IMG/VR virus record: IMGVR_UViG_3300035675_000004
Coordinates: 1 to 64,000 of that record
Direction: 5' to 3' (one strand)
Origin: a virus
Length of the DNA stretch: 64,000 nucleotides
Shown: one piece after another, positions 1-64,000 of the stretch
How the letters are laid out: each line of letters starts with the position of its first letter
Position numbering within the stretch: position 1 is the stretch's first letter
The notes under the pieces: generated by a model
What the model was told of the DNA's origin: nothing
The model's database searches: none
What the model saw: the letters and a program-made list of their open reading frames with translations, nothing else
Program-made: the position numbers and the translations under genes

Positions 1-1083
1 CCTGCTTCAAGCGCATGGTCTGTCGCTCACAATCTCAATTCAAAATATGTGGTTGTTGAAGTGATTGATGGTGCTGACGATTATATGATTGAACCGTTGG
101 ATATTTTATATGTAGACGCGAACAATCTAACAATCACTTTTTCTGCAGCTGTTGAAGGATATGCAAGAATTATTGCGGGATCTGGAACCTCTGGCACAAG
201 TGGTGCTGGCGGCGGAGAAATGATTATTGATTGGACATTAGATGATGGCGCTTATTCTGGAATAACCACAACTGGAACAGCCGGAGAGATGTTGATGTTT
301 GGTTATCTGTGCTATCTTGGTGCTGACGGAAAATTTTATGCAGCTAACAGCAGTTCTTCGACAACAATGCCGGTTGCAGCTATAGCAGCTGAATCTATGT
401 TCGGCGACACTACAGGAACATTTCTCCTATATGGGCACATAAGAACGAGCTTGTGGAGTGGAATTGGATGGGATATTGGTGATAAGATTTATGCATGGTG
501 GGGAGCAAATGGATATCCATCAAATGAAGTTCCTGATCCGACATTCTATATACCACAATTCATAGGTATAGCTACTGGTACGGATTCTATATTTTTCGAT
601 AGTTATGAATCTTCTCCAATCACCTCTGGAACATCTGGTTCGTCAGGAACTTCTGGTGAAGGAACGAGCGGCACCTCTGGTTCATCAGGAACATCTGGCG
701 CCTCTGGTGAAAGCGGGGGATATGCTATAGGATTTATTCTGATGCAATCAGATGAGGATTGTGAGGATGTTGACGGTAAAGAAGGTTTTTGTGTTCCAAC
801 CGAAATGGACACGATGGTTCTTGTGAATGCTCGAGCCACGGTATATGCTAAAGGTGTAACAGGAACAATGGATATTCAAGTAAGGAGATCTCGAGCGGGT
901 TCTGATGTAGATATGCTTTTAACACCGATTACTGTGGGCGACGAATATACTGCTGCTGATAGTGTTATAGACACAGATAATGATGATATTGCATCAGGTG
1001 ATTTGATATTTATTGATATAGATACAATCCACACAACCCCGGCCAAAGGTCTCTCTGTTACTCTCAGTTTTGAGTTTCCATAA
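1..1083 (+). CDS. GTS-repeat virion fibre/decoration protein, C-terminal part (5' truncated by window edge)
   Basis: Frame is open from base 1 (PASSAWSVAHNLNSKY...). It shares the 'AWxxxHNL..Y.VV...VTF..AVSG.A' module and a 'TTMPxAAI' module with the CDSs at 2343 and 13359, and has short GTSGSS tracts. Confidence 0.75.
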   Translation, partial: PASSAWSVAHNLNSKYVVVEVIDGADDYMIEPLDILYVDANNLTITFSAAVEGYARIIAGSGTSGTSGAGGGEMIIDWTLDDGAYSGITTTGTAGEMLMFGYLCYLGADGKFYAANSSSSTTMPVAAIAAESMFGDTTGTFLLYGHIRTSLWSGIGWDIGDKIYAWWGANGYPSNEVPDPTFYIPQFIGIATGTDSIFFDSYESSPITSGTSGSSGTSGEGTSGTSGSSGTSGASGESGGYAIGFILMQSDEDCEDVDGKEGFCVPTEMDTMVLVNARATVYAKGVTGTMDIQVRRSRAGSDVDMLLTPITVGDEYTAADSVIDTDNDDIASGDLIFIDIDTIHTTPAKGLSVTLSFEFP

Positions 1084-1093
1084 GAGGATATAG

Positions 1094-2305
1094 ATGGCTA
1101 CAGTTTCTTCGACATTAGCTTTTGGTATAGGTTATAGTGCGGCCAATGCTGGTTATCAGTATGGCACCACGGGATTTAGCAATTCCTCGATAATTTTTGG
1201 TTATTATAGCGCATTATATCCTTATAATGGTTTTATACGATTTGGCCCGATAGAAATTCCAAATGGTGCGACAATAACCAGCGCATATATTAGATTTTCT
1301 CCGGCTGGTTCTGGCACCGGCGATGGCACCTGTAATGCAACTATAAAGCTTGCTGACAGTGATACGGCGCCGGTCAGCCACGCATCATTTGATGCGAAAA
1401 CTTGGAGCGCGACAACTGTAGCGTGGAATAATATTCCCAAAGCAGAATGGACAGCGCCTTATTATGATTCGCCTGATATTACTGATCTTATTGCAGAAAA
1501 GGTTGAAGATGCTGGGTGGGTTGAGGGGGATCATATACTACTCGGTATATTTGATAATGGTTCTGAGACCAATGTTGCTCGCTATGCATATAATAGCTCA
1601 GCCGGTATACAGAAAAATCCGATGCTGGTTATTACATTTACAGCGAACAATAAATGGTATGGCCAACCAAAAGCTAACACGGATATGATGGCATATCATC
1701 GTTTTGATCCTCCAAACGAAGCCAATAATTCTTTTGATTCCGGTGTGAATGAAATGCCATGGGGGCAATCAACACTTTTCGCAATGGTATTTTGGTATGA
1801 TAATGGAATAAGATTTCCAGAATGTAATGTTCCAAGATATGCCCAGATTACATCAGCAGAATTGATGCACTTTAGCACATCTGTTTCTTATACATGGGAT
1901 GTAGAGCACGATATATATTTGAATGATACTAATGATGCTGCCGCTCCGACTACACAAGAAGGCTGGGAAGCGTTAGTTAAAACTACAGCATCGTATCATA
2001 ATACCATTAGCACCGATATATCTCCGTGGACTTGGTATACTATTGCTTCAGGTTTTACTGCTCCTATTCAAGAAGTTATTATCAGGCGAGGATGGACAAT
2101 CGGTAATGACATTATGATGATGAATCTTTGCACAGCATCATCTTCAGCAGGCCAGTATTTACATTTTGAAGGCGCTTTTAATAACAGTATCGTAGATACA
2201 GACACATATGGTTATTCACCAGTATTGAAAATAGAGTTTACGCCGAGAGAAGCCGATTATAGAAGGACGAAGATTATAACAACAAAATGGGATGCGAATA
2301 GATAA
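1094..2305 (+). CDS. Putative virion protein with two tandem beta-sandwich domains
   Basis: GAGGA RBS. Internal duplication IRFGPIEIPNGATITSA / IRFPECNVPRYAQITSA; a third copy lies inside the 2343 CDS (VRWQNVTIPNGNTILSA). Confidence 0.6.
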   Translation: MATVSSTLAFGIGYSAANAGYQYGTTGFSNSSIIFGYYSALYPYNGFIRFGPIEIPNGATITSAYIRFSPAGSGTGDGTCNATIKLADSDTAPVSHASFDAKTWSATTVAWNNIPKAEWTAPYYDSPDITDLIAEKVEDAGWVEGDHILLGIFDNGSETNVARYAYNSSAGIQKNPMLVITFTANNKWYGQPKANTDMMAYHRFDPPNEANNSFDSGVNEMPWGQSTLFAMVFWYDNGIRFPECNVPRYAQITSAELMHFSTSVSYTWDVEHDIYLNDTNDAAAPTTQEGWEALVKTTASYHNTISTDISPWTWYTIASGFTAPIQEVIIRRGWTIGNDIMMMNLCTASSSAGQYLHFEGAFNNSIVDTDTYGYSPVLKIEFTPREADYRRTKIITTKWDANR

Positions 2306-2342
2306 ATAATACAGATAAGGAAAACGGGATTGCGGAAGGGGA

Positions 2343-5300
2343 ATGAAATATTATAACGTAGATGCAGAAGGCCCGATAAAGATAGAAATCGTTACTTCGC
2401 TTCCTGCTTGGGAAGCTTCTTTCGAGGGCCGTCTTGTATATCTTGATCCAGAAGATAAACTTTATGTAGCTACAGCCACAGGATGGGTGCCAGCGTATAC
2501 AGGAACTTCTGGCAGTTCAGGCGCTTCTGGCACTTCTGGCACATCTGGAACATCCGGTTCATCTGGCACATCAGGCTCAAGTGGAACATCTGGAACCTCG
2601 CCGCCGGGCTTTTCATCAGGAACATCTGGAACGAGCGGAACTTCTGGAACATCTGGTTCATCGGGAACCAGCGGCTCAAGCGGAAGCTCAGGCACATCTG
2701 GTTCATCTGGAATGAGCGGAACGAGTGGAAGCTCTGGTTCATCAGGAACATCGGGAACATCAGGCTCCTCAGGCGCATCGGGAACATCGGGAACCTCTGG
2801 TTCGTCTGGTTCATCGGGCACATCAGGAAGCTCGGGCACATCAGGTTCATCTGGAAGCTCAGGCACATCAGGTTCATCAGGAAGTAGTGCTGATTGGGGC
2901 CAAGCCTACAGGTTTGATACATCTACTGTAGACGGCGATCCGAATATTGGACATCTCCGCTTCAACACAAGTGATTATTCTACCGTAACTTGGATTTACA
3001 TAGATTTGATGGACAGGTATGGAGGCGATCTTACAGATTGGCTCGATATGCTGGATATGAGTTCGTCACTATGGACAAAAGGTTTCTTGAGAATTTGGAA
3101 GGATGCAGATGAAACCAATTATGTTCTTTATAATATAAGCGGCGATTTGGTTGATGAAACAGGCTACAGAAAAATTCCTGTAGAGCATTTGTCACATCAC
3201 GGTGATTTATACGCTAACGATCAAAATATCAGGCTTGGATATACGCCTTCAGGCGATGCTGGAACGAGTGGAACATCTGGAACATCGGCTTCAGGAACAT
3301 CAGGTGCAAGTGGAACATCAGGAAGTTCTGGAACATCAGGCGAACTGGGCCCAGCTGGAACATCAGGTTCAAGTGGAACATCGGGTGAAGCAGGAACATC
3401 TGGAAGTTCAGGCACAAGCGGAAGTTCTGGAACCTCGGGAGAAGGAACATCAGGAACATCTGGTTCATCGGGTTTGTTTGGCGGCGATAGTATGCCATAT
3501 AAATTTAGCACGACAACGGCCGGCGCCGATACAGATGCTAGATATTTGAGATTTGATAATGCTGCCCCATCTGCTGCCACCGCTCTCTATGCGAATATAG
3601 TAAATGATGATGTTGTGGATATCACCGATTGGTTGGATGATATCATTACTGGCCCAGCTGGTGTAGTGAGAGTTTTTTCTGAGTACGATTCATCGAAATT
3701 TGCTGTCTATACTGTAAATGGGCAAATTACTGATGGAACAACTACTTTTAAAGTAACAACTGGTGCGGATGATGGTCATACTGATGAGCTGATATCAGCT
3801 TTTTATGCAAGTGCAAACTGGATTGGGTTTGGACACCATGCTGGTGCTGTACATTCTTTTGTAAGGTGGCAGAATGTTACTATACCAAACGGTAATACTA
3901 TTTTATCTGCATATGTTACATTCAATGCTTATCAAAACACAACTAATGATCAACCAATACTCATTTATGGAAATGATGTTGATGACGCTGTAGCGCCGAC
4001 AAATTACGCTGGATTTCATGCGTTGGTAAAAACAACAGCGGTTGGAAATTGGTCATCTCCCGGTCTCTGGACACAAAATGTAGATTATGATACGATTGAC
4101 ATATCAAATGTTATTCAGGAAATTGTGGATAGAGCTGGTTGGGCATCAGGTAATGACCTGCAGTTGATATTCTGGAATAATGGCCCAACTGAAGTCAATC
4201 ATCACTATGTTCCAAAATCATATGACGGTTATGGTACGAATGTTGCAGCTAGATTGACTATCTCATATTCATCAACGACCATAGATACAAAAGGCCTTGA
4301 TGTTACTTACATAGATGGTAATGGAACATTCGATGCTGATGAAAGAGTTGTAATCACTTATGTAAAACACGGGACTTCTGGTAGTTCTGGCACATCGGGC
4401 ACATCGGGCACATCGGGTTCAAGCGGAACATCAGGCACGAGCGGAAGCTCAGGAAGTTCTGGAACATCAGGTTCAAGCGGAACATCTGGTTCATCAGGAA
4501 CCAGTGGAAGCTCAGGCACATCTGGTGTTGGGGAAAGTGGAACATCAGGAAGCTCGGGAACATCTGGCATCGGGGTAAGTGGAACATCAGGAAGTTCTGG
4601 AACCTCGGGCACAGGTTTTGAATGGATTGGTTCTTGGGCACCATCGGCCACATATATCGAGCTCGATGTTGTAGAAAATGATAATAATACATATGTCTGC
4701 ACTCTGTCACACACTTCATCAGGAGCAGCGTATGATGAGCCGGGCTCTGGAACATTTTGGGAGCTTTATTGGGATCAATTTGTTCCCGGTGGATCAGGCA
4801 CATCAGGAAGTTCTGGCACAAGTGGAAGTTCGGGAACATCAGGTGAAGGAACTTCTGGAACCAGTGGAAGCTCAGGAACCTCAGGCGATGCCGGCACAAG
4901 TGGAAGCTCGGGAACCTCAGGCTCATCGGGAACCTCAGGCGATGCTGGCACAAGCGGTTCAAGTGGAACATCGGGCGATACAGGCACAAGCGGTTCAAGT
5001 GGAACATCGGGTTCATCAGGAACTTCGGGTGAAGCTGGCACATCAGGTTCAAGTGGAACATCTGGTTCATCGGGAACCTCAGGCGATGCCGGCACAAGCG
5101 GAAGCTCTGGAACATCCGGTTCATCAGGCTCAAGTGGAACATCGGGTGTTGATGGAACATCGGGAAGTTCGGGAACATCAGGTGAAACAGGCACATCAGG
5201 TTCAAGTGGAACTTCGGGAAGTTCGGGAACATCAGGTGAAGCCGGAACAAGCGGAAGCTCTGGAACCTCTGGCTCAAGCGGAACAAGTGGAACATCGGGT

Positions 5301-8300
5301 TCAAGCGGAACATCAGGTGAAGCCGGCACAAGCGGAAGCTCTGGCACATCTGGTTCGTCAGGAACTTCTGGTGATGCTGGCACAAGCGGAAGCTCTGGAA
5401 CCTCTGGCTCAAGCGGAACTTCTGGTGAAGCAGGCACATCAGGTTCAAGTGGAACATCAGGCGAAACTGGAACATCTGGCACATCGGGTTCGAGCGGAAC
5501 CTCGGGTGACGGAACATCTGGCACATCTGGTTCATCAGGAACTTCAGGCGATGCCGGAACATCTGGAAGCTCGGGCACATCAGGCGACAGTGGCACATCA
5601 GGTTCGTCAGGAACATCAGGAAGCTCGGGCACAAGTGGTTCAAGCGGAACCTCTGGCTCATCCGGCACATCTGGTGACGGCACAAGCGGAACATCAGGAA
5701 GTTCAGGAACCTCTGGTATTGCTGGCACAAGCGGAAGCTCTGGAACAAGCGGTGATGGTTTTGAATGGATTGGCACTTGGGCACCATCAGCAACATATAA
5801 TGAAAATGATATTGTAGAAAATGACAATGATACATATATCTGCACATTATCACATACTTCTTCTGGTGCGGCATATGATGAGCCGGGTTCAGGAACATTT
5901 TGGGAACTCTACTGGGATACATTTGTTCCCGGTGGAACAGGAACATCTGGTTCATCTGGAACATCTGGCTCGAGCGGCACTTCAGGTGACGGCACAAGTG
6001 GCACAAGTGGAAGCTCTGGCACAAGTGGTGAAGCAGGCACAAGCGGCTCAAGTGGAACCTCGGGTGATAGTGGAACATCGGGTTCAAGCGGAACATCAGG
6101 TTCATCAGGAACTTCTGGTGATGGAACAAGCGGAACGAGCGGAAGTTCTGGCACAAGTGGGAGCTCCGGCACATCTGGCTCATCAGGTACGAGCGGAAGT
6201 AGCGGAACATCTGGTGTTGATGGAACCAGTGGAAGCTCAGGAACATCAGGAAGCTCGGGCACAAGCGGAACGAGTGGAAGCTCAGGAACTTCTGGTGATA
6301 GTGGAACATCTGGTTCAAGCGGCACGAGCGGAAGCAGTGGAACATCGGGAGAGACCGGAACCAGTGGAAGTAGCGGAACATCAGGAAGCTCGGGCACATC
6401 AGGCTCAAGCGGAACATCAGGAATTGATGGAACATCTGGTTCATCAGGCACATCAGGAAGTAGCGGAACGAGCGGAAGCTCGGGAACTTCTGGTTCTTCA
6501 GGCACAAGCGGAACATCGGGAAGTTCTGGCACGAGCGGTTCGTCTGGCACATCTGGTATAGACGGAACATCTGGAAGCTCTGGAACCAGTGGCTCCTCAG
6601 GCACATCAGGAAGCTCGGGAACATCTGGTTCTTCAGGCACATCAGGAATAGAATACTGGGAAAGAGTGGGAACAGCATTATCACCAAGAAATGCTGGTGA
6701 TTATGTTGATATGAAAAGTGCCGCCGTATCAGGCGTCAGCAATCTTTATTTTGATACAACACCACCGACAGCAGCTTATGAAGAAGGAAGATTGTATTAT
6801 GACGAGACTTGGAAAACTCTGTCTGTCAATATCGGTAGGGATGTAAATCTTCAGATTGGTCAGGAAGAACTGAGAAGGGTATACAACAATACTGGCGTAG
6901 AGATTGCGGATGGAAAAGCGGTTTATACAGATGGCGTGTATACAGATGGTGACAATGATGTTGCAACGATCGCTCTGGCAATCGCAAATGATGTAAACAA
7001 ATATAATGTTCTTGGTCTGACAACACAATCAATCCCCGCAAGTGCTTATGGATTTGTCACGGTAAGAGGACACGTCAATGATATTGATACTTCCGGTTTG
7101 ACAGAAGGAGCTGTTCTCTACTTGAGTGACGATGTTGCTGGTGAAGTGACAACATCATTACCGGATGCTGGAAACTACAAAGCAAGAATTGGAAGATGTA
7201 TTACACAGGCAACCGCAGAAAATCACGGTCGTATCAATGTCAGGATATTCCCCGCACAAAAACTTGGAGACCTGTCAAATGTAAGTGTGCCATCTCCTTC
7301 CCTTGATGATGTTCTTCGTTTCAATGGAACAGAATGGGTAAACGGGCCGCCATCAGTTGCTTCCGCAACGCCGGGTATTATATTCTATAATGCTTCACCG
7401 ACGATTACTGCGGTATCAACTGACAATGAGACACCGATATTGACATTATCCAAGATACCTGTAGTAACAGCAGAGCAGACCAACACGATTTCTGTAGCAA
7501 GTAATACCGTTCTTGGTTCTGCTTGGTTGTATGACACGGTATTGAACAGGGTAACGATTGATGCAGGTGTATGGGAGTTCAATATATTCGCAGGGGTCAA
7601 TTCTACTATTGGTGGTAGAGTAACAACCGTCACAAGACAAGTATACTCTGTTCTTCCACAGGATGGCTCTACTTATACAGTAACGATTACTGGTTCTGGA
7701 ACATCAAGAACTGCCACGGCAAATGGTGGAACACCGTTTGCGCCAGAGAAGATTGACCCTTCTGCAACCAATACAACGGCTTCATTCCTACAGACCCCGA
7801 ATGGAATTTATCAGATTACAGCAAGAGCATCTGATACAGTAGTTACGATTACAACACCGTTGGGATATACAAACGAAAGTGGTGTTACCTTCAATGTATG
7901 GAAAAAATTGTTTGGTGTAACAACTTCAACGATTACATCTATATCACCGAATTATGCACTATGGACGGCTCAATCAACACAAGCAGCCTTCACTATTACT
8001 TTAAAACATAAACTTGGTGCGATGACATTTGGAACGAGTAATAATACCACGACGATTACTCTTTCATATGATGGAACAACGAGAAACACCCACTTCAAGA
8101 CACCGTTGATTACCCTACACGGTAATTTGGCAGGACTTCAAGGTGGAACCGGAACTGTTCCGAATGAAGAATACTACCACTTGACACAAGCAATATATGA
8201 TAATCTTGTTGCGGGTGGTGGAACATCTGGTTCATCGGGAACCTCAGGCACAAGCGGAAGTAGTGGAACGAGTGGAACATCGGGCTCATCAGGCACAAGC

Positions 8301-11300
8301 GGAAGTAGCGGAACATCTGGAAGCAGTGGAACATCAGGTTCAAGCGGAACGAGTGGAAGCTCTGGAACTTCCGGAATTGATGGAACATCAGGCTCAAGTG
8401 GAACATCTGGAATTGATGGAACGAGCGGATCATCAGGAACATCAGGAAGCAGCGGAACCAGTGGAAGCTCGGGAACAAGTGGCACTTCTGGAAGTTCGGG
8501 CACCAGCGGTGATAGCGGAACGAGTGGAAGCTCAGGCACATCTGGTATAGATGGCACATCAGGCTCATCCGGCACATCTGGAATTGACGGCACAAGTGGA
8601 AGCTCGGGCACAAGTGGTTCATCTGGAACATCGGGTTCTTCCGGCACCTCGGGCACAAGCGGAAGCTCTGGAACATCAGGCTCCTCAGGCACATCGGGTG
8701 TTGATGGAACATCTGGTTCAAGTGGAACATCGGGTTCATCGGGCACAAGTGGAACCTCTGGTTCTTCTGGCACTTCGGGTATAGATGGAACGAGCGGAAG
8801 CTCGGGAACTTCAGGCGATAGCGGAACAAGCGGTTCAAGCGGAACCTCTGGAAGCTCAGGCACATCTGGTATTGATGGAACGAGCGGGTCATCAGGAACA
8901 TCAGGTTCTTCAGGAACCTCAGGCACAAGCGGAAGCTCTGGAACATCCGGTTCATCAGGAACATCAGGCGATAGCGGAACAAGCGGTTCAAGCGGAACCT
9001 CTGGAAGTTCGGGAACAAGTGGCGACACCGGCACAAGCGGAAGCTCAGGAACATCTGGTTCAAGTGGAACATCGGGGTCATCTGGAACTTCTGGTTCAAG
9101 CGGAACCTCTGGAACATCGGGGTCATCGGGAACTTCTGGTTCAAGCGGAACAAGCGGTTCAAGCGGAACCAGCGGAAGCTCAGGAACAAGCGGCACTTCT
9201 GGAAGTTCGGGCACCAGCGGTGATAGCGGAACGAGCGGAAGCAGTGGAACATCTGGTTCTTCTGGCACTTCAGGTTCAAGCGGAACATCGGGTGTTGATG
9301 GAACGAGTGGAAGTAGTGGAACATCTGGAAGCTCAGGAACCAGCGGCTCATCAGGAACCTCGGGCACATCTGGTTCATCAGGAACATCAGGGGATAGCGG
9401 AACATCGGGAAGCTCAGGAACATCAGGAAGTTCTGGCACGAGCGGAAGTTCTGGAACGAGTGGTTCATCAGGAACCTCTGGTGATAGTGGAACATCAGGA
9501 AGTTCCGGCACATCAGGTTCAAGTGGAACCTCGGGCGATACTGGAACATCCGGTTCAAGCGGAACCTCTGGAAGCTCAGGAACAAGCGGAACATCTGGAA
9601 GCTCGGGAACGAGCGGCGATGACGGCACAAGTGGAAGCTCTGGAACCAGTGGCTCCTCAGGCACATCGGGAAGCTCGGGCACAAGTGGAACATCAGGAAG
9701 TTCAGGAACCTCTGGTTCATCTGGAACATCAGGAGACACCGGCACATCTGGAAGCTCCGGAACCTCCGGCTCAAGTGGAACATCAGGAAGCGGAACATCT
9801 GGAAGTTCTGGAACCTCGGGAGAAGCTGGAACCAGCGGAAGCTCCGGAACATCTGGCGCAACAGGTATAACAGGCGGATATCTTCATACACAATCAACAC
9901 CAGCGACAGCCTGGGATATTGACCATAATTTGAATTATCAGTATGTTGTTGTTCAGGTATCTAATGAGACAGATTATGTAATAGCGCCAGAAGATATTGA
10001 GTTTGTTGATAGCAATAGTATTTTAGTTACATTCAGTAAAGCGGTTTCGGGCCACGCTGCTGTCGTTGTCGGTGGTGGCACATCGGGAACATCTGGTGTG
10101 GGAGTAAGTGGAACGAGTGGAACATCGGGCTCCTCAGGCACAAGCGGTTCTTCTGGAACCTCGGGCGATGCAGGAACATCTGGTTCATCGGGAACCTCTG
10201 GTGAAGCAGGCACAAGCGGTTCAAGCGGAACGAGTGGAAGCTCTGGAACCTCAGGCGACGGCACAAGTGGAACATCGGGAAGCTCTGGAACCTCTGGTTC
10301 GGGCACAAGTGGAACGAGTGGAAGCTCTGGAACATCGGGTGAAACCGGCACGAGCGGTTCATCAGGCACATCGGGCGACAGCGGAACGAGTGGTTCAAGT
10401 GGAACAAGCGGAAGTTCGGGCACAAGCGGTTCGTCTGGTACTTCAGGAAGTTCAGGAACATCCGGTAGCGGCACATCTGGAACATCGGGCGATACAGGCA
10501 CATCTGGAAGTTCTGGAACCTCTGGCGACACCGGCACATCGGGTTCAAGTGGAACGAGCGGTTCGAGCGGAACGAGTGGCTCAAGCGGAACCTCTGGAAG
10601 CTCAGGCACAAGCGGTTCATCCGGAACTTCTGGTAGCGGCACATCTGGAACATCGGGCGATACAGGCACATCTGGAAGCTCGGGAACCTCTGGTATAGAC
10701 GGAACATCTGGAAGTTCTGGAACGAGTGGAGAGGACGGCACAAGTGGAACGAGTGGTTCAAGTGGAACCAGCGGAAGTTCTGGAACATCAGGAAGTTCAG
10801 GCACAAGCGGTTCATCCGGCACATCAGGCTCCGGCACAAGTGGAACATCCGGTTCTTCGGGAACATCTGGTGAAACTGGCACAAGCGGAAGTAGCGGAAC
10901 ATCAGGCGATGATGGAACATCGGGCACAAGCGGTTCATCGGGAACATCAGGTTCATCTGGAACCAGCGGGTCAAGTGGAACTTCCGGTGATGGAACAAGC
11001 GGCACAAGTGGTTCATCAGGAACCAGTGGAAGTTCTGGCACAAGCGGTTCATCTGGAACATCAGGTGACGGCACAAGCGGAACGAGTGGAAGTTCTGGAA
11101 CCAGCGGCTCCGGCACAAGCGGAACATCGGGCTCAAGCGGAACCTCTGGCACATCGGGCGCTGGAAGTAATATCAGGTTGTTTAGCTGGACGATTGTAAA
11201 TCCGACTGCAGGTTCTGGTATTCCCGGCCCACAGTTGAGGGAAGCTCATACAGGCACAAGAATATCGAGTTATGTTACAGCAGCAACATCAGTTGCATTT

Positions 11301-11498
11301 AATATCGAGGAAAGAGGTACAATCGGGGCCGCCGGAACAGATTTATTGGCTGCCGACCAAACAGCCACTACTACAGGGGCAACTACCACAACACTTTCCA
11401 ATCCCGGCCTTGCTGCAGATTGTTGGTTGTGGTTGGATATTAGTGCTGTAACTGACACACCAGCAATATTGGTTGTTACATTAGCAACAACTGTTTAA
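2343..11498 (+). CDS. Giant (3051 aa) GTS/GSS collagen-like repeat fibre protein with interspersed globular domains
   Basis: Roughly 1700 aa of Gly-X-Y repeats (X/Y mostly Thr/Ser). N-terminal LPAW..EGRL module is shared with other fibre genes; contains duplicated CBM-like modules. Confidence 0.85.
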   Translation: MKYYNVDAEGPIKIEIVTSLPAWEASFEGRLVYLDPEDKLYVATATGWVPAYTGTSGSSGASGTSGTSGTSGSSGTSGSSGTSGTSPPGFSSGTSGTSGTSGTSGSSGTSGSSGSSGTSGSSGMSGTSGSSGSSGTSGTSGSSGASGTSGTSGSSGSSGTSGSSGTSGSSGSSGTSGSSGSSADWGQAYRFDTSTVDGDPNIGHLRFNTSDYSTVTWIYIDLMDRYGGDLTDWLDMLDMSSSLWTKGFLRIWKDADETNYVLYNISGDLVDETGYRKIPVEHLSHHGDLYANDQNIRLGYTPSGDAGTSGTSGTSASGTSGASGTSGSSGTSGELGPAGTSGSSGTSGEAGTSGSSGTSGSSGTSGEGTSGTSGSSGLFGGDSMPYKFSTTTAGADTDARYLRFDNAAPSAATALYANIVNDDVVDITDWLDDIITGPAGVVRVFSEYDSSKFAVYTVNGQITDGTTTFKVTTGADDGHTDELISAFYASANWIGFGHHAGAVHSFVRWQNVTIPNGNTILSAYVTFNAYQNTTNDQPILIYGNDVDDAVAPTNYAGFHALVKTTAVGNWSSPGLWTQNVDYDTIDISNVIQEIVDRAGWASGNDLQLIFWNNGPTEVNHHYVPKSYDGYGTNVAARLTISYSSTTIDTKGLDVTYIDGNGTFDADERVVITYVKHGTSGSSGTSGTSGTSGSSGTSGTSGSSGSSGTSGSSGTSGSSGTSGSSGTSGVGESGTSGSSGTSGIGVSGTSGSSGTSGTGFEWIGSWAPSATYIELDVVENDNNTYVCTLSHTSSGAAYDEPGSGTFWELYWDQFVPGGSGTSGSSGTSGSSGTSGEGTSGTSGSSGTSGDAGTSGSSGTSGSSGTSGDAGTSGSSGTSGDTGTSGSSGTSGSSGTSGEAGTSGSSGTSGSSGTSGDAGTSGSSGTSGSSGSSGTSGVDGTSGSSGTSGETGTSGSSGTSGSSGTSGEAGTSGSSGTSGSSGTSGTSGSSGTSGEAGTSGSSGTSGSSGTSGDAGTSGSSGTSGSSGTSGEAGTSGSSGTSGETGTSGTSGSSGTSGDGTSGTSGSSGTSGDAGTSGSSGTSGDSGTSGSSGTSGSSGTSGSSGTSGSSGTSGDGTSGTSGSSGTSGIAGTSGSSGTSGDGFEWIGTWAPSATYNENDIVENDNDTYICTLSHTSSGAAYDEPGSGTFWELYWDTFVPGGTGTSGSSGTSGSSGTSGDGTSGTSGSSGTSGEAGTSGSSGTSGDSGTSGSSGTSGSSGTSGDGTSGTSGSSGTSGSSGTSGSSGTSGSSGTSGVDGTSGSSGTSGSSGTSGTSGSSGTSGDSGTSGSSGTSGSSGTSGETGTSGSSGTSGSSGTSGSSGTSGIDGTSGSSGTSGSSGTSGSSGTSGSSGTSGTSGSSGTSGSSGTSGIDGTSGSSGTSGSSGTSGSSGTSGSSGTSGIEYWERVGTALSPRNAGDYVDMKSAAVSGVSNLYFDTTPPTAAYEEGRLYYDETWKTLSVNIGRDVNLQIGQEELRRVYNNTGVEIADGKAVYTDGVYTDGDNDVATIALAIANDVNKYNVLGLTTQSIPASAYGFVTVRGHVNDIDTSGLTEGAVLYLSDDVAGEVTTSLPDAGNYKARIGRCITQATAENHGRINVRIFPAQKLGDLSNVSVPSPSLDDVLRFNGTEWVNGPPSVASATPGIIFYNASPTITAVSTDNETPILTLSKIPVVTAEQTNTISVASNTVLGSAWLYDTVLNRVTIDAGVWEFNIFAGVNSTIGGRVTTVTRQVYSVLPQDGSTYTVTITGSGTSRTATANGGTPFAPEKIDPSATNTTASFLQTPNGIYQITARASDTVVTITTPLGYTNESGVTFNVWKKLFGVTTSTITSISPNYALWTAQSTQAAFTITLKHKLGAMTFGTSNNTTTITLSYDGTTRNTHFKTPLITLHGNLAGLQGGTGTVPNEEYYHLTQAIYDNLVAGGGTSGSSGTSGTSGSSGTSGTSGSSGTSGSSGTSGSSGTSGSSGTSGSSGTSGIDGTSGSSGTSGIDGTSGSSGTSGSSGTSGSSGTSGTSGSSGTSGDSGTSGSSGTSGIDGTSGSSGTSGIDGTSGSSGTSGSSGTSGSSGTSGTSGSSGTSGSSGTSGVDGTSGSSGTSGSSGTSGTSGSSGTSGIDGTSGSSGTSGDSGTSGSSGTSGSSGTSGIDGTSGSSGTSGSSGTSGTSGSSGTSGSSGTSGDSGTSGSSGTSGSSGTSGDTGTSGSSGTSGSSGTSGSSGTSGSSGTSGTSGSSGTSGSSGTSGSSGTSGSSGTSGTSGSSGTSGDSGTSGSSGTSGSSGTSGSSGTSGVDGTSGSSGTSGSSGTSGSSGTSGTSGSSGTSGDSGTSGSSGTSGSSGTSGSSGTSGSSGTSGDSGTSGSSGTSGSSGTSGDTGTSGSSGTSGSSGTSGTSGSSGTSGDDGTSGSSGTSGSSGTSGSSGTSGTSGSSGTSGSSGTSGDTGTSGSSGTSGSSGTSGSGTSGSSGTSGEAGTSGSSGTSGATGITGGYLHTQSTPATAWDIDHNLNYQYVVVQVSNETDYVIAPEDIEFVDSNSILVTFSKAVSGHAAVVVGGGTSGTSGVGVSGTSGTSGSSGTSGSSGTSGDAGTSGSSGTSGEAGTSGSSGTSGSSGTSGDGTSGTSGSSGTSGSGTSGTSGSSGTSGETGTSGSSGTSGDSGTSGSSGTSGSSGTSGSSGTSGSSGTSGSGTSGTSGDTGTSGSSGTSGDTGTSGSSGTSGSSGTSGSSGTSGSSGTSGSSGTSGSGTSGTSGDTGTSGSSGTSGIDGTSGSSGTSGEDGTSGTSGSSGTSGSSGTSGSSGTSGSSGTSGSGTSGTSGSSGTSGETGTSGSSGTSGDDGTSGTSGSSGTSGSSGTSGSSGTSGDGTSGTSGSSGTSGSSGTSGSSGTSGDGTSGTSGSSGTSGSGTSGTSGSSGTSGTSGAGSNIRLFSWTIVNPTAGSGIPGPQLREAHTGTRISSYVTAATSVAFNIEERGTIGAAGTDLLAADQTATTTGATTTTLSNPGLAADCWLWLDISAVTDTPAILVVTLATTV
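4370..6645 (+). repeat. Coding GTSGSS (9/18-bp period) repeat tract 1
   Basis: Degenerate ggaacatctggttcatca-type units with synonymous codon variation. Confidence 0.95.
8220..11165 (+). repeat. Coding GTSGSS repeat tract 2, interrupted by one small domain at about 9870-10070
   Basis: Same repeat units. Confidence 0.95.
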
Positions 11499-11509
11499 AA
11501 GGAAATTGT

Positions 11510-12646
11510 ATGAAATCAAATATACCGTTGAAGAATTTTAGTGATTATTTCTTTGAAAATATTTCTGTGGGTTATACAAATCAATTACAGATAACATCTG
11601 TATGTAATGCAAAATGTATGTTTTGTTCAAATGAACAGAACCCATTTGAAATAAAGAGATGCTCTTTCAGACCATTAGAGGAGATAGAGAAGGTTATCTG
11701 GGCAACACCGGAAATCAATGGGATAATATATCTCAATGACAGTTTGCCCGGAAGGATATCAGAAGGCGAAGCATTTTTACATCCTGATTTCTTTCAGATT
11801 TTGAGAGTTATAAGAGGAAAGTTTAATAATGTGATAAAGGCAACAACAAACGGTTCAATGCTTACACCGGAACTTATTAGACAGATAAAAGATTATGCTC
11901 CCTTTGAAGTTGCAATATCTCTGCCTACTATTGATAGGGAACATTGGAAGGAAGTTTTCAGTTTGAAGGATGAGCATTATTATACAACAATAAATTCCTT
12001 TCCTCTTTTGGCGAGCCATAATATCGGTGTTACGGCAAATATGACCCCGATGCCGGCTTGGTTGGGATGGAAGGAGTTGGAAGAAACCTTTGAGTTTCTA
12101 TCCAGAAACGCACGACATATTTTGATATATGCTCCGGGCTATACGAGACTTTCAAAGATACCGGATAAAATGGTATATGACAAAATGGAATTGTCTCTGT
12201 TTCTGGAAAAGATGAGTAAAAAATACTCTTTTACATATACTTGGAATTTAGACCCAAGAAAGGCTTTATACATAAGTTACGATGCGATAACCGATGTTAT
12301 ATGGGGATCATATAGATTGGGGCACAGGAATTTTCTATGGCTTACATCGGTAGCTGCAAGGGAAAGGTTTGAAAGACTTTTAAATGAGTTAAGTCTTGGT
12401 ATCCCGATAAATAGTGTTATAGTAAATGTTCCGAATAATGTTTATGGTGGTAATATCGAATGTGCTGGTCTGTGGATGATACAGGATATTTACGATGTTC
12501 TCGATGACTATCTGGCGAAAAATAAAATGCCGGAAACAGTTGTTATGCCAAAGGGATTTCTGGACAAGTATGGTTATGATTTGCGAGGAGATAATATAAT
12601 AGATTTATTTAAAAAATATCAAAATCTCCATATCGCACTAATATAG
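11510..12646 (+). CDS. Radical SAM protein, DUF512-like C-terminus
   Basis: CNAKCMFC (CxxxCxxC), GEAFLHP, TTNG and a C-terminal GGNIECAGL motif. Confidence 0.85.
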   Translation: MKSNIPLKNFSDYFFENISVGYTNQLQITSVCNAKCMFCSNEQNPFEIKRCSFRPLEEIEKVIWATPEINGIIYLNDSLPGRISEGEAFLHPDFFQILRVIRGKFNNVIKATTNGSMLTPELIRQIKDYAPFEVAISLPTIDREHWKEVFSLKDEHYYTTINSFPLLASHNIGVTANMTPMPAWLGWKELEETFEFLSRNARHILIYAPGYTRLSKIPDKMVYDKMELSLFLEKMSKKYSFTYTWNLDPRKALYISYDAITDVIWGSYRLGHRNFLWLTSVAARERFERLLNELSLGIPINSVIVNVPNNVYGGNIECAGLWMIQDIYDVLDDYLAKNKMPETVVMPKGFLDKYGYDLRGDNIIDLFKKYQNLHIALI

Positions 12647-12647
12647 A

Positions 12648-13331
12648 ATGGCTACAAAAGCAACAGATTATAATGCAACAACGATAATTACTACCCCACT
12701 TGGTGTAAGTCAATATATTGTTGAATGTCGAGGCGGCGGGGGTGGTGGTTCTTATACCGGCTCCAAAACTGCAAGACCGGGCGGAGGCGGTGGTGGCGGT
12801 GGATATGCAAAGACCGCAGTGGTTTATGTAATAGCAGGTAAAAATTACACCGCTACTGTGGGTGCTCAAGTTGCACATCAAGCTGCGGGCAACAAATCGG
12901 AATTTACGGGAGAAAAGACTACAAGTTGTAGTGCAGATGGTGGTGGAACAACCTCAACATATAAAGGAGGCGCCGGCGGTGCAGGAAAAGTTGGGGATTC
13001 AAAACAAACTGGTGGTGCCGGTGGCCAGGCGGACAACACTAATGACTATGGTGGTGCTGGTGGTGGAGAAGGAGCCGATTCTGGAAAAACAGGTATTGCG
13101 GGCAAAGCCAATACTACATCAACTGGTGGTGCTGGTGGAACAGGCGGAGATGGTGGAGATGGTGGAGCAGGTGGAGATAACACGAAAGCAGGGAATGATG
13201 GAATACAACCCGGCGGTGGTGGTGGAGGAGCCGGTGGTACTAATGACACCGCGGGAAAAGGAGCAGCAGGACGGGTGACAATAACATATACCATACCAGT
13301 AAATGTTTTACAGAATGTTGTATGTGTATAA
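12648..13331 (+). CDS. Glycine-rich protein (polyglycine-II-type domain, adhesin/fibre tip-like)
   Basis: GGGGGG runs; typical VEC.GGGGGG...GGGGGY.K...G.G..GRV.ITY pattern. Confidence 0.7.
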   Translation: MATKATDYNATTIITTPLGVSQYIVECRGGGGGGSYTGSKTARPGGGGGGGGYAKTAVVYVIAGKNYTATVGAQVAHQAAGNKSEFTGEKTTSCSADGGGTTSTYKGGAGGAGKVGDSKQTGGAGGQADNTNDYGGAGGGEGADSGKTGIAGKANTTSTGGAGGTGGDGGDGGAGGDNTKAGNDGIQPGGGGGGAGGTNDTAGKGAAGRVTITYTIPVNVLQNVVCV

Positions 13332-13358
13332 AAATATTTTTATGAGTGAATAAGAAAT

Positions 13359-15491
13359 ATGGAATATCATAAAATTATAATGGAAGGTGAGATCTGGGTT
13401 GAGAAGGTTGCAAGTCTGCCTCCGTGGACAGCAGCTGACGAAGGTAGATTGGTATATGATTTAGACACCAATAAACTTTATGTTGGCTCTGATACAGCCT
13501 GGGTCGAGTCCGGCACAGCTGGAACTTCTGGAACATCTGGTTCAAGCGGAACATCAGGCGAAGCCGGCACGAGCGGCACCTCTGGAAGTTCTGGAACATC
13601 TGGTTCAAGCGGCACGAGCGGAAGTAGCGGAACATCTGGTTCAAGCGGCACGAGCGGAAGCTCAGGCACATCAGGTGATACCGGCACAAGCGGGAGTAGC
13701 GGAACATCAGGTGATACTGGAACGAGTGGAAGCTCAGGAACCAGTGGTGATAGCGGAACATCGGGTTCATCAGGCACATCGGGAAGTTCGGGCACAAGTG
13801 GAACATCCGGTTCGAGCGGAACCTCGGGCAGTTCTGGAACATCGGGTGTTGATGGAACGAGTGGAAGCTCTGGAACCTCCGGCGACACCGGCACATCAGG
13901 AAGCTCGGGCACATCTGGTTCAAGCGGAACGAGTGGAAGCTCAGGAACATCTGGTTCAAGTGGCACGAGCGGAACCAGTGGAAGCTCCGGCACGTCAGGT
14001 GAAACTGGCACAAGCGGAAGTAGCGGAACATCAGGAAGCTCCGGCACTTCGGGCGATACAGGCACAAGCGGTTCAAGCGGAACATCGGGTTCAAGCGGAA
14101 CAAGTGGAACATCAGGAAGTTCAGGCACAAGTGGTGATACCGGCACAAGCGGAAGTTCGGGAACATCGGGTTCAAGCGGAACATCGGGTAGTTCTGGAAC
14201 ATCCGGCACTTCGGGAAGCTCGGGAACATCAGGAAGCTCCGGCACTTCGGGCGATACAGGCACAAGCGGTTCAAGCGGAACATCGGGTGATAGTGGCACA
14301 TCAGGAAGTTCCGGAACCAGTGGAGAAACTCCACAAGTAATTTATGGGGAGGGCCCGCCGCCTTCGGGTTCATATGACGAGGGAACCATCTATATTCAAA
14401 CAGACGGAACATCAGGAACGAGTGGAACTTCTGGTAGTTCTGGAACATCGGGCACATCAGGAAGCTCGGGCACATCAGGAAGCTCAGGCACATCAGGAAG
14501 CTCAGGCACATCAGGCGATACAGGCACAAGCGGAAGCTCAGGCACATCAGGAAGCTCAGGCACATCAGGAAGCTCAGGCACATCAGGAAGCTCGGGCACA
14601 AGTGGTGATACCGGCACATCCGGCTCAAGTGGAACATCTGGTTCTTCAGGCACAAGTGGAACATCGGGAAGCTCGGGAACATCCGGCTCAAGTGGAACAT
14701 CGGGTTCTTCCGGCACTTCGGGTTCAAGCGGAACATCTGGTTCTGGTACAAGTGGAAGCAGCGGAACTTCGGGAGCCTCAACCGTACTTGGAGGATATTT
14801 GCATACTCAAACCGACCCAGCTTCAGCGTGGAGTGTATCTCACAGTTTGGGTTATCAATATTCTCTTGTTCAGATTACCAATTCATCAAATAAGGTTGTT
14901 ATCCCTCAGCAGATAATTCTTACCGATGTGGATAATCTTGTCGTTACATTTACCGAGCCGGTTTCTGGATATGCTACAGTTGGTGGTGGAAGCGGCACAA
15001 GTGGAACTTCGGGCACATCTGTCACAGACATTGTAAATGATACATCACCGCAACTCGGCGGTGACCTTGATCTCAATAGTTATTATCTTGATCTTTCTGC
15101 ACCCGATAATACAAAAGGTAGTGGATGGATAGATACAATAACATTGGGCGAAACTGTTTCTGCCGGACAAACGGTTTACATAAAATCTGATGGTGCTTAC
15201 TGGTTATCTGACGCAAGTGCTACAACAACAATGCCTGCCGTTGCTATTATGTTGGAAGCTGGCACAGCTGCACAATCAAAGAAAGCATTGTTCTGGGGCT
15301 TTATGAGAAATGATGCGTGGAGCTGGTCATTTGGTGGAGATGCTGGTATACTTTATGCTTCAACAATCGTTGGAGAGTTGACACAAACAAAACCATCAAC
15401 ATCGGGTGATCAGGTTCAAGTTATGGGAGTTGCGAAAAGCGCAACAGTAATAATTTTCAATCCAAACTTCGGATTAGCAGAGGTAACATAA
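13359..15491 (+). CDS. Second GTS/GSS repeat fibre protein (710 aa)
   Basis: Same N-terminal LPPWTAADEGRL module, GXY tracts, 'DTSPQLGGDLD' motif and a C-terminal TTMPAVAI cement-like domain. Confidence 0.85.
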   Translation: MEYHKIIMEGEIWVEKVASLPPWTAADEGRLVYDLDTNKLYVGSDTAWVESGTAGTSGTSGSSGTSGEAGTSGTSGSSGTSGSSGTSGSSGTSGSSGTSGSSGTSGDTGTSGSSGTSGDTGTSGSSGTSGDSGTSGSSGTSGSSGTSGTSGSSGTSGSSGTSGVDGTSGSSGTSGDTGTSGSSGTSGSSGTSGSSGTSGSSGTSGTSGSSGTSGETGTSGSSGTSGSSGTSGDTGTSGSSGTSGSSGTSGTSGSSGTSGDTGTSGSSGTSGSSGTSGSSGTSGTSGSSGTSGSSGTSGDTGTSGSSGTSGDSGTSGSSGTSGETPQVIYGEGPPPSGSYDEGTIYIQTDGTSGTSGTSGSSGTSGTSGSSGTSGSSGTSGSSGTSGDTGTSGSSGTSGSSGTSGSSGTSGSSGTSGDTGTSGSSGTSGSSGTSGTSGSSGTSGSSGTSGSSGTSGSSGTSGSGTSGSSGTSGASTVLGGYLHTQTDPASAWSVSHSLGYQYSLVQITNSSNKVVIPQQIILTDVDNLVVTFTEPVSGYATVGGGSGTSGTSGTSVTDIVNDTSPQLGGDLDLNSYYLDLSAPDNTKGSGWIDTITLGETVSAGQTVYIKSDGAYWLSDASATTTMPAVAIMLEAGTAAQSKKALFWGFMRNDAWSWSFGGDAGILYASTIVGELTQTKPSTSGDQVQVMGVAKSATVIIFNPNFGLAEVT
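13513..14775 (+). repeat. Coding GTSGSS repeat tract 3
   Basis: Includes near-perfect 18-bp tandem ggcacatcaggaagctca units at about 14450-14600. Confidence 0.95.
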
Positions 15492-15691
15492 TGGCTACCC
15501 TTGCTAAAATATATGGAATAGATGTATCATCATTGTCAAAAATATACGGTATAGATATATCATCTATAGGAAAGCTTTACGGTGTGGATTTGGAGGCAGG
15601 CATAGGTGATATGGAATGGACTATGGAAGGCCCAGTAATGAGAAATAACAATACGGAAGCTTGGACATTGGAAGGCTTCAGGATTATGTAA
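15491..15691 (+). CDS. Small protein with three 11-aa KIYGID repeats
   Basis: LAKIYGIDVSS-LSKIYGIDISS-IGKLYGVDL; start overlaps the upstream stop (TAATG). Confidence 0.65.
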   Translation: MATLAKIYGIDVSSLSKIYGIDISSIGKLYGVDLEAGIGDMEWTMEGPVMRNNNTEAWTLEGFRIM

Positions 15692-15693
15692 TT

Positions 15694-18534
15694 ATGCCTA
15701 CTTGGTATCTTGATGTAGTAAATGGGAGTGATTATAGAGGGGGTGACAGTTGGACAGTTCCCGCTGGAGGTTCTGGAACCGATGGTATATCAAACGGAAC
15801 AACCACCTTTACTTCTGCAACTGCAACCTTCACCGGAATGGAAGGAAGGTATATCTGGATTGGCTCCAATGCTACGACATTATTATTTTGGGGAACAATA
15901 AATACCGTTTCCGATGCAAATACGGTTGTATTGAGTGGAACTGTTACTACTGGGTCAGGAAGATATTTTTATGTTGGTGGTGCTTGGCAATCGGGGGCAG
16001 GAGCTCTTGCCGCGAGAACAGCGCCGGGAGACACGATAAGAATTGCAAAAAGCCCAGACCCATATAATGTCGGCACAAATTTTATTTGGACGAATGGAAA
16101 AGCAACCGTAAGAACAGGAACGAGGATTGCGACAGTTGCATCTGCTTGGACGGCGAGTGAAAATGTTTTTACCGGCGCGTCAACGAATGCAACTTATAAC
16201 AATGAAGATGAAGGATATTCTCAATCCATAGCAACAAATGCAAGTTTTGGAACAGGATTATTAGCATATAAAGATTTTGACTCACTTGATTTGAGTGGAT
16301 ATACAAGGGTTACGTTACAACTTTATTCTTCGATTGCATTGTTAGCGGATGATTTATCAATACTTCTCGATAATACTAGCGGTTGTGGTTCTCCCGTGGA
16401 AACCATTTCAATACCACGGGCATTTACTGCTAATATGAAAAGTATAGTTGATGTTCCCTTAGCAAATCCCGCAAGTGATAGTGCGATAGTATCCATAGGT
16501 CTACAGGCAAATCGTGATTTTGGAGCAGCCACGGTTTATATAGCGGCAATTTGGGCTTACAATACGGATGACATCGGACTTCATGTGGATGATATGACAG
16601 AAAAATCTATCTGGACAGCATCTGCAAATATTACTCTTGGAAATACAACTGTTAGCGGTTATGAATGTATGTCTATAACACCAGCAGCTGGTTTTGGAAC
16701 TGGTATTGCTTGTTACAGAGATTATGCTTCTACTGTTGATTGGTCTGATTATGATTATGTTTATGTAAAAATATCCACTGGCGCAGCTACTGCGGCAGGA
16801 GTTATTCAATTTTATATTGACGATACTGCTGGATGTGTATCACCACTTGAGACAATGACAACAAGTGGTGTTTTAGGAACTGGACAGTTTCACTTTCATA
16901 GATTTACAATATCAAATAAAGCGGCTCTTTCTGCAGTAAAGTCTATAGGAATTGGGTATGCCTCTGACCCCGGCACAATTTCACTTTATGTTATGACTAT
17001 ATTTTTAGGTAAATCTGGTGGGTTCAATCCAGATTGTATATTTGGTAAAGATGATACTTCTAACGAATGGTATGCAATAAGAAAATGTCAAGGAACAAAT
17101 TTTATTGAACTTGGAGACCAATCAGGACAGGTAACAGGAACAGAATTATATTTTAGCGATACCGCATCGGAAACAACATCAGGGTATTGTCAGGAAACAT
17201 CAATCGGCACGGTAGGCACTCTCTATGAAAGTGGAACAGCTGGAAACCCGATTACTTATGATGGTGGGTGGAATACAGCTACAAATGAAAAAGATGGTAT
17301 ATCTTGGCATGATGCGAGAACCTATAATAGTACAGGATTTGCTTGTGGTGCTCTTAATTATATAACCATCACTAATGTTGGTTTGGTTAGGGCAACTTTT
17401 AATGGTGGTACTGGAACCAATATTATCATAGATTCGCCCGGAGTTATTTGTTCAAATAATGCCCATACTCATTCTGCAGCGTCTGGCACCGCCAATTTTA
17501 ATATTACCATTGATTTCGCCTCATTCTGCTCAACGGTAGTTAATATCGGAGGTCACGACCATACCGTATTGGTGTCAAAGACAGTTAGTTGTGGGTATGC
17601 ACTTACCGCGAATGCGTTTTTAAAAAGATCAACTCTTACTCTGACAGAAAGTAATGGGTTTATGTCCACATATCCTATTGTTGATATGTCTATTGGGGAT
17701 GTAAATCAAAATAGATATATTATAGGCAATATCAAACAGGCCGGCGCGACTGGCATTAATCTCCTCGGCGCCCAAAACTTTCTTTCGATAACCGGAGATA
17801 TTACATCATATTCTGGTCAAACAACGGATGGTATTTACATTAGTACCGGCACAGAGAATTTTGTAAAGATGGTTGGAAATATTGATGGTTGTGATAATGG
17901 AGTATATGTATATTATGGTTGTCAATCAGTTTATATATCAGGCCCGGTAATTAAAAATTCCTCTACGGCTGATATCTATGTATATAATGTTACGGGCACA
18001 TTAAAGGCATACTTTGATAATGTGGATTGTCAAACTGTTGGAAAAGAAGTTGTCTTTATGTCATCACCAGATTTCTGTAGTGGTATAGTATTTTTCTCTC
18101 GATGGGATAAAACAGACGGAAGTTTCAGACAATACCATACTGACAGGTCATCAGGTGGCATCGGCGCTATCATCCAATCAAATACGGCTGAGGCGGAGGC
18201 CGGCTCCTGTATTCAATGCGAAGTGTCTTGTGATGCAGATTCGTATGCAAGGTTTAAAGTTGCTGGTATTCCTACGGAAACATCAGGTTCAAGAACAATA
18301 AGTTTCAAGATAAAGAAAGACGGAACATATGATGGTGATGCAAGACCGAAAGCTGCGGTATTTCAGAATGGTTGTCTGGTAACGGATTATACAGCAATAT
18401 CGGGAGATGTGACTGAAAGTTATGTCGCATACACAATTACAGCAACAAAACTGGAAGCGGGATATTACGAGTTGTGGTTTGAAGTGAACGGAACAACCGG
18501 AAATCTTTACATAGACACAATAACTTGGACATAA
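15694..18534 (+). CDS. Large tail spike/fibre-like protein (duplicated beta-sandwich plus probable beta-helix)
   Basis: Likely ATG at 15694 (MPTWYLD..NGSD...GDSW; PGDTIRIAK). Internal duplication 'WTAS.N...FGTG..AY.D'. Confidence 0.6.
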   Translation: MPTWYLDVVNGSDYRGGDSWTVPAGGSGTDGISNGTTTFTSATATFTGMEGRYIWIGSNATTLLFWGTINTVSDANTVVLSGTVTTGSGRYFYVGGAWQSGAGALAARTAPGDTIRIAKSPDPYNVGTNFIWTNGKATVRTGTRIATVASAWTASENVFTGASTNATYNNEDEGYSQSIATNASFGTGLLAYKDFDSLDLSGYTRVTLQLYSSIALLADDLSILLDNTSGCGSPVETISIPRAFTANMKSIVDVPLANPASDSAIVSIGLQANRDFGAATVYIAAIWAYNTDDIGLHVDDMTEKSIWTASANITLGNTTVSGYECMSITPAAGFGTGIACYRDYASTVDWSDYDYVYVKISTGAATAAGVIQFYIDDTAGCVSPLETMTTSGVLGTGQFHFHRFTISNKAALSAVKSIGIGYASDPGTISLYVMTIFLGKSGGFNPDCIFGKDDTSNEWYAIRKCQGTNFIELGDQSGQVTGTELYFSDTASETTSGYCQETSIGTVGTLYESGTAGNPITYDGGWNTATNEKDGISWHDARTYNSTGFACGALNYITITNVGLVRATFNGGTGTNIIIDSPGVICSNNAHTHSAASGTANFNITIDFASFCSTVVNIGGHDHTVLVSKTVSCGYALTANAFLKRSTLTLTESNGFMSTYPIVDMSIGDVNQNRYIIGNIKQAGATGINLLGAQNFLSITGDITSYSGQTTDGIYISTGTENFVKMVGNIDGCDNGVYVYYGCQSVYISGPVIKNSSTADIYVYNVTGTLKAYFDNVDCQTVGKEVVFMSSPDFCSGIVFFSRWDKTDGSFRQYHTDRSSGGIGAIIQSNTAEAEAGSCIQCEVSCDADSYARFKVAGIPTETSGSRTISFKIKKDGTYDGDARPKAAVFQNGCLVTDYTAISGDVTESYVAYTITATKLEAGYYELWFEVNGTTGNLYIDTITWT

Positions 18535-18543
18535 ATATAAAAT

Positions 18544-18945
18544 ATGGACGCATATGAATTAACAATTAAAGGTGAGATATACGCAGACACGACTACTGTT
18601 CCGGGTAGTGCATCGTGCACACTGGCGGCCTATCAATGCTATGGAACAATCATCAGCAATTATGGTCAGGGCGCTGGTGATGTAGTTATCAATTTACCAA
18701 CAGCTGCCGCAGGATTGACATTTATTGCCGTAGTTGGAACTGCTCAAGCAGCAAACTACTGGAAATTAAGAGCTGCTGCCAATGATAAGATTTATCTCGA
18801 CGGTGCCGGCGGTGCAGATAATGGATATGTGGGTCTTGCCGCGCCTGTAGTTGGTAACTATGCTACCTTCTTTACTTTCCAGACGGGTGCTACTACATGG
18901 GATTGGATATGTAAATCAGGCGAGGGAATATGGGCAGCATCATAG
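18544..18945 (+). CDS. Hypothetical virion protein
   Basis: 'INLPTAAAGLTF' motif is typical of fibre-associated beta domains. Confidence 0.55.
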   Translation: MDAYELTIKGEIYADTTTVPGSASCTLAAYQCYGTIISNYGQGAGDVVINLPTAAAGLTFIAVVGTAQAANYWKLRAAANDKIYLDGAGGADNGYVGLAAPVVGNYATFFTFQTGATTWDWICKSGEGIWAAS

Positions 18946-18955
18946 GAGCATTGAG

Positions 18956-20368
18956 ATGTTAAATACTGGTATAATGGGAACATTGGCCGGTAAATTGACA
19001 GAAAACGGTAATGATGATTATACTGTGCTTCTGCTTCATTTCGACGGCCCGGATAATTCTGTTGTTTTTAATGATAGCAGCCGATATGGTCGTGATATAA
19101 CACATCCTGTCGGTGCTGTGCTGGATGATGTTCATTATAAATTTGGCAGAACTTCTTTACAATGTCGAGTTGGTGGAACTGATTATGTGTCCGCGGACGA
19201 TTCAGATGATTTTTATTTTGGAACCGGTGATTTTACAATAGATTGTTGGATTTATTTTAGTGCTCTGCCTGCTGAAGGTGCATGGGAATGTTTGTGCGCA
19301 CAAGGCGCTGATGACGATAATAGATTTTGTTGGATTTTATATAATAACAGTGGAACCTATGAGTGGAAGTTCAACCAACGGTGGTTATCAAATCAAGATC
19401 CCGATATGACTGTAAATGCAATTTCATTATCAGATAGTGTCTGGTATCATGTTGCTATAATTAGAAACGGGAGTAGTTTTAAAATATTTCAGGATGGTAT
19501 ACAATGCGGAAGCACAGTTACATCCTCTGCGACAATGCAAAATCATACCGGCGATTTTTATGTTGGTATATACCGAGACGCAACATCTGGTGAAACTAAC
19601 GGCTGGATAGACGAATTTAGAGTTTCAAAGGGCGTAGCGCGGTGGACAACGACCTTCAATCCCCCGGTTAAGGCTTACGGAGGCGCCGGCAACGACTCAT
19701 ATACTAAATTGCTTCTGCATGGCGAAGGTGCTGACGGATCAATATTTATAAATGATGCTAGCTGGTATAATCCCAAGTCTATTACCCGCAGCACCGGCGG
19801 CGATGTACAGGTTGATACAAGTCAGGCAAAGATTGGCACCGGCAGTATTATTTTTGATGGAACAGGAGATTATTTAACCGCTCCCAACAGCGCTGATTGG
19901 AATCTGGTCGATGGTGATTTCACGATAGATTTTTGGTATCGAATTGATGATTTGCCTGCGGCCTTTGATTGTATATTCTCGAATCGGGAAAACACCGGAG
20001 ATTATTCGCAAGGATTTGCTTTTTTTCTAAGAAATGATCTTCAAAAAGTATATTTTTCTTGGTATGATTCGGATAATGTTGGCTATACTATTACATCAGA
20101 CAATACCTATGCGGCGGATACTTGGTATCATATAGCGGCCGTCCGATATAATAATATTCTCAAACTTTATGTCAATGGCGTGGCGCAATCTACAACGAGA
20201 GATTTAACAGGGAAAACGAATAAAACGGAAATAACTGTCTTAACTATCGGCCGTGATGGCAATTACGAGGATTATTATTTTACAGGATGGGTGGATGAAT
20301 TTAGATGGTCGAAGGGTATCGCTAGGTGGAGGGAAAACTTTACGCCACCGACGAGACCATATGTTTAA
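18956..20368 (+). CDS. Tandem LamG/concanavalin-like lectin domain protein
   Basis: Two copies of LLLH.DG...GDFTID.W...WYH.A.R...GW.DEFR.SKG.ARW; AGGAG RBS. Confidence 0.85.
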   Translation: MLNTGIMGTLAGKLTENGNDDYTVLLLHFDGPDNSVVFNDSSRYGRDITHPVGAVLDDVHYKFGRTSLQCRVGGTDYVSADDSDDFYFGTGDFTIDCWIYFSALPAEGAWECLCAQGADDDNRFCWILYNNSGTYEWKFNQRWLSNQDPDMTVNAISLSDSVWYHVAIIRNGSSFKIFQDGIQCGSTVTSSATMQNHTGDFYVGIYRDATSGETNGWIDEFRVSKGVARWTTTFNPPVKAYGGAGNDSYTKLLLHGEGADGSIFINDASWYNPKSITRSTGGDVQVDTSQAKIGTGSIIFDGTGDYLTAPNSADWNLVDGDFTIDFWYRIDDLPAAFDCIFSNRENTGDYSQGFAFFLRNDLQKVYFSWYDSDNVGYTITSDNTYAADTWYHIAAVRYNNILKLYVNGVAQSTTRDLTGKTNKTEITVLTIGRDGNYEDYYFTGWVDEFRWSKGIARWRENFTPPTRPYV

Positions 20369-20399
20369 AGGTATAATATATTATAGGGGGATATAGATT

Positions 20400-20735
20400 A
20401 TGGAAAATGGTGAGGGTAAACAATATAGCACTTGGAGTAACTTTGTATTCAACTTCAAGAGACTGTGGCCAGATGTCACAGTTCTTATTTCAATTTTTCT
20501 TGTATTGTTTTTGATACCGACGGATTTCTTTCTTTCGGATAGTCCGAAGATGGGATTACTCAGTATATTCATTGGTAAGTTGATGTTTATTTCAGCAGGC
20601 ATCGTTCACGCACACATTACAAGAAAGATTCTTTGGCAGTATATTGATTTTAGCGCGGATGCTGACCCATTGAGAAAGGTAATGATTATTGGTTGGTATC
20701 TGATTATAATTTTTGCGTGGGCAAGAGGCGGATAA
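20400..20735 (+). CDS. Putative holin
   Basis: 111 aa with three hydrophobic segments; lies near the lysin and spanin-like genes. Confidence 0.55.
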   Translation: MENGEGKQYSTWSNFVFNFKRLWPDVTVLISIFLVLFLIPTDFFLSDSPKMGLLSIFIGKLMFISAGIVHAHITRKILWQYIDFSADADPLRKVMIIGWYLIIIFAWARGG

Positions 20736-20741
20736 TGGATT

Positions 20742-21560
20742 ATGGCCCAGATGTTATTCAGATATAAAAATAATGTTCGTGTAGATCCAGACAAGGATCG
20801 ACAAGGTAGCTATAAAAAGGGATATCCTGTGTCAATCAAGCCCGATGGATGGTATGAGGGAAATCCTAATTGGGCGCAATCTACTTATGCTGACAAGACA
20901 AAATGGTTTGTTGTGGATGTGACCGATGCTACAGTCGAAGAATTACAAACTTATATTAGAGATTGGAAAGACAGTTTTGATTATGAAATCCTTTCAGCAA
21001 CACCTGCAACTGGTCGATATACAGTTAGAGTTTTTGAAACCAATGTAAGCACATCCGGCTTGAATACAATGACGCAAGCAAAGGTTGGGTCTTTTTTGAA
21101 CAGGTGGCGATGCTCTAATATCAGCGCCACGACCAATTCGGTGCAGTTTGATTTTTCTCTTTGGGATGCGGTAAGGTCTGAGGGATTTTGGGAGTTAAAC
21201 CTTCTTATACAGTATCCGATTGAGTTTGTTTTGGTTTCATATTCTGCAACAACTGGAATTGGGGAGATACGGGCCACTGTTCCTATTGCTCTCAGGCCCG
21301 AGATAGTAACAAGAAGAATAATAGACCGCGGGGGAACAATTATATCTGCGATACATCCAGTATATGTTTTTGAAATTGAGAGAAGCGATATTCTGCAAAA
21401 ATTCAGGGCTGATGTGAAGATGTGGGCAGAACGAATATATAAACGAAGGCAATTTTATTTGACGGAAGCACAAGCGGATGCTATTCATGCGATGGGTGGA
21501 TACATCCAAAGAACGAAAGGGCAATTACTTGCCGAATTACGCAATGGGTTGGACGACTAA
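20742..21560 (+). CDS. Hypothetical protein
   Basis: Long ORF in the operon; no recognised motif. Confidence 0.6.
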   Translation: MAQMLFRYKNNVRVDPDKDRQGSYKKGYPVSIKPDGWYEGNPNWAQSTYADKTKWFVVDVTDATVEELQTYIRDWKDSFDYEILSATPATGRYTVRVFETNVSTSGLNTMTQAKVGSFLNRWRCSNISATTNSVQFDFSLWDAVRSEGFWELNLLIQYPIEFVLVSYSATTGIGEIRATVPIALRPEIVTRRIIDRGGTIISAIHPVYVFEIERSDILQKFRADVKMWAERIYKRRQFYLTEAQADAIHAMGGYIQRTKGQLLAELRNGLDD

Positions 21561-21588
21561 ATGGTGTAATTAGGTGATAGGAAATTAG

Positions 21589-23448
21589 ATGGCTATATTT
21601 TTAAGTGCAAATACTCAATTAGTTACTATCGTTGACGATGCCAAGTTTAACTTTGCTCCTGTTACTCAAGTCAGGACTGTTTCTGTTCATTATATGTCCG
21701 GGGATGCTGTTGATGATCCCGGAGATTATCAGGTATTATTGGGTCTAACTAATTTTGGTGCTGGTAGTTCTTATCAGGTAGTGGTGGGCAATAATGCGGG
21801 AGATAAATTTGTTGGGGGGCTTATCCAGAATTCTGCAGGAACAGTTATTGGTTCTTTCTCCTGTCCTTTTTCTATCGTAAATTCTCAATGGTATCGTCTT
21901 GTACTTGTCGCTTCTACTAACGGAAACTGCAAAATTTATATTGATGGTGTTTCTCAAACGGTATCACACAATTCATGGGATGACACAACGGGAATGACTC
22001 CCGCAACAATTTGGGTATCTGATGGAACCTTTAATAACAATAATCTCAATGTTGCCCACCTTGCAGTTTTCACCGATGAGCTTACCCAAACAGAAGTTGA
22101 TGATATTGGAAGCAATCCTTATTGCATGGACTCGAATGCCAATGTTATTCTGTCTATTCATTTTGATGAAATGACAGGTACAATAGCAAACGATGTCCAA
22201 ACAGTTACCACCTCGACATCCGGATCACTTAGTGATGGTATAGCGTGGGTTAATGCCTCTTTTCCTAAAGAAATTATCACTGTAGTCGATCCCGATGCCG
22301 GTGCTGGTTATGACTATGATGCACTTGCAGATTGGGAAGCCGACTTAGGAAATTCAACTGACGGCGATCTTCCTACCTACGACGAACAGGCAACAGCTAA
22401 GTGCCGTTGCACAGGTGGTTCGGCAGATACGGGAGGACACCTACAGATTAATGGGTGGACTACGGACGCAACCCGTTACATAAAAATCTGGACTGACCCC
22501 TCGGAATCATACAGGCATACAGGAAAATGGGATACAAGTAAGTATAGAATCACATCAACAAGCTGGGGCGAAATTCACTGGAACAAGGAAGCATTTGTTA
22601 GGATTTTTGGAATACAGTTTGGTCAAAATATAACAGGTAGAGAGTCCGACCAAGCACCTTCCATTATAAACATCCACACTCCCGGTGATGCCGTAGATTC
22701 AAGCGGAAATGTTATCTACTTCGCATATAACGTCATAAACATCTATGGCACACCAAATAATCCAACGGGTAGTATGAAGGCTTTATATGCTTCACCGGGA
22801 ACTATCGGAGCAAGTCCAAATCCTATTTACTATGTTTACAACAACCTGATAGTTGATGAGTCAGGTTATAGTGGATATACAAATAGTTTTGGTATGTCGT
22901 TTGAACATAGAGACCAGAACGCTTATGTCTATAACAATACTATAGTAAATTTCGGTTATGGTGGCGGTTGGGGAATATCTGGAGCAAGTGCTGCTGATGA
23001 TCGTCGTATCTACACGAAGAATAATCTCATCTATGGTTGTGTAAATGGTCGTGCGATAAGTCAAGATGCCCCAGCTAACTCTGATTACAACGCTACCAAT
23101 GTTGCGGATATTGGTTATGTCGATTCCGCTCACGACAGGGCTGGACAGACATTTACATTCGCAGGAACAGGGGATTATCATTTAGGAGTAGCTGATACAG
23201 GTGCAAGAACATATGGTCTCGCCGATCCCGGCACCGGCTTGTTCTCTGATGACATTGACGGCGCTGAACGTGGAGATACTTGGGATATCGGCGCCGACGA
23301 ATATATATCGACATATCATATTCTTTATGTTTATAGTAGTGGTGAATGGGTTAAAGAACACAGTCATTATGTTTTCAATAGTGAAAACCAGTGGGATCAA
23401 TCTACCCACGTTTATGTAGTATCAGGAGGAGAATGGGTTCCGGCATAA
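21589..23448 (+). CDS. LamG-like plus beta-helix (pectin lyase-like) virion protein
   Basis: N-terminal LamG-like region, YNNTIV/KNNLI repeats, 'DIDG..R...WDIGADEY' motif. Confidence 0.65.
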   Translation: MAIFLSANTQLVTIVDDAKFNFAPVTQVRTVSVHYMSGDAVDDPGDYQVLLGLTNFGAGSSYQVVVGNNAGDKFVGGLIQNSAGTVIGSFSCPFSIVNSQWYRLVLVASTNGNCKIYIDGVSQTVSHNSWDDTTGMTPATIWVSDGTFNNNNLNVAHLAVFTDELTQTEVDDIGSNPYCMDSNANVILSIHFDEMTGTIANDVQTVTTSTSGSLSDGIAWVNASFPKEIITVVDPDAGAGYDYDALADWEADLGNSTDGDLPTYDEQATAKCRCTGGSADTGGHLQINGWTTDATRYIKIWTDPSESYRHTGKWDTSKYRITSTSWGEIHWNKEAFVRIFGIQFGQNITGRESDQAPSIINIHTPGDAVDSSGNVIYFAYNVINIYGTPNNPTGSMKALYASPGTIGASPNPIYYVYNNLIVDESGYSGYTNSFGMSFEHRDQNAYVYNNTIVNFGYGGGWGISGASAADDRRIYTKNNLIYGCVNGRAISQDAPANSDYNATNVADIGYVDSAHDRAGQTFTFAGTGDYHLGVADTGARTYGLADPGTGLFSDDIDGAERGDTWDIGADEYISTYHILYVYSSGEWVKEHSHYVFNSENQWDQSTHVYVVSGGEWVPA

Positions 23449-23456
23449 ATAATTAT

Positions 23457-24053
23457 ATGATGAAATTACTAATAATTTTAATATCGGTGATATTTCTTTT
23501 TCCGTCTCAGCTTGGTGCGGTAGACAGGTGTAATGATTTTCTTGTGGACTCGCGTGCACAACACGTTAGATATTTTGGCTATGGCTATCCGTGGTGGTAT
23601 GGTGTCGGTCAGTTGAAACAGGAAAGCTGTTGCAGAGCAAGGGTTACTGCCTTTGATGCTGGTATGGGTGTCGCACAGTTTATGCCTGCTACAGCCAAGG
23701 AAGTAAAGAAATTGATGGGTGACTATTCACTCGACCCATACAATCCAGAACACGCCATCAAAATGCAAGCATTTTATATGGCAAGACTTCACAAGCAGAA
23801 CTGGGATGGCGGATTGTGGTTGACCTATCAGGCATACAATGGTGGGTGGGGCAATCTCAAGAAGGAATATGCTCGGTCAGGTAGTCTCAAATATGAGGAT
23901 ATGAAAGCCGCATGTAAAAGAGGCGGGGTTCAATTCAAGTGGGGATATCTCAGTTTTTGTGAAGTAAATTATGATTATTCCATCAAGATATTCAACTATG
24001 GTAGAGTGTACAAGGGTGGTGGAATACAGAGTGGTAATTGGAGATATTGGTAA
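23457..24053 (+). CDS. Lytic transglycosylase (SLT) endolysin with N-terminal signal peptide
   Basis: QES catalytic Glu, G.AQFMPAT and AYNGG motifs; hydrophobic N-terminus. Confidence 0.85.
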   Translation: MMKLLIILISVIFLFPSQLGAVDRCNDFLVDSRAQHVRYFGYGYPWWYGVGQLKQESCCRARVTAFDAGMGVAQFMPATAKEVKKLMGDYSLDPYNPEHAIKMQAFYMARLHKQNWDGGLWLTYQAYNGGWGNLKKEYARSGSLKYEDMKAACKRGGVQFKWGYLSFCEVNYDYSIKIFNYGRVYKGGGIQSGNWRYW

Positions 24054-24087
24054 AACCGATATTTTTGGTAAGATGTTTCGTTTTGAT

Positions 24088-24095
24088 TATAAATA
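24088..24095 (+). promoter_or_regulatory. T4-type late promoter TATAAATA
   Basis: Exact consensus, intergenic, upstream of the spanin-like genes. Confidence 0.7.
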
Positions 24096-24125
24096 TGTTA
24101 TAATCTATTAGAATAGGGGTGTATT

Positions 24126-24479
24126 ATGTTAGCAGCTGGACTTCCATTTTGGAAAATAGGGCTTGGTGTTTTGCTCGCCATTGTTTTGATGGCCGCGGCC
24201 ACGACCATAGGCAGGAATTATCCTAATTCCGCTGTCATTGAAAGGCTCATAGAGCAGACAGAAGAAAAAATCAAAGCTGAATACGAAGCTAAGATGACGC
24301 AGAAAGATGCGGAAATCGAGGCACTTCAGAAGAACATCGAAGTTTCACAGGAAGATGTAAAGAAACTCGAAAAGAAGATTGCCGCTCTCAGGAAGGCATA
24401 TAGTGATATCAAACCACCGGCATCATCTGCTGAAATGAGAAAGCGATTTACGGATTTAGGCTATCCACCGGAGAATTGA
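24126..24479 (+). CDS. Putative i-spanin (Rz-like)
   Basis: N-terminal TM followed by a coiled coil; directly follows the lysin. Confidence 0.55.
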   Translation: MLAAGLPFWKIGLGVLLAIVLMAAATTIGRNYPNSAVIERLIEQTEEKIKAEYEAKMTQKDAEIEALQKNIEVSQEDVKKLEKKIAALRKAYSDIKPPASSAEMRKRFTDLGYPPEN

Positions 24480-24480
24480 A

Positions 24481-24873
24481 ATGAAAACAGTATTATCAAT
24501 AATTATAGCAATTATTTTTTTGACCTTGCCGATTTCATCTCCGGCTGCAACCGTCTCTTTTTCAGAGGAAGTTGCGAACAAGATGGTGGTGGAATTGGAA
24601 CAGGGGAGACTAATTCAAGAAGAACTTGATGCGACAAGAGCGATGAATGTTGAGCTACAGAAGCAGGTCGCTCTCCTCAAAGAAGTAAACAAACTACAGG
24701 AAGAACAAATTCAAACTTTACAGAGAGCCATCGAGCAATATCAGAAGCTTCTCAAAGAACAGGGTATTGCCTATGAAGCAGCACTTAAAAATGCTAAGCC
24801 GAATTTCTGGTCTACGATGATGGAATATGCTGTCTGTGTGGGTATTGGTGTTCTTTGCGGTCTATTAATATAA
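24481..24873 (+). CDS. Putative spanin partner (signal peptide, coiled coil, C-terminal TM)
   Basis: Topology and position. Confidence 0.45.
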   Translation: MKTVLSIIIAIIFLTLPISSPAATVSFSEEVANKMVVELEQGRLIQEELDATRAMNVELQKQVALLKEVNKLQEEQIQTLQRAIEQYQKLLKEQGIAYEAALKNAKPNFWSTMMEYAVCVGIGVLCGLLI

Positions 24874-24876
24874 TTT

Positions 24877-27800
24877 ATGTGCAATCCAAAATGTCTTGCG
24901 TTTGTCGAAAAATATCTTATACCTAATGATATCATAGGAAAATCTATAATTGATGTGGGGAGCCGGGACATAAACGGCTCTCCTCGATATTATGTCCTGT
25001 CACACAAACCAGAAAAATATATCGGCGTCGATATTGAAAAAGGAAAAGGCGTCGATATTATTTGCGATGCAAATGAGCTGGTAAAAAAGTTTGGCAGAGA
25101 AACATTTGATATCGTTATTTCTACAGAACTCCTTGAACACATAAAGGACTGGCGGCGCGCCATCCAGAATATGAAGGATGTTCTCAAGCCCGGCGGTAAA
25201 ATCTTTATCACCACAAGGTCTCCCGGTTTTCCAACTCACAATTATCCGCAGGACTATTGGCGATTTACGAAAGAAAATATGTATCGCATCTTCGATGATT
25301 TCGATAATGTAGTCATAGAGGACGATGACAGTATGCCCGGCGTTTTCGTTTTTGGAACAAAATCTGAAAGACAGAGTTCATTATCTGATATCCATTTGAG
25401 AAACATCCATCACAGCCTCATCTACGGACATACAAGTTTCATACCCTTCTCAGGTTATGCTGCTCACGCTAGAGAATTTTTCACACGGTTGAATAAGTTT
25501 TATCCAGTAAGGATACGAAATTTTGCACACACGCCTAATTTGTCACATCTGACACAAGAACAGAAAGATATGGTCGTTCATATGACTTGGAAGGATCCGC
25601 CATATGAAATCGGCACATCTTTTGATATCAATCAATATAAGAGAATACTCAATATTATTTTGATGGAGACAAATCATCATTATTATTATGATGAATATCG
25701 AGGCCCGAAGATTGCTTATAATGTATGGGAGAGCACCAGACAACCGGAACAATTTTTCAAAAGGATATTGAAATATGACCAGCTATGGGTGCCGACACAT
25801 TGGCAGAGACAATGTTCTGTAGAGCAAGGTTATCCAGAAGATAGGGTCAAGGTGGTGCCGGAAGGCGTCGATGGTAATATATTTTTCCCGAAGCCAGATT
25901 TGAAAAAACCCGAGAGGTTCAGGTTTGTAATTTTTGGACGATGGGATTATAGAAAATATACTACAGAAATGATAAAGGCCTTTTTGATGGAGTTCAAAAA
26001 GACAGAGCCCGTGGAGTTGTATATTTCGGTTGACAATCCATATCCGGTGGATGAGTTGAAATCTACAGAAGAACGCCTTGTTTATTACGGATTGAAAGAT
26101 AATCGAATACATATATTGCATTTTCCTTCACAGGATTATTACATTCAAATGCTTCAGACATCACACGCTTTTCTTTCGTGCTCTCGATCAGAAGGATGGA
26201 ACCTTCCTCTTATTGAAGCAATCGCTTGTGGACTTCCCACGATCTGTTCTGATTATGGTGCACAGTTGGAATTTGCGGACGGTATTTCTGCGAAGGTTGC
26301 TATAAAGGAAATGAAACGTCCAAAGAATGTGTTCATGCAAAGTAATGTGCCGGGATTGTGGGCCGAGCCTGATTTTGAACATCTGATGTTTACAATGAGG
26401 GATGTGTATGAACGGTATGATCACTGGCAGAAAATAGCCGACGATGGTTCAATAAAAGTCAGGAAGGAATTTTCTTGGGATAAGGCGGTGAACAAGGCTC
26501 TGGGCATTATAGAGAACACTTTCCAGCAACCTGATATTGTGAAATTGAATGTCGGTGCTGGTGATGAGAAAAAACCCGGATATGTAAACATAGACAAATA
26601 TACATCATCTGATCAGAAAGCAGATGGTGCTGATCTACAGTATGATGCTGAAAGCGTAGATGAAATTTTCTCCTCTCATATGCTCGAACATCTTGGTAAG
26701 AATGAGATACTCAAAACATTGAAAGATTGGTATCGGATTTTGAAGTGGGATGGTAAGATTGTTCTCGATGTTCCTGATATCGAATGGTGCATAAAGTTTT
26801 TCTTGGAACACGCTGAAGTCAGTGTTGGTGACCGCCCATCAAAATGGGAGTTTCCACTGGACACGATTTTTGGAAATCAGGAACACGAAGGCGAATATCA
26901 CAAAACAGGCTTCACAAAAGAAAGGTTAAGATTTCTTCTGGAAGAAGCCGGATTTTCAGATGTTCTTGTCAAGACACATACTTCACACAATCAGGAATGT
27001 ATCTACGCTGAGGGATACAAGAGAAAAAAGAAACTCAAAGAAGTTTTTATCGTGGATTGTTATCCTGATACACAGGAAAAGATTGACCTTACCGTATCAA
27101 TCATCGAGAAGCTAAAAAAATATAATCAACCGATAGCATTGGTATCACATTATCCAATCCCGCCGGAATTATCATCATTGGTAAACTACTCTATTTATGA
27201 CCACAATAATATTCTGAGTGAAGGATGGTCACTCAATTACTGGTATATCACCAAAGAATATAAGGTTGTCACGAAGCTGGAGAAAAAATACCACGCGGCC
27301 GCCTGCTACTCATCTCTGAAAAACGCTGTTGATTTTCTCAAGGATAAATTTGATTTTGCGCACTTTATAGAGTTCGATATGGATGCGGATTTTGATTTGT
27401 ATCTGGAAAAGACCGCAGAGCAGAGAGATAACAATAAGAAATTTGTGGGATTTTTATACATTGAAGAACAGCTAGGACGCAATATCGGTATTATGGCCAA
27501 TTTATTTTCTTTCTCCTTGCGATGGTTGGCGGACAAACTTGACCAGATAAATTCGTGGGAAGAGTACAGAAAACTTTCAGATTTAACCGCGGCCGCAGAG
27601 AGGGCCAATGTTGATCATGTGTTTGAAAATTGGCTTTATAGATATTTCAAATATAAAAATATATTATCTGATGCGATATTTCTCTCCAAAGACAAGAAAA
27701 ATATAATTCGTAATAGTAATGTTTATTGCAGAGTGGATGTTGAGCCAAAGGTTAAATTTCATTTGTCTGAAACCGATGAAGGCCAGATAGTTTTGTTTGC

Positions 27801-29157
27801 TTTCAATATAAGCCCGGAAGCTAAAACAATACATATGGGTCTCGGCGACGATATGAGAGCATTTGATTTGAAACCAAAGAACGGAAATGCCTATGTGGTT
27901 ATTCCCCGTCCCGGCTATCTCACGACAGCCAAATTTACAGTAGATGATGAAACAAAAGAAATAGAGATCGACCCGCTTAAATCCTATGATGAGACTATTT
28001 TCAGATTTAAAGATGATAAAATAAAATGTATCAGATGGGAGCCAATACATAATAAAGGGTTTATGGAAACAGAGCCCGTTGCGCCCGCAAAAGATGAGAC
28101 GATAAAGATAACATTCCATGACAAAGCCAAAGTGGACATTACTGGTGATCAAAATGACAGCACCTATGGTGTAGAGTTTATAGATAAGGATAATAACACT
28201 TCTGTTTTCACAGGAAGCATAAAAATAAACCACTGGACTGCCCCGAACAGACGATATTATACTGATTGGAAAATAAAAATCAGTAAGGATGGCCGTCCTT
28301 ACAGTGAATATGATTTTGATTTGAAGGGAAAGAAAGTATACATTTATATGGATGCTAATCCATTGGGCGACAATATTGCATGGTTTCCATACGCCGAGGA
28401 GTTTAGAAAGAAACATGGTTGTGAAACATATGTCTCGACATACTGGAACCATCTATTTGAAGCCAACTATCCTGAATTGAAATTTGTTCCGCCGGGAAGC
28501 AAAATAGAAAATCTGACAGCCATGTATAGTATAGGTATCAGGGATAATGATGCTGACAGTAACAAGAATAACTGGAAAACCGTTCCTTTACAGCAGGTCG
28601 CCGCTGATTATTTGGGTCTTGAATACAAAGAAATCAAACCTATAATCACTGTTCCAAAGATGAAAAGACCATTGGAGGACAGGTATATTTGTATTTCCGA
28701 GCATTCTACTTTACAGGCAAAGTATTGGAATTATCCCGGTGGCTGGCAGAAAGTTATTGATTACTTACTCCAAAAGGGTATAAAAACGATGGTAATCAGT
28801 AAAGAGCCAACGAAGTTACAGAGAATTATAAATAAAACGAATAGTTCAATACAGCAGACAATGAACAATATCCAACATTGTGAGTTCTTTATGGGGGTAA
28901 GTGCAGGGCCGACTTGGTTATCGTGGGCCATGAATAAACCTACCATTCTCATCTCCGGTTATAGCACCAGATGGGCAGAAATGAAAGATTGTGTAAGAAT
29001 AATCAACGAAGCTGTCTGTCATGGGTGCTTCAACGATCCTACCTTGTTTTTTGACAGGGGTAATTGGTGGTGGTGCCCAAGAAATAAGAAATTCGAGTGC
29101 ACGCTAGCAATAACACCCGAAAAAGTCATATCTGAAATAGATAAATTATTGCAGTAA
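24877..29157 (+). CDS. Multidomain methyltransferase / GT4 glycosyltransferase / methyltransferase / Aah-TibC-type O-heptosyltransferase
   Basis: IDVGS SAM motif; SRSEGWNLPLIEA (GT4 EX7E); LNVGAG...SHMLEH; C-terminal LGDNIAW and CHGC-x15-C-x7-C iron-finger-like motif. Confidence 0.85.
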   Translation: MCNPKCLAFVEKYLIPNDIIGKSIIDVGSRDINGSPRYYVLSHKPEKYIGVDIEKGKGVDIICDANELVKKFGRETFDIVISTELLEHIKDWRRAIQNMKDVLKPGGKIFITTRSPGFPTHNYPQDYWRFTKENMYRIFDDFDNVVIEDDDSMPGVFVFGTKSERQSSLSDIHLRNIHHSLIYGHTSFIPFSGYAAHAREFFTRLNKFYPVRIRNFAHTPNLSHLTQEQKDMVVHMTWKDPPYEIGTSFDINQYKRILNIILMETNHHYYYDEYRGPKIAYNVWESTRQPEQFFKRILKYDQLWVPTHWQRQCSVEQGYPEDRVKVVPEGVDGNIFFPKPDLKKPERFRFVIFGRWDYRKYTTEMIKAFLMEFKKTEPVELYISVDNPYPVDELKSTEERLVYYGLKDNRIHILHFPSQDYYIQMLQTSHAFLSCSRSEGWNLPLIEAIACGLPTICSDYGAQLEFADGISAKVAIKEMKRPKNVFMQSNVPGLWAEPDFEHLMFTMRDVYERYDHWQKIADDGSIKVRKEFSWDKAVNKALGIIENTFQQPDIVKLNVGAGDEKKPGYVNIDKYTSSDQKADGADLQYDAESVDEIFSSHMLEHLGKNEILKTLKDWYRILKWDGKIVLDVPDIEWCIKFFLEHAEVSVGDRPSKWEFPLDTIFGNQEHEGEYHKTGFTKERLRFLLEEAGFSDVLVKTHTSHNQECIYAEGYKRKKKLKEVFIVDCYPDTQEKIDLTVSIIEKLKKYNQPIALVSHYPIPPELSSLVNYSIYDHNNILSEGWSLNYWYITKEYKVVTKLEKKYHAAACYSSLKNAVDFLKDKFDFAHFIEFDMDADFDLYLEKTAEQRDNNKKFVGFLYIEEQLGRNIGIMANLFSFSLRWLADKLDQINSWEEYRKLSDLTAAAERANVDHVFENWLYRYFKYKNILSDAIFLSKDKKNIIRNSNVYCRVDVEPKVKFHLSETDEGQIVLFAFNISPEAKTIHMGLGDDMRAFDLKPKNGNAYVVIPRPGYLTTAKFTVDDETKEIEIDPLKSYDETIFRFKDDKIKCIRWEPIHNKGFMETEPVAPAKDETIKITFHDKAKVDITGDQNDSTYGVEFIDKDNNTSVFTGSIKINHWTAPNRRYYTDWKIKISKDGRPYSEYDFDLKGKKVYIYMDANPLGDNIAWFPYAEEFRKKHGCETYVSTYWNHLFEANYPELKFVPPGSKIENLTAMYSIGIRDNDADSNKNNWKTVPLQQVAADYLGLEYKEIKPIITVPKMKRPLEDRYICISEHSTLQAKYWNYPGGWQKVIDYLLQKGIKTMVISKEPTKLQRIINKTNSSIQQTMNNIQHCEFFMGVSAGPTWLSWAMNKPTILISGYSTRWAEMKDCVRIINEAVCHGCFNDPTLFFDRGNWWWCPRNKKFECTLAITPEKVISEIDKLLQ

Positions 29158-29171
29158 GAAAGCCAAAAATC

Positions 29172-29179
29172 TATAAATA
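29172..29179 (+). promoter_or_regulatory. T4-type late promoter TATAAATA
   Basis: Exact consensus, intergenic. Confidence 0.7.
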
Positions 29180-29220
29180 ATATAAGATAACACAAAAATA
29201 CACTTTTGCGGGGTAGACAC

Positions 29221-30048
29221 ATGAAGTTTCACGGCGTTGATATGCAAGGGGAGATAATGAACCAGAGGGTTTCCTCCCTTCCAGCATGGACAGCGGCTGA
29301 TGAGGGCCGACTATTGTTCGTCACTTCGGAACAGGCTTTCTATTACGGAACGGCCACAGAATGGATTCCGATGTATATTTTCAAGAATTTTGCTGTATCC
29401 GGTCAGACAACCGTTGTAGCGGATGATGCTGAAGATACATTGACCCTTGTTCAAGGAAACAATTTCCTCATAACGACAAGCGGTGATACTATTACACTGG
29501 GATTGAATGCTGCTGCAAATTCTCTTTTATCAGACACGACAAACTTTCTTGCGTCAGGCAGAAAACTGTGGATTTATGAGAATGTTGCACCAACCGGCTG
29601 GACGATTGTTGCCGGCACAAGTGATGCCCTTCTTGCTGTAAAAGGTGGAACAAACGCATACAGCACCACTGGTGGTGTTCAGGCAGGCACTTGGACATTA
29701 TCAGGACATATTCACGGATTATCAACGGATGCTGGCCATACACATTCTACACAAAATCATACTTTGACGGTAGCGGAAATGCCAAGTCACTCTCATCAGA
29801 TTTTCATACAGGGTGGTGGCGGTACCACTCATTATCCTCTGGATGTTGACAGCGATGTTCACGGTGGATATACATATACTAATCCTTATATTGGTGGATA
29901 TGTAGTTTATCCAGAAGGCGGTAATGGAACGCATAATCACAGTGATACTTTTTCTGGTGGATCCCATACACACTCTCTTGCTGCAAATGCTGATACATCG
30001 ACTTGGAGAATGTTAGCTAATGTTGGTATTATAATTGAAAAGGATTAA
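29221..30048 (+). CDS. Short tail fibre protein with collar-like domain and His-x-His repeats
   Basis: APTGW collar motif, HTLTVAEMPSHSH and HTH repeats; shared LPAWTAADEGRL N-terminus. Confidence 0.8.
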   Translation: MKFHGVDMQGEIMNQRVSSLPAWTAADEGRLLFVTSEQAFYYGTATEWIPMYIFKNFAVSGQTTVVADDAEDTLTLVQGNNFLITTSGDTITLGLNAAANSLLSDTTNFLASGRKLWIYENVAPTGWTIVAGTSDALLAVKGGTNAYSTTGGVQAGTWTLSGHIHGLSTDAGHTHSTQNHTLTVAEMPSHSHQIFIQGGGGTTHYPLDVDSDVHGGYTYTNPYIGGYVVYPEGGNGTHNHSDTFSGGSHTHSLAANADTSTWRMLANVGIIIEKD

Positions 30049-30050
30049 AT

Positions 30051-30485
30051 ATGAAAGGAACTTGTAACCCTATTGATGAAAAAACAGGAAAAGTAGTTTG
30101 TGGAATGCTCGAACTATTCGGAGAAATAAGAAAATGCCCCAACTATGTTGAAAGTTGGTGGAAACCAAATCCACTTGACGGAGACCAAACACCGAAACTG
30201 ATTGGCGACTGTGCGCCAGTAAGAACATTGATGATGATACAGGAGTTGCATAATCGTCTTGTTGGAGTTGAGAAGTCACAGGAACAGCTGAGAAACGAAA
30301 CGGTCTGGACAGAAGTTGTAGCGCATGTAATCGGAAAGAATATTGGCATTGACTTATCAAAATTTGTCGAGGAAAGGCAGAGACAGATAAGAGTGATTGA
30401 GCTGAAGAAACAACAAGAACTGGGCCTTGACCAGAGGCAAATGATGGAAAAGCAAAAAGAGGAGAAATCTGATGGCGTGGTATGA
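30051..30485 (+). CDS. Hypothetical protein (possible fibre assembly factor)
   Basis: Cys-containing N-terminus and coiled coil; follows the fibre gene. Confidence 0.55.
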   Translation: MKGTCNPIDEKTGKVVCGMLELFGEIRKCPNYVESWWKPNPLDGDQTPKLIGDCAPVRTLMMIQELHNRLVGVEKSQEQLRNETVWTEVVAHVIGKNIGIDLSKFVEERQRQIRVIELKKQQELGLDQRQMMEKQKEEKSDGVV

Positions 30486-32163
30486 TATTTTATTCCCAAA
30501 AAGAGTAGATGAGAGCACAGCTGCTTTCAAAGGAAAAGGTGATGATGCTGTAACAGCCAAAGAGCTCGCAGAGAAACGAGGAGAAGGTGTAGAGGATATA
30601 TATCTACCCGCTGGATTTGGTGGTTACGGTCTTGGTTCATTCACATCTTTTTATAACAGGTATATCAATAGAATATATGAAAGTGAAGTCAACAAGATTT
30701 GGGAATACAGGCGAATGGCCGAGTATCCAGAAATTGCTGATGTAATTGAGGATGCCGTAAACGAAGCCACACAGGAAGATTTGGACGGCTATGTTTTGCA
30801 GCTTCAGATATCGGACAATGATCTTACCAAAAGCAAGAATACGGTAAAGGTTCTGTATAAAGAATTTGAGGATTTATTTTATAACAAGCTTGAAATCGAG
30901 AACATCATCGGTGATCTTTTCAGGTCATATCTCACCGACGGCCGACTATATTATGAAAGAGTTATAAACAAGAACAAACCAAAACAGGGCATTGTTGCCA
31001 TCAAGAAGCTGCCCGCTGAGACAATGGATTTTGTATACGATCCCCGCGATGGTAGGATATTAAATTTTTATCAGTATTTAACACCAAAACCAAAGCGTCC
31101 GGCTACGAAGGACGAAGCTGAAAAGGATGATAAGATTGTTGTTTTTAATCCAGAGCAGATTGGTTTTGTTGATTACGGTGTTTATGGAAAGACGAAGGCG
31201 GAAATTTTCGGTTATCTTGAAAAGGCCCGTGTTCCTTACAATCAGTTGAAACTTCTTGAAACATCGGTTATCATCTATCGTATCGTAAGGTCGCCCGAAA
31301 GATTTGTTTTCAAGATTGATACAGGTAATATGCCGAAAGATAAGGCTATGAAGTTTGTCGAGAAAGTAAAGACAAAGTTTATCAAGAAGCAAACTTATGA
31401 CCCACAGACAGGTTCATTGACCCACGAACCGGAAGTTCTTTCTATTCTGGAAAACTTCTTTCTTCCACAATCGGCTGACGGTAGAGGGTCGGACATTACT
31501 ACGGTTGGTGGTAATGCTGCTGGCTTTACAAACCTTGATGACATTTACTACTTCAACAGAAAGCTCTACAGAGCGATGAAATACCCTATGTCGAGAGTAA
31601 CGGCAGGACAGGAAAAGAGAGAAGCTGATATTGTTGTCGGTGGAGCGCACACCGGTGAAATTTCCAGAGATGAAATCAAATGGGCTAAATTTCTTGAGAG
31701 ACAGCAGATCAGGGTATGCTCAGAACTCAGAAAACTTTTCTTGATACATCTTGAGTTTAAAGGATTGAAACAGCAATATGAATTGGACAAAGAGAGTTTC
31801 AGAATAGTAATGACCCAGCCATCTCACTATGGCGAAATTCAAAATCAGGGATATCAGGAAGTCAGGTTTAACAACTATAATGCCCTTGCTAACAACGAGG
31901 AGTTTTCTAAATATTACCTGATGAGGAAATACCTTGAATGGACTGATCAGGAAATCGAGGAGAACATCAAAGCGAAGAAAGAGAAAGACCCGCTTCTTAT
32001 CCCGCCGATGGATGCTGGTTTAGGCGGAGAAGGTGGAGAGGTCGGTATGGAAGCTGGTGCTGAAACAGGTAAAGGCCCGGGACAAGGGCCCGGTGGCGGC
32101 AGCACTGAAAGCGAAGTATATACCGGCGAAAGCGCAGATGGCGTAGACTATTCGGGATACTAA
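30472..32163 (+). CDS. gp20: Portal protein (T4 gp20-like)
   Basis: YR.MA.YPE, IYRIVRSPER.VF.IDTGNMP, LENFFLP, EISRDEIK motifs. Confidence 0.95.
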   Translation: MAWYDILFPKRVDESTAAFKGKGDDAVTAKELAEKRGEGVEDIYLPAGFGGYGLGSFTSFYNRYINRIYESEVNKIWEYRRMAEYPEIADVIEDAVNEATQEDLDGYVLQLQISDNDLTKSKNTVKVLYKEFEDLFYNKLEIENIIGDLFRSYLTDGRLYYERVINKNKPKQGIVAIKKLPAETMDFVYDPRDGRILNFYQYLTPKPKRPATKDEAEKDDKIVVFNPEQIGFVDYGVYGKTKAEIFGYLEKARVPYNQLKLLETSVIIYRIVRSPERFVFKIDTGNMPKDKAMKFVEKVKTKFIKKQTYDPQTGSLTHEPEVLSILENFFLPQSADGRGSDITTVGGNAAGFTNLDDIYYFNRKLYRAMKYPMSRVTAGQEKREADIVVGGAHTGEISRDEIKWAKFLERQQIRVCSELRKLFLIHLEFKGLKQQYELDKESFRIVMTQPSHYGEIQNQGYQEVRFNNYNALANNEEFSKYYLMRKYLEWTDQEIEENIKAKKEKDPLLIPPMDAGLGGEGGEVGMEAGAETGKGPGQGPGGGSTESEVYTGESADGVDYSGY

Positions 32164-32166
32164 TAA

Positions 32167-34458
32167 ATGATGAGACTTGACAATTTTCTTATACAAGAAC
32201 TTCTAACCGAACAACATATAGAGCAACACGCAACCACTATAGCTAAACAGCTGGCGGCAAAAGTTGCTAATATGGTCAAGAAAATACAAACCATAGACGA
32301 TAAACAAAAAAAGACAGCTGCTGTAGAAGCTATCAAAAACACTGTCAGACAGGCGTTGAATAGTAGAGATATTCATATGCAGACCGTTCTGAAACTTGTC
32401 TCGGGTCAATTCTGGCTTGCATTAAAAGGAACATTATCATCAAATGCTGGTATCGGCCGCGAGGTTGCCTCTGTTTTTTCCGAAGTAATGAAAGTAGCCC
32501 CAAAAAATGCGGCGGCCGCGGGATTAGGCGGTGGTGCTAAGAAGGCGCCAGAAGGAAAACCAGTAAAGGGTGCACCGGCAGAAGAAACTCCCGAAAAGGC
32601 TGCTAAGGAAAAAGGAGAAAAGAAACCAGTTAAAGGTGAAGAAGAAAAAGAAAAGAAAACTGATCATGCACAGCATATTCCATCATCTGCTCCAAAATAT
32701 GTTCATCAAGTAGTAGCCGGAGAAAAGAAAGAAAAGGATTTGTCGCCCGCTGAGAAGGAAGCTTATAAAAAGTATGTAGAGAGAGCTAAAGGTAAACTGG
32801 AAAAATCAAAAGAAGCCGAACGAAAAACTAAGGAAGCAGAAGAGCGCAAAGCTGAAAGAGAGAAAATACCATATGGCTCAAAAGAAATAATCAAGAACGG
32901 ACAGAACAAAACACTAAGAGCTACCGATCTCAAAAAAGAGCCGGCTTTTACTGATAAGCATCCTATAGAAAAAGATGAATGGTTTGATGAAGCTAAAAAA
33001 TACGAAGGTAAAGATTTATTAAATTATCCGCAGTTCAAGATTGACCCAAAAATAAAAACCAGTGTTCCTCAGAAATATATGACAACATTGGAAAGAATGA
33101 TAAACACAAGGCGATTTGATGAAACACAGCCACCTATTTCATTCTTTGCAGGCGAGGGTCAGGGAGGAGCAGGAACAATACGATCACAGGCCGGCGAATT
33201 ACTAACTTTAGTTGGCACCACTATGAATGATAAAGATTTTGATACATTTATAACATCATTGGAGAAGCATATAAAGGATAGAAAATTTGGTGATGCCGGC
33301 CAAATCGTAACATTGGATTGGTTAAAAGCTGCAAGAGAATGCAGACATTCAATTCGTAGATATGTAGAGAAGAATTATCCGGGCGGTGAAATCGAAGCCT
33401 CAGCGTGGGATGTTCAAGAAGATGTGGAAGCGATGGGTCTGGATGACTACAAGAAGAACAAAGGCGTTTCTACAGATGCATATTTCAGGATAAAAACAAA
33501 AGACAAGAAAAATATGCTTGTCGAAGTATCATTGAAAAAAGATACCACGGTAAACTTTCTCAATTCTGGCGCGACTAAATTCAAGGAATGGGATAAAAAT
33601 ATTCCGAAAGATATAGATATTGCCGTTTATGCTGAGAACCAAAATAATGCACTAAAGGGATTTGTTGAACACAATCAAACAAAGATTAACAATATTCTGA
33701 AAAAGGCCCCTAAAGAATTATCTGACCTTATGAAAAAGAAGAAGCTAACTATTGATGATGTTCTATCACCAGCGGGGTCTGGTAGAGATAAAAGAAAAAT
33801 AATGTTGGCTATGGTTAAGGCGGCCGCCGAAAAAGGCGACGCGGATGCTAAAAGAACATTAGAGAAGATTAAAAAATCTTCAGCGGATTTTGGGGCGAAA
33901 GCTATAAAAAGCATAACAACCAATAAGAAACTAAAAGAAGGTATGATAAATGAAATCAGATCTGAGTTTCCTCTCAAGGATGTTATGTCCGATGCTGAGA
34001 TTATGGCCATAGATGGTCTCAATCTGGACAAAGCTGTTGCAAAAGAGATATTCAAGACAAATGATTGGAACAAGATACAGGAAAATCTGAAGGTTGTTGG
34101 TGATCCACCTTATCTGGCATATGAAGTAGAAACCACAAAGGAAATCGTTCCAATAGCTGAAGTTATGGTCAGAGAAGATGGGGTTGGATATGGTGGCCAG
34201 TTTAAGTTTGAGATGAAATTACATAGAGGGTTCGCCAAGAAACTGGATGAAGGTTCAGAGACAGTATATGGTGCCTCGCTGAGAAAACAGGATAAAGCAA
34301 AGAAAGAAAAAGAAAAAGAGGCTAAGAAGAAGGCTAAAGAAGCGGAAAAACAGGCTGCTAAAGCTGCTAAAAAGAAAACACCAAAGCGAAGCGTAAAGGA
34401 AAACTACTATCGTGTATATTTGAAAGAGGATAGTTTTCTCGAAAAATATCTTGAATAA
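32167..34458 (+). CDS. Large Lys-rich putative internal head protein with possible PD-(D/E)xK domain
   Basis: N-terminal FLIQELLTE leader; STDAYF...VEVSLKK motif. Confidence 0.6.
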   Translation: MMRLDNFLIQELLTEQHIEQHATTIAKQLAAKVANMVKKIQTIDDKQKKTAAVEAIKNTVRQALNSRDIHMQTVLKLVSGQFWLALKGTLSSNAGIGREVASVFSEVMKVAPKNAAAAGLGGGAKKAPEGKPVKGAPAEETPEKAAKEKGEKKPVKGEEEKEKKTDHAQHIPSSAPKYVHQVVAGEKKEKDLSPAEKEAYKKYVERAKGKLEKSKEAERKTKEAEERKAEREKIPYGSKEIIKNGQNKTLRATDLKKEPAFTDKHPIEKDEWFDEAKKYEGKDLLNYPQFKIDPKIKTSVPQKYMTTLERMINTRRFDETQPPISFFAGEGQGGAGTIRSQAGELLTLVGTTMNDKDFDTFITSLEKHIKDRKFGDAGQIVTLDWLKAARECRHSIRRYVEKNYPGGEIEASAWDVQEDVEAMGLDDYKKNKGVSTDAYFRIKTKDKKNMLVEVSLKKDTTVNFLNSGATKFKEWDKNIPKDIDIAVYAENQNNALKGFVEHNQTKINNILKKAPKELSDLMKKKKLTIDDVLSPAGSGRDKRKIMLAMVKAAAEKGDADAKRTLEKIKKSSADFGAKAIKSITTNKKLKEGMINEIRSEFPLKDVMSDAEIMAIDGLNLDKAVAKEIFKTNDWNKIQENLKVVGDPPYLAYEVETTKEIVPIAEVMVREDGVGYGGQFKFEMKLHRGFAKKLDEGSETVYGASLRKQDKAKKEKEKEAKKKAKEAEKQAAKAAKKKTPKRSVKENYYRVYLKEDSFLEKYLE

Positions 34459-34466
34459 TATAAATA
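34459..34466 (+). promoter_or_regulatory. T4-type late promoter TATAAATA
   Basis: Exact consensus, intergenic. Confidence 0.7.
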
Positions 34467-34485
34467 AATACAGTAGAGGATTACT

Positions 34486-34725
34486 ATGATTAACGAAATT
34501 ATGAATAAATATCTTGTAGAAGATGATCAGGACACCTTGAAGATACTTTTGAGACAGAAGAAGGAAGTCAGGATGCATCAGAAACGAGCTCTGGAGGACA
34601 CGAAAGATCCTCAGCAGAAAGACCGTATTCGTGAAAGAGTAAGAAGGGAAATAGAAAGTTTGGACAAGCGGATAGAAGCTGTAAGGGAGAGAATAAGTAA
34701 TAAACCACAAAAACGAGGAGTATAG
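34486..34725 (+). CDS. Small putative internal head protein
   Basis: MINEIMNKYLVE leader. Confidence 0.65.
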   Translation: MINEIMNKYLVEDDQDTLKILLRQKKEVRMHQKRALEDTKDPQQKDRIRERVRREIESLDKRIEAVRERISNKPQKRGV

Positions 34726-34727
34726 TT

Positions 34728-34982
34728 ATGGAAGAAAAAGAAGTAAAGGCCGCATTGGACGCGTTTGAGAATGATGACTTTATCACGGCCAAGGAAAAAT
34801 TGAAGGCTGAAATTGGTAAAGCCAAAGAGAATTTTTTGAAAACCAAGCTTGGGATCACAGGTGCTATTTTTACACCTACGGCACCAGCAATACCAGCCGA
34901 ACCAGAACCAGCACCAGCACCCGTGCCAGAGCCAACACCAGAGCCAACATCAGTAAAGAAAAGACGACTTATGAGAAAATAA
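34728..34982 (+). CDS. Putative prohead core protein (gp67-like)
   Basis: Position between portal and protease; 'ALDAFENDDF..AKE.L' pattern. Confidence 0.5.
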   Translation: MEEKEVKAALDAFENDDFITAKEKLKAEIGKAKENFLKTKLGITGAIFTPTAPAIPAEPEPAPAPVPEPTPEPTSVKKRRLMRK

Positions 34983-34993
34983 CGGGGGTTAAA

Positions 34994-35260
34994 ATGAGCA
35001 AAGTAGATAGCACAATCGAGAAGTATCTTGCAGAGATAGAGCAGGTACAGCCGAGCACACCGGATGATATCGGTCTTGGAACGAAGATGTCCATCACAAC
35101 CGGTTTGAAAAAGCTTAGTATCATCCTTGACAGAGCGTATCAGGGCAACAATAAAGTAAAGGCAGCCGAGGCGGTTCATCTTGCAGCAGCGCTTGTGGAT
35201 ATGTATCCTCTTTATTGGAAGCTGATTATTGACACTTTGGCAGGAAAATCACAAAGCTAA
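34994..35260 (+). CDS. Small putative internal head protein
   Basis: MSKVDSTIEKYLAE leader. Confidence 0.65.
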   Translation: MSKVDSTIEKYLAEIEQVQPSTPDDIGLGTKMSITTGLKKLSIILDRAYQGNNKVKAAEAVHLAAALVDMYPLYWKLIIDTLAGKSQS

Positions 35261-35272
35261 GTATGGAGTAAA

Positions 35273-35881
35273 ATGAAGATGAAACTTATCACAGAGCTGA
35301 ACAGAGATGTTCGTATCGTGGTGGAGGAAAGTGATGACAAGGATAAGACTTTGTTCATTACTGGTATCTATAGCTCCGCCAATATCGAGAATAATAACAA
35401 GAGGAGATATCCTCGGTCTGTTCTCGAAAGAGAAATTGACAAAATTCTCAATAGGGTAAAAGACAGAACCCTATGGGGCGAATTGGGTCACCCACCTAAT
35501 CCCGAAGTCAATCCAGAAAGAATTGCCATCTTGACAGAAGAACTGGAATGGAAAGGCGATGATGTAATGGGTAGGTCAAAGGTTCTTGACACACCTATGG
35601 GAAATATTCTCAAGACACTTGTAAAAGAAGGAAGGATGGGAATTTCCAGTAGGGGTCTCGGCACAGTTGCTGAAAGCGGCGAAGTGAATGAGGACTTTAC
35701 TCTTATTACTTGGGATGCTGTCACAGACCCATCAAATAACCCCTCTTGGGTAGACGGTATCTATGAAGGACAGGAATTTGATGTTCCATACAGACCACGA
35801 TACACGATGCAACAGGCCCAGCAAGAGTATTATAAAAAAATCTGGCAGGTTCTTACTGACATTGAGAAGGGAATGAAATGA
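35273..35881 (+). CDS. gp21: Prohead core protease (T4 gp21-like)
   Basis: MKLITE, N.N.R.YP, GELGHP, GISSRGLG and D.V.DPS motifs. Confidence 0.95.
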   Translation: MKMKLITELNRDVRIVVEESDDKDKTLFITGIYSSANIENNNKRRYPRSVLEREIDKILNRVKDRTLWGELGHPPNPEVNPERIAILTEELEWKGDDVMGRSKVLDTPMGNILKTLVKEGRMGISSRGLGTVAESGEVNEDFTLITWDAVTDPSNNPSWVDGIYEGQEFDVPYRPRYTMQQAQQEYYKKIWQVLTDIEKGMK

Positions 35882-36075
35882 GAATAGATGAGCTGGTAGA
35901 GAAATATCTTTCTGAAGATGCGGCCACAGAGAAGTATCAAAATAGGGTTAAGCAATTAGAAAAGGTTATGAAATCTGCTAAAACTGATATTCAAAAATTA
36001 AATCTCAGATATGAAATCGACCTATTAAAAAAACAGATAGAAATTGCGAGGAAAAAAGAAAAGAGGACGAAGTAA
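35878..36075 (+). CDS. Small putative internal head protein
   Basis: MRIDELVEKYLSE leader; coupled start/stop. Confidence 0.65.
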   Translation: MRIDELVEKYLSEDAATEKYQNRVKQLEKVMKSAKTDIQKLNLRYEIDLLKKQIEIARKKEKRTK

Positions 36076-36551
36076 TGGAAAAAATAGACGATAAGATCAG
36101 TAGATTTTTGGGCGAAGAACTCGGCGAGTGTCCATTCAAAAAGACCGGCAAAAAGCGATTGAGAAAAAAGGCCAACGAGGTCAAAGTTTTTCTTGATCCA
36201 GAAGAAGAATACGATGTTACAGAAGCAAAAGAAAATCTCAAGGCGCTTATGAAAGCATTTGGCGGCCGCATGTATGCCGGCGATCCAGACACCGTAACTC
36301 TTTATCCATTCAAAACCGGCGACCATTGGGAAGTTGTTGTGTCAATCGAGGACTACGATCCAATATCATACGGTATTAATGTTTATATCGACAACGACTT
36401 AATTGGTATGAGCGGTTATTACTCAATAGAAACAGATGAAGTCGATATAAGAACAATCGAAACAATCGGCCGCGGCCAGAAAAAATTTTATGATGCCACA
36501 CAAATGCTACGCTACGAAGCTCAAAAAATAGGGAAACTGGACAATGGATAA
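36075..36551 (+). CDS. Putative internal head protein
   Basis: MEKIDDKISRFLGE leader. Confidence 0.65.
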   Translation: MEKIDDKISRFLGEELGECPFKKTGKKRLRKKANEVKVFLDPEEEYDVTEAKENLKALMKAFGGRMYAGDPDTVTLYPFKTGDHWEVVVSIEDYDPISYGINVYIDNDLIGMSGYYSIETDEVDIRTIETIGRGQKKFYDATQMLRYEAQKIGKLDNG

Positions 36552-36801
36552 TAAATTCAAGAAATATCTGATAACAGAAGGAAGCGCTCCCGTAGCATTG
36601 ATGAATATGCTTTCCGATATTAAAAAAATCGACAAGGATTTTGACAAGAACCTCAACTCCATCAAAGCAATGTGGAGAGATGGTGTGATTGCGGATGATG
36701 ACTACGAAAGCCTTGTAGACGCCTACAAACATATCGTAAAGGGATTGACGATCTTCGATGATATTTTAGATGGTACGGTAAAGACATTGAGGGGAAAGTA
36801 A
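36544..36801 (+). CDS. Small putative internal head protein
   Basis: MDNKFKKYLITE leader. Confidence 0.65.
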   Translation: MDNKFKKYLITEGSAPVALMNMLSDIKKIDKDFDKNLNSIKAMWRDGVIADDDYESLVDAYKHIVKGLTIFDDILDGTVKTLRGK

Positions 36802-37043
36802 TGGAGAATAAATTTAAAAAATATCTTACCGAAGTAGATTATACCCCCAAACCAATCAAAATTAATGATGAATTAGATAATACTACTATGGTCATTCAAA
36901 AGAATCCAAGCTCAAAAGAATGGAGGAGAGCCGTTCCACCCGAAATTATTTTAGTTTTATCCGTCAACGGCAAATTCTATTTAAGTCAGAAAGGATGGGA
37001 AAAATTTAAAAGAGAGATAGATGACTATATCAGGGAAAAATAA
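36801..37043 (+). CDS. Small putative internal head protein
   Basis: MENKFKKYLTE leader. Confidence 0.65.
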   Translation: MENKFKKYLTEVDYTPKPIKINDELDNTTMVIQKNPSSKEWRRAVPPEIILVLSVNGKFYLSQKGWEKFKREIDDYIREK

Positions 37044-37309
37044 TGGGAAAGATAGCCGAGATAATGGAAAGATATCTAATAGAAGATATCGAATATAGTC
37101 GAGCCTATAAAGAATGGCGTAAAGCTAAAGACGAATTGATAAAAATGAAAAAACGGGCCGACGGTTTATCTGGTGATGCTAAGAAAAAGGAGAATGAGAA
37201 AATAGAACAGCTTAAAAAGAAAGTTGCTAATTTAGCGAAGAAGAAAAATGCTGATGTATATTATAGTATCCGCTTAGATCAACCGATAGGAAGCAAGATG
37301 AAAAAATAA
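37043..37309 (+). CDS. Small putative internal head protein
   Basis: MGKIAEIMERYLIE leader. Confidence 0.65.
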   Translation: MGKIAEIMERYLIEDIEYSRAYKEWRKAKDELIKMKKRADGLSGDAKKKENEKIEQLKKKVANLAKKKNADVYYSIRLDQPIGSKMKK

Positions 37310-37346
37310 AACAAGGGCGTTGAAAGCCTTGATATATCTACATTTG

Positions 37347-37374
37347 AAGGGTATCCTTACGGATACCCTTTTTT
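37347..37374 (+). terminator. Rho-independent terminator
   Basis: aagggtatcc-ttac-ggataccctt hairpin followed by a T run. Confidence 0.85.
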
Positions 37375-37376
37375 AT

Positions 37377-37384
37377 TATAAATA
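37377..37384 (+). promoter_or_regulatory. T4-type late promoter for scaffold and MCP
   Basis: TATAAATA directly after the terminator. Confidence 0.8.
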
Positions 37385-37455
37385 AATAGTGAATAAACCT
37401 GTTATTATGTGATGACATTTAATAACATCACTATAACATATAGGAGGGTCAATAA

Positions 37456-38430
37456 ATGTTTGAGGAAATCTTGAAGATGCTAGGCATCGAGAAACTTGAA
37501 GAAGCACAGATTACCTCTATCAAGGCAAAGCTCGAAGATATCGTTGATATCAAAGCCCGCGAAAAGTCAGACAGCCTGCTCAAAGAGCAGTCAGAAAAAC
37601 TTATCGAGGAGTATGAGGAGAAATTCGAGCAGTATAAATCGGATGTCACAGGAAAGTTTTCTAATTTCGTGGACTCCGTTCTTGAGGAGGAGCTCACGCT
37701 TCCAGAGAAAATTGTTGAGTTCGCTAAGAAAGGCGAGCTGTATGACGAAGTAATCTCAGCACTCAAAGTCAAAATGGCTATTGATGAGGGATTGCTCACA
37801 GAAGAAGTTAAGACACTTTTGAGAGAGGCAAGGGATGAAATCTTGAGCCTCAGAGATCAGCTGAATGAAGCCACAGGCGCAAAGATGTCTCTTGAAGAAG
37901 ATGCAAAGAAACTTGCAGCACATCTTTATTTGAGGCAGAAGTGTGACGGTTTGGTTGAATCACAGAGGAAAAGAGTTTTGGAAATCCTTGACGATCTTAC
38001 AACGAAAGATGAGATTGACAGAAAGTTTCAAATTGTTATTGATCACGTTCTAAAAGAGGACGATATTCCGGCTACACCGGCTGCTGACCCACACGATCAG
38101 AGACCGGATGATACGGATAAAGGCGATACCCCTGCACCCGCTGGTTTACCAAAGGGGTCAGAGGAGCCTGAAGCAGAAGCCAAAACCTTCCAATGCATTT
38201 GCACGAAGTGCGGCGCTCAATCATCTTCCAAGACAGCTTGTGCTACCACAGCGTGCCCAAGTTGCGGCGGGGGAATGAAAGACGATGAATCAGCTACACC
38301 AGCTGATGAGTCAGGACAAGGCCAGATGGAAATTGACGATCCAGACGGCAAACCAGTGCAGGAGAGTTTAACTCCGTTTGATAATGAAATTCAAAAGTAT
38401 GTCAAAATTCTGAAAGAGAACAGATTTTAG
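37456..38430 (+). CDS. gp22: Prohead core scaffold protein (gp22-like) with Cys-rich insertion
   Basis: Acidic coiled coil immediately upstream of the MCP; AGGAGG RBS. Confidence 0.8.
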   Translation: MFEEILKMLGIEKLEEAQITSIKAKLEDIVDIKAREKSDSLLKEQSEKLIEEYEEKFEQYKSDVTGKFSNFVDSVLEEELTLPEKIVEFAKKGELYDEVISALKVKMAIDEGLLTEEVKTLLREARDEILSLRDQLNEATGAKMSLEEDAKKLAAHLYLRQKCDGLVESQRKRVLEILDDLTTKDEIDRKFQIVIDHVLKEDDIPATPAADPHDQRPDDTDKGDTPAPAGLPKGSEEPEAEAKTFQCICTKCGAQSSSKTACATTACPSCGGGMKDDESATPADESGQGQMEIDDPDGKPVQESLTPFDNEIQKYVKILKENRF

Positions 38431-38451
38431 TTTAGGAGGATAATTCACAAG

Positions 38452-39618
38452 ATGAATACAAAGGATTTGGTAAAGAAATGGGAAGCCATTCTTAATGAAG
38501 GCAGAAAGTTCAAATCTAAGAAAGTTCAAAGAGCAACTGCTGTCATGCTTGAGAATGAGCATAAGTACCTTACCGAAACCGGCAACTATACTCAGACAGG
38601 TCTCAATAGGAATGACGGTTATGCAACATCTGGTGATTTTCATCAGATTGCCGTTCCTATGGTTAGACGAACATTTCCTGAGCTTGTAGCTCACGAAATC
38701 GTAGGCGTTCAGCCAATGACCGGTCCCGTAGGGCTGGCTTTCGCACTCAGGTTCAGAGCGGGTCAGACATATAACTCGGCTGCTAATACAGAGCTCGGTT
38801 ATAACACCATTGACACGACATACTCTGGATCTTACACGACATCCGCTGGTGAAGCTTATGGTTCTAATGTCACCGGTGATATCGGTCTGGGAATTGGAAC
38901 AGGCGTGGCCATCAACGAAGTCAATTTGACAATCGAGAAGGCACAGGTCGAAGCTAAGACCAGAAAACTCAGGAGCCGTTGGTCTCTTGAAGTCGCTCAG
39001 GATCTCAAGGCTATGCACGGTCTTGACCTTGAGGAAGAAATGATGGACATTCTCGCATATGAAATCACAGCTGAAATCGATCGTGAGATCGTAGACGCCG
39101 TGAATGCAATTGCGGAAGCATCAAGTTGGTCATACTCAACATCTGCAGACGGTAGGTGGGAATCTGAGAAATACAGAAACCTCTACAATGTAGTTGTTCG
39201 TAGAGCCAACGAGATCGCAATCGACACCCGTAGGGGCGCTGGTAACTTTGTTCTGGCTGCACCTTATGTTTGTGCCGCATTTGAAGGTCTATCAAGTTTC
39301 GTTATCCATCCAACGGATGGCGAAATTAATACATTGGTAGCTGGTGTTGCCAAAATGGGTTCTCTCGACGGCCGCATTGCGGTTTTCAGAGACACATTCG
39401 CTGCATCCGACTACATGACAGTTGGATATAAAGGCCCGTCAGAGTATGACGCAGGTATTATCTACCTCCCATACATTCAGCTGATGGTATCAAAGACGAT
39501 TTACGAGCAGTCATTCCATCCAACCGTAGGTTTGATGAGTAGATATGCTATCCATAATCATATCTTTGGTGCAAACCTTTACTACAAGAAGGTAACGATT
39601 ACCGGCTTGCCAACCTAA
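38452..39618 (+). CDS. gp23: Major capsid protein (T4 gp23-like)
   Basis: GVQPMTGPVGLAFALR, EVAQDLKAMHGLD, EITAEIDREI and GYKG.SEYDAG motifs. Confidence 0.97.
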   Translation: MNTKDLVKKWEAILNEGRKFKSKKVQRATAVMLENEHKYLTETGNYTQTGLNRNDGYATSGDFHQIAVPMVRRTFPELVAHEIVGVQPMTGPVGLAFALRFRAGQTYNSAANTELGYNTIDTTYSGSYTTSAGEAYGSNVTGDIGLGIGTGVAINEVNLTIEKAQVEAKTRKLRSRWSLEVAQDLKAMHGLDLEEEMMDILAYEITAEIDREIVDAVNAIAEASSWSYSTSADGRWESEKYRNLYNVVVRRANEIAIDTRRGAGNFVLAAPYVCAAFEGLSSFVIHPTDGEINTLVAGVAKMGSLDGRIAVFRDTFAASDYMTVGYKGPSEYDAGIIYLPYIQLMVSKTIYEQSFHPTVGLMSRYAIHNHIFGANLYYKKVTITGLPT

Positions 39619-39639
39619 TGTGGTTAATATAGTGTAATA

Positions 39640-39675
39640 AAAGACCCTCTGGAGCGCAGGTTCCAGAGGGTTTTT
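39640..39675 (+). terminator. Rho-independent terminator after MCP
   Basis: accctctgga...tccagagggt hairpin followed by a T run. Confidence 0.85.
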
Positions 39676-39705
39676 GTTTACTTTTAGACTAAATACTGGT
39701 ATAAT
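39676..39705 (+). promoter_or_regulatory. Sigma70/T4-early-like promoter with overlapping late-like ACTAAATA
   Basis: gTTTACT (39676-82), 17-bp spacer, TGg extended -10, TATAAT (39700-05). ACTAAATA at 39688-95. Confidence 0.6.
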
Positions 39706-39719
39706 AGTATAAGTGAGGG

Positions 39720-40244
39720 ATGACTATGCCTGTATTAGATAGAAAAGGATTAACTGAATTAATGGATATGGATCAGCTGCAACAGGATGTAATAGATGTG
39801 GCCGCTGAAACCGTATCTGTAACAGAGGATGAAGATGAAGCTGTACGCATCCTAAAACAGAATATTGAGAAGGCCAATGTACTTCTCGATAAATGTATTG
39901 CGGAAATGAATAACGGTAACTTTTCGGCCCGATTAGTCGAAGTTTCGAGCCTTTTAGTTAACTCAGTTACCACCGCGAGCGGGCAAATCCTTGCCCACCA
40001 AGACGCACAGCAAGGTTTACAAATCAAAGAAAGTATGATAAGATTAAAGTCAAAAGAAGTTCTCATTAGAGAGAAATATCTTAGCGGAAAAGAAGCTAAA
40101 GAGGGCTCCGGTACCAATCAACAACTTGTAATTACCGATAGAGAGACCATCCTGAAGTTTCTGCAAGACAAAAACGAAAAGAAAGAAGTCAAACAGGTTG
40201 TTTCAACACAACCAAGATTGGAGGACACTGATGATGCCAAGTGA
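39720..40244 (+). CDS. terS: Terminase small subunit (gp16-like)
   Basis: 'ARLVEVSSLLV' and 'NQQLVITDRETILKFL' resemble gp16 motifs; lies upstream of TerL. Confidence 0.7.
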   Translation: MTMPVLDRKGLTELMDMDQLQQDVIDVAAETVSVTEDEDEAVRILKQNIEKANVLLDKCIAEMNNGNFSARLVEVSSLLVNSVTTASGQILAHQDAQQGLQIKESMIRLKSKEVLIREKYLSGKEAKEGSGTNQQLVITDRETILKFLQDKNEKKEVKQVVSTQPRLEDTDDAK

Positions 40245-42189
40245 TTTTAGGTCTATTATTCTTGACCAAAGGAAAGAGAAGAAAGCTACGATGTGGGAAG
40301 GTACTTGTCTGGATTATCTCTACAGAGCGAAGGAAAATCCAGAGGTAGCAAATCTATCGCCGGGTCGTATTTACAATATGATTATGAAACACGGCGTAGA
40401 GGATGTTGATATTTCGTTCAAGACGAGAGGCTATGAGGATTTGGTCAGATACAAATTTTTCGATGGCAAGATTTTCGGAACCCTTGAGGCTCTGCATGAC
40501 ATTATGCGTTTCTTGAAAGCAGCGGCTCGCAGAACGGAAACTGGAAAGAGGATCCTTATTATGGTGGGTCCGGTTTCTTCTGGAAAGTCTACTATCGCTA
40601 ACCTTATCAAGAGAGGATTGGAGGCAGATGATACTCCAAGATATTCTGTCAAGGACTGCCCTATTCACGAAGAACCGCTACATCTTATTCCAAATGCGGA
40701 TAGGGAATACTGGGAGAAAGCTCTCGGTGTCAAGATAGAGGGAACACTTTGTCCTGTCTGCCAGCATATGATAGATGAGCAGTTTACGGACACTGATGGT
40801 CACATAAAGTGGGAAGAAGTTCCGGTTGTTCAGCTTCAGTTCAATGAACAGAAGCGAGTTGGTATTGGAACATTCCAACCATCCGATCCGAAGTCTCAGG
40901 ATATTTCTGAGCTCATCGGTCGTGTCAATATGTCCAAGATGACCCGCTACGGTGAGACAGACCCCCGCGCTTACCAGTTCAACGGTGAGTTGCAGGTTGC
41001 CAATGGTGGGTTGATTGAATACATCGAAATCTTGAAAGCGGATGTTAAATTCCACTATGTCTTGATTACGGCAGCACAGGAGCAGATGATTAAAGCTCCG
41101 GGCTTCCCTCAGATGTATATTGATACCCTTATTCTATCCCATACGAACCAGACGGAGTTCGACAGCTTCAAGGCTGAGAAAAAGAACGAAGCTCTGCATG
41201 ACAGGATGTACCCTATTATGGTTCCGTGGAACCTTCGTGTGGACGATGAAATCAAAATCTACGAGAAGATGATCCGTGAGAGTGACTTCCGGGATATCCA
41301 TATATCTCCTAACACCCTCAGAATTGCGGCTCAGTTTGCCGTGTTGACAAGGCTTGTTCCTTCGCCAAAGGTTTCTTCTCTTATTCAGAAGATGAAAATC
41401 TACAACGGTGAAATCAGCGAGGAAATGAAGAAGCAAGAGATTGATGTGAAGGCTCTCCGTCTGGAAGGGCGAGAGCAGGGTGAGGGAATGAAAGGTATTT
41501 CCCCACGATTTATCATCAACGCCTTGAATATTGCTCTTGGTATCAAAGAGGATAAGAAGTGTATCAATCCTATTGATATCATCAGAACGCTGAGGTCTAA
41601 CTTCCAGCATTCCATCGGTATCGCCGAGGAAGATGCTAAGCGTTATCTTGGCATCCTGATTGGTGAGAAAGAGAGCGTCAGAGCAGAGCTCACCGAAATG
41701 TCTAAGAAGGAAGTTAATATGTCCTTCCTGTCTGCTTATGAGGATCAGGCTCAGTCGTTGTTTGAGAATTACATCCGTAATGCTGAGGCGTTCTGCAAGA
41801 AAGAGAATGTTCTCGACAGCATTACTGGTGAGTATAGCACACCTGACGAAAAACTGATGAGGTCTATTGAGGAATACATCGGTGTTCCTGTTAATTCCAA
41901 ATCGGAGTTTCGTAATAATATATTCGTTTACAAATCATCCCAGCTGGAGAAACGCGAACTGTTTACCTTCAGAACATATGATCCATTGAGAATAGCCATC
42001 GAGAAAAAGCTGATGGCCGATCTCAAGAATGTGGTATCTTTGACTTTGGCTGACAAGACCGCAACGGATAAGAGGTCGCAGATGAAGCGCAAAACGGCAG
42101 TCAACAACCTTATCAAGAGGGGTTACTGTGAAGATTGTGCAAACATTCTTCTGAGCTTCGTCGGTGAAGTGCTTCGTAAAGAGGAGTAA
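40231..42189 (+). CDS. prkA: PrkA/YeaG AAA+ ATPase / serine kinase
   Basis: Walker A GPVSSGKS, CPIHEEPL, GIGTFQPSDPKSQDISEL, ANGGLIEYIE, NEALHDR and GISPRF motifs; GGAGG RBS. Confidence 0.93.
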   Translation: MMPSDFRSIILDQRKEKKATMWEGTCLDYLYRAKENPEVANLSPGRIYNMIMKHGVEDVDISFKTRGYEDLVRYKFFDGKIFGTLEALHDIMRFLKAAARRTETGKRILIMVGPVSSGKSTIANLIKRGLEADDTPRYSVKDCPIHEEPLHLIPNADREYWEKALGVKIEGTLCPVCQHMIDEQFTDTDGHIKWEEVPVVQLQFNEQKRVGIGTFQPSDPKSQDISELIGRVNMSKMTRYGETDPRAYQFNGELQVANGGLIEYIEILKADVKFHYVLITAAQEQMIKAPGFPQMYIDTLILSHTNQTEFDSFKAEKKNEALHDRMYPIMVPWNLRVDDEIKIYEKMIRESDFRDIHISPNTLRIAAQFAVLTRLVPSPKVSSLIQKMKIYNGEISEEMKKQEIDVKALRLEGREQGEGMKGISPRFIINALNIALGIKEDKKCINPIDIIRTLRSNFQHSIGIAEEDAKRYLGILIGEKESVRAELTEMSKKEVNMSFLSAYEDQAQSLFENYIRNAEAFCKKENVLDSITGEYSTPDEKLMRSIEEYIGVPVNSKSEFRNNIFVYKSSQLEKRELFTFRTYDPLRIAIEKKLMADLKNVVSLTLADKTATDKRSQMKRKTAVNNLIKRGYCEDCANILLSFVGEVLRKEE

Positions 42190-42190
42190 T

Positions 42191-42469
42191 ATGAGCAAGG
42201 AAATTGTGAAGGATAATGTTCAAAAAACCATTGAAGCATTTCTTTCCCACCATGCGAAAGAGTTATCATCTATAAGAGATAGGTTTATAACAGAGCTGGC
42301 CGCGGCCCTGAGAACAAAGGAAGCCGCCCAGCTCACCAACCTTGAGCTTACCGATATGGATGATAACATTACAGCATGGCTCAACTCGGAAGATAGGTTG
42401 AGGGAAATGAGTGTTTTATATGATGAATGGTATTATCCGTATATAGCAAAATATTTTAGAAAAGAATAG
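42191..42469 (+). CDS. Hypothetical protein inserted between prkA and yeaH
   Basis: GAGGAG RBS; ATG 2 nt after the prkA stop. Confidence 0.65.
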   Translation: MSKEIVKDNVQKTIEAFLSHHAKELSSIRDRFITELAAALRTKEAAQLTNLELTDMDDNITAWLNSEDRLREMSVLYDEWYYPYIAKYFRKE

Positions 42470-42478
42470 AGGACAATC

Positions 42479-43786
42479 ATGGGAGTTATTGTTCACGAAG
42501 ATTGGGATCTGTCGGCCAAAGGTATAAAAGATGCGGAACGACACCGTGAAAAAATTGACGATGTTATCCGCAAGAATATCAAAGATGTCATAGCCGAAGA
42601 AGCAATAATCACAAAAAAGCAGGGTCAGAAGATCCGAATACCTGTCCGTGGCCTGAAAGACTACAAGTTTATCTATGGTAGTACAGGTGCATCTGGCGGT
42701 GTAGGTCAGGGTAATGCCAAGGCCGGCGACCTTATTGCTCGAAGGAGCAAGAGGGGAAAGAAGGGTGATAACAAACCCGGAAATCAGCCCGGCGAAGAAT
42801 ATATGGAAACAGAAGTGAGCATTGATTATCTTATCGAATTGATGTTCGCTGATCTTGGATTGCCGTGGATTAAGGACAAGGAGCGAGCAGAGCAACTTGT
42901 TCCTAAAGGATGGAAGTTTGAGACCATATCCAAAGTAGGCATTCGACCCCGTGTTCACAAACATAGGACACTCAAAGAAACTATGAAGCGAATGGCGATG
43001 TATGCTGCCGAAATTATGTCTGATACAGAATGTGATGAGGGTGATGCATACCGTGCTCTTGTTATGGCCGAGGGTGATTTGAACAAGGCTATTGATATTG
43101 CTAAGAGGAAGGCGATTGATGCAAGTATTGATCCGTTCTCCATTTTTATTGAGGATGATGACCTTCGGTTCAAACAGATAGAAGAAGATTTTGAGATACA
43201 CAGCAACGCGGTTGTCTTGGCGATGATGGACACATCTGGTTCTATGACAAAGGAAAAGAAATATCTCGCGAGAGCGATGTTATTCTGGCTGGTTGAGTTT
43301 CTCAAGAAAACCTATAACAATGTCAGGATAAGATTTATCGTTCATACAACCGAAGCTAAACTGGTTGACGAGGAACACTTCTTCAAGCGTGGAGAGGACG
43401 GCGGAACATATTGTCATACCGCCATTGACCTTGCCAACGAATTGATTGAGAATGAATATCCTGTCAGTGAATGGAATGTCTATTGTGTTTACATTTCTGA
43501 CGGTGAAGATTTTTCAGCCGATGAAACAGTAAAGTCTGTAAAACAGATGCTGGAGAAGCAAATAAATATGCTTGGATATTGTGAGATAAGATTGAATGGT
43601 GAACATTACAGCTCCAGTAATCTACTCGATGCTTTCTTGAAAGAGAAGTCATTTTCATTCAAGACTAACACCGAGAACGGCACAAACTTTTACAGAGATG
43701 ACGAGAAACATTTTTTGATGAGCGTAATGAAAAGCAAAAAGGATGTATATCCTTGTTTGAGACATTTACTTTTTGAGAAAAAATAG
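42479..43786 (+). CDS. yeaH: YeaH/YhbH (DUF444) vWA-domain protein
   Basis: D.ERHREKI, DDLRFKQ, MMDTSGSM (MIDAS), GGT, YP..EWN.Y and SDGED motifs. Confidence 0.92.
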   Translation: MGVIVHEDWDLSAKGIKDAERHREKIDDVIRKNIKDVIAEEAIITKKQGQKIRIPVRGLKDYKFIYGSTGASGGVGQGNAKAGDLIARRSKRGKKGDNKPGNQPGEEYMETEVSIDYLIELMFADLGLPWIKDKERAEQLVPKGWKFETISKVGIRPRVHKHRTLKETMKRMAMYAAEIMSDTECDEGDAYRALVMAEGDLNKAIDIAKRKAIDASIDPFSIFIEDDDLRFKQIEEDFEIHSNAVVLAMMDTSGSMTKEKKYLARAMLFWLVEFLKKTYNNVRIRFIVHTTEAKLVDEEHFFKRGEDGGTYCHTAIDLANELIENEYPVSEWNVYCVYISDGEDFSADETVKSVKQMLEKQINMLGYCEIRLNGEHYSSSNLLDAFLKEKSFSFKTNTENGTNFYRDDEKHFLMSVMKSKKDVYPCLRHLLFEKK

Positions 43787-43794
43787 GTGCGGGA

Positions 43795-44037
43795 ATGAAG
43801 GTAACACAAAAAGATGTGAATATTGGTGATAATTTTATTGTAACAGAAGATCTATTTGTAATGGAAAAGCCCGGTGCCGCCCTTGATAGACACGGATATC
43901 TTCTTGAAGGTGATAGAGTCACTGTCACGAAAAGACCGAGAAGATATGATGAAATAAACTGTGTTGAGTTTGAATGTAAGGGGGATGTATTTTATTCATA
44001 CTGGATAGATTTTAGAAAGAGCACGGAAAGGGTGTAA
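43795..44037 (+). CDS. Hypothetical protein inserted between yeaH and spoVR
   Basis: 80-aa ORF that fills the gap. Confidence 0.6.
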   Translation: MKVTQKDVNIGDNFIVTEDLFVMEKPGAALDRHGYLLEGDRVTVTKRPRRYDEINCVEFECKGDVFYSYWIDFRKSTERV

Positions 44038-44039
44038 CA

Positions 44040-45635
44040 ATGAAGAAAGAAGAATACCAAAGGTTGATGAAAATCGAAGGAAAGATCGTCAAGCTGATGG
44101 AGGAATACGGTCTAAGGTGTTTGCCGGTTGAGTTTGATGTTATTCCGCCACAGAAGATGATGGAAATCCTTGCGTATAGAAGTCCTACCAATATCTCCAA
44201 CTGGAAATATGGTCGCGACTACGAAAGGCTGAGAACCATTTTTGACAAGGTTGATGCTGGATTGCCATACGAGCTGGTTATCAATGACAGCCCGGCGAGA
44301 GCATACTTGATGAACTCCAATACACTTTCTACACAGGTATTGGTTATGGCGCATGTTTATGCGCATGTCAACTTCTTTACAGAAAGCAGATGGTTCCAAA
44401 AATCGAGAAATGACATTATCGAAGTTATGGCTGAAGCTAATAAACGGTTTAACTATTACGAGAGATTGTATGGTCTCGATCAGGTTGAACGGATTGTTGA
44501 TGCTGGCCATGCGCTTCAATGGCATTCGTCACCGTTTGAGATGGAGACGGAGGACGAGAAACGAAAGAGAATTTTCGAGAGGGAACGTAAGACATTTATT
44601 CCATCGAAATCTGAATTTTCTGATGTTCTCCCAAAGGACAAGAGAAAGAAAATTATCTCTGATGTCGAGATGTATAACAACAAACTCTGGAAAACCCTTA
44701 TGGGTATGTCGCCTGTAGAGCCTACAGAAGATTTCTTGAGATTTATTATTGACAACTCGCAGGTTCTTGAAGATTGGGAAAAGGATATACTTGAGATTTT
44801 GAGGATAGAGGGTCAGTATTACTGGCCTCATATCAGAACAAAGTATATGAACGAAGGATGGGCTACATTTGTCCACGAAAGAATTATGAAGGTATTGTTT
44901 GACGAGGGATATCTCGATGCTACCGAGCACGGTGAATACGCCTACAATAACTCTCTTGTCAAAGGCACCAATAAACTTTCAATGAACCCCTATCTTGTAG
45001 GCTCTGAAATGTGGAAAGACATTAAGGAGAGATGGGATAAGGGAAGATACGGCACAGAATATGAAAACTGTACGGATCACAATGAGAGGGAAAAGTGGGA
45101 TACGAAGGAGATGGTCGGTGAGAAAAAGATACAGGAAGTTCTCAAATCCTATACTGATTGGTTCTTTATGCAGGACTTTCTCACGGTTGACCTTATAGAT
45201 AAGCTTGACCTGTATATCTATCAGATGGTCGAAACAGCCGGTTCTATAGACTATGTGAGGACAAAACACGAACGCAAAGAAGTCCGTGATTTGATAGTAA
45301 ACAGCTTTGCTCATAGTGGTGTTCCGAAAGTTGAAATCGTTGATGCCGGGAAATCCACCGGCGGCGGAATGATACTGGTTCACAGGTATAATAACATTCC
45401 GTTAGACCCGAAATATACCGAAGAAACATTGAAACACATTTGCAGATTGTGGGGCAGGCCTATTGCTCTCAAGACAGTAGTAAATGACAAGGAGCATATT
45501 TACACTGTTACAGATGAAGAAACAGCTGTGCAGCACAGTAATGCTCCGACGCCAGGTGCTAAAGCAGCCAAACTCTTTTATTTCAGACATTTGATTGATC
45601 TCAACCCCGTGGAAAACACGATCAATATCGAGTAG
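44040..45635 (+). CDS. spoVR: SpoVR/YcgB family protein
   Basis: W.YGRDY, YELVIN..P..AYLM..N, AHVYAH..FF, TKYMNEGWA and NPY..G motifs. Confidence 0.93.
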   Translation: MKKEEYQRLMKIEGKIVKLMEEYGLRCLPVEFDVIPPQKMMEILAYRSPTNISNWKYGRDYERLRTIFDKVDAGLPYELVINDSPARAYLMNSNTLSTQVLVMAHVYAHVNFFTESRWFQKSRNDIIEVMAEANKRFNYYERLYGLDQVERIVDAGHALQWHSSPFEMETEDEKRKRIFERERKTFIPSKSEFSDVLPKDKRKKIISDVEMYNNKLWKTLMGMSPVEPTEDFLRFIIDNSQVLEDWEKDILEILRIEGQYYWPHIRTKYMNEGWATFVHERIMKVLFDEGYLDATEHGEYAYNNSLVKGTNKLSMNPYLVGSEMWKDIKERWDKGRYGTEYENCTDHNEREKWDTKEMVGEKKIQEVLKSYTDWFFMQDFLTVDLIDKLDLYIYQMVETAGSIDYVRTKHERKEVRDLIVNSFAHSGVPKVEIVDAGKSTGGGMILVHRYNNIPLDPKYTEETLKHICRLWGRPIALKTVVNDKEHIYTVTDEETAVQHSNAPTPGAKAAKLFYFRHLIDLNPVENTINIE

Positions 45636-45658
45636 TCCACATTCTTTCTTTTCCGCGC

Positions 45659-45698
45659 TGGCCCCTGTGGGATTTCTTCTCACAGGGGCCATTTTTTT
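45659..45698 (+). terminator. Rho-independent terminator closing the prkA-yeaH-spoVR cassette
   Basis: tggcccctgtg...cacaggggcca hairpin followed by T7. Confidence 0.88.
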
Positions 45699-45736
45699 GC
45701 TTTCCAATCCATAAATAATGGAAAGGAGACAATATT

Positions 45737-45931
45737 ATGCCGTGGACAGTAGCAGATGTTGATAGACACAAAAAGGGTCTGTCAGCTGAACAAAAGAAAA
45801 AGTGGGTATCTATCGCCAATGCTGTTTTGAAAGATACTGGGGATGAAGGTAGAGCTATAAGGATAGCCAATAGTAAAGTGAATGAGGATGTAGACATTCT
45901 CAGTAAGATAGACGAGTTTCTATGCCAGTAA
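45737..45931 (+). CDS. Small ChaB/YdaT-like protein
   Basis: MPWT...L....KW.SIANA.L...DEGRAIRIAN; preceded by CATAAATA and an AGGAG RBS. Confidence 0.6.
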   Translation: MPWTVADVDRHKKGLSAEQKKKWVSIANAVLKDTGDEGRAIRIANSKVNEDVDILSKIDEFLCQ

Positions 45932-47469
45932 GATATGATACCTTCGTAAAAAGACCACTTGAAGAATTTCCATATTCGCCAGAGCAGGTTCAAGAGTTGC
46001 AGAAATGTTCTGTTGATATATGGTATTTCTTAAAGTATATAAAAATTGTTCATCCAGACAGGGGCCGCATTATATTTGAGCCCTATCCGTATCAGAAAAA
46101 AATCCTCAAAAAATTACAGCAGAATAGATTTGTTATTGGTCTCTGGGCTCGACAATCAGGTAAGAGCACTACAGTATGTGCGTATGCCTTGTGGTTTGCT
46201 ATCTTCAATTCTGACAAGGTTATCGGTATTGTGTCCAATAAACAAAATTCTGCGATGGACATTCTTAATAGACTGAAAATCATGTACGAGGAGCTTCCTG
46301 TTTGGTTGAAACCCGGTGTTTCTGAGTATTCAAAGACCTTTGTATACTTTGACAACGGTTCAAAGATAATGGTTTCTGCCACCAGCCCAGACGCTCTCAG
46401 AGGTAGAACCTTGAACCTTCTGATTATGGACGAGTTCGCCTTTGTTGCGAAAAACAAGGCCGAGGATTTCTGGTCATCCAACCAGCCGACGATTACCGCA
46501 TCAGAGGAGTCGCGTATTGTCATTATCAGTACGCCAAATGGTATGTTCAATTTGTTCCATCGTCTTTATTCTGGCGCGGAAAGAAAGGAAAACACATTCG
46601 TTCCAGTAAGAGCAACTTGGAAGGAAGTTCCGGGCCGTGACAGGAAATGGGCCGAAGAACAGAAACAGAACCTTGGCAAAATCAGGTTTGCTCAGGAGCA
46701 CGAATGTGAATTTCTCGGTTCTACCAATACTGTCATCGAGTCGGAGACAATAGAAAATCTTTATACACAAATAAAAGACCCAGTTCATACAGACCTGCAA
46801 GGTCGCCTCAAAATATACGAGAAACCGATAAAAGATTTCCAGTATGTTCTGGGCGTGGACACAGCCAAGGGAACGGGCGAGAATGGTTCTGGAATACAAA
46901 TTCTTAAAATAGCATCATCCAAGCCTATATCCTATGAGCAGGTAGCCGTCTTTTATCATACCCTCACCGATGTTTATACATTTTCTGATATTGTAAACAG
47001 ACTGTCTCTCTATTATAACAATGCTTATATTATGTGTGAGAACAATGCGGAAGGTTCAACCGTTGTCTCACGACTATGGTGGGATTTTGAGAACCCCGGC
47101 CTCATAAACAGTGGTAGTAAGAATGTAGACCTTGGCATCCGCGCCAAGAAAAATACGAAACCAAAGGCCGTTCTTCTCTGGAAAAAGCTGGTAGAGGATA
47201 CTTCCCTCAAAATTTGTGACAGGGATACGGTTGATCAAATAAGCACATTTATTGAAAAGGGCGGAAAATTTATGGGAAAAGATATGCCGGATGACCTTGT
47301 ATGTGCTATGTATTGGGCCACATTTATCGGTTCTATGAACATTTTGGAAGATAGTCCAGAGTTGAGAAAGTCAGTAGAGGACGATGATGAGGACGCATGG
47401 GGTATTTTGACCGATGTGCCGGCCTATGAGGAGAATTGGGATTGGCTTACCAAAATCAATCCTTTGTGA
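45922..47469 (+). CDS. terL: Terminase large subunit (gp17-like)
   Basis: ARQSGKST Walker A, LIMDEFAF Walker B, ISTPNG, QEHECEF, GVD and DDLV motifs. Confidence 0.96.
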   Translation: MPVRYDTFVKRPLEEFPYSPEQVQELQKCSVDIWYFLKYIKIVHPDRGRIIFEPYPYQKKILKKLQQNRFVIGLWARQSGKSTTVCAYALWFAIFNSDKVIGIVSNKQNSAMDILNRLKIMYEELPVWLKPGVSEYSKTFVYFDNGSKIMVSATSPDALRGRTLNLLIMDEFAFVAKNKAEDFWSSNQPTITASEESRIVIISTPNGMFNLFHRLYSGAERKENTFVPVRATWKEVPGRDRKWAEEQKQNLGKIRFAQEHECEFLGSTNTVIESETIENLYTQIKDPVHTDLQGRLKIYEKPIKDFQYVLGVDTAKGTGENGSGIQILKIASSKPISYEQVAVFYHTLTDVYTFSDIVNRLSLYYNNAYIMCENNAEGSTVVSRLWWDFENPGLINSGSKNVDLGIRAKKNTKPKAVLLWKKLVEDTSLKICDRDTVDQISTFIEKGGKFMGKDMPDDLVCAMYWATFIGSMNILEDSPELRKSVEDDDEDAWGILTDVPAYEENWDWLTKINPL

Positions 47470-47477
47470 GGCTTTTT

Positions 47478-47485
47478 TATAAATA
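47478..47485 (+). promoter_or_regulatory. T4-type late promoter TATAAATA
   Basis: Exact consensus upstream of the neck gene. Confidence 0.7.
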
Positions 47486-47518
47486 TAATAAGAATACTAT
47501 AGAGGTTTGCATCATACG

Positions 47519-48292
47519 ATGAAAAAATCAGACTTGGTAGAAAAAATCAAAAGACGTCTCGGCTATCCGGTTGTCAAGGTAGAACTGGACAATGCTCAGA
47601 TTGTCGATTGTATTGACTTTTCCAGACAGAAATATCTCAAGTGGTCAGCTGGACAGGGAACAGTGGAACATTTTTATACACAGTTGCTCTCAGCCGGCCA
47701 GACATTGTATGATTGCCCGGGTAATGTAACCGAAGTGTTGAATTATGAAATAGCAACCACCGGTTCTGTTCAAACACTATTCACTATTGAAAATTACCTG
47801 TATAATCAGGGAATGTATGATATGATACTGATGCGAGGGGCTGGGTCAGGATATACATTGATATCTTATCACATAGCAAGAGACTTTTTGGATACCGTCA
47901 GACGGTATGTAGTTGATGCTTATAATTTTACTTATCACAGATATACAAATCAAATTGAGATCCAGCCCCCGCCCCCTTCAGGCGGTGTAGTATACACATC
48001 AACAGCTTCATATCAATCACCGGGTTGGATATTGGTAAGAGCAATGGTTGTTGAAGGCCTTGATGAAGATATCTACGAACACGATTGGGTTTTTGAATAC
48101 GCCTTGGCACAGTCAAAGGTTATCCTCGGCAGGATAAGGTCGAAGTTTGCCAACTTTACCAGTATCGGGCAAACAGGCCTGACAATGGATGGAGATGCCC
48201 TCATCTCAGAGGGGCAGGCAGAAGTAGAGAAGTTGGAAGAAAGGCTCCGAATGGAGGAGCCTTGGCTTGGATATGGGATAGAAGTTGGATAA
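47519..48292 (+). CDS. gp13: Neck protein (gp13-like)
   Basis: RRLGYPVVKVEL..Q..DCID, W..EYALA..K...G..RSKF motifs. Confidence 0.88.
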   Translation: MKKSDLVEKIKRRLGYPVVKVELDNAQIVDCIDFSRQKYLKWSAGQGTVEHFYTQLLSAGQTLYDCPGNVTEVLNYEIATTGSVQTLFTIENYLYNQGMYDMILMRGAGSGYTLISYHIARDFLDTVRRYVVDAYNFTYHRYTNQIEIQPPPPSGGVVYTSTASYQSPGWILVRAMVVEGLDEDIYEHDWVFEYALAQSKVILGRIRSKFANFTSIGQTGLTMDGDALISEGQAEVEKLEERLRMEEPWLGYGIEVG

Positions 48293-48455
48293 AGACAGCG
48301 AACCGAAAAGTACAGAAAAAATAATTTGCACGCGGGGCCCCATTGGTTGTTGTGTGTGTCCTAAATGTCACATAACAGCGAAAAAAGCGAGAGGGGTTTC
48401 CTGTGAAAGAACAGCGTGTCCGCATTGTGGCGGGCCAATGACAAGAGGAGAATAA
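48285..48455 (+). CDS. 56-aa Cys-rich metal-binding protein (not in ORF track)
   Basis: TTG start; GPIGCCVCPKC...RGVSCERTACPHCGGPMTR; fills the intergenic gap exactly. Confidence 0.65.
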   Translation: MDKDSEPKSTEKIICTRGPIGCCVCPKCHITAKKARGVSCERTACPHCGGPMTRGE

Positions 48456-48456
48456 A

Positions 48457-48756
48457 ATGAAAAAAGAAAAACTTGCTGCGCATGTAAAAACAGGCAGTAA
48501 ACTGAAAACAGCATTGGAGAAAATTTTGGCCAAGCATCTGGTGAAAGAGGAAGTCACACCACTCGATGCACTTGCGGGATCATCATATGGTTATGATACA
48601 ATCGGCCCGCAGAAAGACCTTGTAAAATACTGCATCTGTCCAGTTTGCAAAACATATGTCGAGAAGGACAACGAGATGGCCTGCTCCATGCACCAGTGCC
48701 CAAAAGACGGATCGGCTATGGTCAACAAAATGGACGCGAGAGTAGAGAAGGGCTAA
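48457..48756 (+). CDS. Cys-rich protein with possible capsid-targeting leader
   Basis: KHLVKEE; CICPVC...C...CPKDG..M motif. Confidence 0.65.
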   Translation: MKKEKLAAHVKTGSKLKTALEKILAKHLVKEEVTPLDALAGSSYGYDTIGPQKDLVKYCICPVCKTYVEKDNEMACSMHQCPKDGSAMVNKMDARVEKG

Positions 48757-48759
48757 GAA

Positions 48760-49404
48760 ATGGCAATACCAACCAGACAACCAAGAGGCGGTATCAATAA
48801 GCCACAATGGGAGTTATACGATATCCGTTATAATCCTGAGCATTCCCTTGCGGAAAGCTTGATAATGGAATATACGGACATTGTTGGCATAAAGGCTGTT
48901 TGGCACGAAAGATCCAATAGTGTAACATATGATACTCTTTATGGTGAACATACTGGCACAACCTATGATGAAACAGGAAAGACAACAAAACTCATTTACA
49001 ATGTAGATGAGGAGCCGAACCTGTGGTCATCTTTTGGTATGTTTGGCGGTGACATTCTCATCACACATATTCCGCAGGGAACATGGAGGCGGGATGTAAG
49101 TGCTACGACGGAACCGAAAATCGGAGATATCGTTACGATAGATTGGTATGAGCCGTTTGCTGGTGAGCGCAGAACATTCGAGGTTGTCCACGTTGATGAT
49201 GATGATAAGACATTCCAGTTGAAGAAGATGGTCTATATTCTTATATTGAGACCATACAGGTTCTCAGAGCAGAGCGATAGTGCTACAGCACTTGCAACGC
49301 ATAGTGCTCCGATTAGTGCCTACGGTGACAACGAGTGGATTGAAGAACAATCTAATACCATTGATGATTACGATGATGTTGACACCAAAATTTATGGATA
49401 TTAA
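48760..49404 (+). CDS. gp14: Neck/head completion protein (gp14-like)
   Basis: SLIME...IVG, D.LYGE, SSFGM, P.IGD and FEV..V....FQL motifs; position after gp13. Confidence 0.8.
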   Translation: MAIPTRQPRGGINKPQWELYDIRYNPEHSLAESLIMEYTDIVGIKAVWHERSNSVTYDTLYGEHTGTTYDETGKTTKLIYNVDEEPNLWSSFGMFGGDILITHIPQGTWRRDVSATTEPKIGDIVTIDWYEPFAGERRTFEVVHVDDDDKTFQLKKMVYILILRPYRFSEQSDSATALATHSAPISAYGDNEWIEEQSNTIDDYDDVDTKIYGY

Positions 49405-49415
49405 GGGGTAGATAG

Positions 49416-49766
49416 ATGAGATTTGGAAAATATCTAACAGAATTTACAGATCCAGCTTTAAGAAACTTGGAGCAAAACGCTGAAAAAGAAGCGAAAGAGG
49501 AAGCCAAGAAACTGGAAAAGGCCTTCAGGGATAGAATAGATGATACAATGAAATCTCTGGATTGGTTTGCCAAGGAAACAATTAAACTGACACCTGATGT
49601 AAAGGAACAGGCAAAGGAGTTCAATGTTTTCGTGAGTAGGCTTATAGGATTTCAACAAGATACTATGTCTTGGAATTACTCATTTAAAATGTTGGATGAA
49701 TTGATAGACAATATCGAGGAGCACGCCAAATTTATCAGGAAAAAATATGGATGGTATGGAAAATGA
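49416..49766 (+). CDS. Putative internal head protein (paralog of 50296)
   Basis: MRFGKYLTE leader; ends HAKFIRKKYGWYGK. Confidence 0.65.
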   Translation: MRFGKYLTEFTDPALRNLEQNAEKEAKEEAKKLEKAFRDRIDDTMKSLDWFAKETIKLTPDVKEQAKEFNVFVSRLIGFQQDTMSWNYSFKMLDELIDNIEEHAKFIRKKYGWYGK

Positions 49767-50035
49767 AGGTAGATGAGAAGATAGAAAACTATTTGACAGA
49801 AATAATGCCGAGAGGGTTTGGCTATCAGATGGATAAAAAAGTGTTGAGAATTATAAAATATAGAGAAGTTAATGTTGAATGTTGTGGAACCTGTATGTAT
49901 TTTAAGGGAGAGGTTTGTAAAAATCCTGAAAATATTGCGACAGCAGCCGATGTTCTTGATACTGTAATTCCAGCATCTGCCGGATTATCTACCAGCGTAA
50001 ATGGTCTTTGCGAAGTTTATAAAAGGAGATGGTAA
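49763..50035 (+). CDS. Putative internal head protein, Cys-containing
   Basis: MKVDEKIENYLTE leader; CCGTC..F...C...C motif. Confidence 0.65.
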   Translation: MKVDEKIENYLTEIMPRGFGYQMDKKVLRIIKYREVNVECCGTCMYFKGEVCKNPENIATAADVLDTVIPASAGLSTSVNGLCEVYKRRW

Positions 50036-50296
50036 GTGAAAAGTATAGATGAGAAGATTGATATGTATCTTGGAGAGGGATATAAGGATGACCTGAAAGT
50101 TTTGAGGAACGCTGACAAGGCGCTCCAAAAAGCTCTACACGGTAACTATCCAGAACTCGACAAGATTGCAAAGGAAATGGCAAAAAGCGTTGCTATTGAT
50201 ATCAATAAAAAAACATCGGGTGTTGTATCTGATATGCCTTATAAAGCACAGTATGTCTTGGAAAAGCTGATTAGATTATTACAGGAGAAAGTATAA
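50036..50296 (+). CDS. Putative internal head protein
   Basis: MKSIDEKIDMYLGE leader. Confidence 0.65.
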   Translation: MKSIDEKIDMYLGEGYKDDLKVLRNADKALQKALHGNYPELDKIAKEMAKSVAIDINKKTSGVVSDMPYKAQYVLEKLIRLLQEKV

Positions 50297-50646
50297 TGGG
50301 AAAGATAGACGAAAAGATTGATATGTATTTGAATGAGGCTGTATCAGGTCAATTAGCCAGTCAACTCAGAGCCGCACAGAAAAGAGCCGACGATGCTTTC
50401 AAAGAAGGTGTCAGAAATACATTGAAAGCAATGGACGAATATGCAAAGGAAACCTGCGTTGATTTATACAAGGGTGACATACAGAAACAATCTGAATGCT
50501 TCGCCTCTTTTTATGCTAAGCTTATTATCTTTGTCCAAGACCAGTTCCAGCCCTATATGTCAGATGCATTGGTAAATGAGCTTGTAAGTGATATGGATGA
50601 GCACGCAAAAACTCTCAGAAAAAAATATGGATGGTATGGAAAATGA
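50296..50646 (+). CDS. Putative internal head protein (paralog of 49416)
   Basis: MGKIDEKIDMYLNE leader; ends HAKTLRKKYGWYGK. Confidence 0.65.
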   Translation: MGKIDEKIDMYLNEAVSGQLASQLRAAQKRADDAFKEGVRNTLKAMDEYAKETCVDLYKGDIQKQSECFASFYAKLIIFVQDQFQPYMSDALVNELVSDMDEHAKTLRKKYGWYGK

Positions 50647-51074
50647 AAAGGATAGATGAACGCTTAAGCGAATACCTTGATGAGAAAACATTAGATGTGT
50701 TTGCTAAACATCAGGTAGCCATTGCAAGAAAGACATTAAAAATGTCAGATGCTGGTGCAAAAATAATGGGCGGTATGAACAAAGAGGAGGCCAGAGCTGT
50801 TCTCAAGAAATATGGTCTGAAAGAAGAAGTTTTGACAGAAGGCCTCGGCCCAATCTTTCTAAAACAAGAGGGCCCAAATTTTACCAAAATTTATGTGAGC
50901 GGAAAGACATTATGGTTTTCTTATGAAACACTGGTTGCTTTTAGTGACGGAAGCAAAACCTATGCAACATCCGAAAAGTTTAGCAACACAACTTCCAGAC
51001 AAATGGGTACTATAGATGTGGATGTGTGGTTAGGCGATGATGATTTTCTAACACTTGCGAGGAAAAAATTATGA
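50643..51074 (+). CDS. Putative internal head protein
   Basis: MKRIDERLSEYLDE leader; second internal VLTE site; FSYET.VA...FS.TTSRQ motif. Confidence 0.65.
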   Translation: MKRIDERLSEYLDEKTLDVFAKHQVAIARKTLKMSDAGAKIMGGMNKEEARAVLKKYGLKEEVLTEGLGPIFLKQEGPNFTKIYVSGKTLWFSYETLVAFSDGSKTYATSEKFSNTTSRQMGTIDVDVWLGDDDFLTLARKKL

Positions 51075-51406
51075 CAGATATTATAGAAAGACTTGATTAT
51101 ATTTTGAAAGAGGATTATGTTGACAGGTTGGGGCAATCGAAGGTCATAAAATTTCTTGATCAAAATAAAAAGAAAACAGATCACTTCGGCGGAAATGTGA
51201 GAGTGTCCACTACTAATAAGCGATGGGCATTTGGATTAGGTGGCGGAACAGACCTTCATTTCATTCAGGCCGTCCTGACAGCAGACGGAAAGTGGAAAGT
51301 CAACTCCTCACAGGGTATAGCCAAGGTAACTAAGAATACTCTTACTGACGATGAGATGTTACAAAAAGTAAAAGCCATATTCGATAAATCAGGGGAGAAG
51401 AAATGA
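51071..51406 (+). CDS. Putative internal head protein
   Basis: MTDIIERLDYILKE leader. Confidence 0.65.
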   Translation: MTDIIERLDYILKEDYVDRLGQSKVIKFLDQNKKKTDHFGGNVRVSTTNKRWAFGLGGGTDLHFIQAVLTADGKWKVNSSQGIAKVTKNTLTDDEMLQKVKAIFDKSGEKK

Positions 51407-51777
51407 AAAAGGTACATGAGAAAATTGACAATTATCTGAATGAAGATAAGTCATCTCAAGCGAGAGCTGAGATGAAGATTGTTTTTGAAAATATTAGGCA
51501 TATTATGATTGATGCTGTAATGGATGCTGATGCAGCTCTACAGGATTTTGTAAATGATAAACTGGAGCGCAAAATCTTTGTGCCAGCAATCAAGAAAATA
51601 ATAAAAGAACTGGATAGTGCTGGTGACGCGGCTGAGGGCAACTGGCAAATACAAACAAGCTCTGTAGATAAGATATTTGCAGACTACCATAAAGAAGTTG
51701 TAAAACAGTTTGGTGCAGGAAGTCCGGTAGTCGATGCTTACTGGAATGCTGTTGAAGAACTATGGTTTGAGAGGTAG
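51403..51777 (+). CDS. Putative internal head protein
   Basis: MKKVHEKIDNYLNE leader. Confidence 0.65.
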   Translation: MKKVHEKIDNYLNEDKSSQARAEMKIVFENIRHIMIDAVMDADAALQDFVNDKLERKIFVPAIKKIIKELDSAGDAAEGNWQIQTSSVDKIFADYHKEVVKQFGAGSPVVDAYWNAVEELWFER

Positions 51778-51781
51778 GAAG

Positions 51782-51913
51782 ATGGGGGCATTGGTAGATA
51801 ATGAATGGGAAGATAAAATAAAAAAAGTGGACGAAAAGATCGACGCTGGTTATAAAGAAATCCGTAAATTGGATGAAAAGCCCGCGGAGAAACCGAAAGA
51901 AAAGGAAAAATAA
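51782..51913 (+). CDS. 43-aa charged protein (not in ORF track)
   Basis: MGALVDNEWEDKIKKVDEKIDAGY...; fills the gap; GAGG/AGGA upstream. Confidence 0.5.
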   Translation: MGALVDNEWEDKIKKVDEKIDAGYKEIRKLDEKPAEKPKEKEK

Positions 51914-51914
51914 A

Positions 51915-52202
51915 ATGAGACTACGAAATTTCTTGGAAGAAGAATTAAAGAATGTCAACTGGCCGAAATTTCTCAAAGCAACAATGCAACAGACCATTGC
52001 GGATCTTGAGGCCCAAGCGGATTATATCGTCAAGAAAAACCCGGCCACAGCAGAAAAAGAATTTGAAAGATTTGTTGATGCTATTAAATCCTCAAATCTC
52101 AAAGCTGTCAGCACGCTTGATATACCTAAAGAGATGATGCAACAGGTCAACTATCAGATAGATTTCGCTGTCAAAGAAATAAAAAAAGAATATGGATGGT
52201 AA
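51915..52202 (+). CDS. Putative internal head protein
   Basis: MRLRNFLEEE leader; ends KKEYGW. Confidence 0.6.
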   Translation: MRLRNFLEEELKNVNWPKFLKATMQQTIADLEAQADYIVKKNPATAEKEFERFVDAIKSSNLKAVSTLDIPKEMMQQVNYQIDFAVKEIKKEYGW

Positions 52203-52518
52203 AGAAATGGACAAGATGAACGCACATACACCGCTTCTTGGCGGAGAGAGAAGAACAATAAACGAGGCTGATCTCGATAGTAAAATGGATAAACTCGAAG
52301 AAGATATCAGTAATGTATTGGATGTTATGGGAGACGCGTATGATGATATTCAAAACGAGTGGTCAGATGCATCTGGAATGATGTATCAGTATGATTTATC
52401 ACAGACACCTAAAATAATCGCTGCTGCAAAGAAGCTTATAAAAGTTACCAATGATCTTATCACCAAAGTAGAGTTGATGACAAATCTGGAAAAGGCAAGA
52501 CAAAAAGAAAAGAAATGA
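52192..52518 (+). CDS. Hypothetical protein
   Basis: Coupled ORF, predicted helical. Confidence 0.6.
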   Translation: MDGKEMDKMNAHTPLLGGERRTINEADLDSKMDKLEEDISNVLDVMGDAYDDIQNEWSDASGMMYQYDLSQTPKIIAAAKKLIKVTNDLITKVELMTNLEKARQKEKK

Positions 52519-54269
52519 ATTTTTCGACCTTCCTAACGGAACAGAAGTCAAAAGCGGTGGGCATATTTATCGGAAGGGTAACGCCACCCACGATAGCCCA
52601 CCAAAAAATTATAGAGGATGCCTTCAGAAAGTACTCTAAGGTCTATATCTTTATCATCGAGGGCGAAAAAACCTCACAGCTTACAAAAAACTTTTTGTCG
52701 TTCAATCAGAGAAAAGAAATTCTCAAGGTCACAAATCCGAGAGCCATCCCTATTCTCGCTAAGGCTGGATATATCCCCGATATAATCGAGCAGAACCATA
52801 TTGACACATCTAACGGTGTGGCTATTATCGCTGGGTCTGACAGGATAGACGGATATATGAACCAATTTGGAGATGTGAAATACAATGTTATTCCTGACGA
52901 GATAAAGAGAACGGCCAGTGATGTATCGGCATCGAAAGTCAGAGCGGCCCTCGCTGAAAAGGACTTCGCAACATACAAGAGAATGATAGCCAAGGGGCTC
53001 GACAATCAGAGATGGTTTGATGAGTTGAGAAAACGAATGGCTCGGAAGGGAAATGAAATAGAAGAAATAAGGTCTCTGAAAGATATTATCACAGAAGAAG
53101 TCAACAAGCACATTGAGCACTTTGAGGATAATATGCTGAATATGGGCGTCGAGGGCATTCAGCAAAATGTTCTCATAGCTAAGACATTGAGAGATACTCT
53201 ATCTGGTTCATCAGCTGTAAAGGCCAAGATAACCGTGAAGTGGGATGGTGCGCCTGCCGTATTTTTTGGTATCAATCCAGAGAACGGAAAGTTTTTTGTG
53301 TCCACAAAAGCTATATTCAACAAGGAGCCGAAGATAGCCTACACCCCACAGGATGTAAAGGCATATTTTGGCCATGCGCCGAACCTTGTAACCAAATTGA
53401 TTGATTGCCTGAAATACCTGCCCTCTCTCGGCATAAACACCATATATCAAGGCGACCTGCTTTTCACCAATGACAAGAAGTTTGAAAAAATAGACGGTAT
53501 CGCCAGCATTACATTTACACCGAACACAATAACATATGCCATCCCAAACGATGACTCCGACTTGGCTAAGGCTGTCAGGGGAGCAAGAATAGGCATTGTT
53601 GTGCACACCGAGTATGTAGGCAAGACTATTGATACATTGTCAGCAAAGTATGATGTAAATGTAAAAAGATATTCAAATAGTAATGTATGGATTACGGACG
53701 CATATTTCGAGGATGATTCCGGTATAATCAATTTTACCAAGAAAGAGATTGGTGACATTGATTATATGATAGGAGAAGTTGAGAGAGTATCGAGGTATGT
53801 GAAGAGCGATATCTTCGTGAAACTGAGAGACTACGGTATCTATGAGTTATTCCGAAGATTTCATAATGAGCAGATAAAACAGGGTGCCCCTTTGAATGCG
53901 GTGTCAAAATATTTTGATGACTTTGTAACCTACATAGAGAACGCCCTTACTTCTTTACCGGCAAAAACACAGGCGACAATAGACAAAAGAACACAGAAAA
54001 TTGAGGAAATCAAAATGTTCCTCAATAAATACAGGAGGGAGATAGTGGGGATATTCTACCTGTATCTTCTTTTTATACGAATGAAAAATATTTTCGTCCA
54101 GAAGCTCAGCCAGATAAGTAGTGTTGGAACATTCATTCGTAGTGGTGACGGTTACAGAGTGACAAAGCCAGAAGGGTTCTGCGTTATTGACAATGACGGC
54201 AGTATATTGAAACTGGTTGACCGACTTGAATTTTCGAGGGCAAACTTTACATTGGAGAAGGTATGGTAA
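52515..54269 (+). CDS. Cytidyltransferase-like domain fused to a KWDG-motif (DUF6267-like) domain
   Basis: GR..PPTIAH, AGSDR and SASKVR (HIGH-type NTase); then H.EH.ED, TVKWDGAPA, QGDL.F, EGF and KLVDRLEFS. Confidence 0.8.
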   Translation: MNFSTFLTEQKSKAVGIFIGRVTPPTIAHQKIIEDAFRKYSKVYIFIIEGEKTSQLTKNFLSFNQRKEILKVTNPRAIPILAKAGYIPDIIEQNHIDTSNGVAIIAGSDRIDGYMNQFGDVKYNVIPDEIKRTASDVSASKVRAALAEKDFATYKRMIAKGLDNQRWFDELRKRMARKGNEIEEIRSLKDIITEEVNKHIEHFEDNMLNMGVEGIQQNVLIAKTLRDTLSGSSAVKAKITVKWDGAPAVFFGINPENGKFFVSTKAIFNKEPKIAYTPQDVKAYFGHAPNLVTKLIDCLKYLPSLGINTIYQGDLLFTNDKKFEKIDGIASITFTPNTITYAIPNDDSDLAKAVRGARIGIVVHTEYVGKTIDTLSAKYDVNVKRYSNSNVWITDAYFEDDSGIINFTKKEIGDIDYMIGEVERVSRYVKSDIFVKLRDYGIYELFRRFHNEQIKQGAPLNAVSKYFDDFVTYIENALTSLPAKTQATIDKRTQKIEEIKMFLNKYRREIVGIFYLYLLFIRMKNIFVQKLSQISSVGTFIRSGDGYRVTKPEGFCVIDNDGSILKLVDRLEFSRANFTLEKVW

Positions 54270-54607
54270 TGAAAAACAAACTTAAAAAATATTTAACAGA
54301 AGATGCTGGGCCCGGCAATAAAATATATGTATTTGATCACGGCAAAGCAGTTGGTTATTCGGAATCCGCAGCGCCGGCCTGTCTTACTTGTTTTTATAGC
54401 CTTCAACAAAATGTAAAAGCTGGCCATCATTTTGTAGACAGGATGACCTGTGAAAATCCAAATGTTTTTGAGGCTATTGCCAATGAACTGACAGCGCTAG
54501 GATTTTCTGATTTCAAGGGGGAAAATCCGATGAAATATCACGGTCAGTTTGATATGATGGTACACCCACAGGGTAAGTGCAAATTCTGGAAAAGAGGTAG
54601 ATCATAG
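54269..54607 (+). CDS. Putative internal head protein, Cys-containing
   Basis: MKNKLKKYLTE leader; CLTC...C...C. Confidence 0.65.
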   Translation: MKNKLKKYLTEDAGPGNKIYVFDHGKAVGYSESAAPACLTCFYSLQQNVKAGHHFVDRMTCENPNVFEAIANELTALGFSDFKGENPMKYHGQFDMMVHPQGKCKFWKRGRS

Positions 54608-54609
54608 AA

Positions 54610-54858
54610 ATGAAAAAGATAAGCGAGCTGATGGAAAAATATCTTATTGAGGAAAAAAAGGAAATGCCGGCTATTATCTGGAAGAAAGAGAACAAGAAAG
54701 GAATGCTGAGCAAGCTCAAGAATATGAAAGCCAAGGGATTCAAGACAGTGAGAATACATTCTGATAGTAGAGATCCTTATGGTTATACAAAATCTATCGC
54801 TGCTGCTATAAAAGACCTTGAGGCGTCAGTTGAAAAAGAAAGGACAAAGAAAAAATAA
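54610..54858 (+). CDS. Putative internal head protein
   Basis: MKKISELMEKYLIE leader. Confidence 0.65.
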   Translation: MKKISELMEKYLIEEKKEMPAIIWKKENKKGMLSKLKNMKAKGFKTVRIHSDSRDPYGYTKSIAAAIKDLEASVEKERTKKK

Positions 54859-55677
54859 ATGGCAGATAGAACATACTACTTTTACAAAGCAATAAGAAAG
54901 ACCATCATACAGTTTCTCGACCTGTTCACGAACATTTTGGTGGCAAGATATGACAATGACGGTAACATTGTCAAAACTGTAGAAGTTCCTGTAAAATTCG
55001 GGCCAAAGGAAAAAGCATACTACTGGATAAAAGAATACTCTACAGAAGAAAAACTGCCGATGATATCCGTAGTCATACAGGGTATTGACTTTGACAGTGC
55101 CAGAATGGCTAACAGGAATACAGATGTTGTCATAGCGGTAGACAGAGAAACTTTTAGACAGACACAATATCCAAGTCCCGTTCCATACACCATCACATTT
55201 GGTGTTACAATATGGGCGCTTCATATGGTCGATATCGATCAAATTTTGGAGCAGATACTTCCATATTTCACGCCTCATATCGTTATGAGGATTACCATAC
55301 CTGAATTAGAAACAACGATAGATGTAAAGGTGGTTTTCCAGAGTGCTATACCAGATATTCCCGAAGATTGGGGAGAGCAGGAATGGAGAGTAGTAAGATG
55401 GACATTACAATTTGCCGTCCAGACTTATCTATTCAAAGCGGCAGAGGTTGATGCCAGTGGAGAAGCAGGGGTCGATGTTATCAAGAAAACCATTGCCAAT
55501 GTCTATACAGACGAAGATAAGTTTGAAGCCAGAGATACAGAAACATTGATGCTGACCGCCTCGCCGCCATTGAGCGGCGGTATGGACGAGATAGTATACA
55601 CCGAAGCTCTTGGTTATGATGAGACAGCCGGCATACTGTTATATTACGAAATATTCTCTAATGAGAGGACGGACTAA
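54859..55677 (+). CDS. gp15: Tail sheath stabiliser/terminator (gp15-like)
   Basis: YFY..IRK.I..F..LF, VP..FGPKEK, PVPY and QILEQILPYF.P motifs. Confidence 0.93.
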   Translation: MADRTYYFYKAIRKTIIQFLDLFTNILVARYDNDGNIVKTVEVPVKFGPKEKAYYWIKEYSTEEKLPMISVVIQGIDFDSARMANRNTDVVIAVDRETFRQTQYPSPVPYTITFGVTIWALHMVDIDQILEQILPYFTPHIVMRITIPELETTIDVKVVFQSAIPDIPEDWGEQEWRVVRWTLQFAVQTYLFKAAEVDASGEAGVDVIKKTIANVYTDEDKFEARDTETLMLTASPPLSGGMDEIVYTEALGYDETAGILLYYEIFSNERTD

Positions 55678-56180
55678 TGGCCGTAGCAACTGTAATAAGT
55701 AAATCAAATCCAACCAATTTTGAACTGGCTATACCGATACTTCCATCGGAAACAACCTTGGCTGCCACAGCTGAATTGAAGTTGAACATATACGGAACAA
55801 TCATTCCCAGTATGACCCTTGAGGATGCGGAAGCTGCATATCAGGCAGGCAAGATTAGGTTTCAATCAGGAAAACTACAATTTGATCCGTGGACGGTCAA
55901 TTTTATGGTGGACTCCGAGCTGAGGAACTGGAAGGTCTTAGCAAATTGGATATTTTACATAAATAATAATAAGGATGTTATGGGTCAGGCTCCCGATGAC
56001 TCCGTGATCGACGCAACCCTCAGAATAATGGACAATTTTAACGCAAGTATTCTCACGGTTACATTTAAAAATATGTGGATACAATCACTGGGAGAAGTTT
56101 CTATGTCAACGAGAGAAGGAGAGAGCACACTGGAAAGTAATGCTACTTTTCTTTATGACAGATACGAGATTAATTATTGA
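55677..56180 (+). CDS. gp3: Tail tube terminator (gp3-like)
   Basis: FDP..V.F.VD.EL.NW...NWI; DATL.I motifs. Confidence 0.75.
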   Translation: MAVATVISKSNPTNFELAIPILPSETTLAATAELKLNIYGTIIPSMTLEDAEAAYQAGKIRFQSGKLQFDPWTVNFMVDSELRNWKVLANWIFYINNNKDVMGQAPDDSVIDATLRIMDNFNASILTVTFKNMWIQSLGEVSMSTREGESTLESNATFLYDRYEINY

Positions 56181-56189
56181 TAAAAATCG

Positions 56190-56206
56190 TATAAATAATA
56201 TAAATA
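56190..56206 (+). promoter_or_regulatory. Tandem T4-type late promoters upstream of sheath
   Basis: TATAAATA at 56190-97 and at 56199-206. Confidence 0.75.
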
Positions 56207-56248
56207 GATATTGAGGGAACGAATATCTCTACTGGAGGAATATAGAAA

Positions 56249-57970
56249 ATGGCATTTTATCTTAGCCCATTGGTTGATGTTAATGAGATAGATTTGACTA
56301 CTACTGTGCCCGCTGTAGCTACATCTATCGGTGTTATTGTTTTGAGGGATACCTACAAGGGGCCCGAAAAACCACATAAACAGCTAATCACGACGGTCAA
56401 CGATCTTATTGACACATTTGGAAAACCAACAAGCACAGCAAATTGTTATCAGGATATGCTTGCCGCAACAGGATATCTGAGATATGGTAACGCTCTTTAT
56501 TGCACAAGAGCAATGCCTGTATCAGCTACCTTTGCTGGAACGAAAGCAGCCAGCGGTGCTATAAGCACATTCACAGCATTTACGACAGCTGATGCCTATA
56601 AACTATCAGATTTTACAAGTGGTGATCCTGATGAATTTGATGATGAAGTAACTGTTTCGGGTACATTCCCATTCTATATCATCGCTAATTCAAGAGGAGC
56701 ATGGGGAAATAATATCAGGATAGCCGTGATAGACTATACCACTTATAACGAAATCTCATCCGGCGGCCATTCAGATTGGACAACATACGAAGCTCTTGCA
56801 GCCGTTGACAGTCCGCTTACAGACACTAAAGATTTCTTGATCCTTGTGCAAGCAATGGAACAGAGTGAAACATCATATACCACGAAGGAAGTCTGGAATG
56901 TATCTACCGTCGAAGCAAGACTTGATGATTCCGGTGTCGCAAAATATGCACCGATTGTAATCAATCAGCAAAGCTCATATATTAGAATTGCTATGAATGA
57001 TGCTGTAATCGACGGTGCTATTACGATTTCTACAAGTGCATGGCAGACATTTGGTGGTGGACAGGATAACAATGGTGACAGCGTATTGGATGCAACCATC
57101 GAGCAATCACTTGATTTGTATTCCAACGCCGAAGAAATTGATGTAAATCTTTTCATCGACGCTAACAAATCAACCACCGTAAAAAGCTATATGGTTACTC
57201 TTTGTGAAACCAGAAAAGATTCCGTCGCTATTCTTGATTGTCTGTATGGTGATGCCGTCAACAACAGCGGCAACGAAGCAACAGATATCAGGAATTATAG
57301 ACTTAACACACTAAACGAAAATACAAGCTACGCTTCTCTTTACGCAAACTGGCTTGAAGTTTATGACAAGTGGAATGGAAAATACAGATGGATCCCAGCA
57401 TCAGGACACGTCGCTGGTGTCTATGCAAACACAGACAATATTTCAGACCCGTGGTTCGCACCAGCCGGTCTTAACAGAGCCCTTCTTGGTAATGTAAGGA
57501 GATTGGCTTGGAACCCAACATTGGGCGAAAGGGATATTCTATATAAGAATGGTATCAATCCTATCGTATCCTTTGCTGGACAGGGCAAGGTTGTATGGGG
57601 TCAGAAAACACTGCTTAATAAAGAATCAGCATTCAATAGAATCAATGTAAGAAGGCTCTTTATGGTTCTTGAGAAAGCTATCAGCACAGCGTGCAGATAC
57701 TTCCTCTTTGAGCCAAATGACGATCTTACAAGACTTCTTCTGATTAATATGATTGAGCCGTTCTTGAGAGATGTAAGGTCACGAAGGGGTATCTATGAGT
57801 ATCTTCTTATATGTGATTCTTCAAACAACACAGCTGAAAGAATCGACAGAAATGAACTGTGGTGTGACATTTACATTAAGCCCGTAAGGTCAGCAGAATA
57901 TATTGTTCTGAACTTTGTGGCCACAAAAACAGGCGCGTCATTTACAGAATTGACTGGCGCTGGAGCATAA
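56249..57970 (+). CDS. gp18: Tail sheath protein (gp18-like)
   Basis: SP.VDV.EIDLT, PWFAPAG.NR, WGQKT, RINVRRL and FEPND motifs. Confidence 0.96.
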   Translation: MAFYLSPLVDVNEIDLTTTVPAVATSIGVIVLRDTYKGPEKPHKQLITTVNDLIDTFGKPTSTANCYQDMLAATGYLRYGNALYCTRAMPVSATFAGTKAASGAISTFTAFTTADAYKLSDFTSGDPDEFDDEVTVSGTFPFYIIANSRGAWGNNIRIAVIDYTTYNEISSGGHSDWTTYEALAAVDSPLTDTKDFLILVQAMEQSETSYTTKEVWNVSTVEARLDDSGVAKYAPIVINQQSSYIRIAMNDAVIDGAITISTSAWQTFGGGQDNNGDSVLDATIEQSLDLYSNAEEIDVNLFIDANKSTTVKSYMVTLCETRKDSVAILDCLYGDAVNNSGNEATDIRNYRLNTLNENTSYASLYANWLEVYDKWNGKYRWIPASGHVAGVYANTDNISDPWFAPAGLNRALLGNVRRLAWNPTLGERDILYKNGINPIVSFAGQGKVVWGQKTLLNKESAFNRINVRRLFMVLEKAISTACRYFLFEPNDDLTRLLLINMIEPFLRDVRSRRGIYEYLLICDSSNNTAERIDRNELWCDIYIKPVRSAEYIVLNFVATKTGASFTELTGAGA

Positions 57971-57991
57971 ATAACAAGAGAGGTATAAACA

Positions 57992-58534
57992 ATGCCAAGA
58001 TTTAACATAGACAGTTTCAGAGCACAATTTCAAGGTGGCGCAAGAGCCTATCTGTTTTATATGAAGCCAGGATTTCCAGCCTCTGTTCCAATAGATGTGG
58101 AAAAGACAGTTTACCTTGTAAGGTCTACTACTGTTCCTGATCAATCAATAGACGAAATTCCGTTGAACTGGCAGGGTCACGAATATAAGATTCCGGGCAA
58201 ATATACATACACTGATTGGACTTGCACCTTTTATTTGGACATTGATGCAAAAGTGCAAGAAGCATATTACAACTGGCAGAGACAGATACACGATCCGACA
58301 ACGAACATCTACGCTGATGTGCCCTCTATCTTAGCAGATCAGTCGATGGAACTTCTCAGTTACACCGGCGATCCTATCGCAAGATATAAATTGGTGGGTG
58401 CTTGGCCGAAGATGATTGGCCAGATTTCATTGGATTACATGAATAACGAAGTTGCAACATTCGATGTAACTTTCGCATATGTGTATCATGTTATGGATAA
58501 AATTAAATATGGTAATACACCGACATTTGGATAA
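57992..58534 (+). CDS. gp19: Tail tube protein (gp19-like)
   Basis: GGAR..LF, K.PG..TY.DW, GAWP..IG.I.LD and F.VTF.Y motifs. Confidence 0.92.
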   Translation: MPRFNIDSFRAQFQGGARAYLFYMKPGFPASVPIDVEKTVYLVRSTTVPDQSIDEIPLNWQGHEYKIPGKYTYTDWTCTFYLDIDAKVQEAYYNWQRQIHDPTTNIYADVPSILADQSMELLSYTGDPIARYKLVGAWPKMIGQISLDYMNNEVATFDVTFAYVYHVMDKIKYGNTPTFG

Positions 58535-58593
58535 TAGGTTTTAGTTTCCTATATTCCAATGTACCACGCTTAGCAGAGAGCTAATGGACTTGT

Positions 58594-58629
58594 AAAAAGG
58601 GGTCTGAAGGGTACTTCAGGCCCCTTTTT
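58594..58629. terminator. Bidirectional-type Rho-independent terminator
   Basis: aaaaaggggtctgaag-ggta-cttcaggcccctttt. Confidence 0.85.
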
Positions 58630-58644
58630 CATTTGGAGAATACG

Positions 58645-59382
58645 ATGCCTAAATTCAGTTTTGACATAGACACTTATAAAACAAGATTTGATGGTGGATT
58701 AAAACAATACTTGTTTTTCGTCCTGATGAATTTTCCTAACTTTACCAATATAGGAAAAGGTTCATCTAAAATAACTTCGCCGGATAATAGTGCGGCGGTA
58801 GGAGGATTTATAGGTTCATCTACACAGCAGAATTATCAAGAGATGTTAAAACAGAATTTGGAAACTGGTATTAAAATGGCTCTTACGACATTTGGTATGA
58901 ATGCCGCAAGAGATTTTTATCCGTATTTTGTAAGGTCAACCAGTTTACCTTCAAGTAACTTTGAAGAAATACCAATACCCTATCAAATAACAGATTATAA
59001 ATTGCCCGGAAGACGAACATTTGATGATTGGACGATAACATTCAATATAGATGCTAAAGGAGAAATTCTACAAAGATTTCTTGCGTGGCACGATGGTATA
59101 CTTAATATGGATACGGGTGACCGCCGTGTATGGAAGGATGTTGTGGTGGATCAACAGCTTCATCTTCTTGATTATACCGGAGAGACTATGCTAGCATATA
59201 CTCTTGTGGATGCGTGGCCGAAAACTATTGGACAGGTAGGGTTTGATTATGGATCTGAAGATATTGCAACAGTGGATATAACTTTTTCATACAGATACTA
59301 TACTGTAAAACCGACGGAAACCGCATTTATTCTCTCTGAAACTATGAAGCGCGGTATCAATAGAGTATTGAGGAGGTTCTAA
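58645..59382 (+). CDS. Tail tube-like paralog (gp19/gp54 family)
   Basis: PGRRTFDDWTITF and DAWPKTIG motifs. Confidence 0.8.
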   Translation: MPKFSFDIDTYKTRFDGGLKQYLFFVLMNFPNFTNIGKGSSKITSPDNSAAVGGFIGSSTQQNYQEMLKQNLETGIKMALTTFGMNAARDFYPYFVRSTSLPSSNFEEIPIPYQITDYKLPGRRTFDDWTITFNIDAKGEILQRFLAWHDGILNMDTGDRRVWKDVVVDQQLHLLDYTGETMLAYTLVDAWPKTIGQVGFDYGSEDIATVDITFSYRYYTVKPTETAFILSETMKRGINRVLRRF

Positions 59383-60161
59383 TGAAAGCCCCATTTAGTA
59401 TAGATGAATATAGAGCAAATATGGATGGCGGACAAAAGGCCCACAGTTTTTATATTAGATTGAATTGGCCGGGTTGGACACAGGTATTAGAAGGTGGCCT
59501 TATGGGAGGATTGAAACAAGTTAATCCCGGAATGGATTTAGGAAGCCCGGAAGCCATACAACAAGTTGGAAGGGGAGCATCGGAGCTGGCCATTCCCGCC
59601 GCGGCCAATATTGCGGGGATGAATAATGATACAAAGAAATGGGCCTATTATGTAAAATCTACACAGTTGCCATCATCTACATTTGGTGAACAGCAAACAC
59701 ATTGGATGGGCTCAACATTCAGAGCTGCCGGCAAGCAAACATTTGATGATTGGTCTGTAACATTTTATCTTGACCAAAGGGGCGAGTTTGTAAGGAAAAT
59801 CAGGGAATGGCACGATTTGATGCACGACCCACAGACAAACATAGTTTCAAGACCTATTGATTATATGGTCGATCAAGAGGCACACCTTTTGGATAATACA
59901 GGCCAGACCGTCGCCGTGTATAAATTTTACGGCGCGTGGCCCAGATCCATTGGTGGTATTGGATTGAGTTATGATGATAACAGTATAGCCACGACTGATA
60001 TAACTTTTGCTTTTCAGTATTTTATGGTTTACGAACAGGAAGAAGGCACTCTCAAAAAGTATCTCAAGCAGGGTGCGAGAAGTGTGGTTTCTCAGGGTGC
60101 TGAGAGCGCAGTAGGAATAATACCAAATACTTTCCCGGTATTAAGGTGGAAAGCGACATAA
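59382..60161 (+). CDS. Tail tube-like paralog (gp19/gp54 family)
   Basis: AGKQTFDDWSVTF and GAWPRSIG motifs. Confidence 0.8.
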   Translation: MKAPFSIDEYRANMDGGQKAHSFYIRLNWPGWTQVLEGGLMGGLKQVNPGMDLGSPEAIQQVGRGASELAIPAAANIAGMNNDTKKWAYYVKSTQLPSSTFGEQQTHWMGSTFRAAGKQTFDDWSVTFYLDQRGEFVRKIREWHDLMHDPQTNIVSRPIDYMVDQEAHLLDNTGQTVAVYKFYGAWPRSIGGIGLSYDDNSIATTDITFAFQYFMVYEQEEGTLKKYLKQGARSVVSQGAESAVGIIPNTFPVLRWKAT

Positions 60162-60176
60162 GGAGGATGTGATAAT

Positions 60177-61070
60177 ATGTCATTTAAAAATTATCTAAAT
60201 GTATTTCAATTTGACACGGCGTTGCCCGGTAGTGGTAAGGAATTGCAAATCAAGCCTATTACTACAGGACAAATGAAAAGGTTGTTGCTCTATGAGGCAG
60301 CAGAAAATCCAGAGAAGATAGAAGAAATTCTTGACACTCTGATAAACGAATGTGTAGTCACGAAAGATTTTGATGTGAAGAAATGTTATTTACAGGATAG
60401 ATTTTTTCTTCTGGTAGAATTGAGGAAGATATCCAAAGGTAACTCATATATATATTCTTCGGTTTGTAAGAATACTGACTGTAATTCTCAATTTGTTCAG
60501 CAGGTTGATCTTACACAGTTACCACTAAAGACGCTCTCTATAGAAAAGAGGCTTGCGCTGATGAATGGCGCACCTGAAATTAAGAAGGTAGAGAAGCCTG
60601 AAAAACCTGCATCGAAGAAAAAAATAGCAGTGGAAAAAGCAAAACCAGTGACGGAGACACCTGTTTCTCAAACAGAAGCTTTACCCGAAGCTCCGAAATT
60701 GGATAAGTGGAATGTTATTCAACTCAGGGATAACATCGCTGTAGAGTTGCAACCCCTCACAAGGGAAATGCAGGAAGCTGCTCAGCGTCTTGTGGGAAGT
60801 TTGAAAGATGAGATAAAAAAGAGAGTGGAGAGTATTTCATTCTCAACCGCGATGGGAATAAAGTCTATCATAACACCTGACGGCAGAGAGGACGTGAGTG
60901 TAGAAGATAAAGTATTTTTACTTGAAAATCTTACTCAATTTGAATATGAAAAAATAAACAAATGGTATGAAGAAAACGATTTCGGTATGGAATTTGCATT
61001 CACAGCCAAATGTCCTCATTGCGGAACCGAGGAGAGGAGGGAAATCCCGCTGGAAGATTTTTTCTCCTAA
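60177..61070 (+). CDS. gp26: Baseplate hub assembly protein (gp26-like)
   Basis: LP.SG....KP, D..FL.V.LR..SKG, C...C, and a CPHCG...L.DFF C-terminus. Confidence 0.8.
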   Translation: MSFKNYLNVFQFDTALPGSGKELQIKPITTGQMKRLLLYEAAENPEKIEEILDTLINECVVTKDFDVKKCYLQDRFFLLVELRKISKGNSYIYSSVCKNTDCNSQFVQQVDLTQLPLKTLSIEKRLALMNGAPEIKKVEKPEKPASKKKIAVEKAKPVTETPVSQTEALPEAPKLDKWNVIQLRDNIAVELQPLTREMQEAAQRLVGSLKDEIKKRVESISFSTAMGIKSIITPDGREDVSVEDKVFLLENLTQFEYEKINKWYEENDFGMEFAFTAKCPHCGTEERREIPLEDFFS

Positions 61071-61279
61071 TCCACATAGTGTGTTCTGGTCTCAGTATTG
61101 AAAGTATAACTGAAGATCAATTTGTTTTATCGAGTAGAGCGGGCATCAGCCTGCAGGAGAGCACACTATTACCAGACTTTGAGCGTGAGGCATATGTGGG
61201 TCTGGTAATGAGGGATATGAAGCAGAAAGCCGAGTCAGCGAAGGATAATTTAGCGATTGCAAAGATGAATGTAAAGTAA
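61058..61279 (+). CDS. gp51-like ORF, possibly expressed by -1 frameshift from gp26
   Basis: 'S.ES...QF.L....ISL.E...LP.FERE.YV.L' pattern; T TTT TTC heptamer at 61058-64. Confidence 0.6.
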   Translation, partial: FFLLIHIVCSGLSIESITEDQFVLSSRAGISLQESTLLPDFEREAYVGLVMRDMKQKAESAKDNLAIAKMNVK

Positions 61280-61289
61280 TGGAGTAAAA

Positions 61290-63644
61290 ATGGCTACACC
61301 AAATATACCACAAGTTCCTTTATATGCCTTGAAAGAATTGCCTGAACTCAGGAAGGTGGGTCAGTCTCTTGTTGATTCATTCAAGGATATCGACAAAAAG
61401 ATTGGTAAAGAAATCGAAAAACTGCAAGACCAGCAGTTGAAAGCTGAGATTGATCTTCGCAAAGCTGAGGAGAAATCTGATAAAGTTTCTGCCAAAAAGT
61501 TACAGGATACTATTCGACAACTTTCCACGCAGATAAAAACAACCAGATATACTGAATCTAAATTGTTGGCTAAGTCAATCGACCCCGGCCGTATGTTGAC
61601 GGGATTTGAAAGATTTATTGACAGATGGTTTGCAAAGTATGAAAGAATACGCGTTGCCCCAGCAAAAGCAATGGGTATAGAACCACCGATGATAAAGGCT
61701 TGGTATGATAGGTGGTGGGGCAAAGCTGTTATAAAAATGGGCGATGTCTGGACGAAGTTTCTTGGCACTAAGTTTATGGATGCTGCCAGAGATTTTTGGG
61801 GAAAATTAAAAGATCACGCAAGACAGATGTTTGATGAGATTCTCGGCCCTCTTGCAAAGTATGTTGATTTGGCTATGGCCGGGTTAAAAGCTGGTTATGC
61901 TGCTATTAGAAATGTTGGTGAACTGATTGGTATATTCAGGAAGGGCCCGTCAAAACCACCAGAGGATAGAACAGCAGATGCTACGGAGGAAACAGTAGAA
62001 AAACTGGACGAGATTAAAGATGGGCTCGCTGGTGGCTGGGAGAGAAAGGGTGCACAGGAAACAACCGAAGTCAAGAAAGAAATTATAAAATCTGGCAAAG
62101 AAGGTAAAAAGTGGTGGATGAGCGCATTACTATTTTTAGGTGGATTAGCATCTTCACTCATATCTATACCGATGAGAATTGCTGGTGCACTTGGAGATTG
62201 GTTACTTAGGAGAGGACTTATCTCAGCGGTTCCATCAATACTCCGTAAAAATCAGCCGGCGCCAGGGGAGAAAACTGAGAAAACAGGAAAAGGTGGATCT
62301 AAAACAGCTGGTGCTGGTGGTGCTGGAGCACTGGCTACTGCTGGTGGAAAAACTGCTGGTGAAGCAGCTAAAAAAGCGCCATGGTATAAAAGAGCTGCAA
62401 CAAAAGGTTTAAGGATCGCTAAGGGTAGCCCATTAGGCAAAGCGCCTGTGGTTGGAGGTCTTATTTCAGGTGGTCTTGAATATTTGGAATCCGGATCGCT
62501 TGCTAGAGCTACTGGTCGTGGAGGGGCTACAGCACTTGGTGTACTTTTGGGAGCGCCGTTAGGGCCGTGGGGCATGGCAATAGGCGGCATTGCTATGGAT
62601 TATTTTTTGGGTGACAAAGCTGCGGATTGGGCAGAAGAAACAAGAGATAAAATTAAGGACGCGAAGATAGGAATTGAAGCGTTAGACAAGTTGAAGGATT
62701 GGTTCTTTGATCAGGAAAGAAAAACGGGTTATCATAGACAAAAAATAGATAGAGGTGCATTAGATAAGAGATTTGAGGAAAAGGAAAGAGGAGGTCTTTT
62801 AGGTTGGTTCGCTGGAATGATATCTATGATTTCTATGGGTATGTTAAGCAGAGAGCAGGCCTATGATATGCTGGAAAAGGGATCCGGCGCGGCAAGTGCA
62901 GCTATAAATAAAGCATCAAATATGGGGAAAGCTGTCGTTGAAAAAACCGCAAAAGCATTGGGGGCATCTGAAGCTCATGCTGGAATTATTCCGCCCAGTT
63001 CAGCCGGCACAACCGCATCCAGATTGAACAATCCGGGTAACATTAAATCACAAACCAATTTTGGCAAGAAACTTATTGCTGCTGGTCGTGCGAAAGATAG
63101 TGGAGTTAAAGCATTAGATGGCGGCACATTTTTGATGTTTAATTCTCCGGGCGAGGGATGGGGAGCTATGAAAGAAGCTCTCGCGACCCGAAGCGGTGAT
63201 ATGTCAGTTGACAAAAGATTGAGACAATGGAGTGGCGGTGGATATGGTGGAGAATTAGTTCCGGGGCTGGCCGGTAGGTCGATAGCCAGCCTTAGTGATT
63301 CGGAACTTAATACGCTAATTCAGGCCATGGCGAAAAGAGAAGGTTACAAGGGTGCGCCGTTGACTGCTGGTGAGTTGTCCAGAGCGCCCGGGGAAGGAGC
63401 TGTAGCCCGGACAGGAGCTCTTGAAAATGAGGCGGCCGCCGCTATTGCAAATATGCAGGCGATGAACGCAGCCAATACAGCCAATGCTGTAAATAATCTT
63501 GCGGCAAATACGGCCGGCGTGCTTCCACCGACAGCTATAGGTGCATCTTCAACACCATCAGGTATCAGTGGACAATACAATCCGCCGGTAGATATAACAG
63601 GCGGAATGACATTGAATTATATATTACATAGGAACACGATATAG
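61290..63644 (+). CDS. Tape measure-like protein with C-terminal lysozyme-like (NNPGNI) domain
   Basis: Helical Ala/Gly-rich sequence with hydrophobic segments; RLNNPGNIK...F.S..EG..AM. Confidence 0.7.
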   Translation: MATPNIPQVPLYALKELPELRKVGQSLVDSFKDIDKKIGKEIEKLQDQQLKAEIDLRKAEEKSDKVSAKKLQDTIRQLSTQIKTTRYTESKLLAKSIDPGRMLTGFERFIDRWFAKYERIRVAPAKAMGIEPPMIKAWYDRWWGKAVIKMGDVWTKFLGTKFMDAARDFWGKLKDHARQMFDEILGPLAKYVDLAMAGLKAGYAAIRNVGELIGIFRKGPSKPPEDRTADATEETVEKLDEIKDGLAGGWERKGAQETTEVKKEIIKSGKEGKKWWMSALLFLGGLASSLISIPMRIAGALGDWLLRRGLISAVPSILRKNQPAPGEKTEKTGKGGSKTAGAGGAGALATAGGKTAGEAAKKAPWYKRAATKGLRIAKGSPLGKAPVVGGLISGGLEYLESGSLARATGRGGATALGVLLGAPLGPWGMAIGGIAMDYFLGDKAADWAEETRDKIKDAKIGIEALDKLKDWFFDQERKTGYHRQKIDRGALDKRFEEKERGGLLGWFAGMISMISMGMLSREQAYDMLEKGSGAASAAINKASNMGKAVVEKTAKALGASEAHAGIIPPSSAGTTASRLNNPGNIKSQTNFGKKLIAAGRAKDSGVKALDGGTFLMFNSPGEGWGAMKEALATRSGDMSVDKRLRQWSGGGYGGELVPGLAGRSIASLSDSELNTLIQAMAKREGYKGAPLTAGELSRAPGEGAVARTGALENEAAAAIANMQAMNAANTANAVNNLAANTAGVLPPTAIGASSTPSGISGQYNPPVDITGGMTLNYILHRNTI

Positions 63645-63657
63645 TTTAGAGGTAAAG

Positions 63658-64000
63658 ATGATACTCAGAAGTCCAAGAACATACAAATACACCGGCGACC
63701 AATCATTATGGTTACATATAAAACCATTGAAACTGGAATCACAGGCTTCTATGGGAAGGATTGAGCCCACAGTTACAGATACAGGTGTCGAGCTTGCTTT
63801 CCTAATGCCAAATGAATTTCAGGAGACAATAGATCATACATGGGATTCATATGAAAGCATGATTGGTAGAGCAGCCGAGTTGTTTACAAATATCAGGAAA
63901 GAATGGCGCGCCTTGGGAAATACATTATCAACGCTTCCATCAGCATTTGAAGCAATGCAGAAAGCTGGATTTACAGAAACATCTTGGAAAAATTTGGCCT
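63658..64000 (+). CDS. Partial CDS, possible baseplate tube cap (gp48-like)
   Basis: GAGG RBS; open to the window end; 'FLMPNEFQETIDHTWD'. Confidence 0.45.
   Translation, partial: MILRSPRTYKYTGDQSLWLHIKPLKLESQASMGRIEPTVTDTGVELAFLMPNEFQETIDHTWDSYESMIGRAAELFTNIRKEWRALGNTLSTLPSAFEAMQKAGFTETSWKNLA

What the first reader, a model, noticed from the sequence alone, without database searches (positions are those of the whole stretch)
2343..29157. Candidate phage virion O-glycosylation system: Ser/Thr GXY fibres plus an Aah/TibC-type protein heptosyltransferase
Seen: three fibre genes (1, 2343, 13359) carry more than 2000 residues of Gly-Thr-Ser/Gly-Ser-Ser. In the same late region, the last ~350 aa of a 1426-aa enzyme (about 28100-29157) have a TibC-like N-terminal beta domain (TFHD.AKV...FID.D...W....RYY..W.IKI), LGDNIAW (putative catalytic Asp) and CHGC-x15-C-x7-C. 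Established: Aah/TibC (BAHT family) enzymes use ADP-heptose to hyper-glycosylate Ser residues in repetitive autotransporter passengers and carry a four-Cys iron finger. Inference: the phage builds densely glycosylated, mucin-like fibres. The fused GT4 and two methyltransferases could extend and cap the glycan. Possible roles are stiffening a Pro-free triple helix, protease resistance, shielding or adhesion.
Basis: partly seen in the sequence, partly recalled or inferred. Interest (0 to 1): 0.92.

Follow-up and report, generated by a model that had tools for sequence, protein, structure and literature searches.

The report
Phage TibC-like enzyme for serine-collagen fibres
An uncultured T4-like phage encodes giant proline-free Gly-Thr-Ser/Gly-Ser-Ser collagen-like fibres and, in the same late gene block, a five-domain enzyme ending in a true relative of TibC, the E. 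coli enzyme that sugar-coats adhesins. Across phages this enzyme occurs almost only alongside such fibres, so the phage probably sugar-coats its own fibres, but no sugar has been observed.

Summary
P0002 (2343-11498) and P0003 (13359-15491) hold 2058 residues of Gly-X-Y runs, 88% with Ser at Y and one Pro in total.

Residues 1074-1423 of the 1426-aa protein (24877-29157) pass the curated TibC/Aah model (257 bits, cut-off 200). Their model superposes on TibC at TM 0.9, against 0.4-0.5 for LPS heptosyltransferases. The catalytic Asp, Thr/Lys/Trp donor contacts and four iron-finger Cys are kept.

Three things differ from TibC:
- the adenine-contacting Arg286 is Thr;
- the dodecamer "thumb" is 10 residues shorter;
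- no ADP-heptose genes are in the record.

So the sugar is uncertain.

The protein reads MT-GT4-MT-GT-A-BAHT.

Co-occurrence is strong. 18 of 46 viral records with GTS-GSS repeats carry the enzyme (5 of 6 near-complete). None of 40 records with Pro-type Gly-X-Y repeats do, and only 4 of 50,697 GenBank phage records do. Enzyme and fibre genes lie within 10 kb in 12 of 19 records.

A marine GT2-GT4-BAHT clade has no Gly-X-Y repeats. I found no paper on this. The scan has flagged the same pairing on many other genomes. Glycosylation itself is untested.

The parts
1..1083 (+). 3' part of a fibre or virion protein gene (5' open). It has short GTS/GSS tracts and shares an Ig-like 'AWxxxHNL...' domain with the two large fibres.
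   Evidence: Translation. Only 21 residues lie in Gly-X-Y runs of at least 5 triplets. It matches PHROGs of virion structural proteins.
2343..11498 (+). Giant collagen-like fibre P0002 (3051 aa) and candidate glycan acceptor. It has 21 Gly-X-Y runs totalling 1671 residues (GTS 286, GSS 187; Y = Ser in 88% of triplets; one Pro), interrupted by globular domains including two CBM5/12 modules.
   Evidence: Pfam Collagen 612.7 bits; CBM_5_12 49.8 bits, two stretches.
11510..12646 (+). Radical SAM enzyme with a DUF512-like C-terminus, lying between the fibre genes. Its role is unknown; it may be a further modifier.
   Evidence: (Radical_SAM 53.1 bits, DUF512 25.1 bits).
13359..15491 (+). Second collagen-like fibre P0003 (710 aa) and candidate acceptor. 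It has 387 residues in two Gly-X-Y runs (GTS 69, GSS 44, no Pro). Its N-terminal ~50 residues resemble those of P0002.
   Evidence: tail-fibre PHROGs; Collagen 174.3 bits.
24088..24095 (+). T4-type late-promoter motif TATAAATA. It sits upstream of two small coiled-coil ORFs (24126-24479 and 24481-24873) and the enzyme gene.
   Evidence: 10 matches against 3.0 expected, 9 of them on the + strand. Most of those lie just upstream of a gene, including 29172 (tail protein), 37377 (scaffold) and 56190/56199 (sheath); the two small ORFs match only coiled-coil models.
24877..25386 (+). Domain 1 of P0001: class I SAM methyltransferase (residues about 1-170).
   Evidence: Methyltransf_11 68.2 bits in two stretches; Methyltransf_23 59.7 bits.
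25444..26526 (+). Domain 2 of P0001: GT4-family (GT-B) glycosyltransferase (residues about 190-550).
   Evidence: Glycos_transf_1 45.5 bits (342-466); Glyco_transf_4 (256-332). This domain is fused to the BAHT domain in all eight phage relatives examined.
26539..27021 (+). Domain 3 of P0001: second SAM methyltransferase (residues about 555-715).
   Evidence: second Methyltransf_11 stretch; CMAS 591-630; NF045667, 580-707.
27022..27969 (+). Domain 4 of P0001: GT-A-like glycosyltransferase fold with a DxD motif (FIEFDMDAD, nt 27376-27390), followed by a beta-sandwich (residues 959-1031).
   Evidence: Pfam finds nothing here. The AlphaFold model has pLDDT 74.5. Foldseek hits are GT-A enzymes such as glycogenin, GlcAT-P, B3GalT, LARGE1 and the LH3 transferase domain, at E from 1e-5 to 1e-3. 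Two Asp of the motif are invariant in 7 homologues.
28096..29145 (+). Domain 5 of P0001: TibC/Aah-family (BAHT) protein O-glycosyltransferase. It has the N-terminal beta-barrel, the GT-B catalytic core, the catalytic Asp in LGDNIAW and the four-Cys finger CHGC-x15-C-x7-C.
   Evidence: TIGR04414 257 bits, cut-off 200; 261 bits; TibC 4rap, E = 4e-48; key residues; pLDDT 93.7; TM 0.89-0.91 to TibC.
29172..29179 (+). Next late-promoter motif, 15 nt after the enzyme's stop codon. It marks the end of the enzyme operon and the start of the tail-protein and portal genes.
   Evidence: 29206-30048 matches a tail-protein PHROG; portal gp20 at 30472-32163.

Best explanation
This is a phage-encoded system for O-glycosylating the phage's own proteins, expressed late in infection.

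The acceptors are the proline-free collagen-like fibres P0002 and P0003. Almost every triplet in their repeats offers a Ser at the Y position.

The enzyme P0001 is a single 1426-aa assembly line with five domains.
- The C-terminal TibC/Aah-type domain attaches the first sugar to Ser hydroxyls of the fibre repeats in the host cytoplasm.
- The GT-A-like and GT4 domains extend that sugar into a short oligosaccharide.
- The two SAM methyltransferase domains methylate it.

What is shown: family membership, conserved catalytic residues, the domain architecture, the late structural-gene context, and the cross-phage co-occurrence and linkage with Ser/Thr Gly-X-Y fibres.

What is inferred: that the fibre is the acceptor, the order of the steps, and the purpose. 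The most likely purpose is stabilising or stiffening a Pro-free triple helix and shielding it.

The donor sugar is open. ADP-heptose is the family precedent, but the adenine-contact residue is changed and the phage carries no heptose pathway.
For: BAHT membership:
- TIGR04414 scores 257 and 261 bits against a cut-off of 200.
- TibC (PDB 4rap) matches at E = 4e-48.
- Foldseek gives TM 0.89-0.91 to TibC, against 0.40-0.51 for WaaC/WaaF.
- TibC Asp110, Thr226, Lys230, Trp305 and Cys339/342/358/370 are all conserved.

Acceptor plausibility:
- TibC and Aah modify Ser, not Thr, in repetitive substrates (PMC4358343).
- Here 605 of 686 triplets have Ser at Y.

Co-occurrence:
- The six closest viral relatives of the domain all carry Ser/Thr Gly-X-Y repeats.
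- 18 of 46 viral records picked only for GTS-GSS repeats carry TIGR04414 (17 above the cut-off; 5 of 6 records at least 90% complete).
- 0 of 40 records with Pro-type Gly-X-Y carry it (0 of 13 near-complete); Fisher p = 2e-6.
- Among 20 records with a T4-like capsid protein related to this phage's, only the two closest relatives carry it.
- Only 4 of 50,697 GenBank phage records carry it.

Diversity: the positive enzymes are varied, forming 10 clusters at 50% identity.

Linkage: a Ser/Thr Gly-X-Y ORF lies within 10 kb of the enzyme gene in 12 of 19 records, as close as 51 bp.

Timing and context:
- A T4 late-promoter motif lies upstream of the enzyme operon.
- Every ORF assigned a function in the window is on the + strand, and the fibre-enzyme stretch holds fibre, lectin, SLT, portal and capsid genes.

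Conserved core: a GT4 + BAHT fusion occurs in all eight phage relatives examined.
Against: - No glycan has been observed on any such fibre, so the acceptor is assigned only by association.
- A clade of 14 T4-like viral contigs (apparently marine; GT2-GT4-BAHT, about 1146 aa) and the 636-kb megaphage LR756504 carry the domain with no Gly-X-Y run anywhere in their records. Other acceptors therefore exist.
- 28 of 46 GTS-GSS records lack the enzyme. Most are fragments, but G025 (98% complete) and G037 (84%) also lack it.
- TibC recognises a folded beta-helix through its iron finger and works as a dodecamer. Here the thumb hairpin is 10 residues shorter and lacks the Phe265/Val266 tip, and the substrate would be a different fold.
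- Arg286 is Thr, and there is no GmhA or HldE in this record or in the complete Mel-JY01 genome.
- GT4, GT-A and methyltransferase domains are equally typical of polysaccharide synthesis.
Confidence: 0.6

Rival explanations
1. The enzyme glycosylates virion or phage proteins other than the Gly-X-Y fibres, such as capsid, sheath or other fibre domains. The fibres travel with it only because both sit in the same variable late-gene region.
For: - The marine GT2-GT4-BAHT clade and megaphage LR756504 have the domain but no Gly-X-Y repeats.
- Mycobacteriophages glycosylate capsid and tail-tube subunits (Freeman et al. 2023, as cited in PMC12619734).
- In 7 of 19 positive records no Ser/Thr Gly-X-Y ORF lies within 10 kb of the enzyme gene.
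Against: - The association is specific to Ser/Thr-type repeats: 18 of 46 against 0 of 40 Pro-type records.
- It holds across 10 enzyme clusters at 50% identity and across genome sizes from 66 to 299 kb.
- No ORF of 120 aa or more with a 60-residue window of at least 40% Ser+Thr lies beside the enzyme in the clade without Gly-X-Y repeats, so that clade offers no alternative repetitive acceptor either.
Confidence: 0.15
2. The multi-domain protein builds or alters a host cell-surface glycan (LPS core, O-chain or capsule) during infection, for example to block superinfection. This is the usual reading of glycosyltransferases found beside tail-fibre genes in T4-like marine phages.
For: - PMC7029224 reads glycosyltransferases in the tail-fibre hypervariable region of pelagimyophages this way, and notes rfaE in those phages.
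- GT9 relatives are LPS heptosyltransferases.
- GT4, GT-A and methyltransferase domains are common in polysaccharide pathways.
- The same genome carries a NeuB / CMP-sugar pathway.
Against: - The domain is a BAHT by curated HMM, key residues and fold, not an LPS GT9.
- The characterised BAHTs, TibC and Aah, are cytoplasmic enzymes acting on proteins (PMC4358343).
- The late-promoter context argues against an early host-remodelling role.
- This reading does not explain the specific co-occurrence and adjacency with Ser/Thr Gly-X-Y fibres.
Confidence: 0.12
3. The enzyme glycosylates and methylates hypermodified phage DNA bases as protection against restriction, as T4 glucosyltransferases do.
For: - T4-like phages commonly glycosylate DNA; PMC12619734 cites Pyle et al. 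2024 on diverse DNA glycans.
- The genome encodes a dCMP deaminase.
Against: - No BAHT is known to act on DNA.
- The gene sits in the late structural block under a late-promoter motif.
- The specific association with Ser/Thr Gly-X-Y fibres is unexplained by this reading.
- I did not search for a base hydroxymethylase.
Confidence: 0.04

Closest known systems
TibC-TibA and Aah-AIDA-I of E. coli (bacterial autotransporter heptosyltransferases, BAHT; TIGR04414; PDB 4RAP/4RB4; PMC4358343)
   Same: - The same protein family by curated HMM, and the same fold: beta-barrel, GT-B core and four-Cys finger, at TM 0.9.
- The same catalytic Asp and the same Thr/Lys/Trp donor contacts.
- The same logic: a cytoplasmic enzyme encoded near a long, highly repetitive, Ser-rich surface protein that it would decorate many times.
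- The residue at the stereoselectivity position is Ser, as in Aah (TibC has Pro300).
   Different: - It is encoded by a phage, not beside an autotransporter.
- It is the last domain of a five-domain protein, not a free-standing enzyme of about 400 aa.
- The candidate acceptor is a Gly-X-Y collagen-like repeat, not a beta-helix with 19-residue repeats.
- The thumb hairpin that builds the TibC dodecamer is 10 residues shorter and lacks its hydrophobic tip.
- Arg286, the adenine contact, is Thr.
- In the tree the autotransporter enzymes form a separate clade on a long branch (1.12) from all phage and environmental homologues.
- The donor sugar is unknown.
Mycobacteriophage virion glycosylation (Freeman et al. 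2023, Cell Host Microbe; seen here only as cited in PMC12619734)
   Same: Phage-encoded glycosyltransferases placed among structural genes that O-glycosylate virion proteins.
   Different: The transferase families differ. The acceptors there are the C-termini of capsid and tail-tube subunits, not kilobase-long repeats. That case was shown by experiment; this one is inferred.
Glycosylated collagen-like proteins (from my own knowledge, not tested here): BclA of the Bacillus anthracis exosporium (Gly-Pro-Thr repeats bearing O-linked rhamnose-anthrose), Riftia cuticle collagen (galactosylated Thr at Y stabilises the triple helix) and Mimivirus collagen-like fibrils
   Same: Gly-X-Y repeats with a hydroxy amino acid at Y that carries O-glycans. 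In Riftia, glycosylation replaces hydroxyproline as the helix stabiliser.
   Different: Here there is essentially no Pro, Ser rather than Thr sits at Y, the transferase family is different, and the setting is a phage.
LPS heptosyltransferases WaaC/WaaF (GT9, PF01075)
   Same: A distantly related GT-B catalytic core; the Pfam GT9 model matches weakly (27.5 bits).
   Different: TIGR02193 scores only 19 bits against a cut-off of 185. Foldseek TM is 0.40-0.51. These enzymes have no N-terminal beta-barrel and no Cys finger, and they act on lipid A-Kdo rather than on protein.

Membership tests
BAHT (TibC/Aah, TIGR04414) | Scores above the curated cut-off of the family HMM over its full length | tested here: met
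   257 bits and 261 bits against a cut-off of 200, covering model positions 10-373 of 374. LPS heptosyltransferase I scores 19 bits.
BAHT (TibC/Aah, TIGR04414) | TibC protomer fold: N-terminal flattened beta-barrel, GT-B catalytic domain and inserted Cys-finger module | tested here: met
   The model has pLDDT 93.7. Foldseek gives E = 1.8e-35 and TM 0.89-0.91 to 4rap/4rb4; the next hits, WaaF/WaaC, have TM 0.40-0.51.
BAHT (TibC/Aah, TIGR04414) | Catalytic base Asp110 and donor contacts Thr226, Lys230 and Trp305 | tested here: met
   All are conserved (LGDNIAW, STLQAKYW, GPTW). Asp and Trp are invariant, and Lys is present in 64 of 65 aligned homologues.
BAHT (TibC/Aah, TIGR04414) | Arg286 contacting adenine N1, the basis of ADP-sugar specificity | tested here: not met
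   It is Thr in the window enzyme. Across phage and environmental homologues the position is variable (T 23, R 16, V 14, I 8), while Arg is kept in the three autotransporter-linked enzymes.
BAHT (TibC/Aah, TIGR04414) | Four-Cys iron finger (Cys339/342/358/370) | tested here: met
   CHGC-x15-C-x7-C aligns residue for residue. Whether it binds iron cannot be tested here. A few phage versions (L005/L006, L241) lack the cysteines.
BAHT (TibC/Aah, TIGR04414) | Beta-hairpin thumb (Phe265/Val266) and ring-shaped dodecamer | tested here: not met
   The thumb segment is 18 residues, against 28 in Aah and the other two autotransporter-linked enzymes. It has a 10-residue deletion in the TibC alignment and no Phe-Val tip. 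The oligomeric state itself cannot be tested here.
BAHT (TibC/Aah, TIGR04414) | Encoded next to its autotransporter substrate, which carries AIDA-type repeats | tested here: not met
   The E. coli plasmid enzymes sit directly upstream of AIDA-I-type autotransporters. No autotransporter was seen among the ORFs annotated in this window; the neighbours are phage fibre and virion genes.
BAHT (TibC/Aah, TIGR04414) | Transfers heptose from ADP-heptose to Ser of a protein | not testable with these tools
   No GmhA or HldE is found in this record or in the complete Mel-JY01 genome. The donor and the activity need biochemistry.
Collagen-like (Gly-X-Y) proteins | Uninterrupted Gly at every third residue over long runs | tested here: met
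   P0002 has 21 runs, the longest 525 residues; P0003 has runs of 273 and 114 residues. Pfam Collagen scores 612.7 and 174.3 bits.
Collagen-like (Gly-X-Y) proteins | Pro/Hyp-rich X and Y positions, and formation of a triple helix | tested here: not met
   There is one Pro in 2058 run residues of P0002 and P0003; X is Thr or Ser and Y is Ser. Triple-helix formation cannot be tested here.
GT-A glycosyltransferases (middle domain, residues 716-950) | GT-A Rossmann-like fold with a DxD metal/nucleotide-sugar motif after a beta-strand | tested here: inconclusive
   The model has pLDDT 74.5. Foldseek hits to glycogenin, GlcAT-P, B3GalT and LARGE1 have E from 1e-5 to 1e-3, but TM is only 0.3-0.5, and nucleotidyltransferases of the same fold also hit. 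Two Asp of FIEFDMDAD are invariant in 7 homologues. There is no Pfam match.

The most novel reading that the evidence does not exclude
Many uncultured phages build proline-free (Gly-Thr/Ser-Ser)n fibres, hundreds of nanometres long, whose triple helix depends on dense Ser-O-glycans. A phage-specific branch of the TibC/Aah family installs these glycans, and this branch has left behind both the dodecamer and ADP-heptose. In this phage a single five-domain enzyme primes, extends and methylates the glycan, and the phage's own NeuB/CMP-sugar pathway may cap it with a nonulosonic acid. That would be a second, viral solution to collagen stabilisation and a widespread kind of virion glycosylation not yet described.
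Probability: 0.25. Interest if true: 0.85.

Novelty: new variant of a known kind. Interest (0 to 1): 0.72.

Why it matters
Virion glycosylation in phages has so far been shown, as far as I know, only for mycobacteriophage capsids and tail tubes. BAHT enzymes are known only as partners of virulence autotransporters.

If the inference holds, three things follow.
- A large and diverse set of environmental phages, including a cultured Microcystis phage and a 735-kb megaphage, sugar-coat giant collagen-like fibres with a repurposed adhesin-glycosylating enzyme.
- Glycosyltransferases next to tail-fibre genes in T4-like aquatic phages, usually read as host LPS modifiers, would need a different reading.
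- It would give a testable answer to how Pro-free Gly-X-Y repeats can form stable fibres.

It would also supply compact multi-domain enzymes for dense Ser glycosylation of repeat proteins. The BAHT family itself turns out to be mostly non-autotransporter: 744 representative clusters at E <= 1e-30, most of the best hits being fusions of 600-2000 aa.

Tried and rejected
Donor pathway:
- ADP-heptose genes (GmhA/SIS_2, HldE domains I and II) are absent from this record and from the complete Mel-JY01 genome.
- The only related hits were a SIS_2 match in megaphage LR756504 and a sub-threshold rfaE-II-like match in G002.
- I therefore could not support heptose as the sugar.

Nonulosonate cluster:
- I confirmed NeuB, a CMP-sugar cytidylyltransferase, an epimerase/dehydratase, an SDR, two radical SAM enzymes and methyltransferases.
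- Pfam found no Maf-like or sialyltransferase family there even at E <= 0.5.
- NeuB occurs in only 2 of 50 GTS/BAHT records. I treat it as an accessory of this lineage, not part of the core system.

Identification and host:
- Megablast of 20.8 kb (29200-50000) against GenBank phages found nothing.
- The capsid protein is at most 36% identical to that of any cultured phage. The host stays unknown.

Literature: searches on TibC, heptosyltransferase, phage, virus and tail fibre found no paper on a phage BAHT. Nothing is held on Mel-JY01.

Other negative or limited results:
- The bacterial-genome scan returned only two loci, both without Gly-X-Y repeats, because its seed peptides are narrow.
- The careful tree did not finish in time; I used the quick IQ-TREE tree.
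- CheckV completeness is inconsistent: 46% for this 100.9-kb record but 100% for a 101.9-kb relative. I therefore do not call the phage 'jumbo'.

Full report
**Context**

The window is the first 64 kb of a 100,942-base IMG/VR virus record. Every ORF assigned a function lies on the + strand. It is the late region of a T4-like myovirus:
- portal gp20 (30472-32163), prohead protease, scaffold and major capsid protein gp23 (38452-39618);
- large terminase, tail-sheath stabiliser, sheath, gp19-like tube proteins and a baseplate protein.

The capsid protein is at most 36% identical to that of any cultured phage, and 20.8 kb of DNA has no megablast match in GenBank phages. The host is unknown. CheckV rates this record 46% complete but rates a 101,855-base relative (capsid protein 82% identical) 100% complete. 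The genome may therefore be nearly whole.

**Observation**

- P0002 (2343-11498, 3051 aa) has 21 Gly-X-Y runs totalling 1671 residues. There are 286 GTS and 187 GSS triplets, Ser occupies Y in 490 of 557 triplets, and there is one Pro.
- P0003 (13359-15491, 710 aa) has 387 such residues and no Pro.
- The visible part of the 5'-open ORF 1-1083 has only 21.

Pfam Collagen scores 612.7 and 174.3 bits. P0002 also carries two CBM5/12 modules. P0003 matches tail-fibre PHROGs.

**What the enzyme is**

Residues 1074-1423 match NCBIfam TIGR04414 (autotransporter strand-loop-strand O-heptosyltransferase, Aah/TibC) at 257 bits. The curated cut-off is 200. LPS heptosyltransferase I scores 19 bits (261 bits). 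The domain matches TibC (PDB 4rap) at E = 4e-48 over residues 11-386 of TibC.

An AlphaFold model built on 32 sequences has pLDDT 93.7. It superposes on TibC at TM 0.89-0.91 (E = 1.8e-35), against 0.40-0.51 for WaaF and WaaC.

I used the residues defined in the TibC structure paper (PMC4358343).

Conserved:
- the catalytic base Asp110;
- the phosphate contacts Thr226 and Lys230;
- the heptose contact Trp305;
- the four iron-finger cysteines 339/342/358/370.

Different:
- Arg286, which contacts adenine N1 and explains the ADP specificity, is Thr. This position is variable in phage and environmental homologues but stays Arg in the autotransporter-linked enzymes.
- The beta-hairpin thumb, whose Phe265/Val266 tip builds the TibC dodecamer, is 18 residues instead of 28.
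- The stereoselectivity position (Pro300 in TibC) is Ser, as in Aah.

In a quick maximum-likelihood tree, the three autotransporter-linked enzymes form their own clade on a long branch (1.12). All phage and environmental homologues fall on the other side.

**The rest of the protein**

Pfam and NCBIfam find a SAM methyltransferase (about 1-170), a GT4 glycosyltransferase (about 190-550) and a second methyltransferase (about 555-715).

Residues 716-1075 match no family. Seven homologues share this domain. An AlphaFold model (pLDDT 74.5) shows an alpha/beta domain followed by a beta-sandwich. Foldseek places the first part among GT-A enzymes: glycogenin, GlcAT-P, B3GalT5/6, LARGE1 and the transferase domain of lysyl hydroxylase LH3. 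E-values run from 1e-5 to 1e-3, and TM-scores are only 0.3-0.5. A DxD-type motif, FIEFDMDAD, has two invariant Asp.

So the protein most likely holds three transferase and two methyltransferase domains: MT-GT4-MT-GT-A-BAHT.

All eight phage relatives I examined also fuse a GT4 domain to the BAHT domain. Their methyltransferase or GT2 additions vary.

**Expression context**

The T4 late-promoter motif TATAAATA occurs 10 times against 3.0 expected, 9 of them on the + strand. Most lie directly upstream of structural genes.
- One, at 24088, precedes two small coiled-coil ORFs and the enzyme gene.
- The next, at 29172, follows the enzyme's stop codon.

The enzyme is thus most likely made late in infection, together with virion proteins. 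This is inferred from the motif, not measured.

**Co-occurrence test**

Forward direction:
- Of the viral relatives of the BAHT domain, the six closest all carry Ser/Thr-rich Gly-X-Y repeats. These are this record, L003, the 735-kb megaphage LR756501, Microcystis phage Mel-JY01, L004 and L005, at 41-49% identity.
- A tight clade of 14 viral contigs, apparently marine (35-40% identity; GT2-GT4-BAHT, about 1146 aa), has no run of eight Gly-X-Y triplets anywhere. It also has no ORF of 120 aa or more with a 60-residue window of at least 40% Ser+Thr near the gene. One contig (L017) carries T4 gp59 and gp32 homologues next to the enzyme gene. The 636-kb megaphage LR756504 also has no Gly-X-Y run.

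Reverse direction:
- Of the 46 records of at least 20 kb that could be searched, 18 have a TIGR04414 match. 17 of these are above the curated cut-off, and 5 of the 6 records at least 90% complete are positive.

Controls:
- 0 of 40 records with a Pro-containing Gly-X-Y pattern have the enzyme, including 0 of 13 near-complete records.
- Among 20 records with a T4-like capsid protein related to this phage's, only the two closest relatives have it, and one of those two also matches the repeat pattern.
- Only 4 of 50,697 GenBank phage records have it.
- Fisher's exact test gives p = 2e-6 for 18/46 against 0/40, and p = 5e-4 for 5/6 against 0/13.

The positives are not one lineage. Their BAHT domains form 10 clusters at 50% identity, and the records range from 66 to 299 kb. 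In 12 of 19 records a Ser/Thr Gly-X-Y ORF lies within 10 kb of the enzyme gene, in one case 51 bp away.

Caveats: most records are fragments, the comparison is not phylogenetically corrected, and two fairly complete GTS-GSS records (G025, G037) lack the enzyme.

**Sugar supply**

Neither this record nor the complete Mel-JY01 genome encodes GmhA or HldE. Together with Arg286-to-Thr, this leaves the donor open.

It encodes NeuB (204 bits), a CMP-sugar-type cytidylyltransferase, an epimerase/dehydratase, an SDR, a 2-hydroxyacid dehydrogenase, two radical SAM enzymes (one with a SPASM domain) and several methyltransferases.
- I could not confirm a Maf-like or sialyltransferase gene there.
- NeuB is present in only 2 of 50 related records.
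- It shows that this phage invests in glycan synthesis, but it is not part of the conserved core.

**Mechanism proposed**

Shown:
- a bona fide BAHT-family domain with an intact active site;
- its fusion to further transferases and methyltransferases;
- late structural-gene context;
- specific co-occurrence and linkage with Ser/Thr Gly-X-Y fibres.

Established for the family: TibC and Aah add many heptoses to Ser, not Thr, of repetitive passenger domains in the cytoplasm (PMC4358343).

Inferred:
- the BAHT domain primes Ser at the Y position of the fibre repeats;
- the GT-A and GT4 domains extend the sugar;
- the methyltransferases cap it.

From my own knowledge, galactosylated Thr at Y stabilises the Pro-poor Riftia cuticle collagen, and BclA of Bacillus anthracis is an O-glycosylated collagen-like protein. 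Helix stabilisation plus shielding is therefore the most plausible purpose.

**Rivals**

- Another virion protein is the acceptor (0.15).
- The enzyme modifies host surface glycan, the usual reading of such genes in pelagimyophages (PMC7029224) (0.12).
- The enzyme glycosylates DNA (0.04).

None of these explains the specificity for Ser/Thr-type repeats.

**Novelty**

Literature searches found nothing on phage BAHT enzymes or on glycosylated phage collagen-like fibres.

The family is far larger than its autotransporter-linked members. It has 1444 representative clusters at E <= 1e-3 and 744 at E <= 1e-30, and most of the best hits are multi-domain fusions.

This scan has flagged the same pairing before on many other genomes: 166 notes in at least 124 genomes. 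Their follow-up verdicts agree with mine.

I class this as a new variant of a known kind: a known enzyme family with a new host, a new fusion architecture and a new candidate substrate class, still without experimental proof.

Noticed in passing
window 40198-45635: A complete PrkA (AAA + kinase C-terminal domain), DUF444 (YeaH-like) and SpoVR cassette sits between the capsid module and the large terminase gene. This is a bacterial stress/sporulation-linked triad carried by a phage.
   Followed up: partly
window 11510-12646: A radical SAM enzyme with a DUF512-like C-terminus starts 12 nt after the giant fibre gene and ends just before a Gly_rich_2 protein gene (12648-13331). It may be another fibre modifier. 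I did not test whether it co-occurs with the fibres elsewhere.
   Followed up: partly
L030 4500-16426 (record G000, about 86.5-98.4 kb), minus strand: A sugar-synthesis cluster: NeuB (204 bits), CTP_transf_3 cytidylyltransferase, epimerase/dehydratase, SDR, 2-hydroxyacid dehydrogenase, two radical SAM enzymes (one with SPASM) and methyltransferases of FkbM and other types. A dCMP deaminase also lies in this stretch. Pfam finds no transferase for the product.
   Followed up: partly
L002 (Microcystis phage Mel-JY01, PP395634) 2-3049, + strand: A 1016-codon open frame of GTS/GSS/GTR/GTD triplets lies on the + strand. The GenBank record instead annotates minus-strand 'hypothetical proteins' (1-651, 739-2298), which are probably shadow frames of the repeat. 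The BAHT fusion at 4750-8430 is annotated only as 'methyltransferase FkbM'.
   Followed up: partly
L007-L020 (viral contigs), e.g. L017 7640-11053: A tight clade of viral contigs (L017 carries T4 gp59 and gp32 homologues) has a GT2-GT4-BAHT fusion of about 1146 aa. In L017 it follows a GT4 + FkbM-methyltransferase protein and precedes gp59 and gp32. There are no Gly-X-Y repeats anywhere in these records, so the acceptor is unknown.
   Followed up: partly
L005/L006 and L241 (BAHT domains): Some phage BAHT domains keep the catalytic Asp, Lys and Trp but have lost all four iron-finger cysteines. The finger is therefore dispensable in part of the phage branch.
   Followed up: no
window 52515-54269: A 584-aa protein joins a cytidylyltransferase-like nucleotidyltransferase domain to DUF6267 (346 bits). 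A similar gene, annotated 'cytidylyltransferase like protein', lies near the BAHT gene in Mel-JY01. It does not match HldE domain II.
   Followed up: partly
window 55677-56180, 58633-59382 and 59382-60161: Three gp19-like tail-tube paralogues flank the sheath gene; the first matches only weakly (16.8 bits).
   Followed up: no
window 18851-20368 and 1094-2305: A double LamG/concanavalin-like lectin protein (142 bits) and a weak CBM96-like protein lie among the fibre genes. P0002 itself carries two CBM5/12 modules. The fibre apparatus is rich in carbohydrate-binding domains.
   Followed up: no

What the first reader, a model, noticed from the sequence alone, without database searches (positions are those of the whole stretch)
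32167..54858. About 19 unrelated proteins share an N-terminal (Y/F)L-x-E leader: a large capsid-loaded cargo repertoire
Seen: starts at 32170, 34486, 34994, 35878, 36075, 36544, 36801, 37043, 49416, 49763, 50036, 50296, 50643, 51071, 51403, 51915, 52515, 54269 and 54610 read, for example, MINEIMNKYLVE, MSKVDSTIEKYLAE, MENKFKKYLTE, MKVDEKIENYLTE and MNFSTFLTE, after which the sequences diverge. The MCP (HKYLTE) and protease (KLITE) contain the same site. Established: T4 internal proteins use a 10-aa capsid-targeting sequence (MKTYQEFIAE) that gp21 removes at (I/L)-x-E, and IPI* is an injected anti-restriction protein. Inference: this is a modular tag-plus-payload system that packages and injects many effectors, probably anti-defence or host-takeover proteins, in far greater number than T4's three IPs.
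Basis: partly seen in the sequence, partly recalled or inferred. Interest (0 to 1): 0.88.

Follow-up and report, generated by a model that had tools for sequence, protein, structure and literature searches.

The report
T4-style capsid-cargo leaders, greatly expanded
An uncultured, distant relative of phage T4 puts the short N-terminal tag that T4 uses to load proteins into its head onto at least 22 mostly unrelated proteins, so it probably packs a much larger and fast-changing protein cargo next to its DNA; the principle is known from T4, only the scale and the payloads are new, and packaging itself is not shown.

Summary
All 19 starts exist, and four more lie beyond the window (contig 98725-100799). 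Counting the protease, 24 ORFs begin with a 9-14 residue leader ending (Y/F)-(L/I)-x-E. A regex hits 26 of 112 N-termini against 2-3 expected (p about 2e-21). Twenty-two hits lie in three blocks and four are scattered, which is chance level. Payloads are unrelated except for two paralog pairs.

The contig is an IMG/VR fragment of a distant T4-like phage with gp20, gp21 (S77), gp22 and gp23 homologues.

- The leader's conserved positions (P1, P3, P4, P7) are the four that matter in T4's capsid-targeting sequence.
- The capsid protein carries KYLTE where T4 gp23 is cut (FLTE).
- The scaffold has four times the genomic density of (L/I)-x-E.

Relatives keep the tag but replace the payloads. Identifiable payloads include an RNA-ligase-like DUF6267 domain fused behind a nucleotidyltransferase, with an internal cut site, and possibly a restriction-endonuclease-like 763-aa protein.

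T-even internal proteins are already described as diverse injected anti-restriction proteins sharing only this leader, so this is an enlarged new member of a known kind. This scan has noted similar arrays in other uncultured T4-like phages. Packaging, cleavage, injection and anti-defence roles remain inferred.

The parts
30472..32163 (+). Portal protein (T4 gp20 family)
   Evidence: Pfam Portal_T4 E 3e-95, PHROG 213
32167..34458 (+). 763-aa leader-tagged protein (MMRLDNFLIQE|LLTE|...). It has a K/E-rich N-terminal third, a conserved C-terminal domain of about 470 aa, and a leader-like site near the C-terminus (RVYLKE|DSFLEKYLE).
   Evidence: The C-terminal domain has 256 homologues at E<=0.001 among the candidates scored (best 120 at E<=3e-92) in metagenomes. 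AF2 model pLDDT 88.7. Weak, repeated MspI/HinP1I similarity.
34459..34466 (+). TATAAATA, a T4 late-promoter-like site directly upstream of the first small cargo ORF
   Evidence: 10 sites in the window against 3.0 expected, 9 on the + strand, mostly intergenic
34486..34725 (+). Cargo ORF, 79 aa, leader MINEIMNKYLVE|
34994..35260 (+). Cargo ORF, 88 aa, leader MSKVDSTIEKYLAE|. Leader-tagged orthologues in three relatives.
35273..35881 (+). Prohead protease (T4 gp21, Peptidase S77). Its N-terminus MKMKLITE| carries the site.
   Evidence: Pfam S77 E 4e-32, PHROG 207 E 5e-57. PDB 5JBL E 3.6e-22, with GELGHPP His and GISSRGLG Ser present.
35878..36075 (+). Cargo ORF, 65 aa, leader MRIDELVEKYLSE|
36075..36551 (+). 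Cargo ORF, 158 aa, leader MEKIDDKISRFLGE|
36544..36801 (+). Cargo ORF, 85 aa, leader MDNKFKKYLITE|
36801..37043 (+). Cargo ORF, 80 aa, leader MENKFKKYLTE|
37043..37309 (+). Cargo ORF, 88 aa, leader MGKIAEIMERYLIE|
37456..38430 (+). Scaffolding protein (T4 gp22 family) with 15 (L/I)-x-E sites in 324 aa
   Evidence: Pfam T4_CASP. 4.6 sites per 100 aa against 1.07 genome-wide. T4 gp22 has 16 in 269 aa.
38452..39618 (+). Major capsid protein (T4 gp23 family). Predicted maturation cut after Glu42 (HKYLTE|TGN).
   Evidence: Pfam Gp23 E 9e-100. N-terminal alignment with T4 gp23 (GSFLTE|AEI) and relatives.
49416..49766 (+). Cargo ORF, 116 aa, leader MRFGKYLTE|. Paralog of 50296.
49763..50035 (+). Cargo ORF, 90 aa, leader MKVDEKIENYLTE|
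50036..50296 (+). Cargo ORF, 86 aa (GTG start), leader (M)KSIDEKIDMYLGE|
50296..50646 (+). Cargo ORF, 116 aa, leader MGKIDEKIDMYLNE|
50643..51074 (+). Cargo ORF, 143 aa, leader MKRIDERLSEYLDE|
   Evidence: PHROG 5643 (unknown function) E 2e-8.
51071..51406 (+). Cargo ORF, 111 aa, leader MTDIIERLDYILKE|
51403..51777 (+). Cargo ORF, 124 aa, leader MKKVHEKIDNYLNE|
51915..52202 (+). Cargo ORF, 95 aa, leader MRLRNFLEE|
52515..54269 (+). 584-aa leader-tagged two-enzyme protein: leader MNFSTFLTE|, a HIGH-type nucleotidyltransferase domain, an internal cut-like site, then an RNA-ligase-like DUF6267 domain (VKWDG)
   Evidence: Pfam DUF6267 E 3e-103 and CTP_transf_like. Comparison with phage Melnitz. 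Homologue N-termini. Model and fold search.
53085..53096 (+). Internal I-I-T-E site (residues 191-194) just before the DUF6267 domain, at the place where stand-alone DUF6267 proteins have their N-terminal leader
   Evidence: Orthologues keep ILNE|E or VLNE|D here.
54269..54607 (+). Cargo ORF, 112 aa, leader MKNKLKKYLTE|
54610..54858 (+). Cargo ORF, 82 aa, leader MKKISELMEKYLIE|

Best explanation
The leader is this phage's version of the T4 capsid-targeting sequence and propeptide. It is a short amphipathic N-terminal helix whose hydrophobic face (P7, P4, P3) binds the gp22-type scaffolding core while the prohead assembles, so the attached protein is built into the prohead. The gp21-type S77 protease, itself loaded through MKMKLITE, then cuts after the Glu at P1. 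In the same step it trims the capsid protein at KYLTE and chops the scaffold at its many (L/I)-x-E sites. Folded payloads stay in the head next to the DNA and leave through the tail at infection. Small unstructured ones may be degraded or lost, like T4 gp67, gp68 and gp22. Shown here: the tag, its statistics and clustering, the protease family, and the shared motif at the homologous capsid-protein site. Also shown: payload diversity and turnover, and homologous payloads with and without the tag. Inferred: packaging, cleavage, retention, injection and any anti-defence role. The 584-aa protein would be a small polyprotein, released as a nucleotidyltransferase and an RNA-ligase-like enzyme.
For: The head module is T4-type: Portal_T4, Peptidase_S77, T4_CASP and Gp23. 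The protease matches T4 gp21 (PDB 5JBL) at E 3.6e-22 and keeps the His and Ser that are replaced by Ala in that crystal sequence. There are 24 leaders with E at P1 in all, L/I at P3 in all, Y/F at P4 in 18, and a hydrophobic residue at P7 in 18. In T4's MKTYQEFIAE, residues 4 and 7 govern targeting and residues 8 and 10 govern processing; these are the same four positions (PMC9026906, section 2.6). The T4 sequence was read from the T4 record. T4 gp23 carries GSFLTE|AEI and this MCP carries HKYLTE|TGN at the alignable place, conserved as YLTE, YLSE, YLME or FLME in five relatives. The scaffold has 15 sites in 324 aa against 1.07 per 100 aa genome-wide. Enrichment is 26 of 112 against 2-3 expected, with 22 in three blocks inside the late structural region. 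TATAAATA sites lie at 34459, 37377 and 47478. The invariant Leu and Glu use synonymous codons in genomic proportions, so selection acts on the peptide. Five relatives (MCP 64-85% identical) each carry about 9-21 leader ORFs. None of the 8 and 19 cargo genes compared has a homologue in the two more distant relatives, against 11/16 and 15/22 other genes. The nearest stand-alone DUF6267 homologues nearly all start with a 10-residue M-x-x-F-x-x-Y-L-x-E leader directly before the conserved HLEHLED start. A cyanophage homologue starts at that motif with no leader, and here the same spot is an internal IITE|E site.
Against: No virion proteome, N-terminal sequencing or expression data exist for this uncultured phage. 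No payload matches a known anti-defence protein or a T4 Ip. About half of the payloads are 50-110 residues, highly charged and probably helical. Those beside the protease sit where T4 has gp67 and gp68, which are core proteins and not effectors. Conservation of cargo against the closest relatives (9/19) is no lower than that of other small ORFs (11/21), so fast turnover is not specific to cargo at short range. Four proteins outside the blocks also match the regex, two of them with conserved N-termini (69390, 71582), and their status is open.
Confidence: 0.75

Rival explanations
1. The tag is a real prohead-targeting and cleavage signal, but most of the small tagged proteins are scaffolding-core or DNA-condensing components. 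They would be analogues of T4 gp67, gp68 and the acid-soluble internal peptides. They would be degraded or would serve only assembly and DNA packing, not act as effectors in the host.
For: Cluster A surrounds the protease exactly where T4 has genes 67 and 68. T4 gp67 and gp68 also carry N-terminal (L/I)-x-E sites, for example gp67 RNFLIE|G. Many payloads are 52-110 residues, K/E-rich and have pI above 8.5, with no family match.
Against: Essential core parts should be conserved, yet none of the cargo has a homologue in relatives at 64-65% MCP identity, which carry other tagged proteins. Clusters B and C lie away from the head-core genes. Several payloads are large conserved domains, enzyme-like in the two modelled (584, 763 and 308 aa). 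In T4, all three non-essential Ips turned out to be inhibitors of type IV restriction enzymes (PMC12373910).
Confidence: 0.15
2. The shared N-terminus is not a capsid signal.
For: A radical-SAM enzyme is encoded at 11510-12646, and two more lie in the sugar cluster of the contig. Shared leaders on unrelated small proteins are typical of RiPP systems.
Against: The radical-SAM protein is Radical_SAM plus DUF512, lies among fibre genes more than 20 kb from the nearest tagged block, and is not a SPASM maturase. The tag ends in the motif found at the capsid protein's maturation site, at the protease's own N-terminus and densely in the scaffold. It matches the functionally mapped positions of T4's CTS (PMC9026906). 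The leader is charged and amphipathic, not a secretion signal.
Confidence: 0.04
3. The pattern is an artefact: chance matches to a loose motif, or one diverged paralog family.
For: The core motif is only four residues. Two paralog pairs exist.
Against: 26 observed against 2-3 expected, p about 2e-21, and no shuffle above 9. The hits cluster in three blocks. The remaining payloads show no detectable similarity. The same tag on other payloads recurs in five relatives.
Confidence: 0.01

Closest known systems
Phage T4 capsid-targeting sequence on internal proteins IPI, IPII, IPIII and Alt, removed by prohead protease gp21 (Mullaney and Black 1996, as reviewed in PMC9026906, PMC3012670 and PMC7697877)
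   Same: Same protease family. The propeptide is 9-14 residues and ends in aliphatic-x-Glu. Aromatic or hydrophobic residues sit at the positions equal to T4 residues 4 and 7. The same motif marks the capsid protein's maturation site. Payloads are unrelated. One large cargo protein also has a C-terminal site, as reported for Alt.
   Different: At least 22 tagged genes on about half a genome, against 3 Ips plus Alt in T4. There are two leader forms: a 9-11 residue form M-R-F-x-K-Y-L-x-E that matches T4's, and a 13-14 residue form M-x-K-I-D-E-K-I-x-x-Y-L-x-E. The genes lie in arrays inside the structural operons. There is an internal-site polyprotein. None of the payloads is homologous to a T4 Ip. 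The phage is only about 33-36% identical to cultured T4-like phages in its capsid protein.
Polymorphic ip loci of T-even phages (Repoila et al. 1994, as cited in PMC3012670 and PMC12373910; Silas et al. 2025 showed that Ip1-3 each inhibit a distinct GmrSD type IV restriction enzyme)
   Same: A conserved leader with replaced payloads between related phages. The genes sit in hotspots. An arms-race reading applies.
   Different: T-evens as a group have at least 10 Ips, a few per phage. Here one phage carries more than twice that number. Nothing indicates modified DNA or GmrSD as the target. No function is known for any payload.
Ejection and inner-body proteins of phiKZ-like jumbo phages (201phi2-1, phiKZ, SPN3US), processed by a gp21-related protease (PMC5694885, PMC7411985, PMC9026906)
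   Same: Many head proteins are cut after Glu by a T4-related prohead protease. A large protein mass is delivered with the DNA.
   Different: Their motif is S/A/G-x-E with long propeptides and conserved paralog families. Here P3 is Leu or Ile, the propeptide is short, and the payloads are diverse.
Phage P1 Dar system and P22/T7 ejection proteins
   Same: Proteins are packaged in the capsid and released into the cell. P1 DarA and DarB protect against restriction.
   Different: No shared short cleavable tag and no S77 protease. The sets are small and fixed.

Membership tests
T4-type CTS-tagged internal head proteins | Phage encodes a gp21-family (Peptidase S77) prohead protease with its catalytic residues | tested here: met
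   Pfam PF03420 E 4e-32, PHROG 207, PDB 5JBL E 3.6e-22. His in GELGHPP and Ser in GISSRGLG are present.
T4-type CTS-tagged internal head proteins | Short N-terminal propeptide (10-19 residues in T4) ending in (L/I)-x-E | tested here: met
   24 leaders of 8-14 residues, with P1 Glu in 24/24 and P3 Leu or Ile in 24/24
T4-type CTS-tagged internal head proteins | Targeting determinants at the positions of T4 CTS residues 4 and 7 (P7 and P4) | tested here: met
   P4 is Y or F in 18/24 (otherwise L or I). P7 is I, F, L or M in 18/24. The mapping comes from PMC9026906. This is sequence agreement only, not a functional test.
T4-type CTS-tagged internal head proteins | Same cleavage motif at the major capsid protein's maturation site and many sites in the scaffold | tested here: met
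   HKYLTE|TGN against T4 GSFLTE|AEI at the alignable place. The scaffold has 4.6 sites per 100 aa against 1.07 genome-wide.
T4-type CTS-tagged internal head proteins | Payloads unrelated to one another apart from the leader | tested here: met
   All-against-all BLASTP and phmmer find only two paralog pairs
T4-type CTS-tagged internal head proteins | Late expression together with head genes | tested here: inconclusive
   Same strand and tight packing inside structural operons. TATAAATA sites at 34459, 37377 and 47478, and a gp55-like sigma factor at contig 72623-73060. No transcript data.
T4-type CTS-tagged internal head proteins | Protein present in the mature virion with the propeptide removed | not testable with these tools
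   Uncultured phage. No proteomics was found in the library searches.
T4-type CTS-tagged internal head proteins | Ejection into the host with the DNA, and anti-defence activity | not testable with these tools
   No matches to known anti-defence or defence families. This needs experiments.
phiKZ-type processed head or ejection proteins | Cleavage motif S/A/G-x-E | tested here: not met
   P3 is Leu or Ile in all 24 leaders
RiPP-like leader recognised by a radical-SAM/SPASM maturase | A SPASM-type radical-SAM enzyme encoded beside the tagged genes | tested here: not met
   The only in-window radical-SAM protein (11510-12646) is Radical_SAM plus DUF512, lies among fibre genes, and is more than 20 kb from the tagged blocks
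ATP-dependent RNA ligase / covalent nucleotidyltransferase superfamily (DUF6267 domain of the 584-aa cargo) | Motif I KxDG lysine, plus the nucleotidyltransferase fold | tested here: inconclusive
   VKWDG is nearly invariant, and PEG and K-L-V-D-R are invariant near the C-terminus. The VIA top six hits are all RNA ligases: 5cot Z 8.7 (183 aligned, rmsd 4.0), 1xdn Z 8.2, 1s68 Z 7.9. Foldseek top hits are ligases but at E >= 0.04. No sequence-level PDB hit. A split intein sits exactly after KWDG in a relative.
PD-(D/E)xK restriction-endonuclease fold, MspI/HinP1I type (C-terminal domain of the 763-aa cargo) | Core fold with an Asp ... (E/S/Q)-x-K catalytic motif on adjacent strands | tested here: inconclusive
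   MspI and HinP1I recur in three searches but weakly: Atlas TM 0.23-0.26 by query, Foldseek E 0.25-0.64, VIA Z 5.5 and 5.4 with about 198 aligned at rmsd 5.6-6.0. D437, E453, S455 and K457 are invariant and lie in strands.

The most novel reading that the evidence does not exclude
This uncultured T4-like lineage uses the capsid as a delivery vehicle for a large and rapidly replaced arsenal of 20 or more different pre-made proteins per virion population. These would include ready-to-act enzymes: an RNA-ligase-like repair enzyme and a nucleotidyltransferase released from one polyprotein, and a restriction-endonuclease-like protein. They would act at time zero against host defences such as tRNA- or RNA-cleaving systems, before any phage gene is expressed. 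The short leader would then be a portable address label that lets any accessory gene become an injected effector.
Probability: 0.3. Interest if true: 0.7.

Novelty: new member of a known kind. Interest (0 to 1): 0.5.

Why it matters
Proteins injected with phage DNA act before any phage gene is expressed, so they are prime candidates for first-line counter-defence. In T4, all three internal proteins turned out to inhibit restriction enzymes (PMC12373910). A lineage that tags more than twenty unrelated proteins gives a sequence-defined catalogue of candidate injected effectors. It also shows that the T4 address label is conserved at the functionally mapped positions across very distant T4-like phages. 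A simple N-terminal pattern tied to the capsid protein's own cut site can therefore be used to mine metagenomes for capsid cargo. Two by-products are directly testable. First, DUF6267, a very large uncharacterised phage family, is RNA-ligase-like and, among its 120 nearest relatives (about 40-60% identical), nearly always carries the tag. Second, a cultured phage (Methylophilales phage Melnitz) has tagged homologues on which virion proteomics could be done. The principle itself is textbook T4 biology, so the finding extends rather than overturns current knowledge.

Tried and rejected
- **Family scans of payloads.** Pfam, PHROGs, NCBIfam and PADLOC gave nothing above threshold except DUF6267 with CTP_transf_like (584 aa), ExoX-like_C (308 aa), and PHROGs 5643 and 3628 of unknown function.
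- **PDB sequence searches.** The 584-aa and 763-aa proteins and a DUF6267 profile gave no match.
- **Cultured-phage searches.** The 763-aa domain has no hit at all. The 308-aa and 143-aa payloads hit only hypothetical proteins of unrelated Serratia and Microbacterium phages.
- **ESM Atlas.** It gave no usable hit for the 308-aa protein.
- **Genomic context of 763-aa homologues.** In most other viral contigs this domain is not next to a T4-type portal or protease, so it is not a universal head-module gene.
- **Leader as a nucleotide-level element.** This was rejected because the conserved Leu and Glu use synonymous codons freely.
- **Radical-SAM leader reading.** This was rejected for lack of a nearby SPASM maturase.
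- **Cargo turnover at short range.** I expected cargo to turn over faster than other small ORFs among the closest relatives, but it does not (9/19 against 11/21). The contrast appears only at greater distance.
- **Not used.** The single search of protein representatives and the third homologous-protein search, because unnamed hits to tiny payloads would not have changed the verdict. The small payloads were therefore not folded.

Full report
**What the DNA is**

The window is the first 64 kb of a 100,942-bp IMG/VR virus contig. Almost all genes run on the + strand.

The region of the finding is a T4-type head and neck module:
- Portal: 30472-32163, Pfam Portal_T4, E 3e-95.
- Prohead protease: 35273-35881, Peptidase_S77, E 4e-32. 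It matches T4 gp21 structure 5JBL at E 3.6e-22 and keeps the His and Ser that are Ala in the crystal sequence.
- Scaffold: 37456-38430, T4_CASP.
- Major capsid protein: 38452-39618, Gp23, E 9e-100.
- Large terminase, gp15-like protein and sheath.

The capsid protein is at most about 36% identical to any cultured phage. The best matches are pelagiphage HTVC008M, cyanophages and Sinorhizobium phiM12-like phages. Relatives in IMG/VR have capsid proteins 64-85% identical. A 120-kb relative is rated 50% complete by CheckV, so the full genome is probably around 200 kb and this contig is a fragment.

**Check of the observation**

Four further tagged ORFs lie beyond the window at contig 98725-100799: MGRPMRFEQYLLNE, MRFLKYLQE, MKFKKYILTE and MRFKKYLEE. 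With the protease this gives 24 leaders.

Aligned on the last Glu, the leaders show:
- P1 is Glu in 24/24.
- P3 is Leu in 21 and Ile in 3.
- P4 is Tyr in 15 and Phe in 3.
- P7 is a hydrophobic residue in 18.
- P11 is Ile, Val or Met in the long form.

Two forms exist. The short form has 9-11 residues, M-(R/K)-(F/L)-x-K-Y-L-x-E. The long form has 13-14 residues, M-x-K-I-D-E-K-I-x-x-Y-L-x-E. Most starts have a G-rich ribosome-binding stretch upstream.

A regex for the tag hits 26 of 112 called N-termini. It hits 1.8% of internal positions, and shuffled N-termini give a mean of 2.66 with a maximum of 9 in 2000 trials; p is about 2e-21. Twenty-two hits fall in three blocks, where 22 of 27 genes are tagged. 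After the leader the proteins are unrelated, except the pairs 49416/50296 and 98994/100371. The invariant Leu and Glu are spelled with synonymous codons in genomic proportions, so it is the peptide that is conserved, not a nucleic-acid element.

**Link to the protease and to T4**

I read the T4 genes from the T4 record. ipII and ipIII both start MKTYQEFIAE. gp23 carries GSFLTE|AEI at its known maturation site, gp67 has RNFLIE|G, gp21 has LLIE near its start, and gp22 has 16 (L/I)-x-E sites in 269 residues.

In this phage:
- The capsid protein has HKYLTE|TGN, between the conserved ENxxK helix of the N-terminal domain and the VPMVRRTFPEL segment. This is alignable with T4 and conserved as YLTE, YLSE, YLME or FLME in five relatives.
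- The protease starts MKMKLITE.
- The scaffold has 15 sites in 324 residues, four times the genomic density.

According to the review of Black's work, amber-suppressor scanning of the T4 CTS placed targeting at residues 4 and 7 and processing at residues 8 and 10 (PMC9026906, section 2.6). Counted from the cut, these are P7, P4, P3 and P1, exactly the four positions conserved here. The short leader form is thus a position-by-position counterpart of T4's tag. T4-late-promoter-like TATAAATA sites are enriched (10 against 3 expected). They sit at 34459 (just before the first small tagged ORF), at 37377 (before the scaffold gene), and at 47478 (head of the operon holding block B). A gp55-like sigma factor is on the contig.

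**The tag is modular**

*Across relatives.* Five related contigs each carry about 9-21 ORFs with the same kind of leader, in the same genomic slots. Of 116 regex hits (tagged proteins plus some chance matches) from six genomes, 73 are singletons by BLASTP. Against the two relatives at 64-65% capsid identity, none of 8 and none of 19 cargo genes has a homologue, while 11/16 and 15/22 other genes do. Against the closest relatives the figures are 9/19 against 44/61, which is similar to other small ORFs at 11/21.

*Within a payload family.* The C-terminal 388 residues of the 584-aa protein are Pfam DUF6267 (E 3e-103).
- In the cultured Methylophilales phage Melnitz, the DUF6267 protein starts MLTLINFSKYITE|DKGGKNLHLEHIED. 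Its neighbours start MQGFKTFLSE, MKKFSELTSELIE and MKKFSEIIE, the last being the cytidylyltransferase.
- In cyanophage S-8S53, the homologue starts MAKNTHLEHLED with no leader.
- Among the 120 nearest homologues in the metagenome protein collection, nearly all stand-alone forms begin with a 10-residue M-x-x-F-K-x-Y-L-x-E leader directly before the HLEHLED motif.
- In this phage's fused protein, the same spot is an internal LKDIITE|E site. Orthologues keep it as ILNE|E or VLNE|D.

The simplest reading is a fusion of two tagged genes that is cut back into two enzymes in the head.

**What the payloads are**

Most are unknown. Fourteen of the 23 mature payloads are 52-102 residues, and 14 of 23 have a pI above 8.5. 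None of the small ones matches a family at a curated threshold.

*The 584-aa protein.* The DUF6267 domain folds with confidence (pLDDT 83).
- The six best structure matches in an exhaustive search are all RNA ligases: Naegleria nick-sealing ligase Z 8.7, T. brucei REL1 Z 8.2, T4 Rnl2 Z 7.9 and 7.7, and Trl1 Z 7.8 and 7.7.
- Foldseek's weak top hits are also ligases.
- The family keeps VKWDG, PEG and KLVDR.
- In one relative, a naturally split intein sits exactly after KWDG, a typical intein site in a catalytic motif.

I take it as RNA-ligase-like, not proven. The N-terminal domain is a HIGH-type nucleotidyltransferase.

*The 763-aa protein.* It follows the portal gene, as does its counterpart in relatives.
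- Its C-terminal domain of about 470 residues has 256 homologues at E<=0.001 among the candidates scored (best 120 at E<=3e-92), but none in cultured phages.
- Its model is confident (pLDDT 88.7).
- MspI and HinP1I restriction enzymes recur as the best non-helical matches in three searches, always weakly.
- Invariant Asp, Glu, Ser and Lys lie on neighbouring strands. This is a lead only.
- Its last residues, RVYLKE|DSFLEKYLE, include another cut-like site. This recalls the C-terminal processing reported for T4 Alt (PMC9026906).

*The 308-aa protein.* It has a short ExoX-like C-terminal motif.

**How it most likely works**

- The leader helix binds the scaffolding core during prohead assembly.
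- The S77 protease then cuts after P1 Glu, at the same time as it trims the capsid protein and destroys the scaffold.
- Folded payloads remain beside the DNA and are ejected at infection.

In T4 this is established for IPI-III and for foreign proteins fused to the CTS (PMC3012670, PMC7697877, PMC9026906). IPI, Ip2 and Ip3 each block a distinct type IV restriction enzyme (PMC12373910). For this phage, every step after 'the tag exists and matches the protease's motif' is inference. The main alternative is that many of the small charged proteins, above all those around the protease where T4 has gp67 and gp68, are core or DNA-packing proteins rather than effectors. It does not fit here, because the only nearby radical-SAM protein is of the DUF512 type and lies among the fibre genes.

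**Novelty**

[quoted passage not shown] They also state that related phages encode at least ten Ips (PMC12373910).

New here:
- The number in one phage: at least 22 on a partial genome, against 3 plus Alt in T4. My regex finds 12 of 277 T4 ORFs, including ipII, ipIII and inh, and 9 of 216 in Melnitz.
- The evolutionary distance over which the tag's four key positions are kept.
- The internal-site polyprotein.
- The enzyme-like payloads.

Earlier notes of this scan report similar expanded leader sets in other uncultured T4-like phages, so the phenomenon is recurrent. I class it as a new member of a known kind, of moderate interest.

**Limits**

There are no expression or proteome data. Gene calls are my own ORF calls.

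Noticed in passing
Relative G005 (IMGVR_UViG_3300025689_000007), 19762-22047, minus strand; corresponds to window 52515-54269: The orthologue of the 584-aa cargo gene is split into two ORFs by what looks like a naturally split intein inserted exactly after ligase motif I. The N-part ends ...TVKWDG|CIHPDT..., and the C-part begins MKVKKVNKI... and reaches ...ILIHN|SPAVFFGINPENG. The window's gene reads KWDGAPAVFFG.
   Followed up: partly
Protein collection hits P0133-P0240; window 53103-54266: Pfam DUF6267 is a very large uncharacterised phage family. It is RNA-ligase-like by model, and among its 120 nearest relatives (about 40-60% identical) it nearly always starts with a T4-CTS-like 10-residue leader (MLRFKQYLAE, MINFKDYLNE and similar). 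It may be a widely conserved capsid-delivered enzyme.
   Followed up: partly
L117 (Methylophilales phage Melnitz MZ577096, 12203-16866): Four adjacent genes of this cultured phage start with leader-like N-termini: MQGFKTFLSE, MLTLINFSKYITE, MKKFSELTSELIE and MKKFSEIIE. They lie next to a DnaB-like helicase gene, not in the head module. This offers a cultured system for proteomic testing.
   Followed up: partly
T4 record NC_000866, 18966-19130 (gene 61.1): The hypothetical T4 protein gp61.1 starts MKTFKEFIKE, very close to the CTS MKTYQEFIAE, although it lies beside the primase gene. It may be chance or an unrecognised tagged protein.
   Followed up: no
window 51734-51913: A 59-aa ORF between tagged genes contains an internal, degenerate leader (KKVDEKIDAGYKE) that matches the leader-coding DNA of its neighbours at 71%. 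It is probably the relic of a decayed cargo gene.
   Followed up: no
window 49711-49767 and 50591-50647: A 57-nt stretch spans the end of one cargo gene and the start of the next leader. It is 88% identical between two places, while the flanking paralogs are only about 50% identical and the downstream payloads are unrelated. This suggests recombination at gene junctions.
   Followed up: partly
L186-L204 (other IMG/VR contigs): In another viral lineage, a 60-residue N-terminal module (MSINFQEILKELEYRV...) is shared at 92-98% identity by proteins whose remaining sequence does not match. One of these partners is the domain found in the window's 763-aa protein. This may be a second kind of modular N-terminal address.
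   Followed up: no
window 40198-45635: A complete PrkA (AAA_PrkA plus PrkA), DUF444 (YeaH) and SpoVR cassette sits between the head genes and the large terminase gene.
   Followed up: no
window 11510-13331: A radical-SAM plus DUF512 protein and a Gly_rich_2 domain protein are encoded between very long Gly/Ser/Thr-rich fibre genes.
   Followed up: no
contig 69390-72193 (L001 5390-8193): Two tail-region proteins (730 and 203 aa) start MSKFSDSPYFILE and MARVHFWQYLRNE. These N-termini are conserved in relatives and match the leader regex. It is unclear whether they are processed or are chance look-alikes.
   Followed up: no

What the first reader, a model, noticed from the sequence alone, without database searches (positions are those of the whole stretch)
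40231..45698. Complete prkA-yeaH-spoVR (AAA+/vWA/SpoVR) cassette inserted between small and large terminase genes
Seen: three intact genes with conserved motifs (GPVSSGKS; DTSGS MIDAS; HVYAH and NEGWA). prkA overlaps the terS end and a strong terminator closes the block. Established: yeaG-yeaH-ycgB (prkA-yhbH-spoVR) is a conserved bacterial/archaeal triad linked to nitrogen starvation, stationary phase and sporulation. AAA+/vWA pairs act as remodelling chaperones. Inference: the phage either manipulates host dormancy and stress state or has co-opted the machine for head assembly or packaging.
Basis: partly seen in the sequence, partly recalled or inferred. Interest (0 to 1): 0.8.

Follow-up and report, generated by a model that had tools for sequence, protein, structure and literature searches.

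The report
Phage PrkA-YeaH-SpoVR trio between terminase genes
An uncultured large T4-like phage carries intact copies of a bacterial three-gene starvation module (PrkA, YeaH, SpoVR) between its two DNA-packaging genes. Most of its lineage has kept the module under strong selection, probably to break down host proteins, but such trios have been annotated in phages since 2006.

Summary
prkA (40231-42189), yeaH/DUF444 (42479-43786) and spoVR (44040-45635) are intact, with all the quoted motifs. They lie between a T4 gp16-type small terminase gene (39720-40244) and terL (45922-47469), and a strong terminator closes the block.

This is not a chimera or a recent pick-up. Among related IMG/VR contigs, 40 of 51 with enough flank keep terS-prkA-yeaH-spoVR(-terL). 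PrkA is as conserved as the capsid protein. dN/dS is 0.03-0.05. Relatives carry inteins in PrkA and SpoVR. The phage clade is monophyletic and sister to a cellular subtype found mainly in Fibrobacterota.

Some relatives lack the trio. Several of these have a PIN-PhoH gene in the same slot, so the site is a cargo slot and the trio is accessory.

The trio proteins lack the capsid-targeting leaders seen on neighbouring genes. YeaH is predicted to bind SpoVR, and the SpoVR model has a zincin-peptidase-like fold.

Best reading (about 45%): a phage-run copy of the YeaG/SpdA starvation proteolysis machine that recycles host protein. No function is shown.

Trios have been annotated in Thermus phages and in RsoM2USA. 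This scan has already noted the same layout in at least six other genomes. I class it as a new member of a known kind, of moderate interest.

The parts
38452..39618 (+). gp23-type major capsid protein (context: upstream neighbour of the unit)
   Evidence: Pfam Gp23 8.9e-100, phrog_138.
39640..39675 (+). Terminator-like hairpin after the capsid gene
   Evidence: 16-pair stem followed by a T run. A similar hairpin stands upstream of terS in several relatives.
39677..39705 (+). Sigma-70-like promoter in front of terS (TTTACT-17-TATAAT with TG)
   Evidence: 10 of 12 consensus match. GTTTACA-N17-TATAAT-like sites occur at the same place in at least 10 of 17 relatives, by eye. Function not shown.
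39720..40244 (+). terS, T4 gp16-type small terminase (174 aa)
   Evidence: Profile A1 vs PDB 3txs/3txq, E 0.004. 12 of 18 members hit phrog_445. AF2 gives a helical hairpin, H34-65 and H70-128. It lies directly upstream of prkA in 28 of the 29 related loci; the 29th, L032, begins inside prkA.
40231..42189 (+). prkA / yeaG / spdA homologue, AAA+ ATPase (652 aa from the ATG; a TTG at 40198 is the longest ORF start)
   Evidence: AAA_PrkA 5e-111 and PrkA_C 1e-65. PDB 9xip 'Serine protein kinase' E 4e-124. Walker A GPVSSGKST and GGLIEYIE. Homologue alignments start at residues 8-16 of the TTG form.
42164..42469 (+). Small ORF (101 aa) between prkA and yeaH; doubtful or strain-specific
   Evidence: Only a sub-threshold DUF7842 hit. 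No tblastn match in any related locus.
42479..43786 (+). yeaH / yhbH homologue, DUF444 with a vWA/MIDAS domain (435 aa)
   Evidence: DUF444 4.5e-92. D251, S253, S255, T310 and D341 are invariant in A4. The N-terminal arm (residues 4-92) is predicted to bind SpoVR.
43795..44037 (+). Small ORF (80 aa) between yeaH and spoVR; variable
   Evidence: No family hit. tblastn match in only one relative, L010.
44040..45635 (+). spoVR / ycgB homologue (531 aa)
   Evidence: SpoVR 5.9e-97 and SpoVR_C 9e-11. AF2 model pLDDT 80. Zincin-like fold matches, Z up to 10.7. H105, H109, E272 and H279 are invariant.
45659..45691 (+). Intrinsic terminator closing the terS-trio unit
   Evidence: 14-pair stem, 9 GC pairs, followed by TTTTTTT. 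Hairpins stand at the same place in most relatives, often holding a TATAAATA-like late-promoter motif.
45737..45931 (+). Small ORF (64 aa) with an RBS, overlapping the terL start; unknown
   Evidence: No Pfam hit. No tblastn match in relatives.
45922..47469 (+). terL, large terminase (context: downstream neighbour)
   Evidence: Terminase_6N 4.7e-22 and Terminase_6C; phrog_5989 and phrog_2.

Best explanation
The block is a working, vertically inherited phage copy of the cellular PrkA(YeaG/SpdA)-YeaH-SpoVR(YcgB) module.

Origin and placement:
- It was taken up once, as a unit and in the cellular gene order, from a bacterium with the subtype now seen mainly in Fibrobacterota.
- This happened near the base of a large clade of uncultured T4-like-head myoviruses from wetland and freshwater samples, with contigs of up to about 270 kb.
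- It sits in a cargo slot between terS and terL.
- It forms one unit with terS: a sigma-70-like promoter, overlapping terS/prkA genes and a terminator at each end.

Likely mechanism (inferred):
- The three proteins act in the cytoplasm of the infected cell as one ATP-driven protein-remodelling or degradation machine.
- PrkA is the AAA+ motor.
- YeaH is a vWA/MIDAS adaptor whose N-terminal arm clamps SpoVR.
- SpoVR may be a zincin-like hydrolase.
- Together they switch on starvation-type bulk turnover of host proteins, which supplies amino acids and energy for virion synthesis in slow-growing hosts.

Shown here: gene integrity, layout, conservation, selection and phylogeny.

Inferred: complex formation, proteolysis, timing and benefit to the phage.
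For: Integrity and motifs.

Lineage-wide layout:
- All 29 PrkA-anchored IMG/VR loci show these genes in the order scaffold-MCP-terS-prkA-yeaH-spoVR-terL, as far as each contig reaches.
- 40 of 51 MCP-anchored loci with at least 4.5 kb of flank have the trio.
- In two loci the whole terS-to-terL block is inverted as a unit.

Conservation:
- Mean pairwise identity: PrkA 0.70, MCP 0.70, TerL 0.61.
- Mantel r for PrkA is 0.84 against MCP and 0.83 against TerL (0 of 2000 permutations reach these values).

Selection, pair L005-L006: dN/dS is 0.033 for PrkA, 0.046 for YeaH and 0.051 for SpoVR, against 0.068 for MCP.

Inteins with LAGLIDADG endonucleases interrupt PrkA and SpoVR at conserved motifs in relatives.

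Phylogeny:
- The phage clade is monophyletic (100). It is sister (97) to a cellular clade of Fibrobacterota and three other MAGs.
- That clade has chromosomal context.

The N-termini align with the cellular proteins. They lack the (Y/F)LxE leaders carried by neighbouring small ORFs and MCP.

YeaH-SpoVR complex prediction: ipSAE 0.74, best of 3 controls 0.00. In the tool's calibration that mark was reached by 58 of 80 solved complexes and 2 of 110 mismatched pairs. The three runs agree in at least 84% of contacts, and partner pLDDT is at least 78.

SpoVR model: the best 39 wide-search matches are nearly all zincin peptidase domains, with Z up to 10.7.

Literature:
- yeaG deletion abolishes bulk starvation-induced protein degradation in E. 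coli (PMC13684143).
- yeaG, yeaH and ycgB are mutually cofit in six bacteria (10.1101/072470).
- B. subtilis PrkA shows ATP-dependent casein hydrolysis (PMC9512850).

Triad-less relatives carry PIN-PhoH, another starvation-linked ATPase, in the same slot.
Against: - There are no expression or functional data for any phage trio.
- Purified B. anthracis PrkA had no protease activity (PMC13001217), so the proteolytic component is unknown.
- SpoVR has HVYAH, not HExxH. A profile comparison with one M1 peptidase gave nothing, and Foldseek found no PDB match.
- For helical models, Z values near 10 can be a common arrangement only (note).
- The cellular phenotypes of the trio differ between species (10.1101/072470), so a regulatory role is possible.
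- The position next to packaging genes recurs in Thermus phages Lalka8 and YS40. This could point to a packaging-linked role.
- The tree is unrooted and built by the quick method without a mixture model, so the direction of transfer is assumed, not shown.
- The host is unknown.
Confidence: 0.45

Rival explanations
1. Host stress or dormancy signalling. The phage trio acts as a regulator (a kinase-like or remodelling switch) that pushes the host into, or holds it out of, a stationary-phase-like state. It does not degrade bulk protein.
For: - The cellular module is tied to nitrogen starvation, RpoS, osmotic stress and sporulation, with species-specific phenotypes (10.1101/072470, PMC13001217).
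- The PrkA C-terminal domain is kinase-like.
- B. anthracis PrkA alone lacks protease activity (PMC13001217).
- The conserved sigma-70-like promoter in front of terS-prkA would allow expression before the late genes.
Against: - Kinase activity of PrkA is disputed (PMC9512850).
- The clearest genetic phenotype so far is bulk proteolysis (PMC13684143).
- Nothing in the phage copies differs from the cellular ones in a way that suggests a new regulatory target.
Confidence: 0.2
2. Head-assembly or DNA-packaging helper. The AAA+/vWA machine has been co-opted to remodel proheads, terminase or portal.
For: - The trio lies between terS and terL, overlaps terS, and moves with the terS-terL block when that block is inverted.
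- In Thermus phage Lalka8 the trio lies between portal/minor head genes and terL. In YS40_Isch it lies within 4 kb of terL.
- AAA+/vWA pairs are known chaperones (general knowledge).
Against: - At least 5 changes of trio state are needed on the MCP tree. Nested relatives go from terS to terL without the trio (L146; L151 has terL nearby).
- A sister group has PIN-PhoH in the slot, and records of 164-171 kb hold no PrkA.
- In RsoM2USA the trio (ORF28-30) is about 140 kb from terL (ORF253) (PMC8504454).
- In MN1 and phiLo it lies among nucleotide-metabolism and other genes.
- The phage proteins have no additions relative to the cellular ones, and no capsid-targeting leader.
Confidence: 0.12
3. 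Targeted counter-defence or takeover. The machine removes particular host proteins (defence systems, nucleoid or transcription factors), rather than recycling the proteome.
For: - Phages often carry proteases or adaptors aimed at host factors (general knowledge).
- The strong conservation and accessory distribution fit a conflict-related gene.
Against: - There is no evidence of fast evolution or diversifying selection. dN/dS is among the lowest in the module.
- The cellular machine is described as largely non-specific (PMC13684143).
Confidence: 0.1
4. Artefact: a chimeric assembly of phage and host DNA, or decaying passenger genes.
For: None found. The four runs that hold the stretch belong to one study and may be the source.
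Against: - Logan contigs bridge MCP to the spoVR end (38452-45737) and yeaH to terL (43558-47469) at an even depth of about 9.
- The same order is seen in dozens of contigs from other metagenomes.
- GC content is continuous with the flanks.
- All frames are intact and dN/dS is 0.03-0.05.
Confidence: 0.01

Closest known systems
Cellular prkA(yeaG/spdA)-yeaH(yhbH)-spoVR(ycgB) module, in the subtype found in Fibrobacterota MAGs
   Same: - Same three families, same gene order and full length, with the same conserved motifs.
- Identity to the phage proteins: PrkA 58-61%, YeaH 42-47%, SpoVR 36-39%.
- Sister clade in the PrkA tree.
   Different: - It is encoded by a virus, placed between terS and terL, and co-oriented and overlapping with terS.
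- It has its own promoter and terminator frame.
- The cellular copies sit among ordinary metabolic genes.
Trios already annotated in cultured phages: Thermus phages phiYS40/TMA/YS40_Isch, phiLo, MN1 and Lalka8/27a/27b; Ralstonia jumbo phage RsoM2USA
   Same: Phage-borne PrkA plus DUF444 plus SpoVR as neighbours. They are covered by PHROGs 22605, 19072 and 35217. Their function is untested there too (PMC8504454).
   Different: - PrkA is only 27-35% identical.
- They fall in separate places in the tree, which indicates separate acquisitions.
- The Thermus phages have the order yeaH-spoVR-prkA.
- RsoM2USA's trio is far from terL.
- The present clade is uncultured, large, and keeps the trio inside the terminase gene pair.
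Phage PhoH-type starvation-linked ATPase genes (auxiliary 'host-like' genes)
   Same: A host-derived, starvation-associated ATPase carried by phages. In triad-less relatives a PIN-PhoH fusion occupies exactly the same terS-terL slot.
   Different: It is an unrelated protein family and a single gene. There is no vWA or SpoVR partner.
FtsH/YME1-type AAA+ zinc metalloproteases (a working analogy only)
   Same: - An AAA+ clade III motor with a pore loop is reported for B. anthracis PrkA (PMC13001217).
- The SpoVR model has a zincin-like fold.
- A predicted YeaH-SpoVR complex would bring motor and candidate peptidase together.
   Different: - Motor and candidate peptidase are separate proteins.
- SpoVR lacks the HExxH glutamate.
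- No sequence-level relation was found.
- No activity has been shown.
- This is not a membership claim.

Membership tests
PrkA / YeaG (SpdA) | AAA_PrkA (PF08298) and PrkA C-terminal (PF06798) domains above the curated cut-offs, full length | tested here: met
   372 and 222 bits against cut-offs of 25. PDB 9xip E 3.8e-124 over residues 26-658.
PrkA / YeaG (SpdA) | Walker A and the acidic Walker B region conserved | tested here: met
   GPVSSGKST and GGLIEYIE. G113, P114, K119, S120, E263 and E266 are invariant, even against the Thermus and Ralstonia phage copies.
PrkA / YeaG (SpdA) | ATPase activity, and a requirement for starvation-induced protein degradation | not testable with these tools
   Known only for E. 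coli and Bacillus proteins (PMC13684143, PMC9512850, PMC13001217).
YeaH / YhbH (DUF444) | DUF444 domain above the cut-off, with a complete MIDAS (DxSxS...T...D) | tested here: met
   310 bits against a cut-off of 27. D251, S253, S255, T310 and D341 are invariant in 21 sequences.
SpoVR / YcgB | SpoVR (PF04293) and SpoVR_C (PF24755) above the cut-offs, with conserved HxxxH and NEGWA | tested here: met
   325 and 42 bits. H105, H109, E272, G273 and A275 are invariant.
prkA-yeaH-spoVR operon | The three genes adjacent, on the same strand and in this order | tested here: met
   The order is the same in all 29 PrkA-anchored relatives as far as each contig reaches, and in the cellular sister clade.
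T4 gp16-type small terminase (the 174-aa ORF) | Sequence relation to known TerS, and the central helical-hairpin oligomerisation domain | tested here: met
   - The single sequence has no hit.
- The family profile hits 3txs/3txq at E 0.004.
- 12 of 18 members hit phrog_445, best E 4e-6.
- AF2 helices 34-65 and 70-128 have pLDDT above 80.
Support is moderate. DNA recognition was not tested.
Zincin (gluzincin) metallopeptidases, for SpoVR | Thermolysin-like catalytic fold: a beta sheet, then an active-site helix, then a glutamate helix | tested here: inconclusive
   - VIA-align wide: the best 39 matches are nearly all zincin domains, Z 6-10.7, with 165-200 residues aligned.
- Foldseek gave nothing.
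- The tool warns that Z below about 13 can be generic for helical models.
Zincin (gluzincin) metallopeptidases, for SpoVR | HExxH motif with the catalytic glutamate | tested here: not met
   The motif is H-V-Y-A/G-H. H105 and H109 are invariant but no Glu follows the first His. SpoVR is therefore not filed as a zincin.
Zincin (gluzincin) metallopeptidases, for SpoVR | Detectable profile similarity to a known zincin family | tested here: inconclusive
   hhalign of A3 against one M1 peptidase domain gave probability 5%. Only one target sequence was tried.
Capsid-targeted internal proteins (T4 IP-like cargo) | A short N-terminal leader ending in L-x-E, as on neighbouring ORFs and MCP | tested here: not met
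   The PrkA, YeaH and SpoVR N-termini align residue for residue with the cellular homologues and carry no such leader. About 15 neighbouring small ORFs do carry one.

The most novel reading that the evidence does not exclude
The trio is a split ATP-dependent metalloprotease. PrkA is the AAA+ unfoldase, SpoVR is a non-canonical zincin-like peptidase, and YeaH is the vWA bridge that clamps SpoVR. Several unrelated phage lineages have captured it as a 'proteome-recycling' gene set. It would be the first virus-encoded programme for bulk degradation of host protein, the protein counterpart of host-DNA degradation by T4.
Probability: 0.25. Interest if true: 0.8.

Novelty: new member of a known kind. 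Interest (0 to 1): 0.5.

Why it matters
The YeaG-YeaH-YcgB module is among the most widespread bacterial gene trios without a known mechanism. It has only recently been tied to bulk protein degradation in starvation.

At least four phage lineages captured the whole trio. One large lineage keeps it as conserved as its capsid gene. Together these argue that the three proteins form one self-sufficient machine whose activity is useful in an infected cell.

If the machine recycles host protein, that would be a new class of viral resource-acquisition gene. It would matter for phages of slow-growing bacteria in wetlands, sediments and hot springs.

The culturable Thermus and Ralstonia phages offer a simple genetic handle on the mechanism of the module.

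Tried and rejected
- blastn of the block against 50,697 phage records gave no match.
- No tRNA genes were found in the window.
- RNA evidence: no RNA holder is listed among the public runs, so expression could not be examined.
- Foldseek of the SpoVR model against the PDB gave no match at E <= 0.001.
- hhalign of the SpoVR profile against one M1 peptidase gave no support.
- phmmer of YeaH and of SpoVR against PDB sequences gave no match.
- PhoH was not found in the window's own record, which is only 46% complete.
- Literature:
  - No paper was found for PDB 9xip/9xiq/9xir.
  - The phiYS40 virion-proteome and time-course papers are not in the library.
  - A 'YeaG cryo-EM' search was swamped by author names.
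  - No paper links SpoVR/YcgB to a peptidase.
- Rejected:
  - Chimeric assembly.
  - Relaxed selection.
  - Capsid cargo through the L-x-E leader.
  - An archaeal host suggested by 'Hodarchaeales' MAG labels on clade members. The contigs carry bacterial-type promoters and RBSs, and other clade members are binned under unrelated phyla.
- Not examined: Enterobacter phage LAU1, where YeaG lies at the very start of a 30.7-kb record.

Full report
**What the window is.** The window is the first 64 kb of a 100,942-base IMG/VR virus record, which CheckV rates 46% complete. Nearly all genes are on the + strand. They include:
- portal, 30472-32163;
- a T4-like scaffold, 37456-38430;
- the gp23-type capsid protein, 38452-39618;
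- the large terminase, 45922-47469;
- a head-tail adaptor;
- the tail sheath.

The T4-type late promoter word TATAAATA occurs 10 times against 3 expected, mostly in front of structural genes. Close PrkA relatives lie on contigs of up to 270 kb, so these are large phages. The runs that hold this DNA are wetland and freshwater metagenomes from one study.

- Pfam places 40198/40231-42189 in PrkA (both domains), 42479-43786 in DUF444/YeaH, and 44040-45635 in SpoVR plus SpoVR_C. All are far above the cut-offs.
- The quoted motifs are present.
- The five MIDAS residues of YeaH, and H105, H109 and E272 of SpoVR, are invariant across phage and cellular relatives.
- The real prkA start is probably the ATG at 40231, which overlaps the stop of the upstream 174-aa ORF.
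- That ORF has no direct family hit. Its family profile, however, matches the solved small terminases of phage 44RR (E 0.004). Twelve of 18 members hit the PHROG for small terminase, and the model is the expected long helical hairpin. I accept it as a T4 gp16-type TerS with moderate support.

**The transcription frame.**
- A hairpin terminator follows the capsid gene.
- Next comes a sigma-70-like promoter (39677-39705).
- The unit terS-prkA-yeaH-spoVR follows.
- A strong terminator at 45659-45691 closes the unit.
- A promoter of the form GTTTACA-N17-TATAAT recurs at that place in at least 10 of 17 relatives.
- The hairpin after spoVR often holds a TATAAATA-like motif just before terL.
- These are pattern matches, not evidence of timing.

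**It is neither an artefact nor a recent passenger.**
- All 29 IMG/VR loci found through PrkA (65-83% identity) show the genes in the order scaffold-MCP-terS-prkA-yeaH-spoVR-terL, as far as each contig reaches.
- A second survey was anchored on the capsid protein. Of 51 loci with at least 4.5 kb downstream, 40 have the trio. In two of these the whole terS-to-terL block is inverted as a unit.
- Logan contigs bridge both junctions at an even depth.
- PrkA is as conserved as the capsid protein: mean pairwise identity is 0.70 for each, against 0.61 for TerL.
- PrkA distances track those of MCP and TerL, with Mantel r of 0.84 and 0.83.
- In the closest unsaturated pair, dN/dS is 0.033 for PrkA, 0.046 for YeaH and 0.051 for SpoVR. 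MCP is 0.068 in the same pair.
- Relatives carry inteins with LAGLIDADG endonucleases in PrkA (one to three), in SpoVR (one or two) and in TerL. They are inserted at or beside conserved motifs such as the SQD and HTN sites of PrkA. Among the database representatives of PrkA, many are of intein-bearing length.

**Where it came from.**
- The nearest cellular PrkA proteins (58-61% identity) are in Fibrobacterota MAGs and three MAGs of unclear phylum. Chloroflexia follow at 46% and Bacillaceae at about 43%.
- YeaH and SpoVR show the same ranking.
- The Fibrobacterota copies are chromosomal. One lies among glycosyltransferase and carbamoyltransferase genes, and another sits at 3.16 Mb on a large contig.
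- Twelve of 201 sampled genomes of that phylum have this subtype. One of the twelve, G197, is an unpublished genome.
- In an 84-row PrkA tree (quick method, LG+G4, unrooted), the 17 phage-clade rows form one group (support 100). That group is sister (97) to the 10 cellular rows.
- The other phage PrkAs fall in three other places: four Thermus phages; RsoM2USA with three huge uncultured phages; and one further huge phage.
- Eight of these nine phage loci show all three genes by tblastn. In L124, SpoVR was not detected with this query.
- The trio has therefore entered phages at least four times, each time as a whole. Transfer from cell to phage is assumed from the wide cellular distribution, not demonstrated.

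**The slot is a cargo site, and the trio is accessory.**
- A group of relatives (capsid protein about 58-61% identical) has terS, then a single 395-aa PIN-PhoH fusion, then terL.
- The records holding two such relatives are 164 and 171 kb long (68-71% complete) and contain no PrkA.
- Inside the trio-bearing part of the capsid tree, L146 goes from terS through homing-endonuclease-like ORFs to an intein-bearing terL with no trio. L151 has terL 3.6 kb after the capsid gene.
- At least five changes of trio state are needed on that tree. Absence within a 10-kb flank is not absence from the genome.
- This pattern, together with the trio lying 140 kb from terL in RsoM2USA (PMC8504454), argues against an essential packaging role.

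**How it probably works.**
- The phage proteins align with the cellular ones from the first residues. They have no extra domains. They lack the (Y/F)LxE leaders that about 15 neighbouring small ORFs and the capsid protein carry. The trio proteins are therefore unlikely to be capsid cargo, and should act in the cytoplasm with the ancestral biochemistry.
- What is known of that biochemistry:
  - yeaG, yeaH and ycgB are each other's best cofitness partners in six bacteria (10.1101/072470).
  - Deletion of yeaG abolishes bulk, largely non-specific, starvation-induced degradation of cytoplasmic protein in E. coli (PMC13684143).
  - B. subtilis PrkA hydrolysed casein in an ATP-dependent way (PMC9512850).
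  - Highly purified B. anthracis PrkA did not. That study describes it as a clade III AAA+ protein with a pore loop (PMC13001217).
- Two results here bear on the missing activity:
  - The YeaH-SpoVR pair passes the complex test. The score is 0.74 and the best of three controls is 0.00. In the tool's calibration the mark was reached by 58 of 80 solved complexes and 2 of 110 mismatched pairs. The runs agree in at least 84% of contacts, and partner pLDDT is at least 78. The N-terminal arm of YeaH lies on the C-terminal domain of SpoVR. This is a model's confidence, not a measurement.
  - The SpoVR model (pLDDT 80) finds almost only zincin metallopeptidase catalytic domains in the wide structural search: DUF885, M1, M30, M3, M49, M9, M32, ACE and thermolysin, with Z from 6 to 10.7.
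- In that model the invariant HxxxH lies on the helix that follows the beta strands. The invariant NEGWA lies at the start of a later helix, as in gluzincins.
- Against this, the catalytic Glu of HExxH is missing, Foldseek finds nothing, and one profile comparison failed. I therefore do not file SpoVR as a peptidase. I keep it as the most economical candidate for the hydrolytic part.

**Verdict.**
- The kind is already on record. Trios are annotated in Thermus phages from phiYS40 onwards and in RsoM2USA, and PHROGs has families for all three proteins.
- This scan has noted the same terS-trio-terL layout in at least six other genomes, and its follow-up reports reach similar readings. I do not treat those notes as independent evidence.
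- What this window adds is a well-documented member of a large uncultured lineage in which the trio is near-core.
- The study also adds the PIN-PhoH alternative in the same slot, the Fibrobacterota-type sister group, the absence of capsid leaders, and computational support for a YeaH-SpoVR complex.
- Function remains inferred.

Noticed in passing
L025:7991-11293, L030:6761-12400 (PrkA); L014:5497-8064, L024:5282-7978, L030:14611-18639 (SpoVR); L005:15167-17728, L018:11667-14543, L024:8025-11420, L026:16179-18776 (TerL): Inteins with LAGLIDADG homing endonucleases interrupt PrkA (up to three in one gene), SpoVR (up to two) and TerL in relatives of this phage. They sit at or beside conserved motifs, for example ...SDPK|SQD... 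of PrkA, with the C...HN|S hallmarks. The window's own genes are intein-free.
   Followed up: yes
window 35878-37309, 49416-51406, 52515-54858 (N-termini), and MCP 38452: About 15 small, otherwise unrelated ORFs begin with a short leader ending in (Y/F)L-x-E. Examples are KKYLTE, ERYLIE and NYLTE. The capsid protein has ILNE. This resembles T4 capsid-targeting and prohead-protease sites.
   Followed up: partly
L200:12811-13998, L182:12654-13838: In trio-less relatives, the slot between terS and terL holds a 395-aa PIN-PhoH fusion (PhoH 3e-44, PIN_4 4e-19).
   Followed up: partly
L174 and L178 (downstream of MCP): The whole block terS-prkA-yeaH-spoVR-terL is inverted relative to the capsid gene. 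It behaves as one movable module.
   Followed up: no
window 24088, 29172, 34459, 37377, 47478, 56190, 56199 and others: The T4-type late promoter word TATAAATA occurs 10 times against 3 expected. Nine are on the + strand, mostly just upstream of structural genes. terS instead has a sigma-70-like site.
   Followed up: partly
P0116, P0124; L034, L036: Proteins and contigs of this phage clade are filed in public MAGs under unrelated names: Candidatus Hodarchaeales, Pirellulales and Sulfurovum. These are most likely phage contigs binned by mistake.
   Followed up: no
L035:1-13941: A clade-type trio (PrkA 67% identical) sits on a 26-kb MAG contig with a different neighbourhood: M24 peptidase, a PAS/GAF sensor and Rad52, with no MCP or TerL within reach. 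This may be another arrangement in a related large phage.
   Followed up: partly
window 45737-45931: A 64-aa ORF with a good RBS overlaps the terL start. It has no family hit and no counterpart in relatives.
   Followed up: partly
PDB 9xip, 9xiq, 9xir: A solved 692-residue 'Serine protein kinase' (30 chains in 3 entries) matches the phage PrkA at E 4e-124. No paper describing it is in the library.
   Followed up: partly
window 2343-11498 and 13359-15491: A 3051-aa ORF and a 710-aa ORF. The 710-aa ORF has collagen-like tail-fibre matches in PHROGs. These are very long fibre genes upstream of the head module.
   Followed up: no
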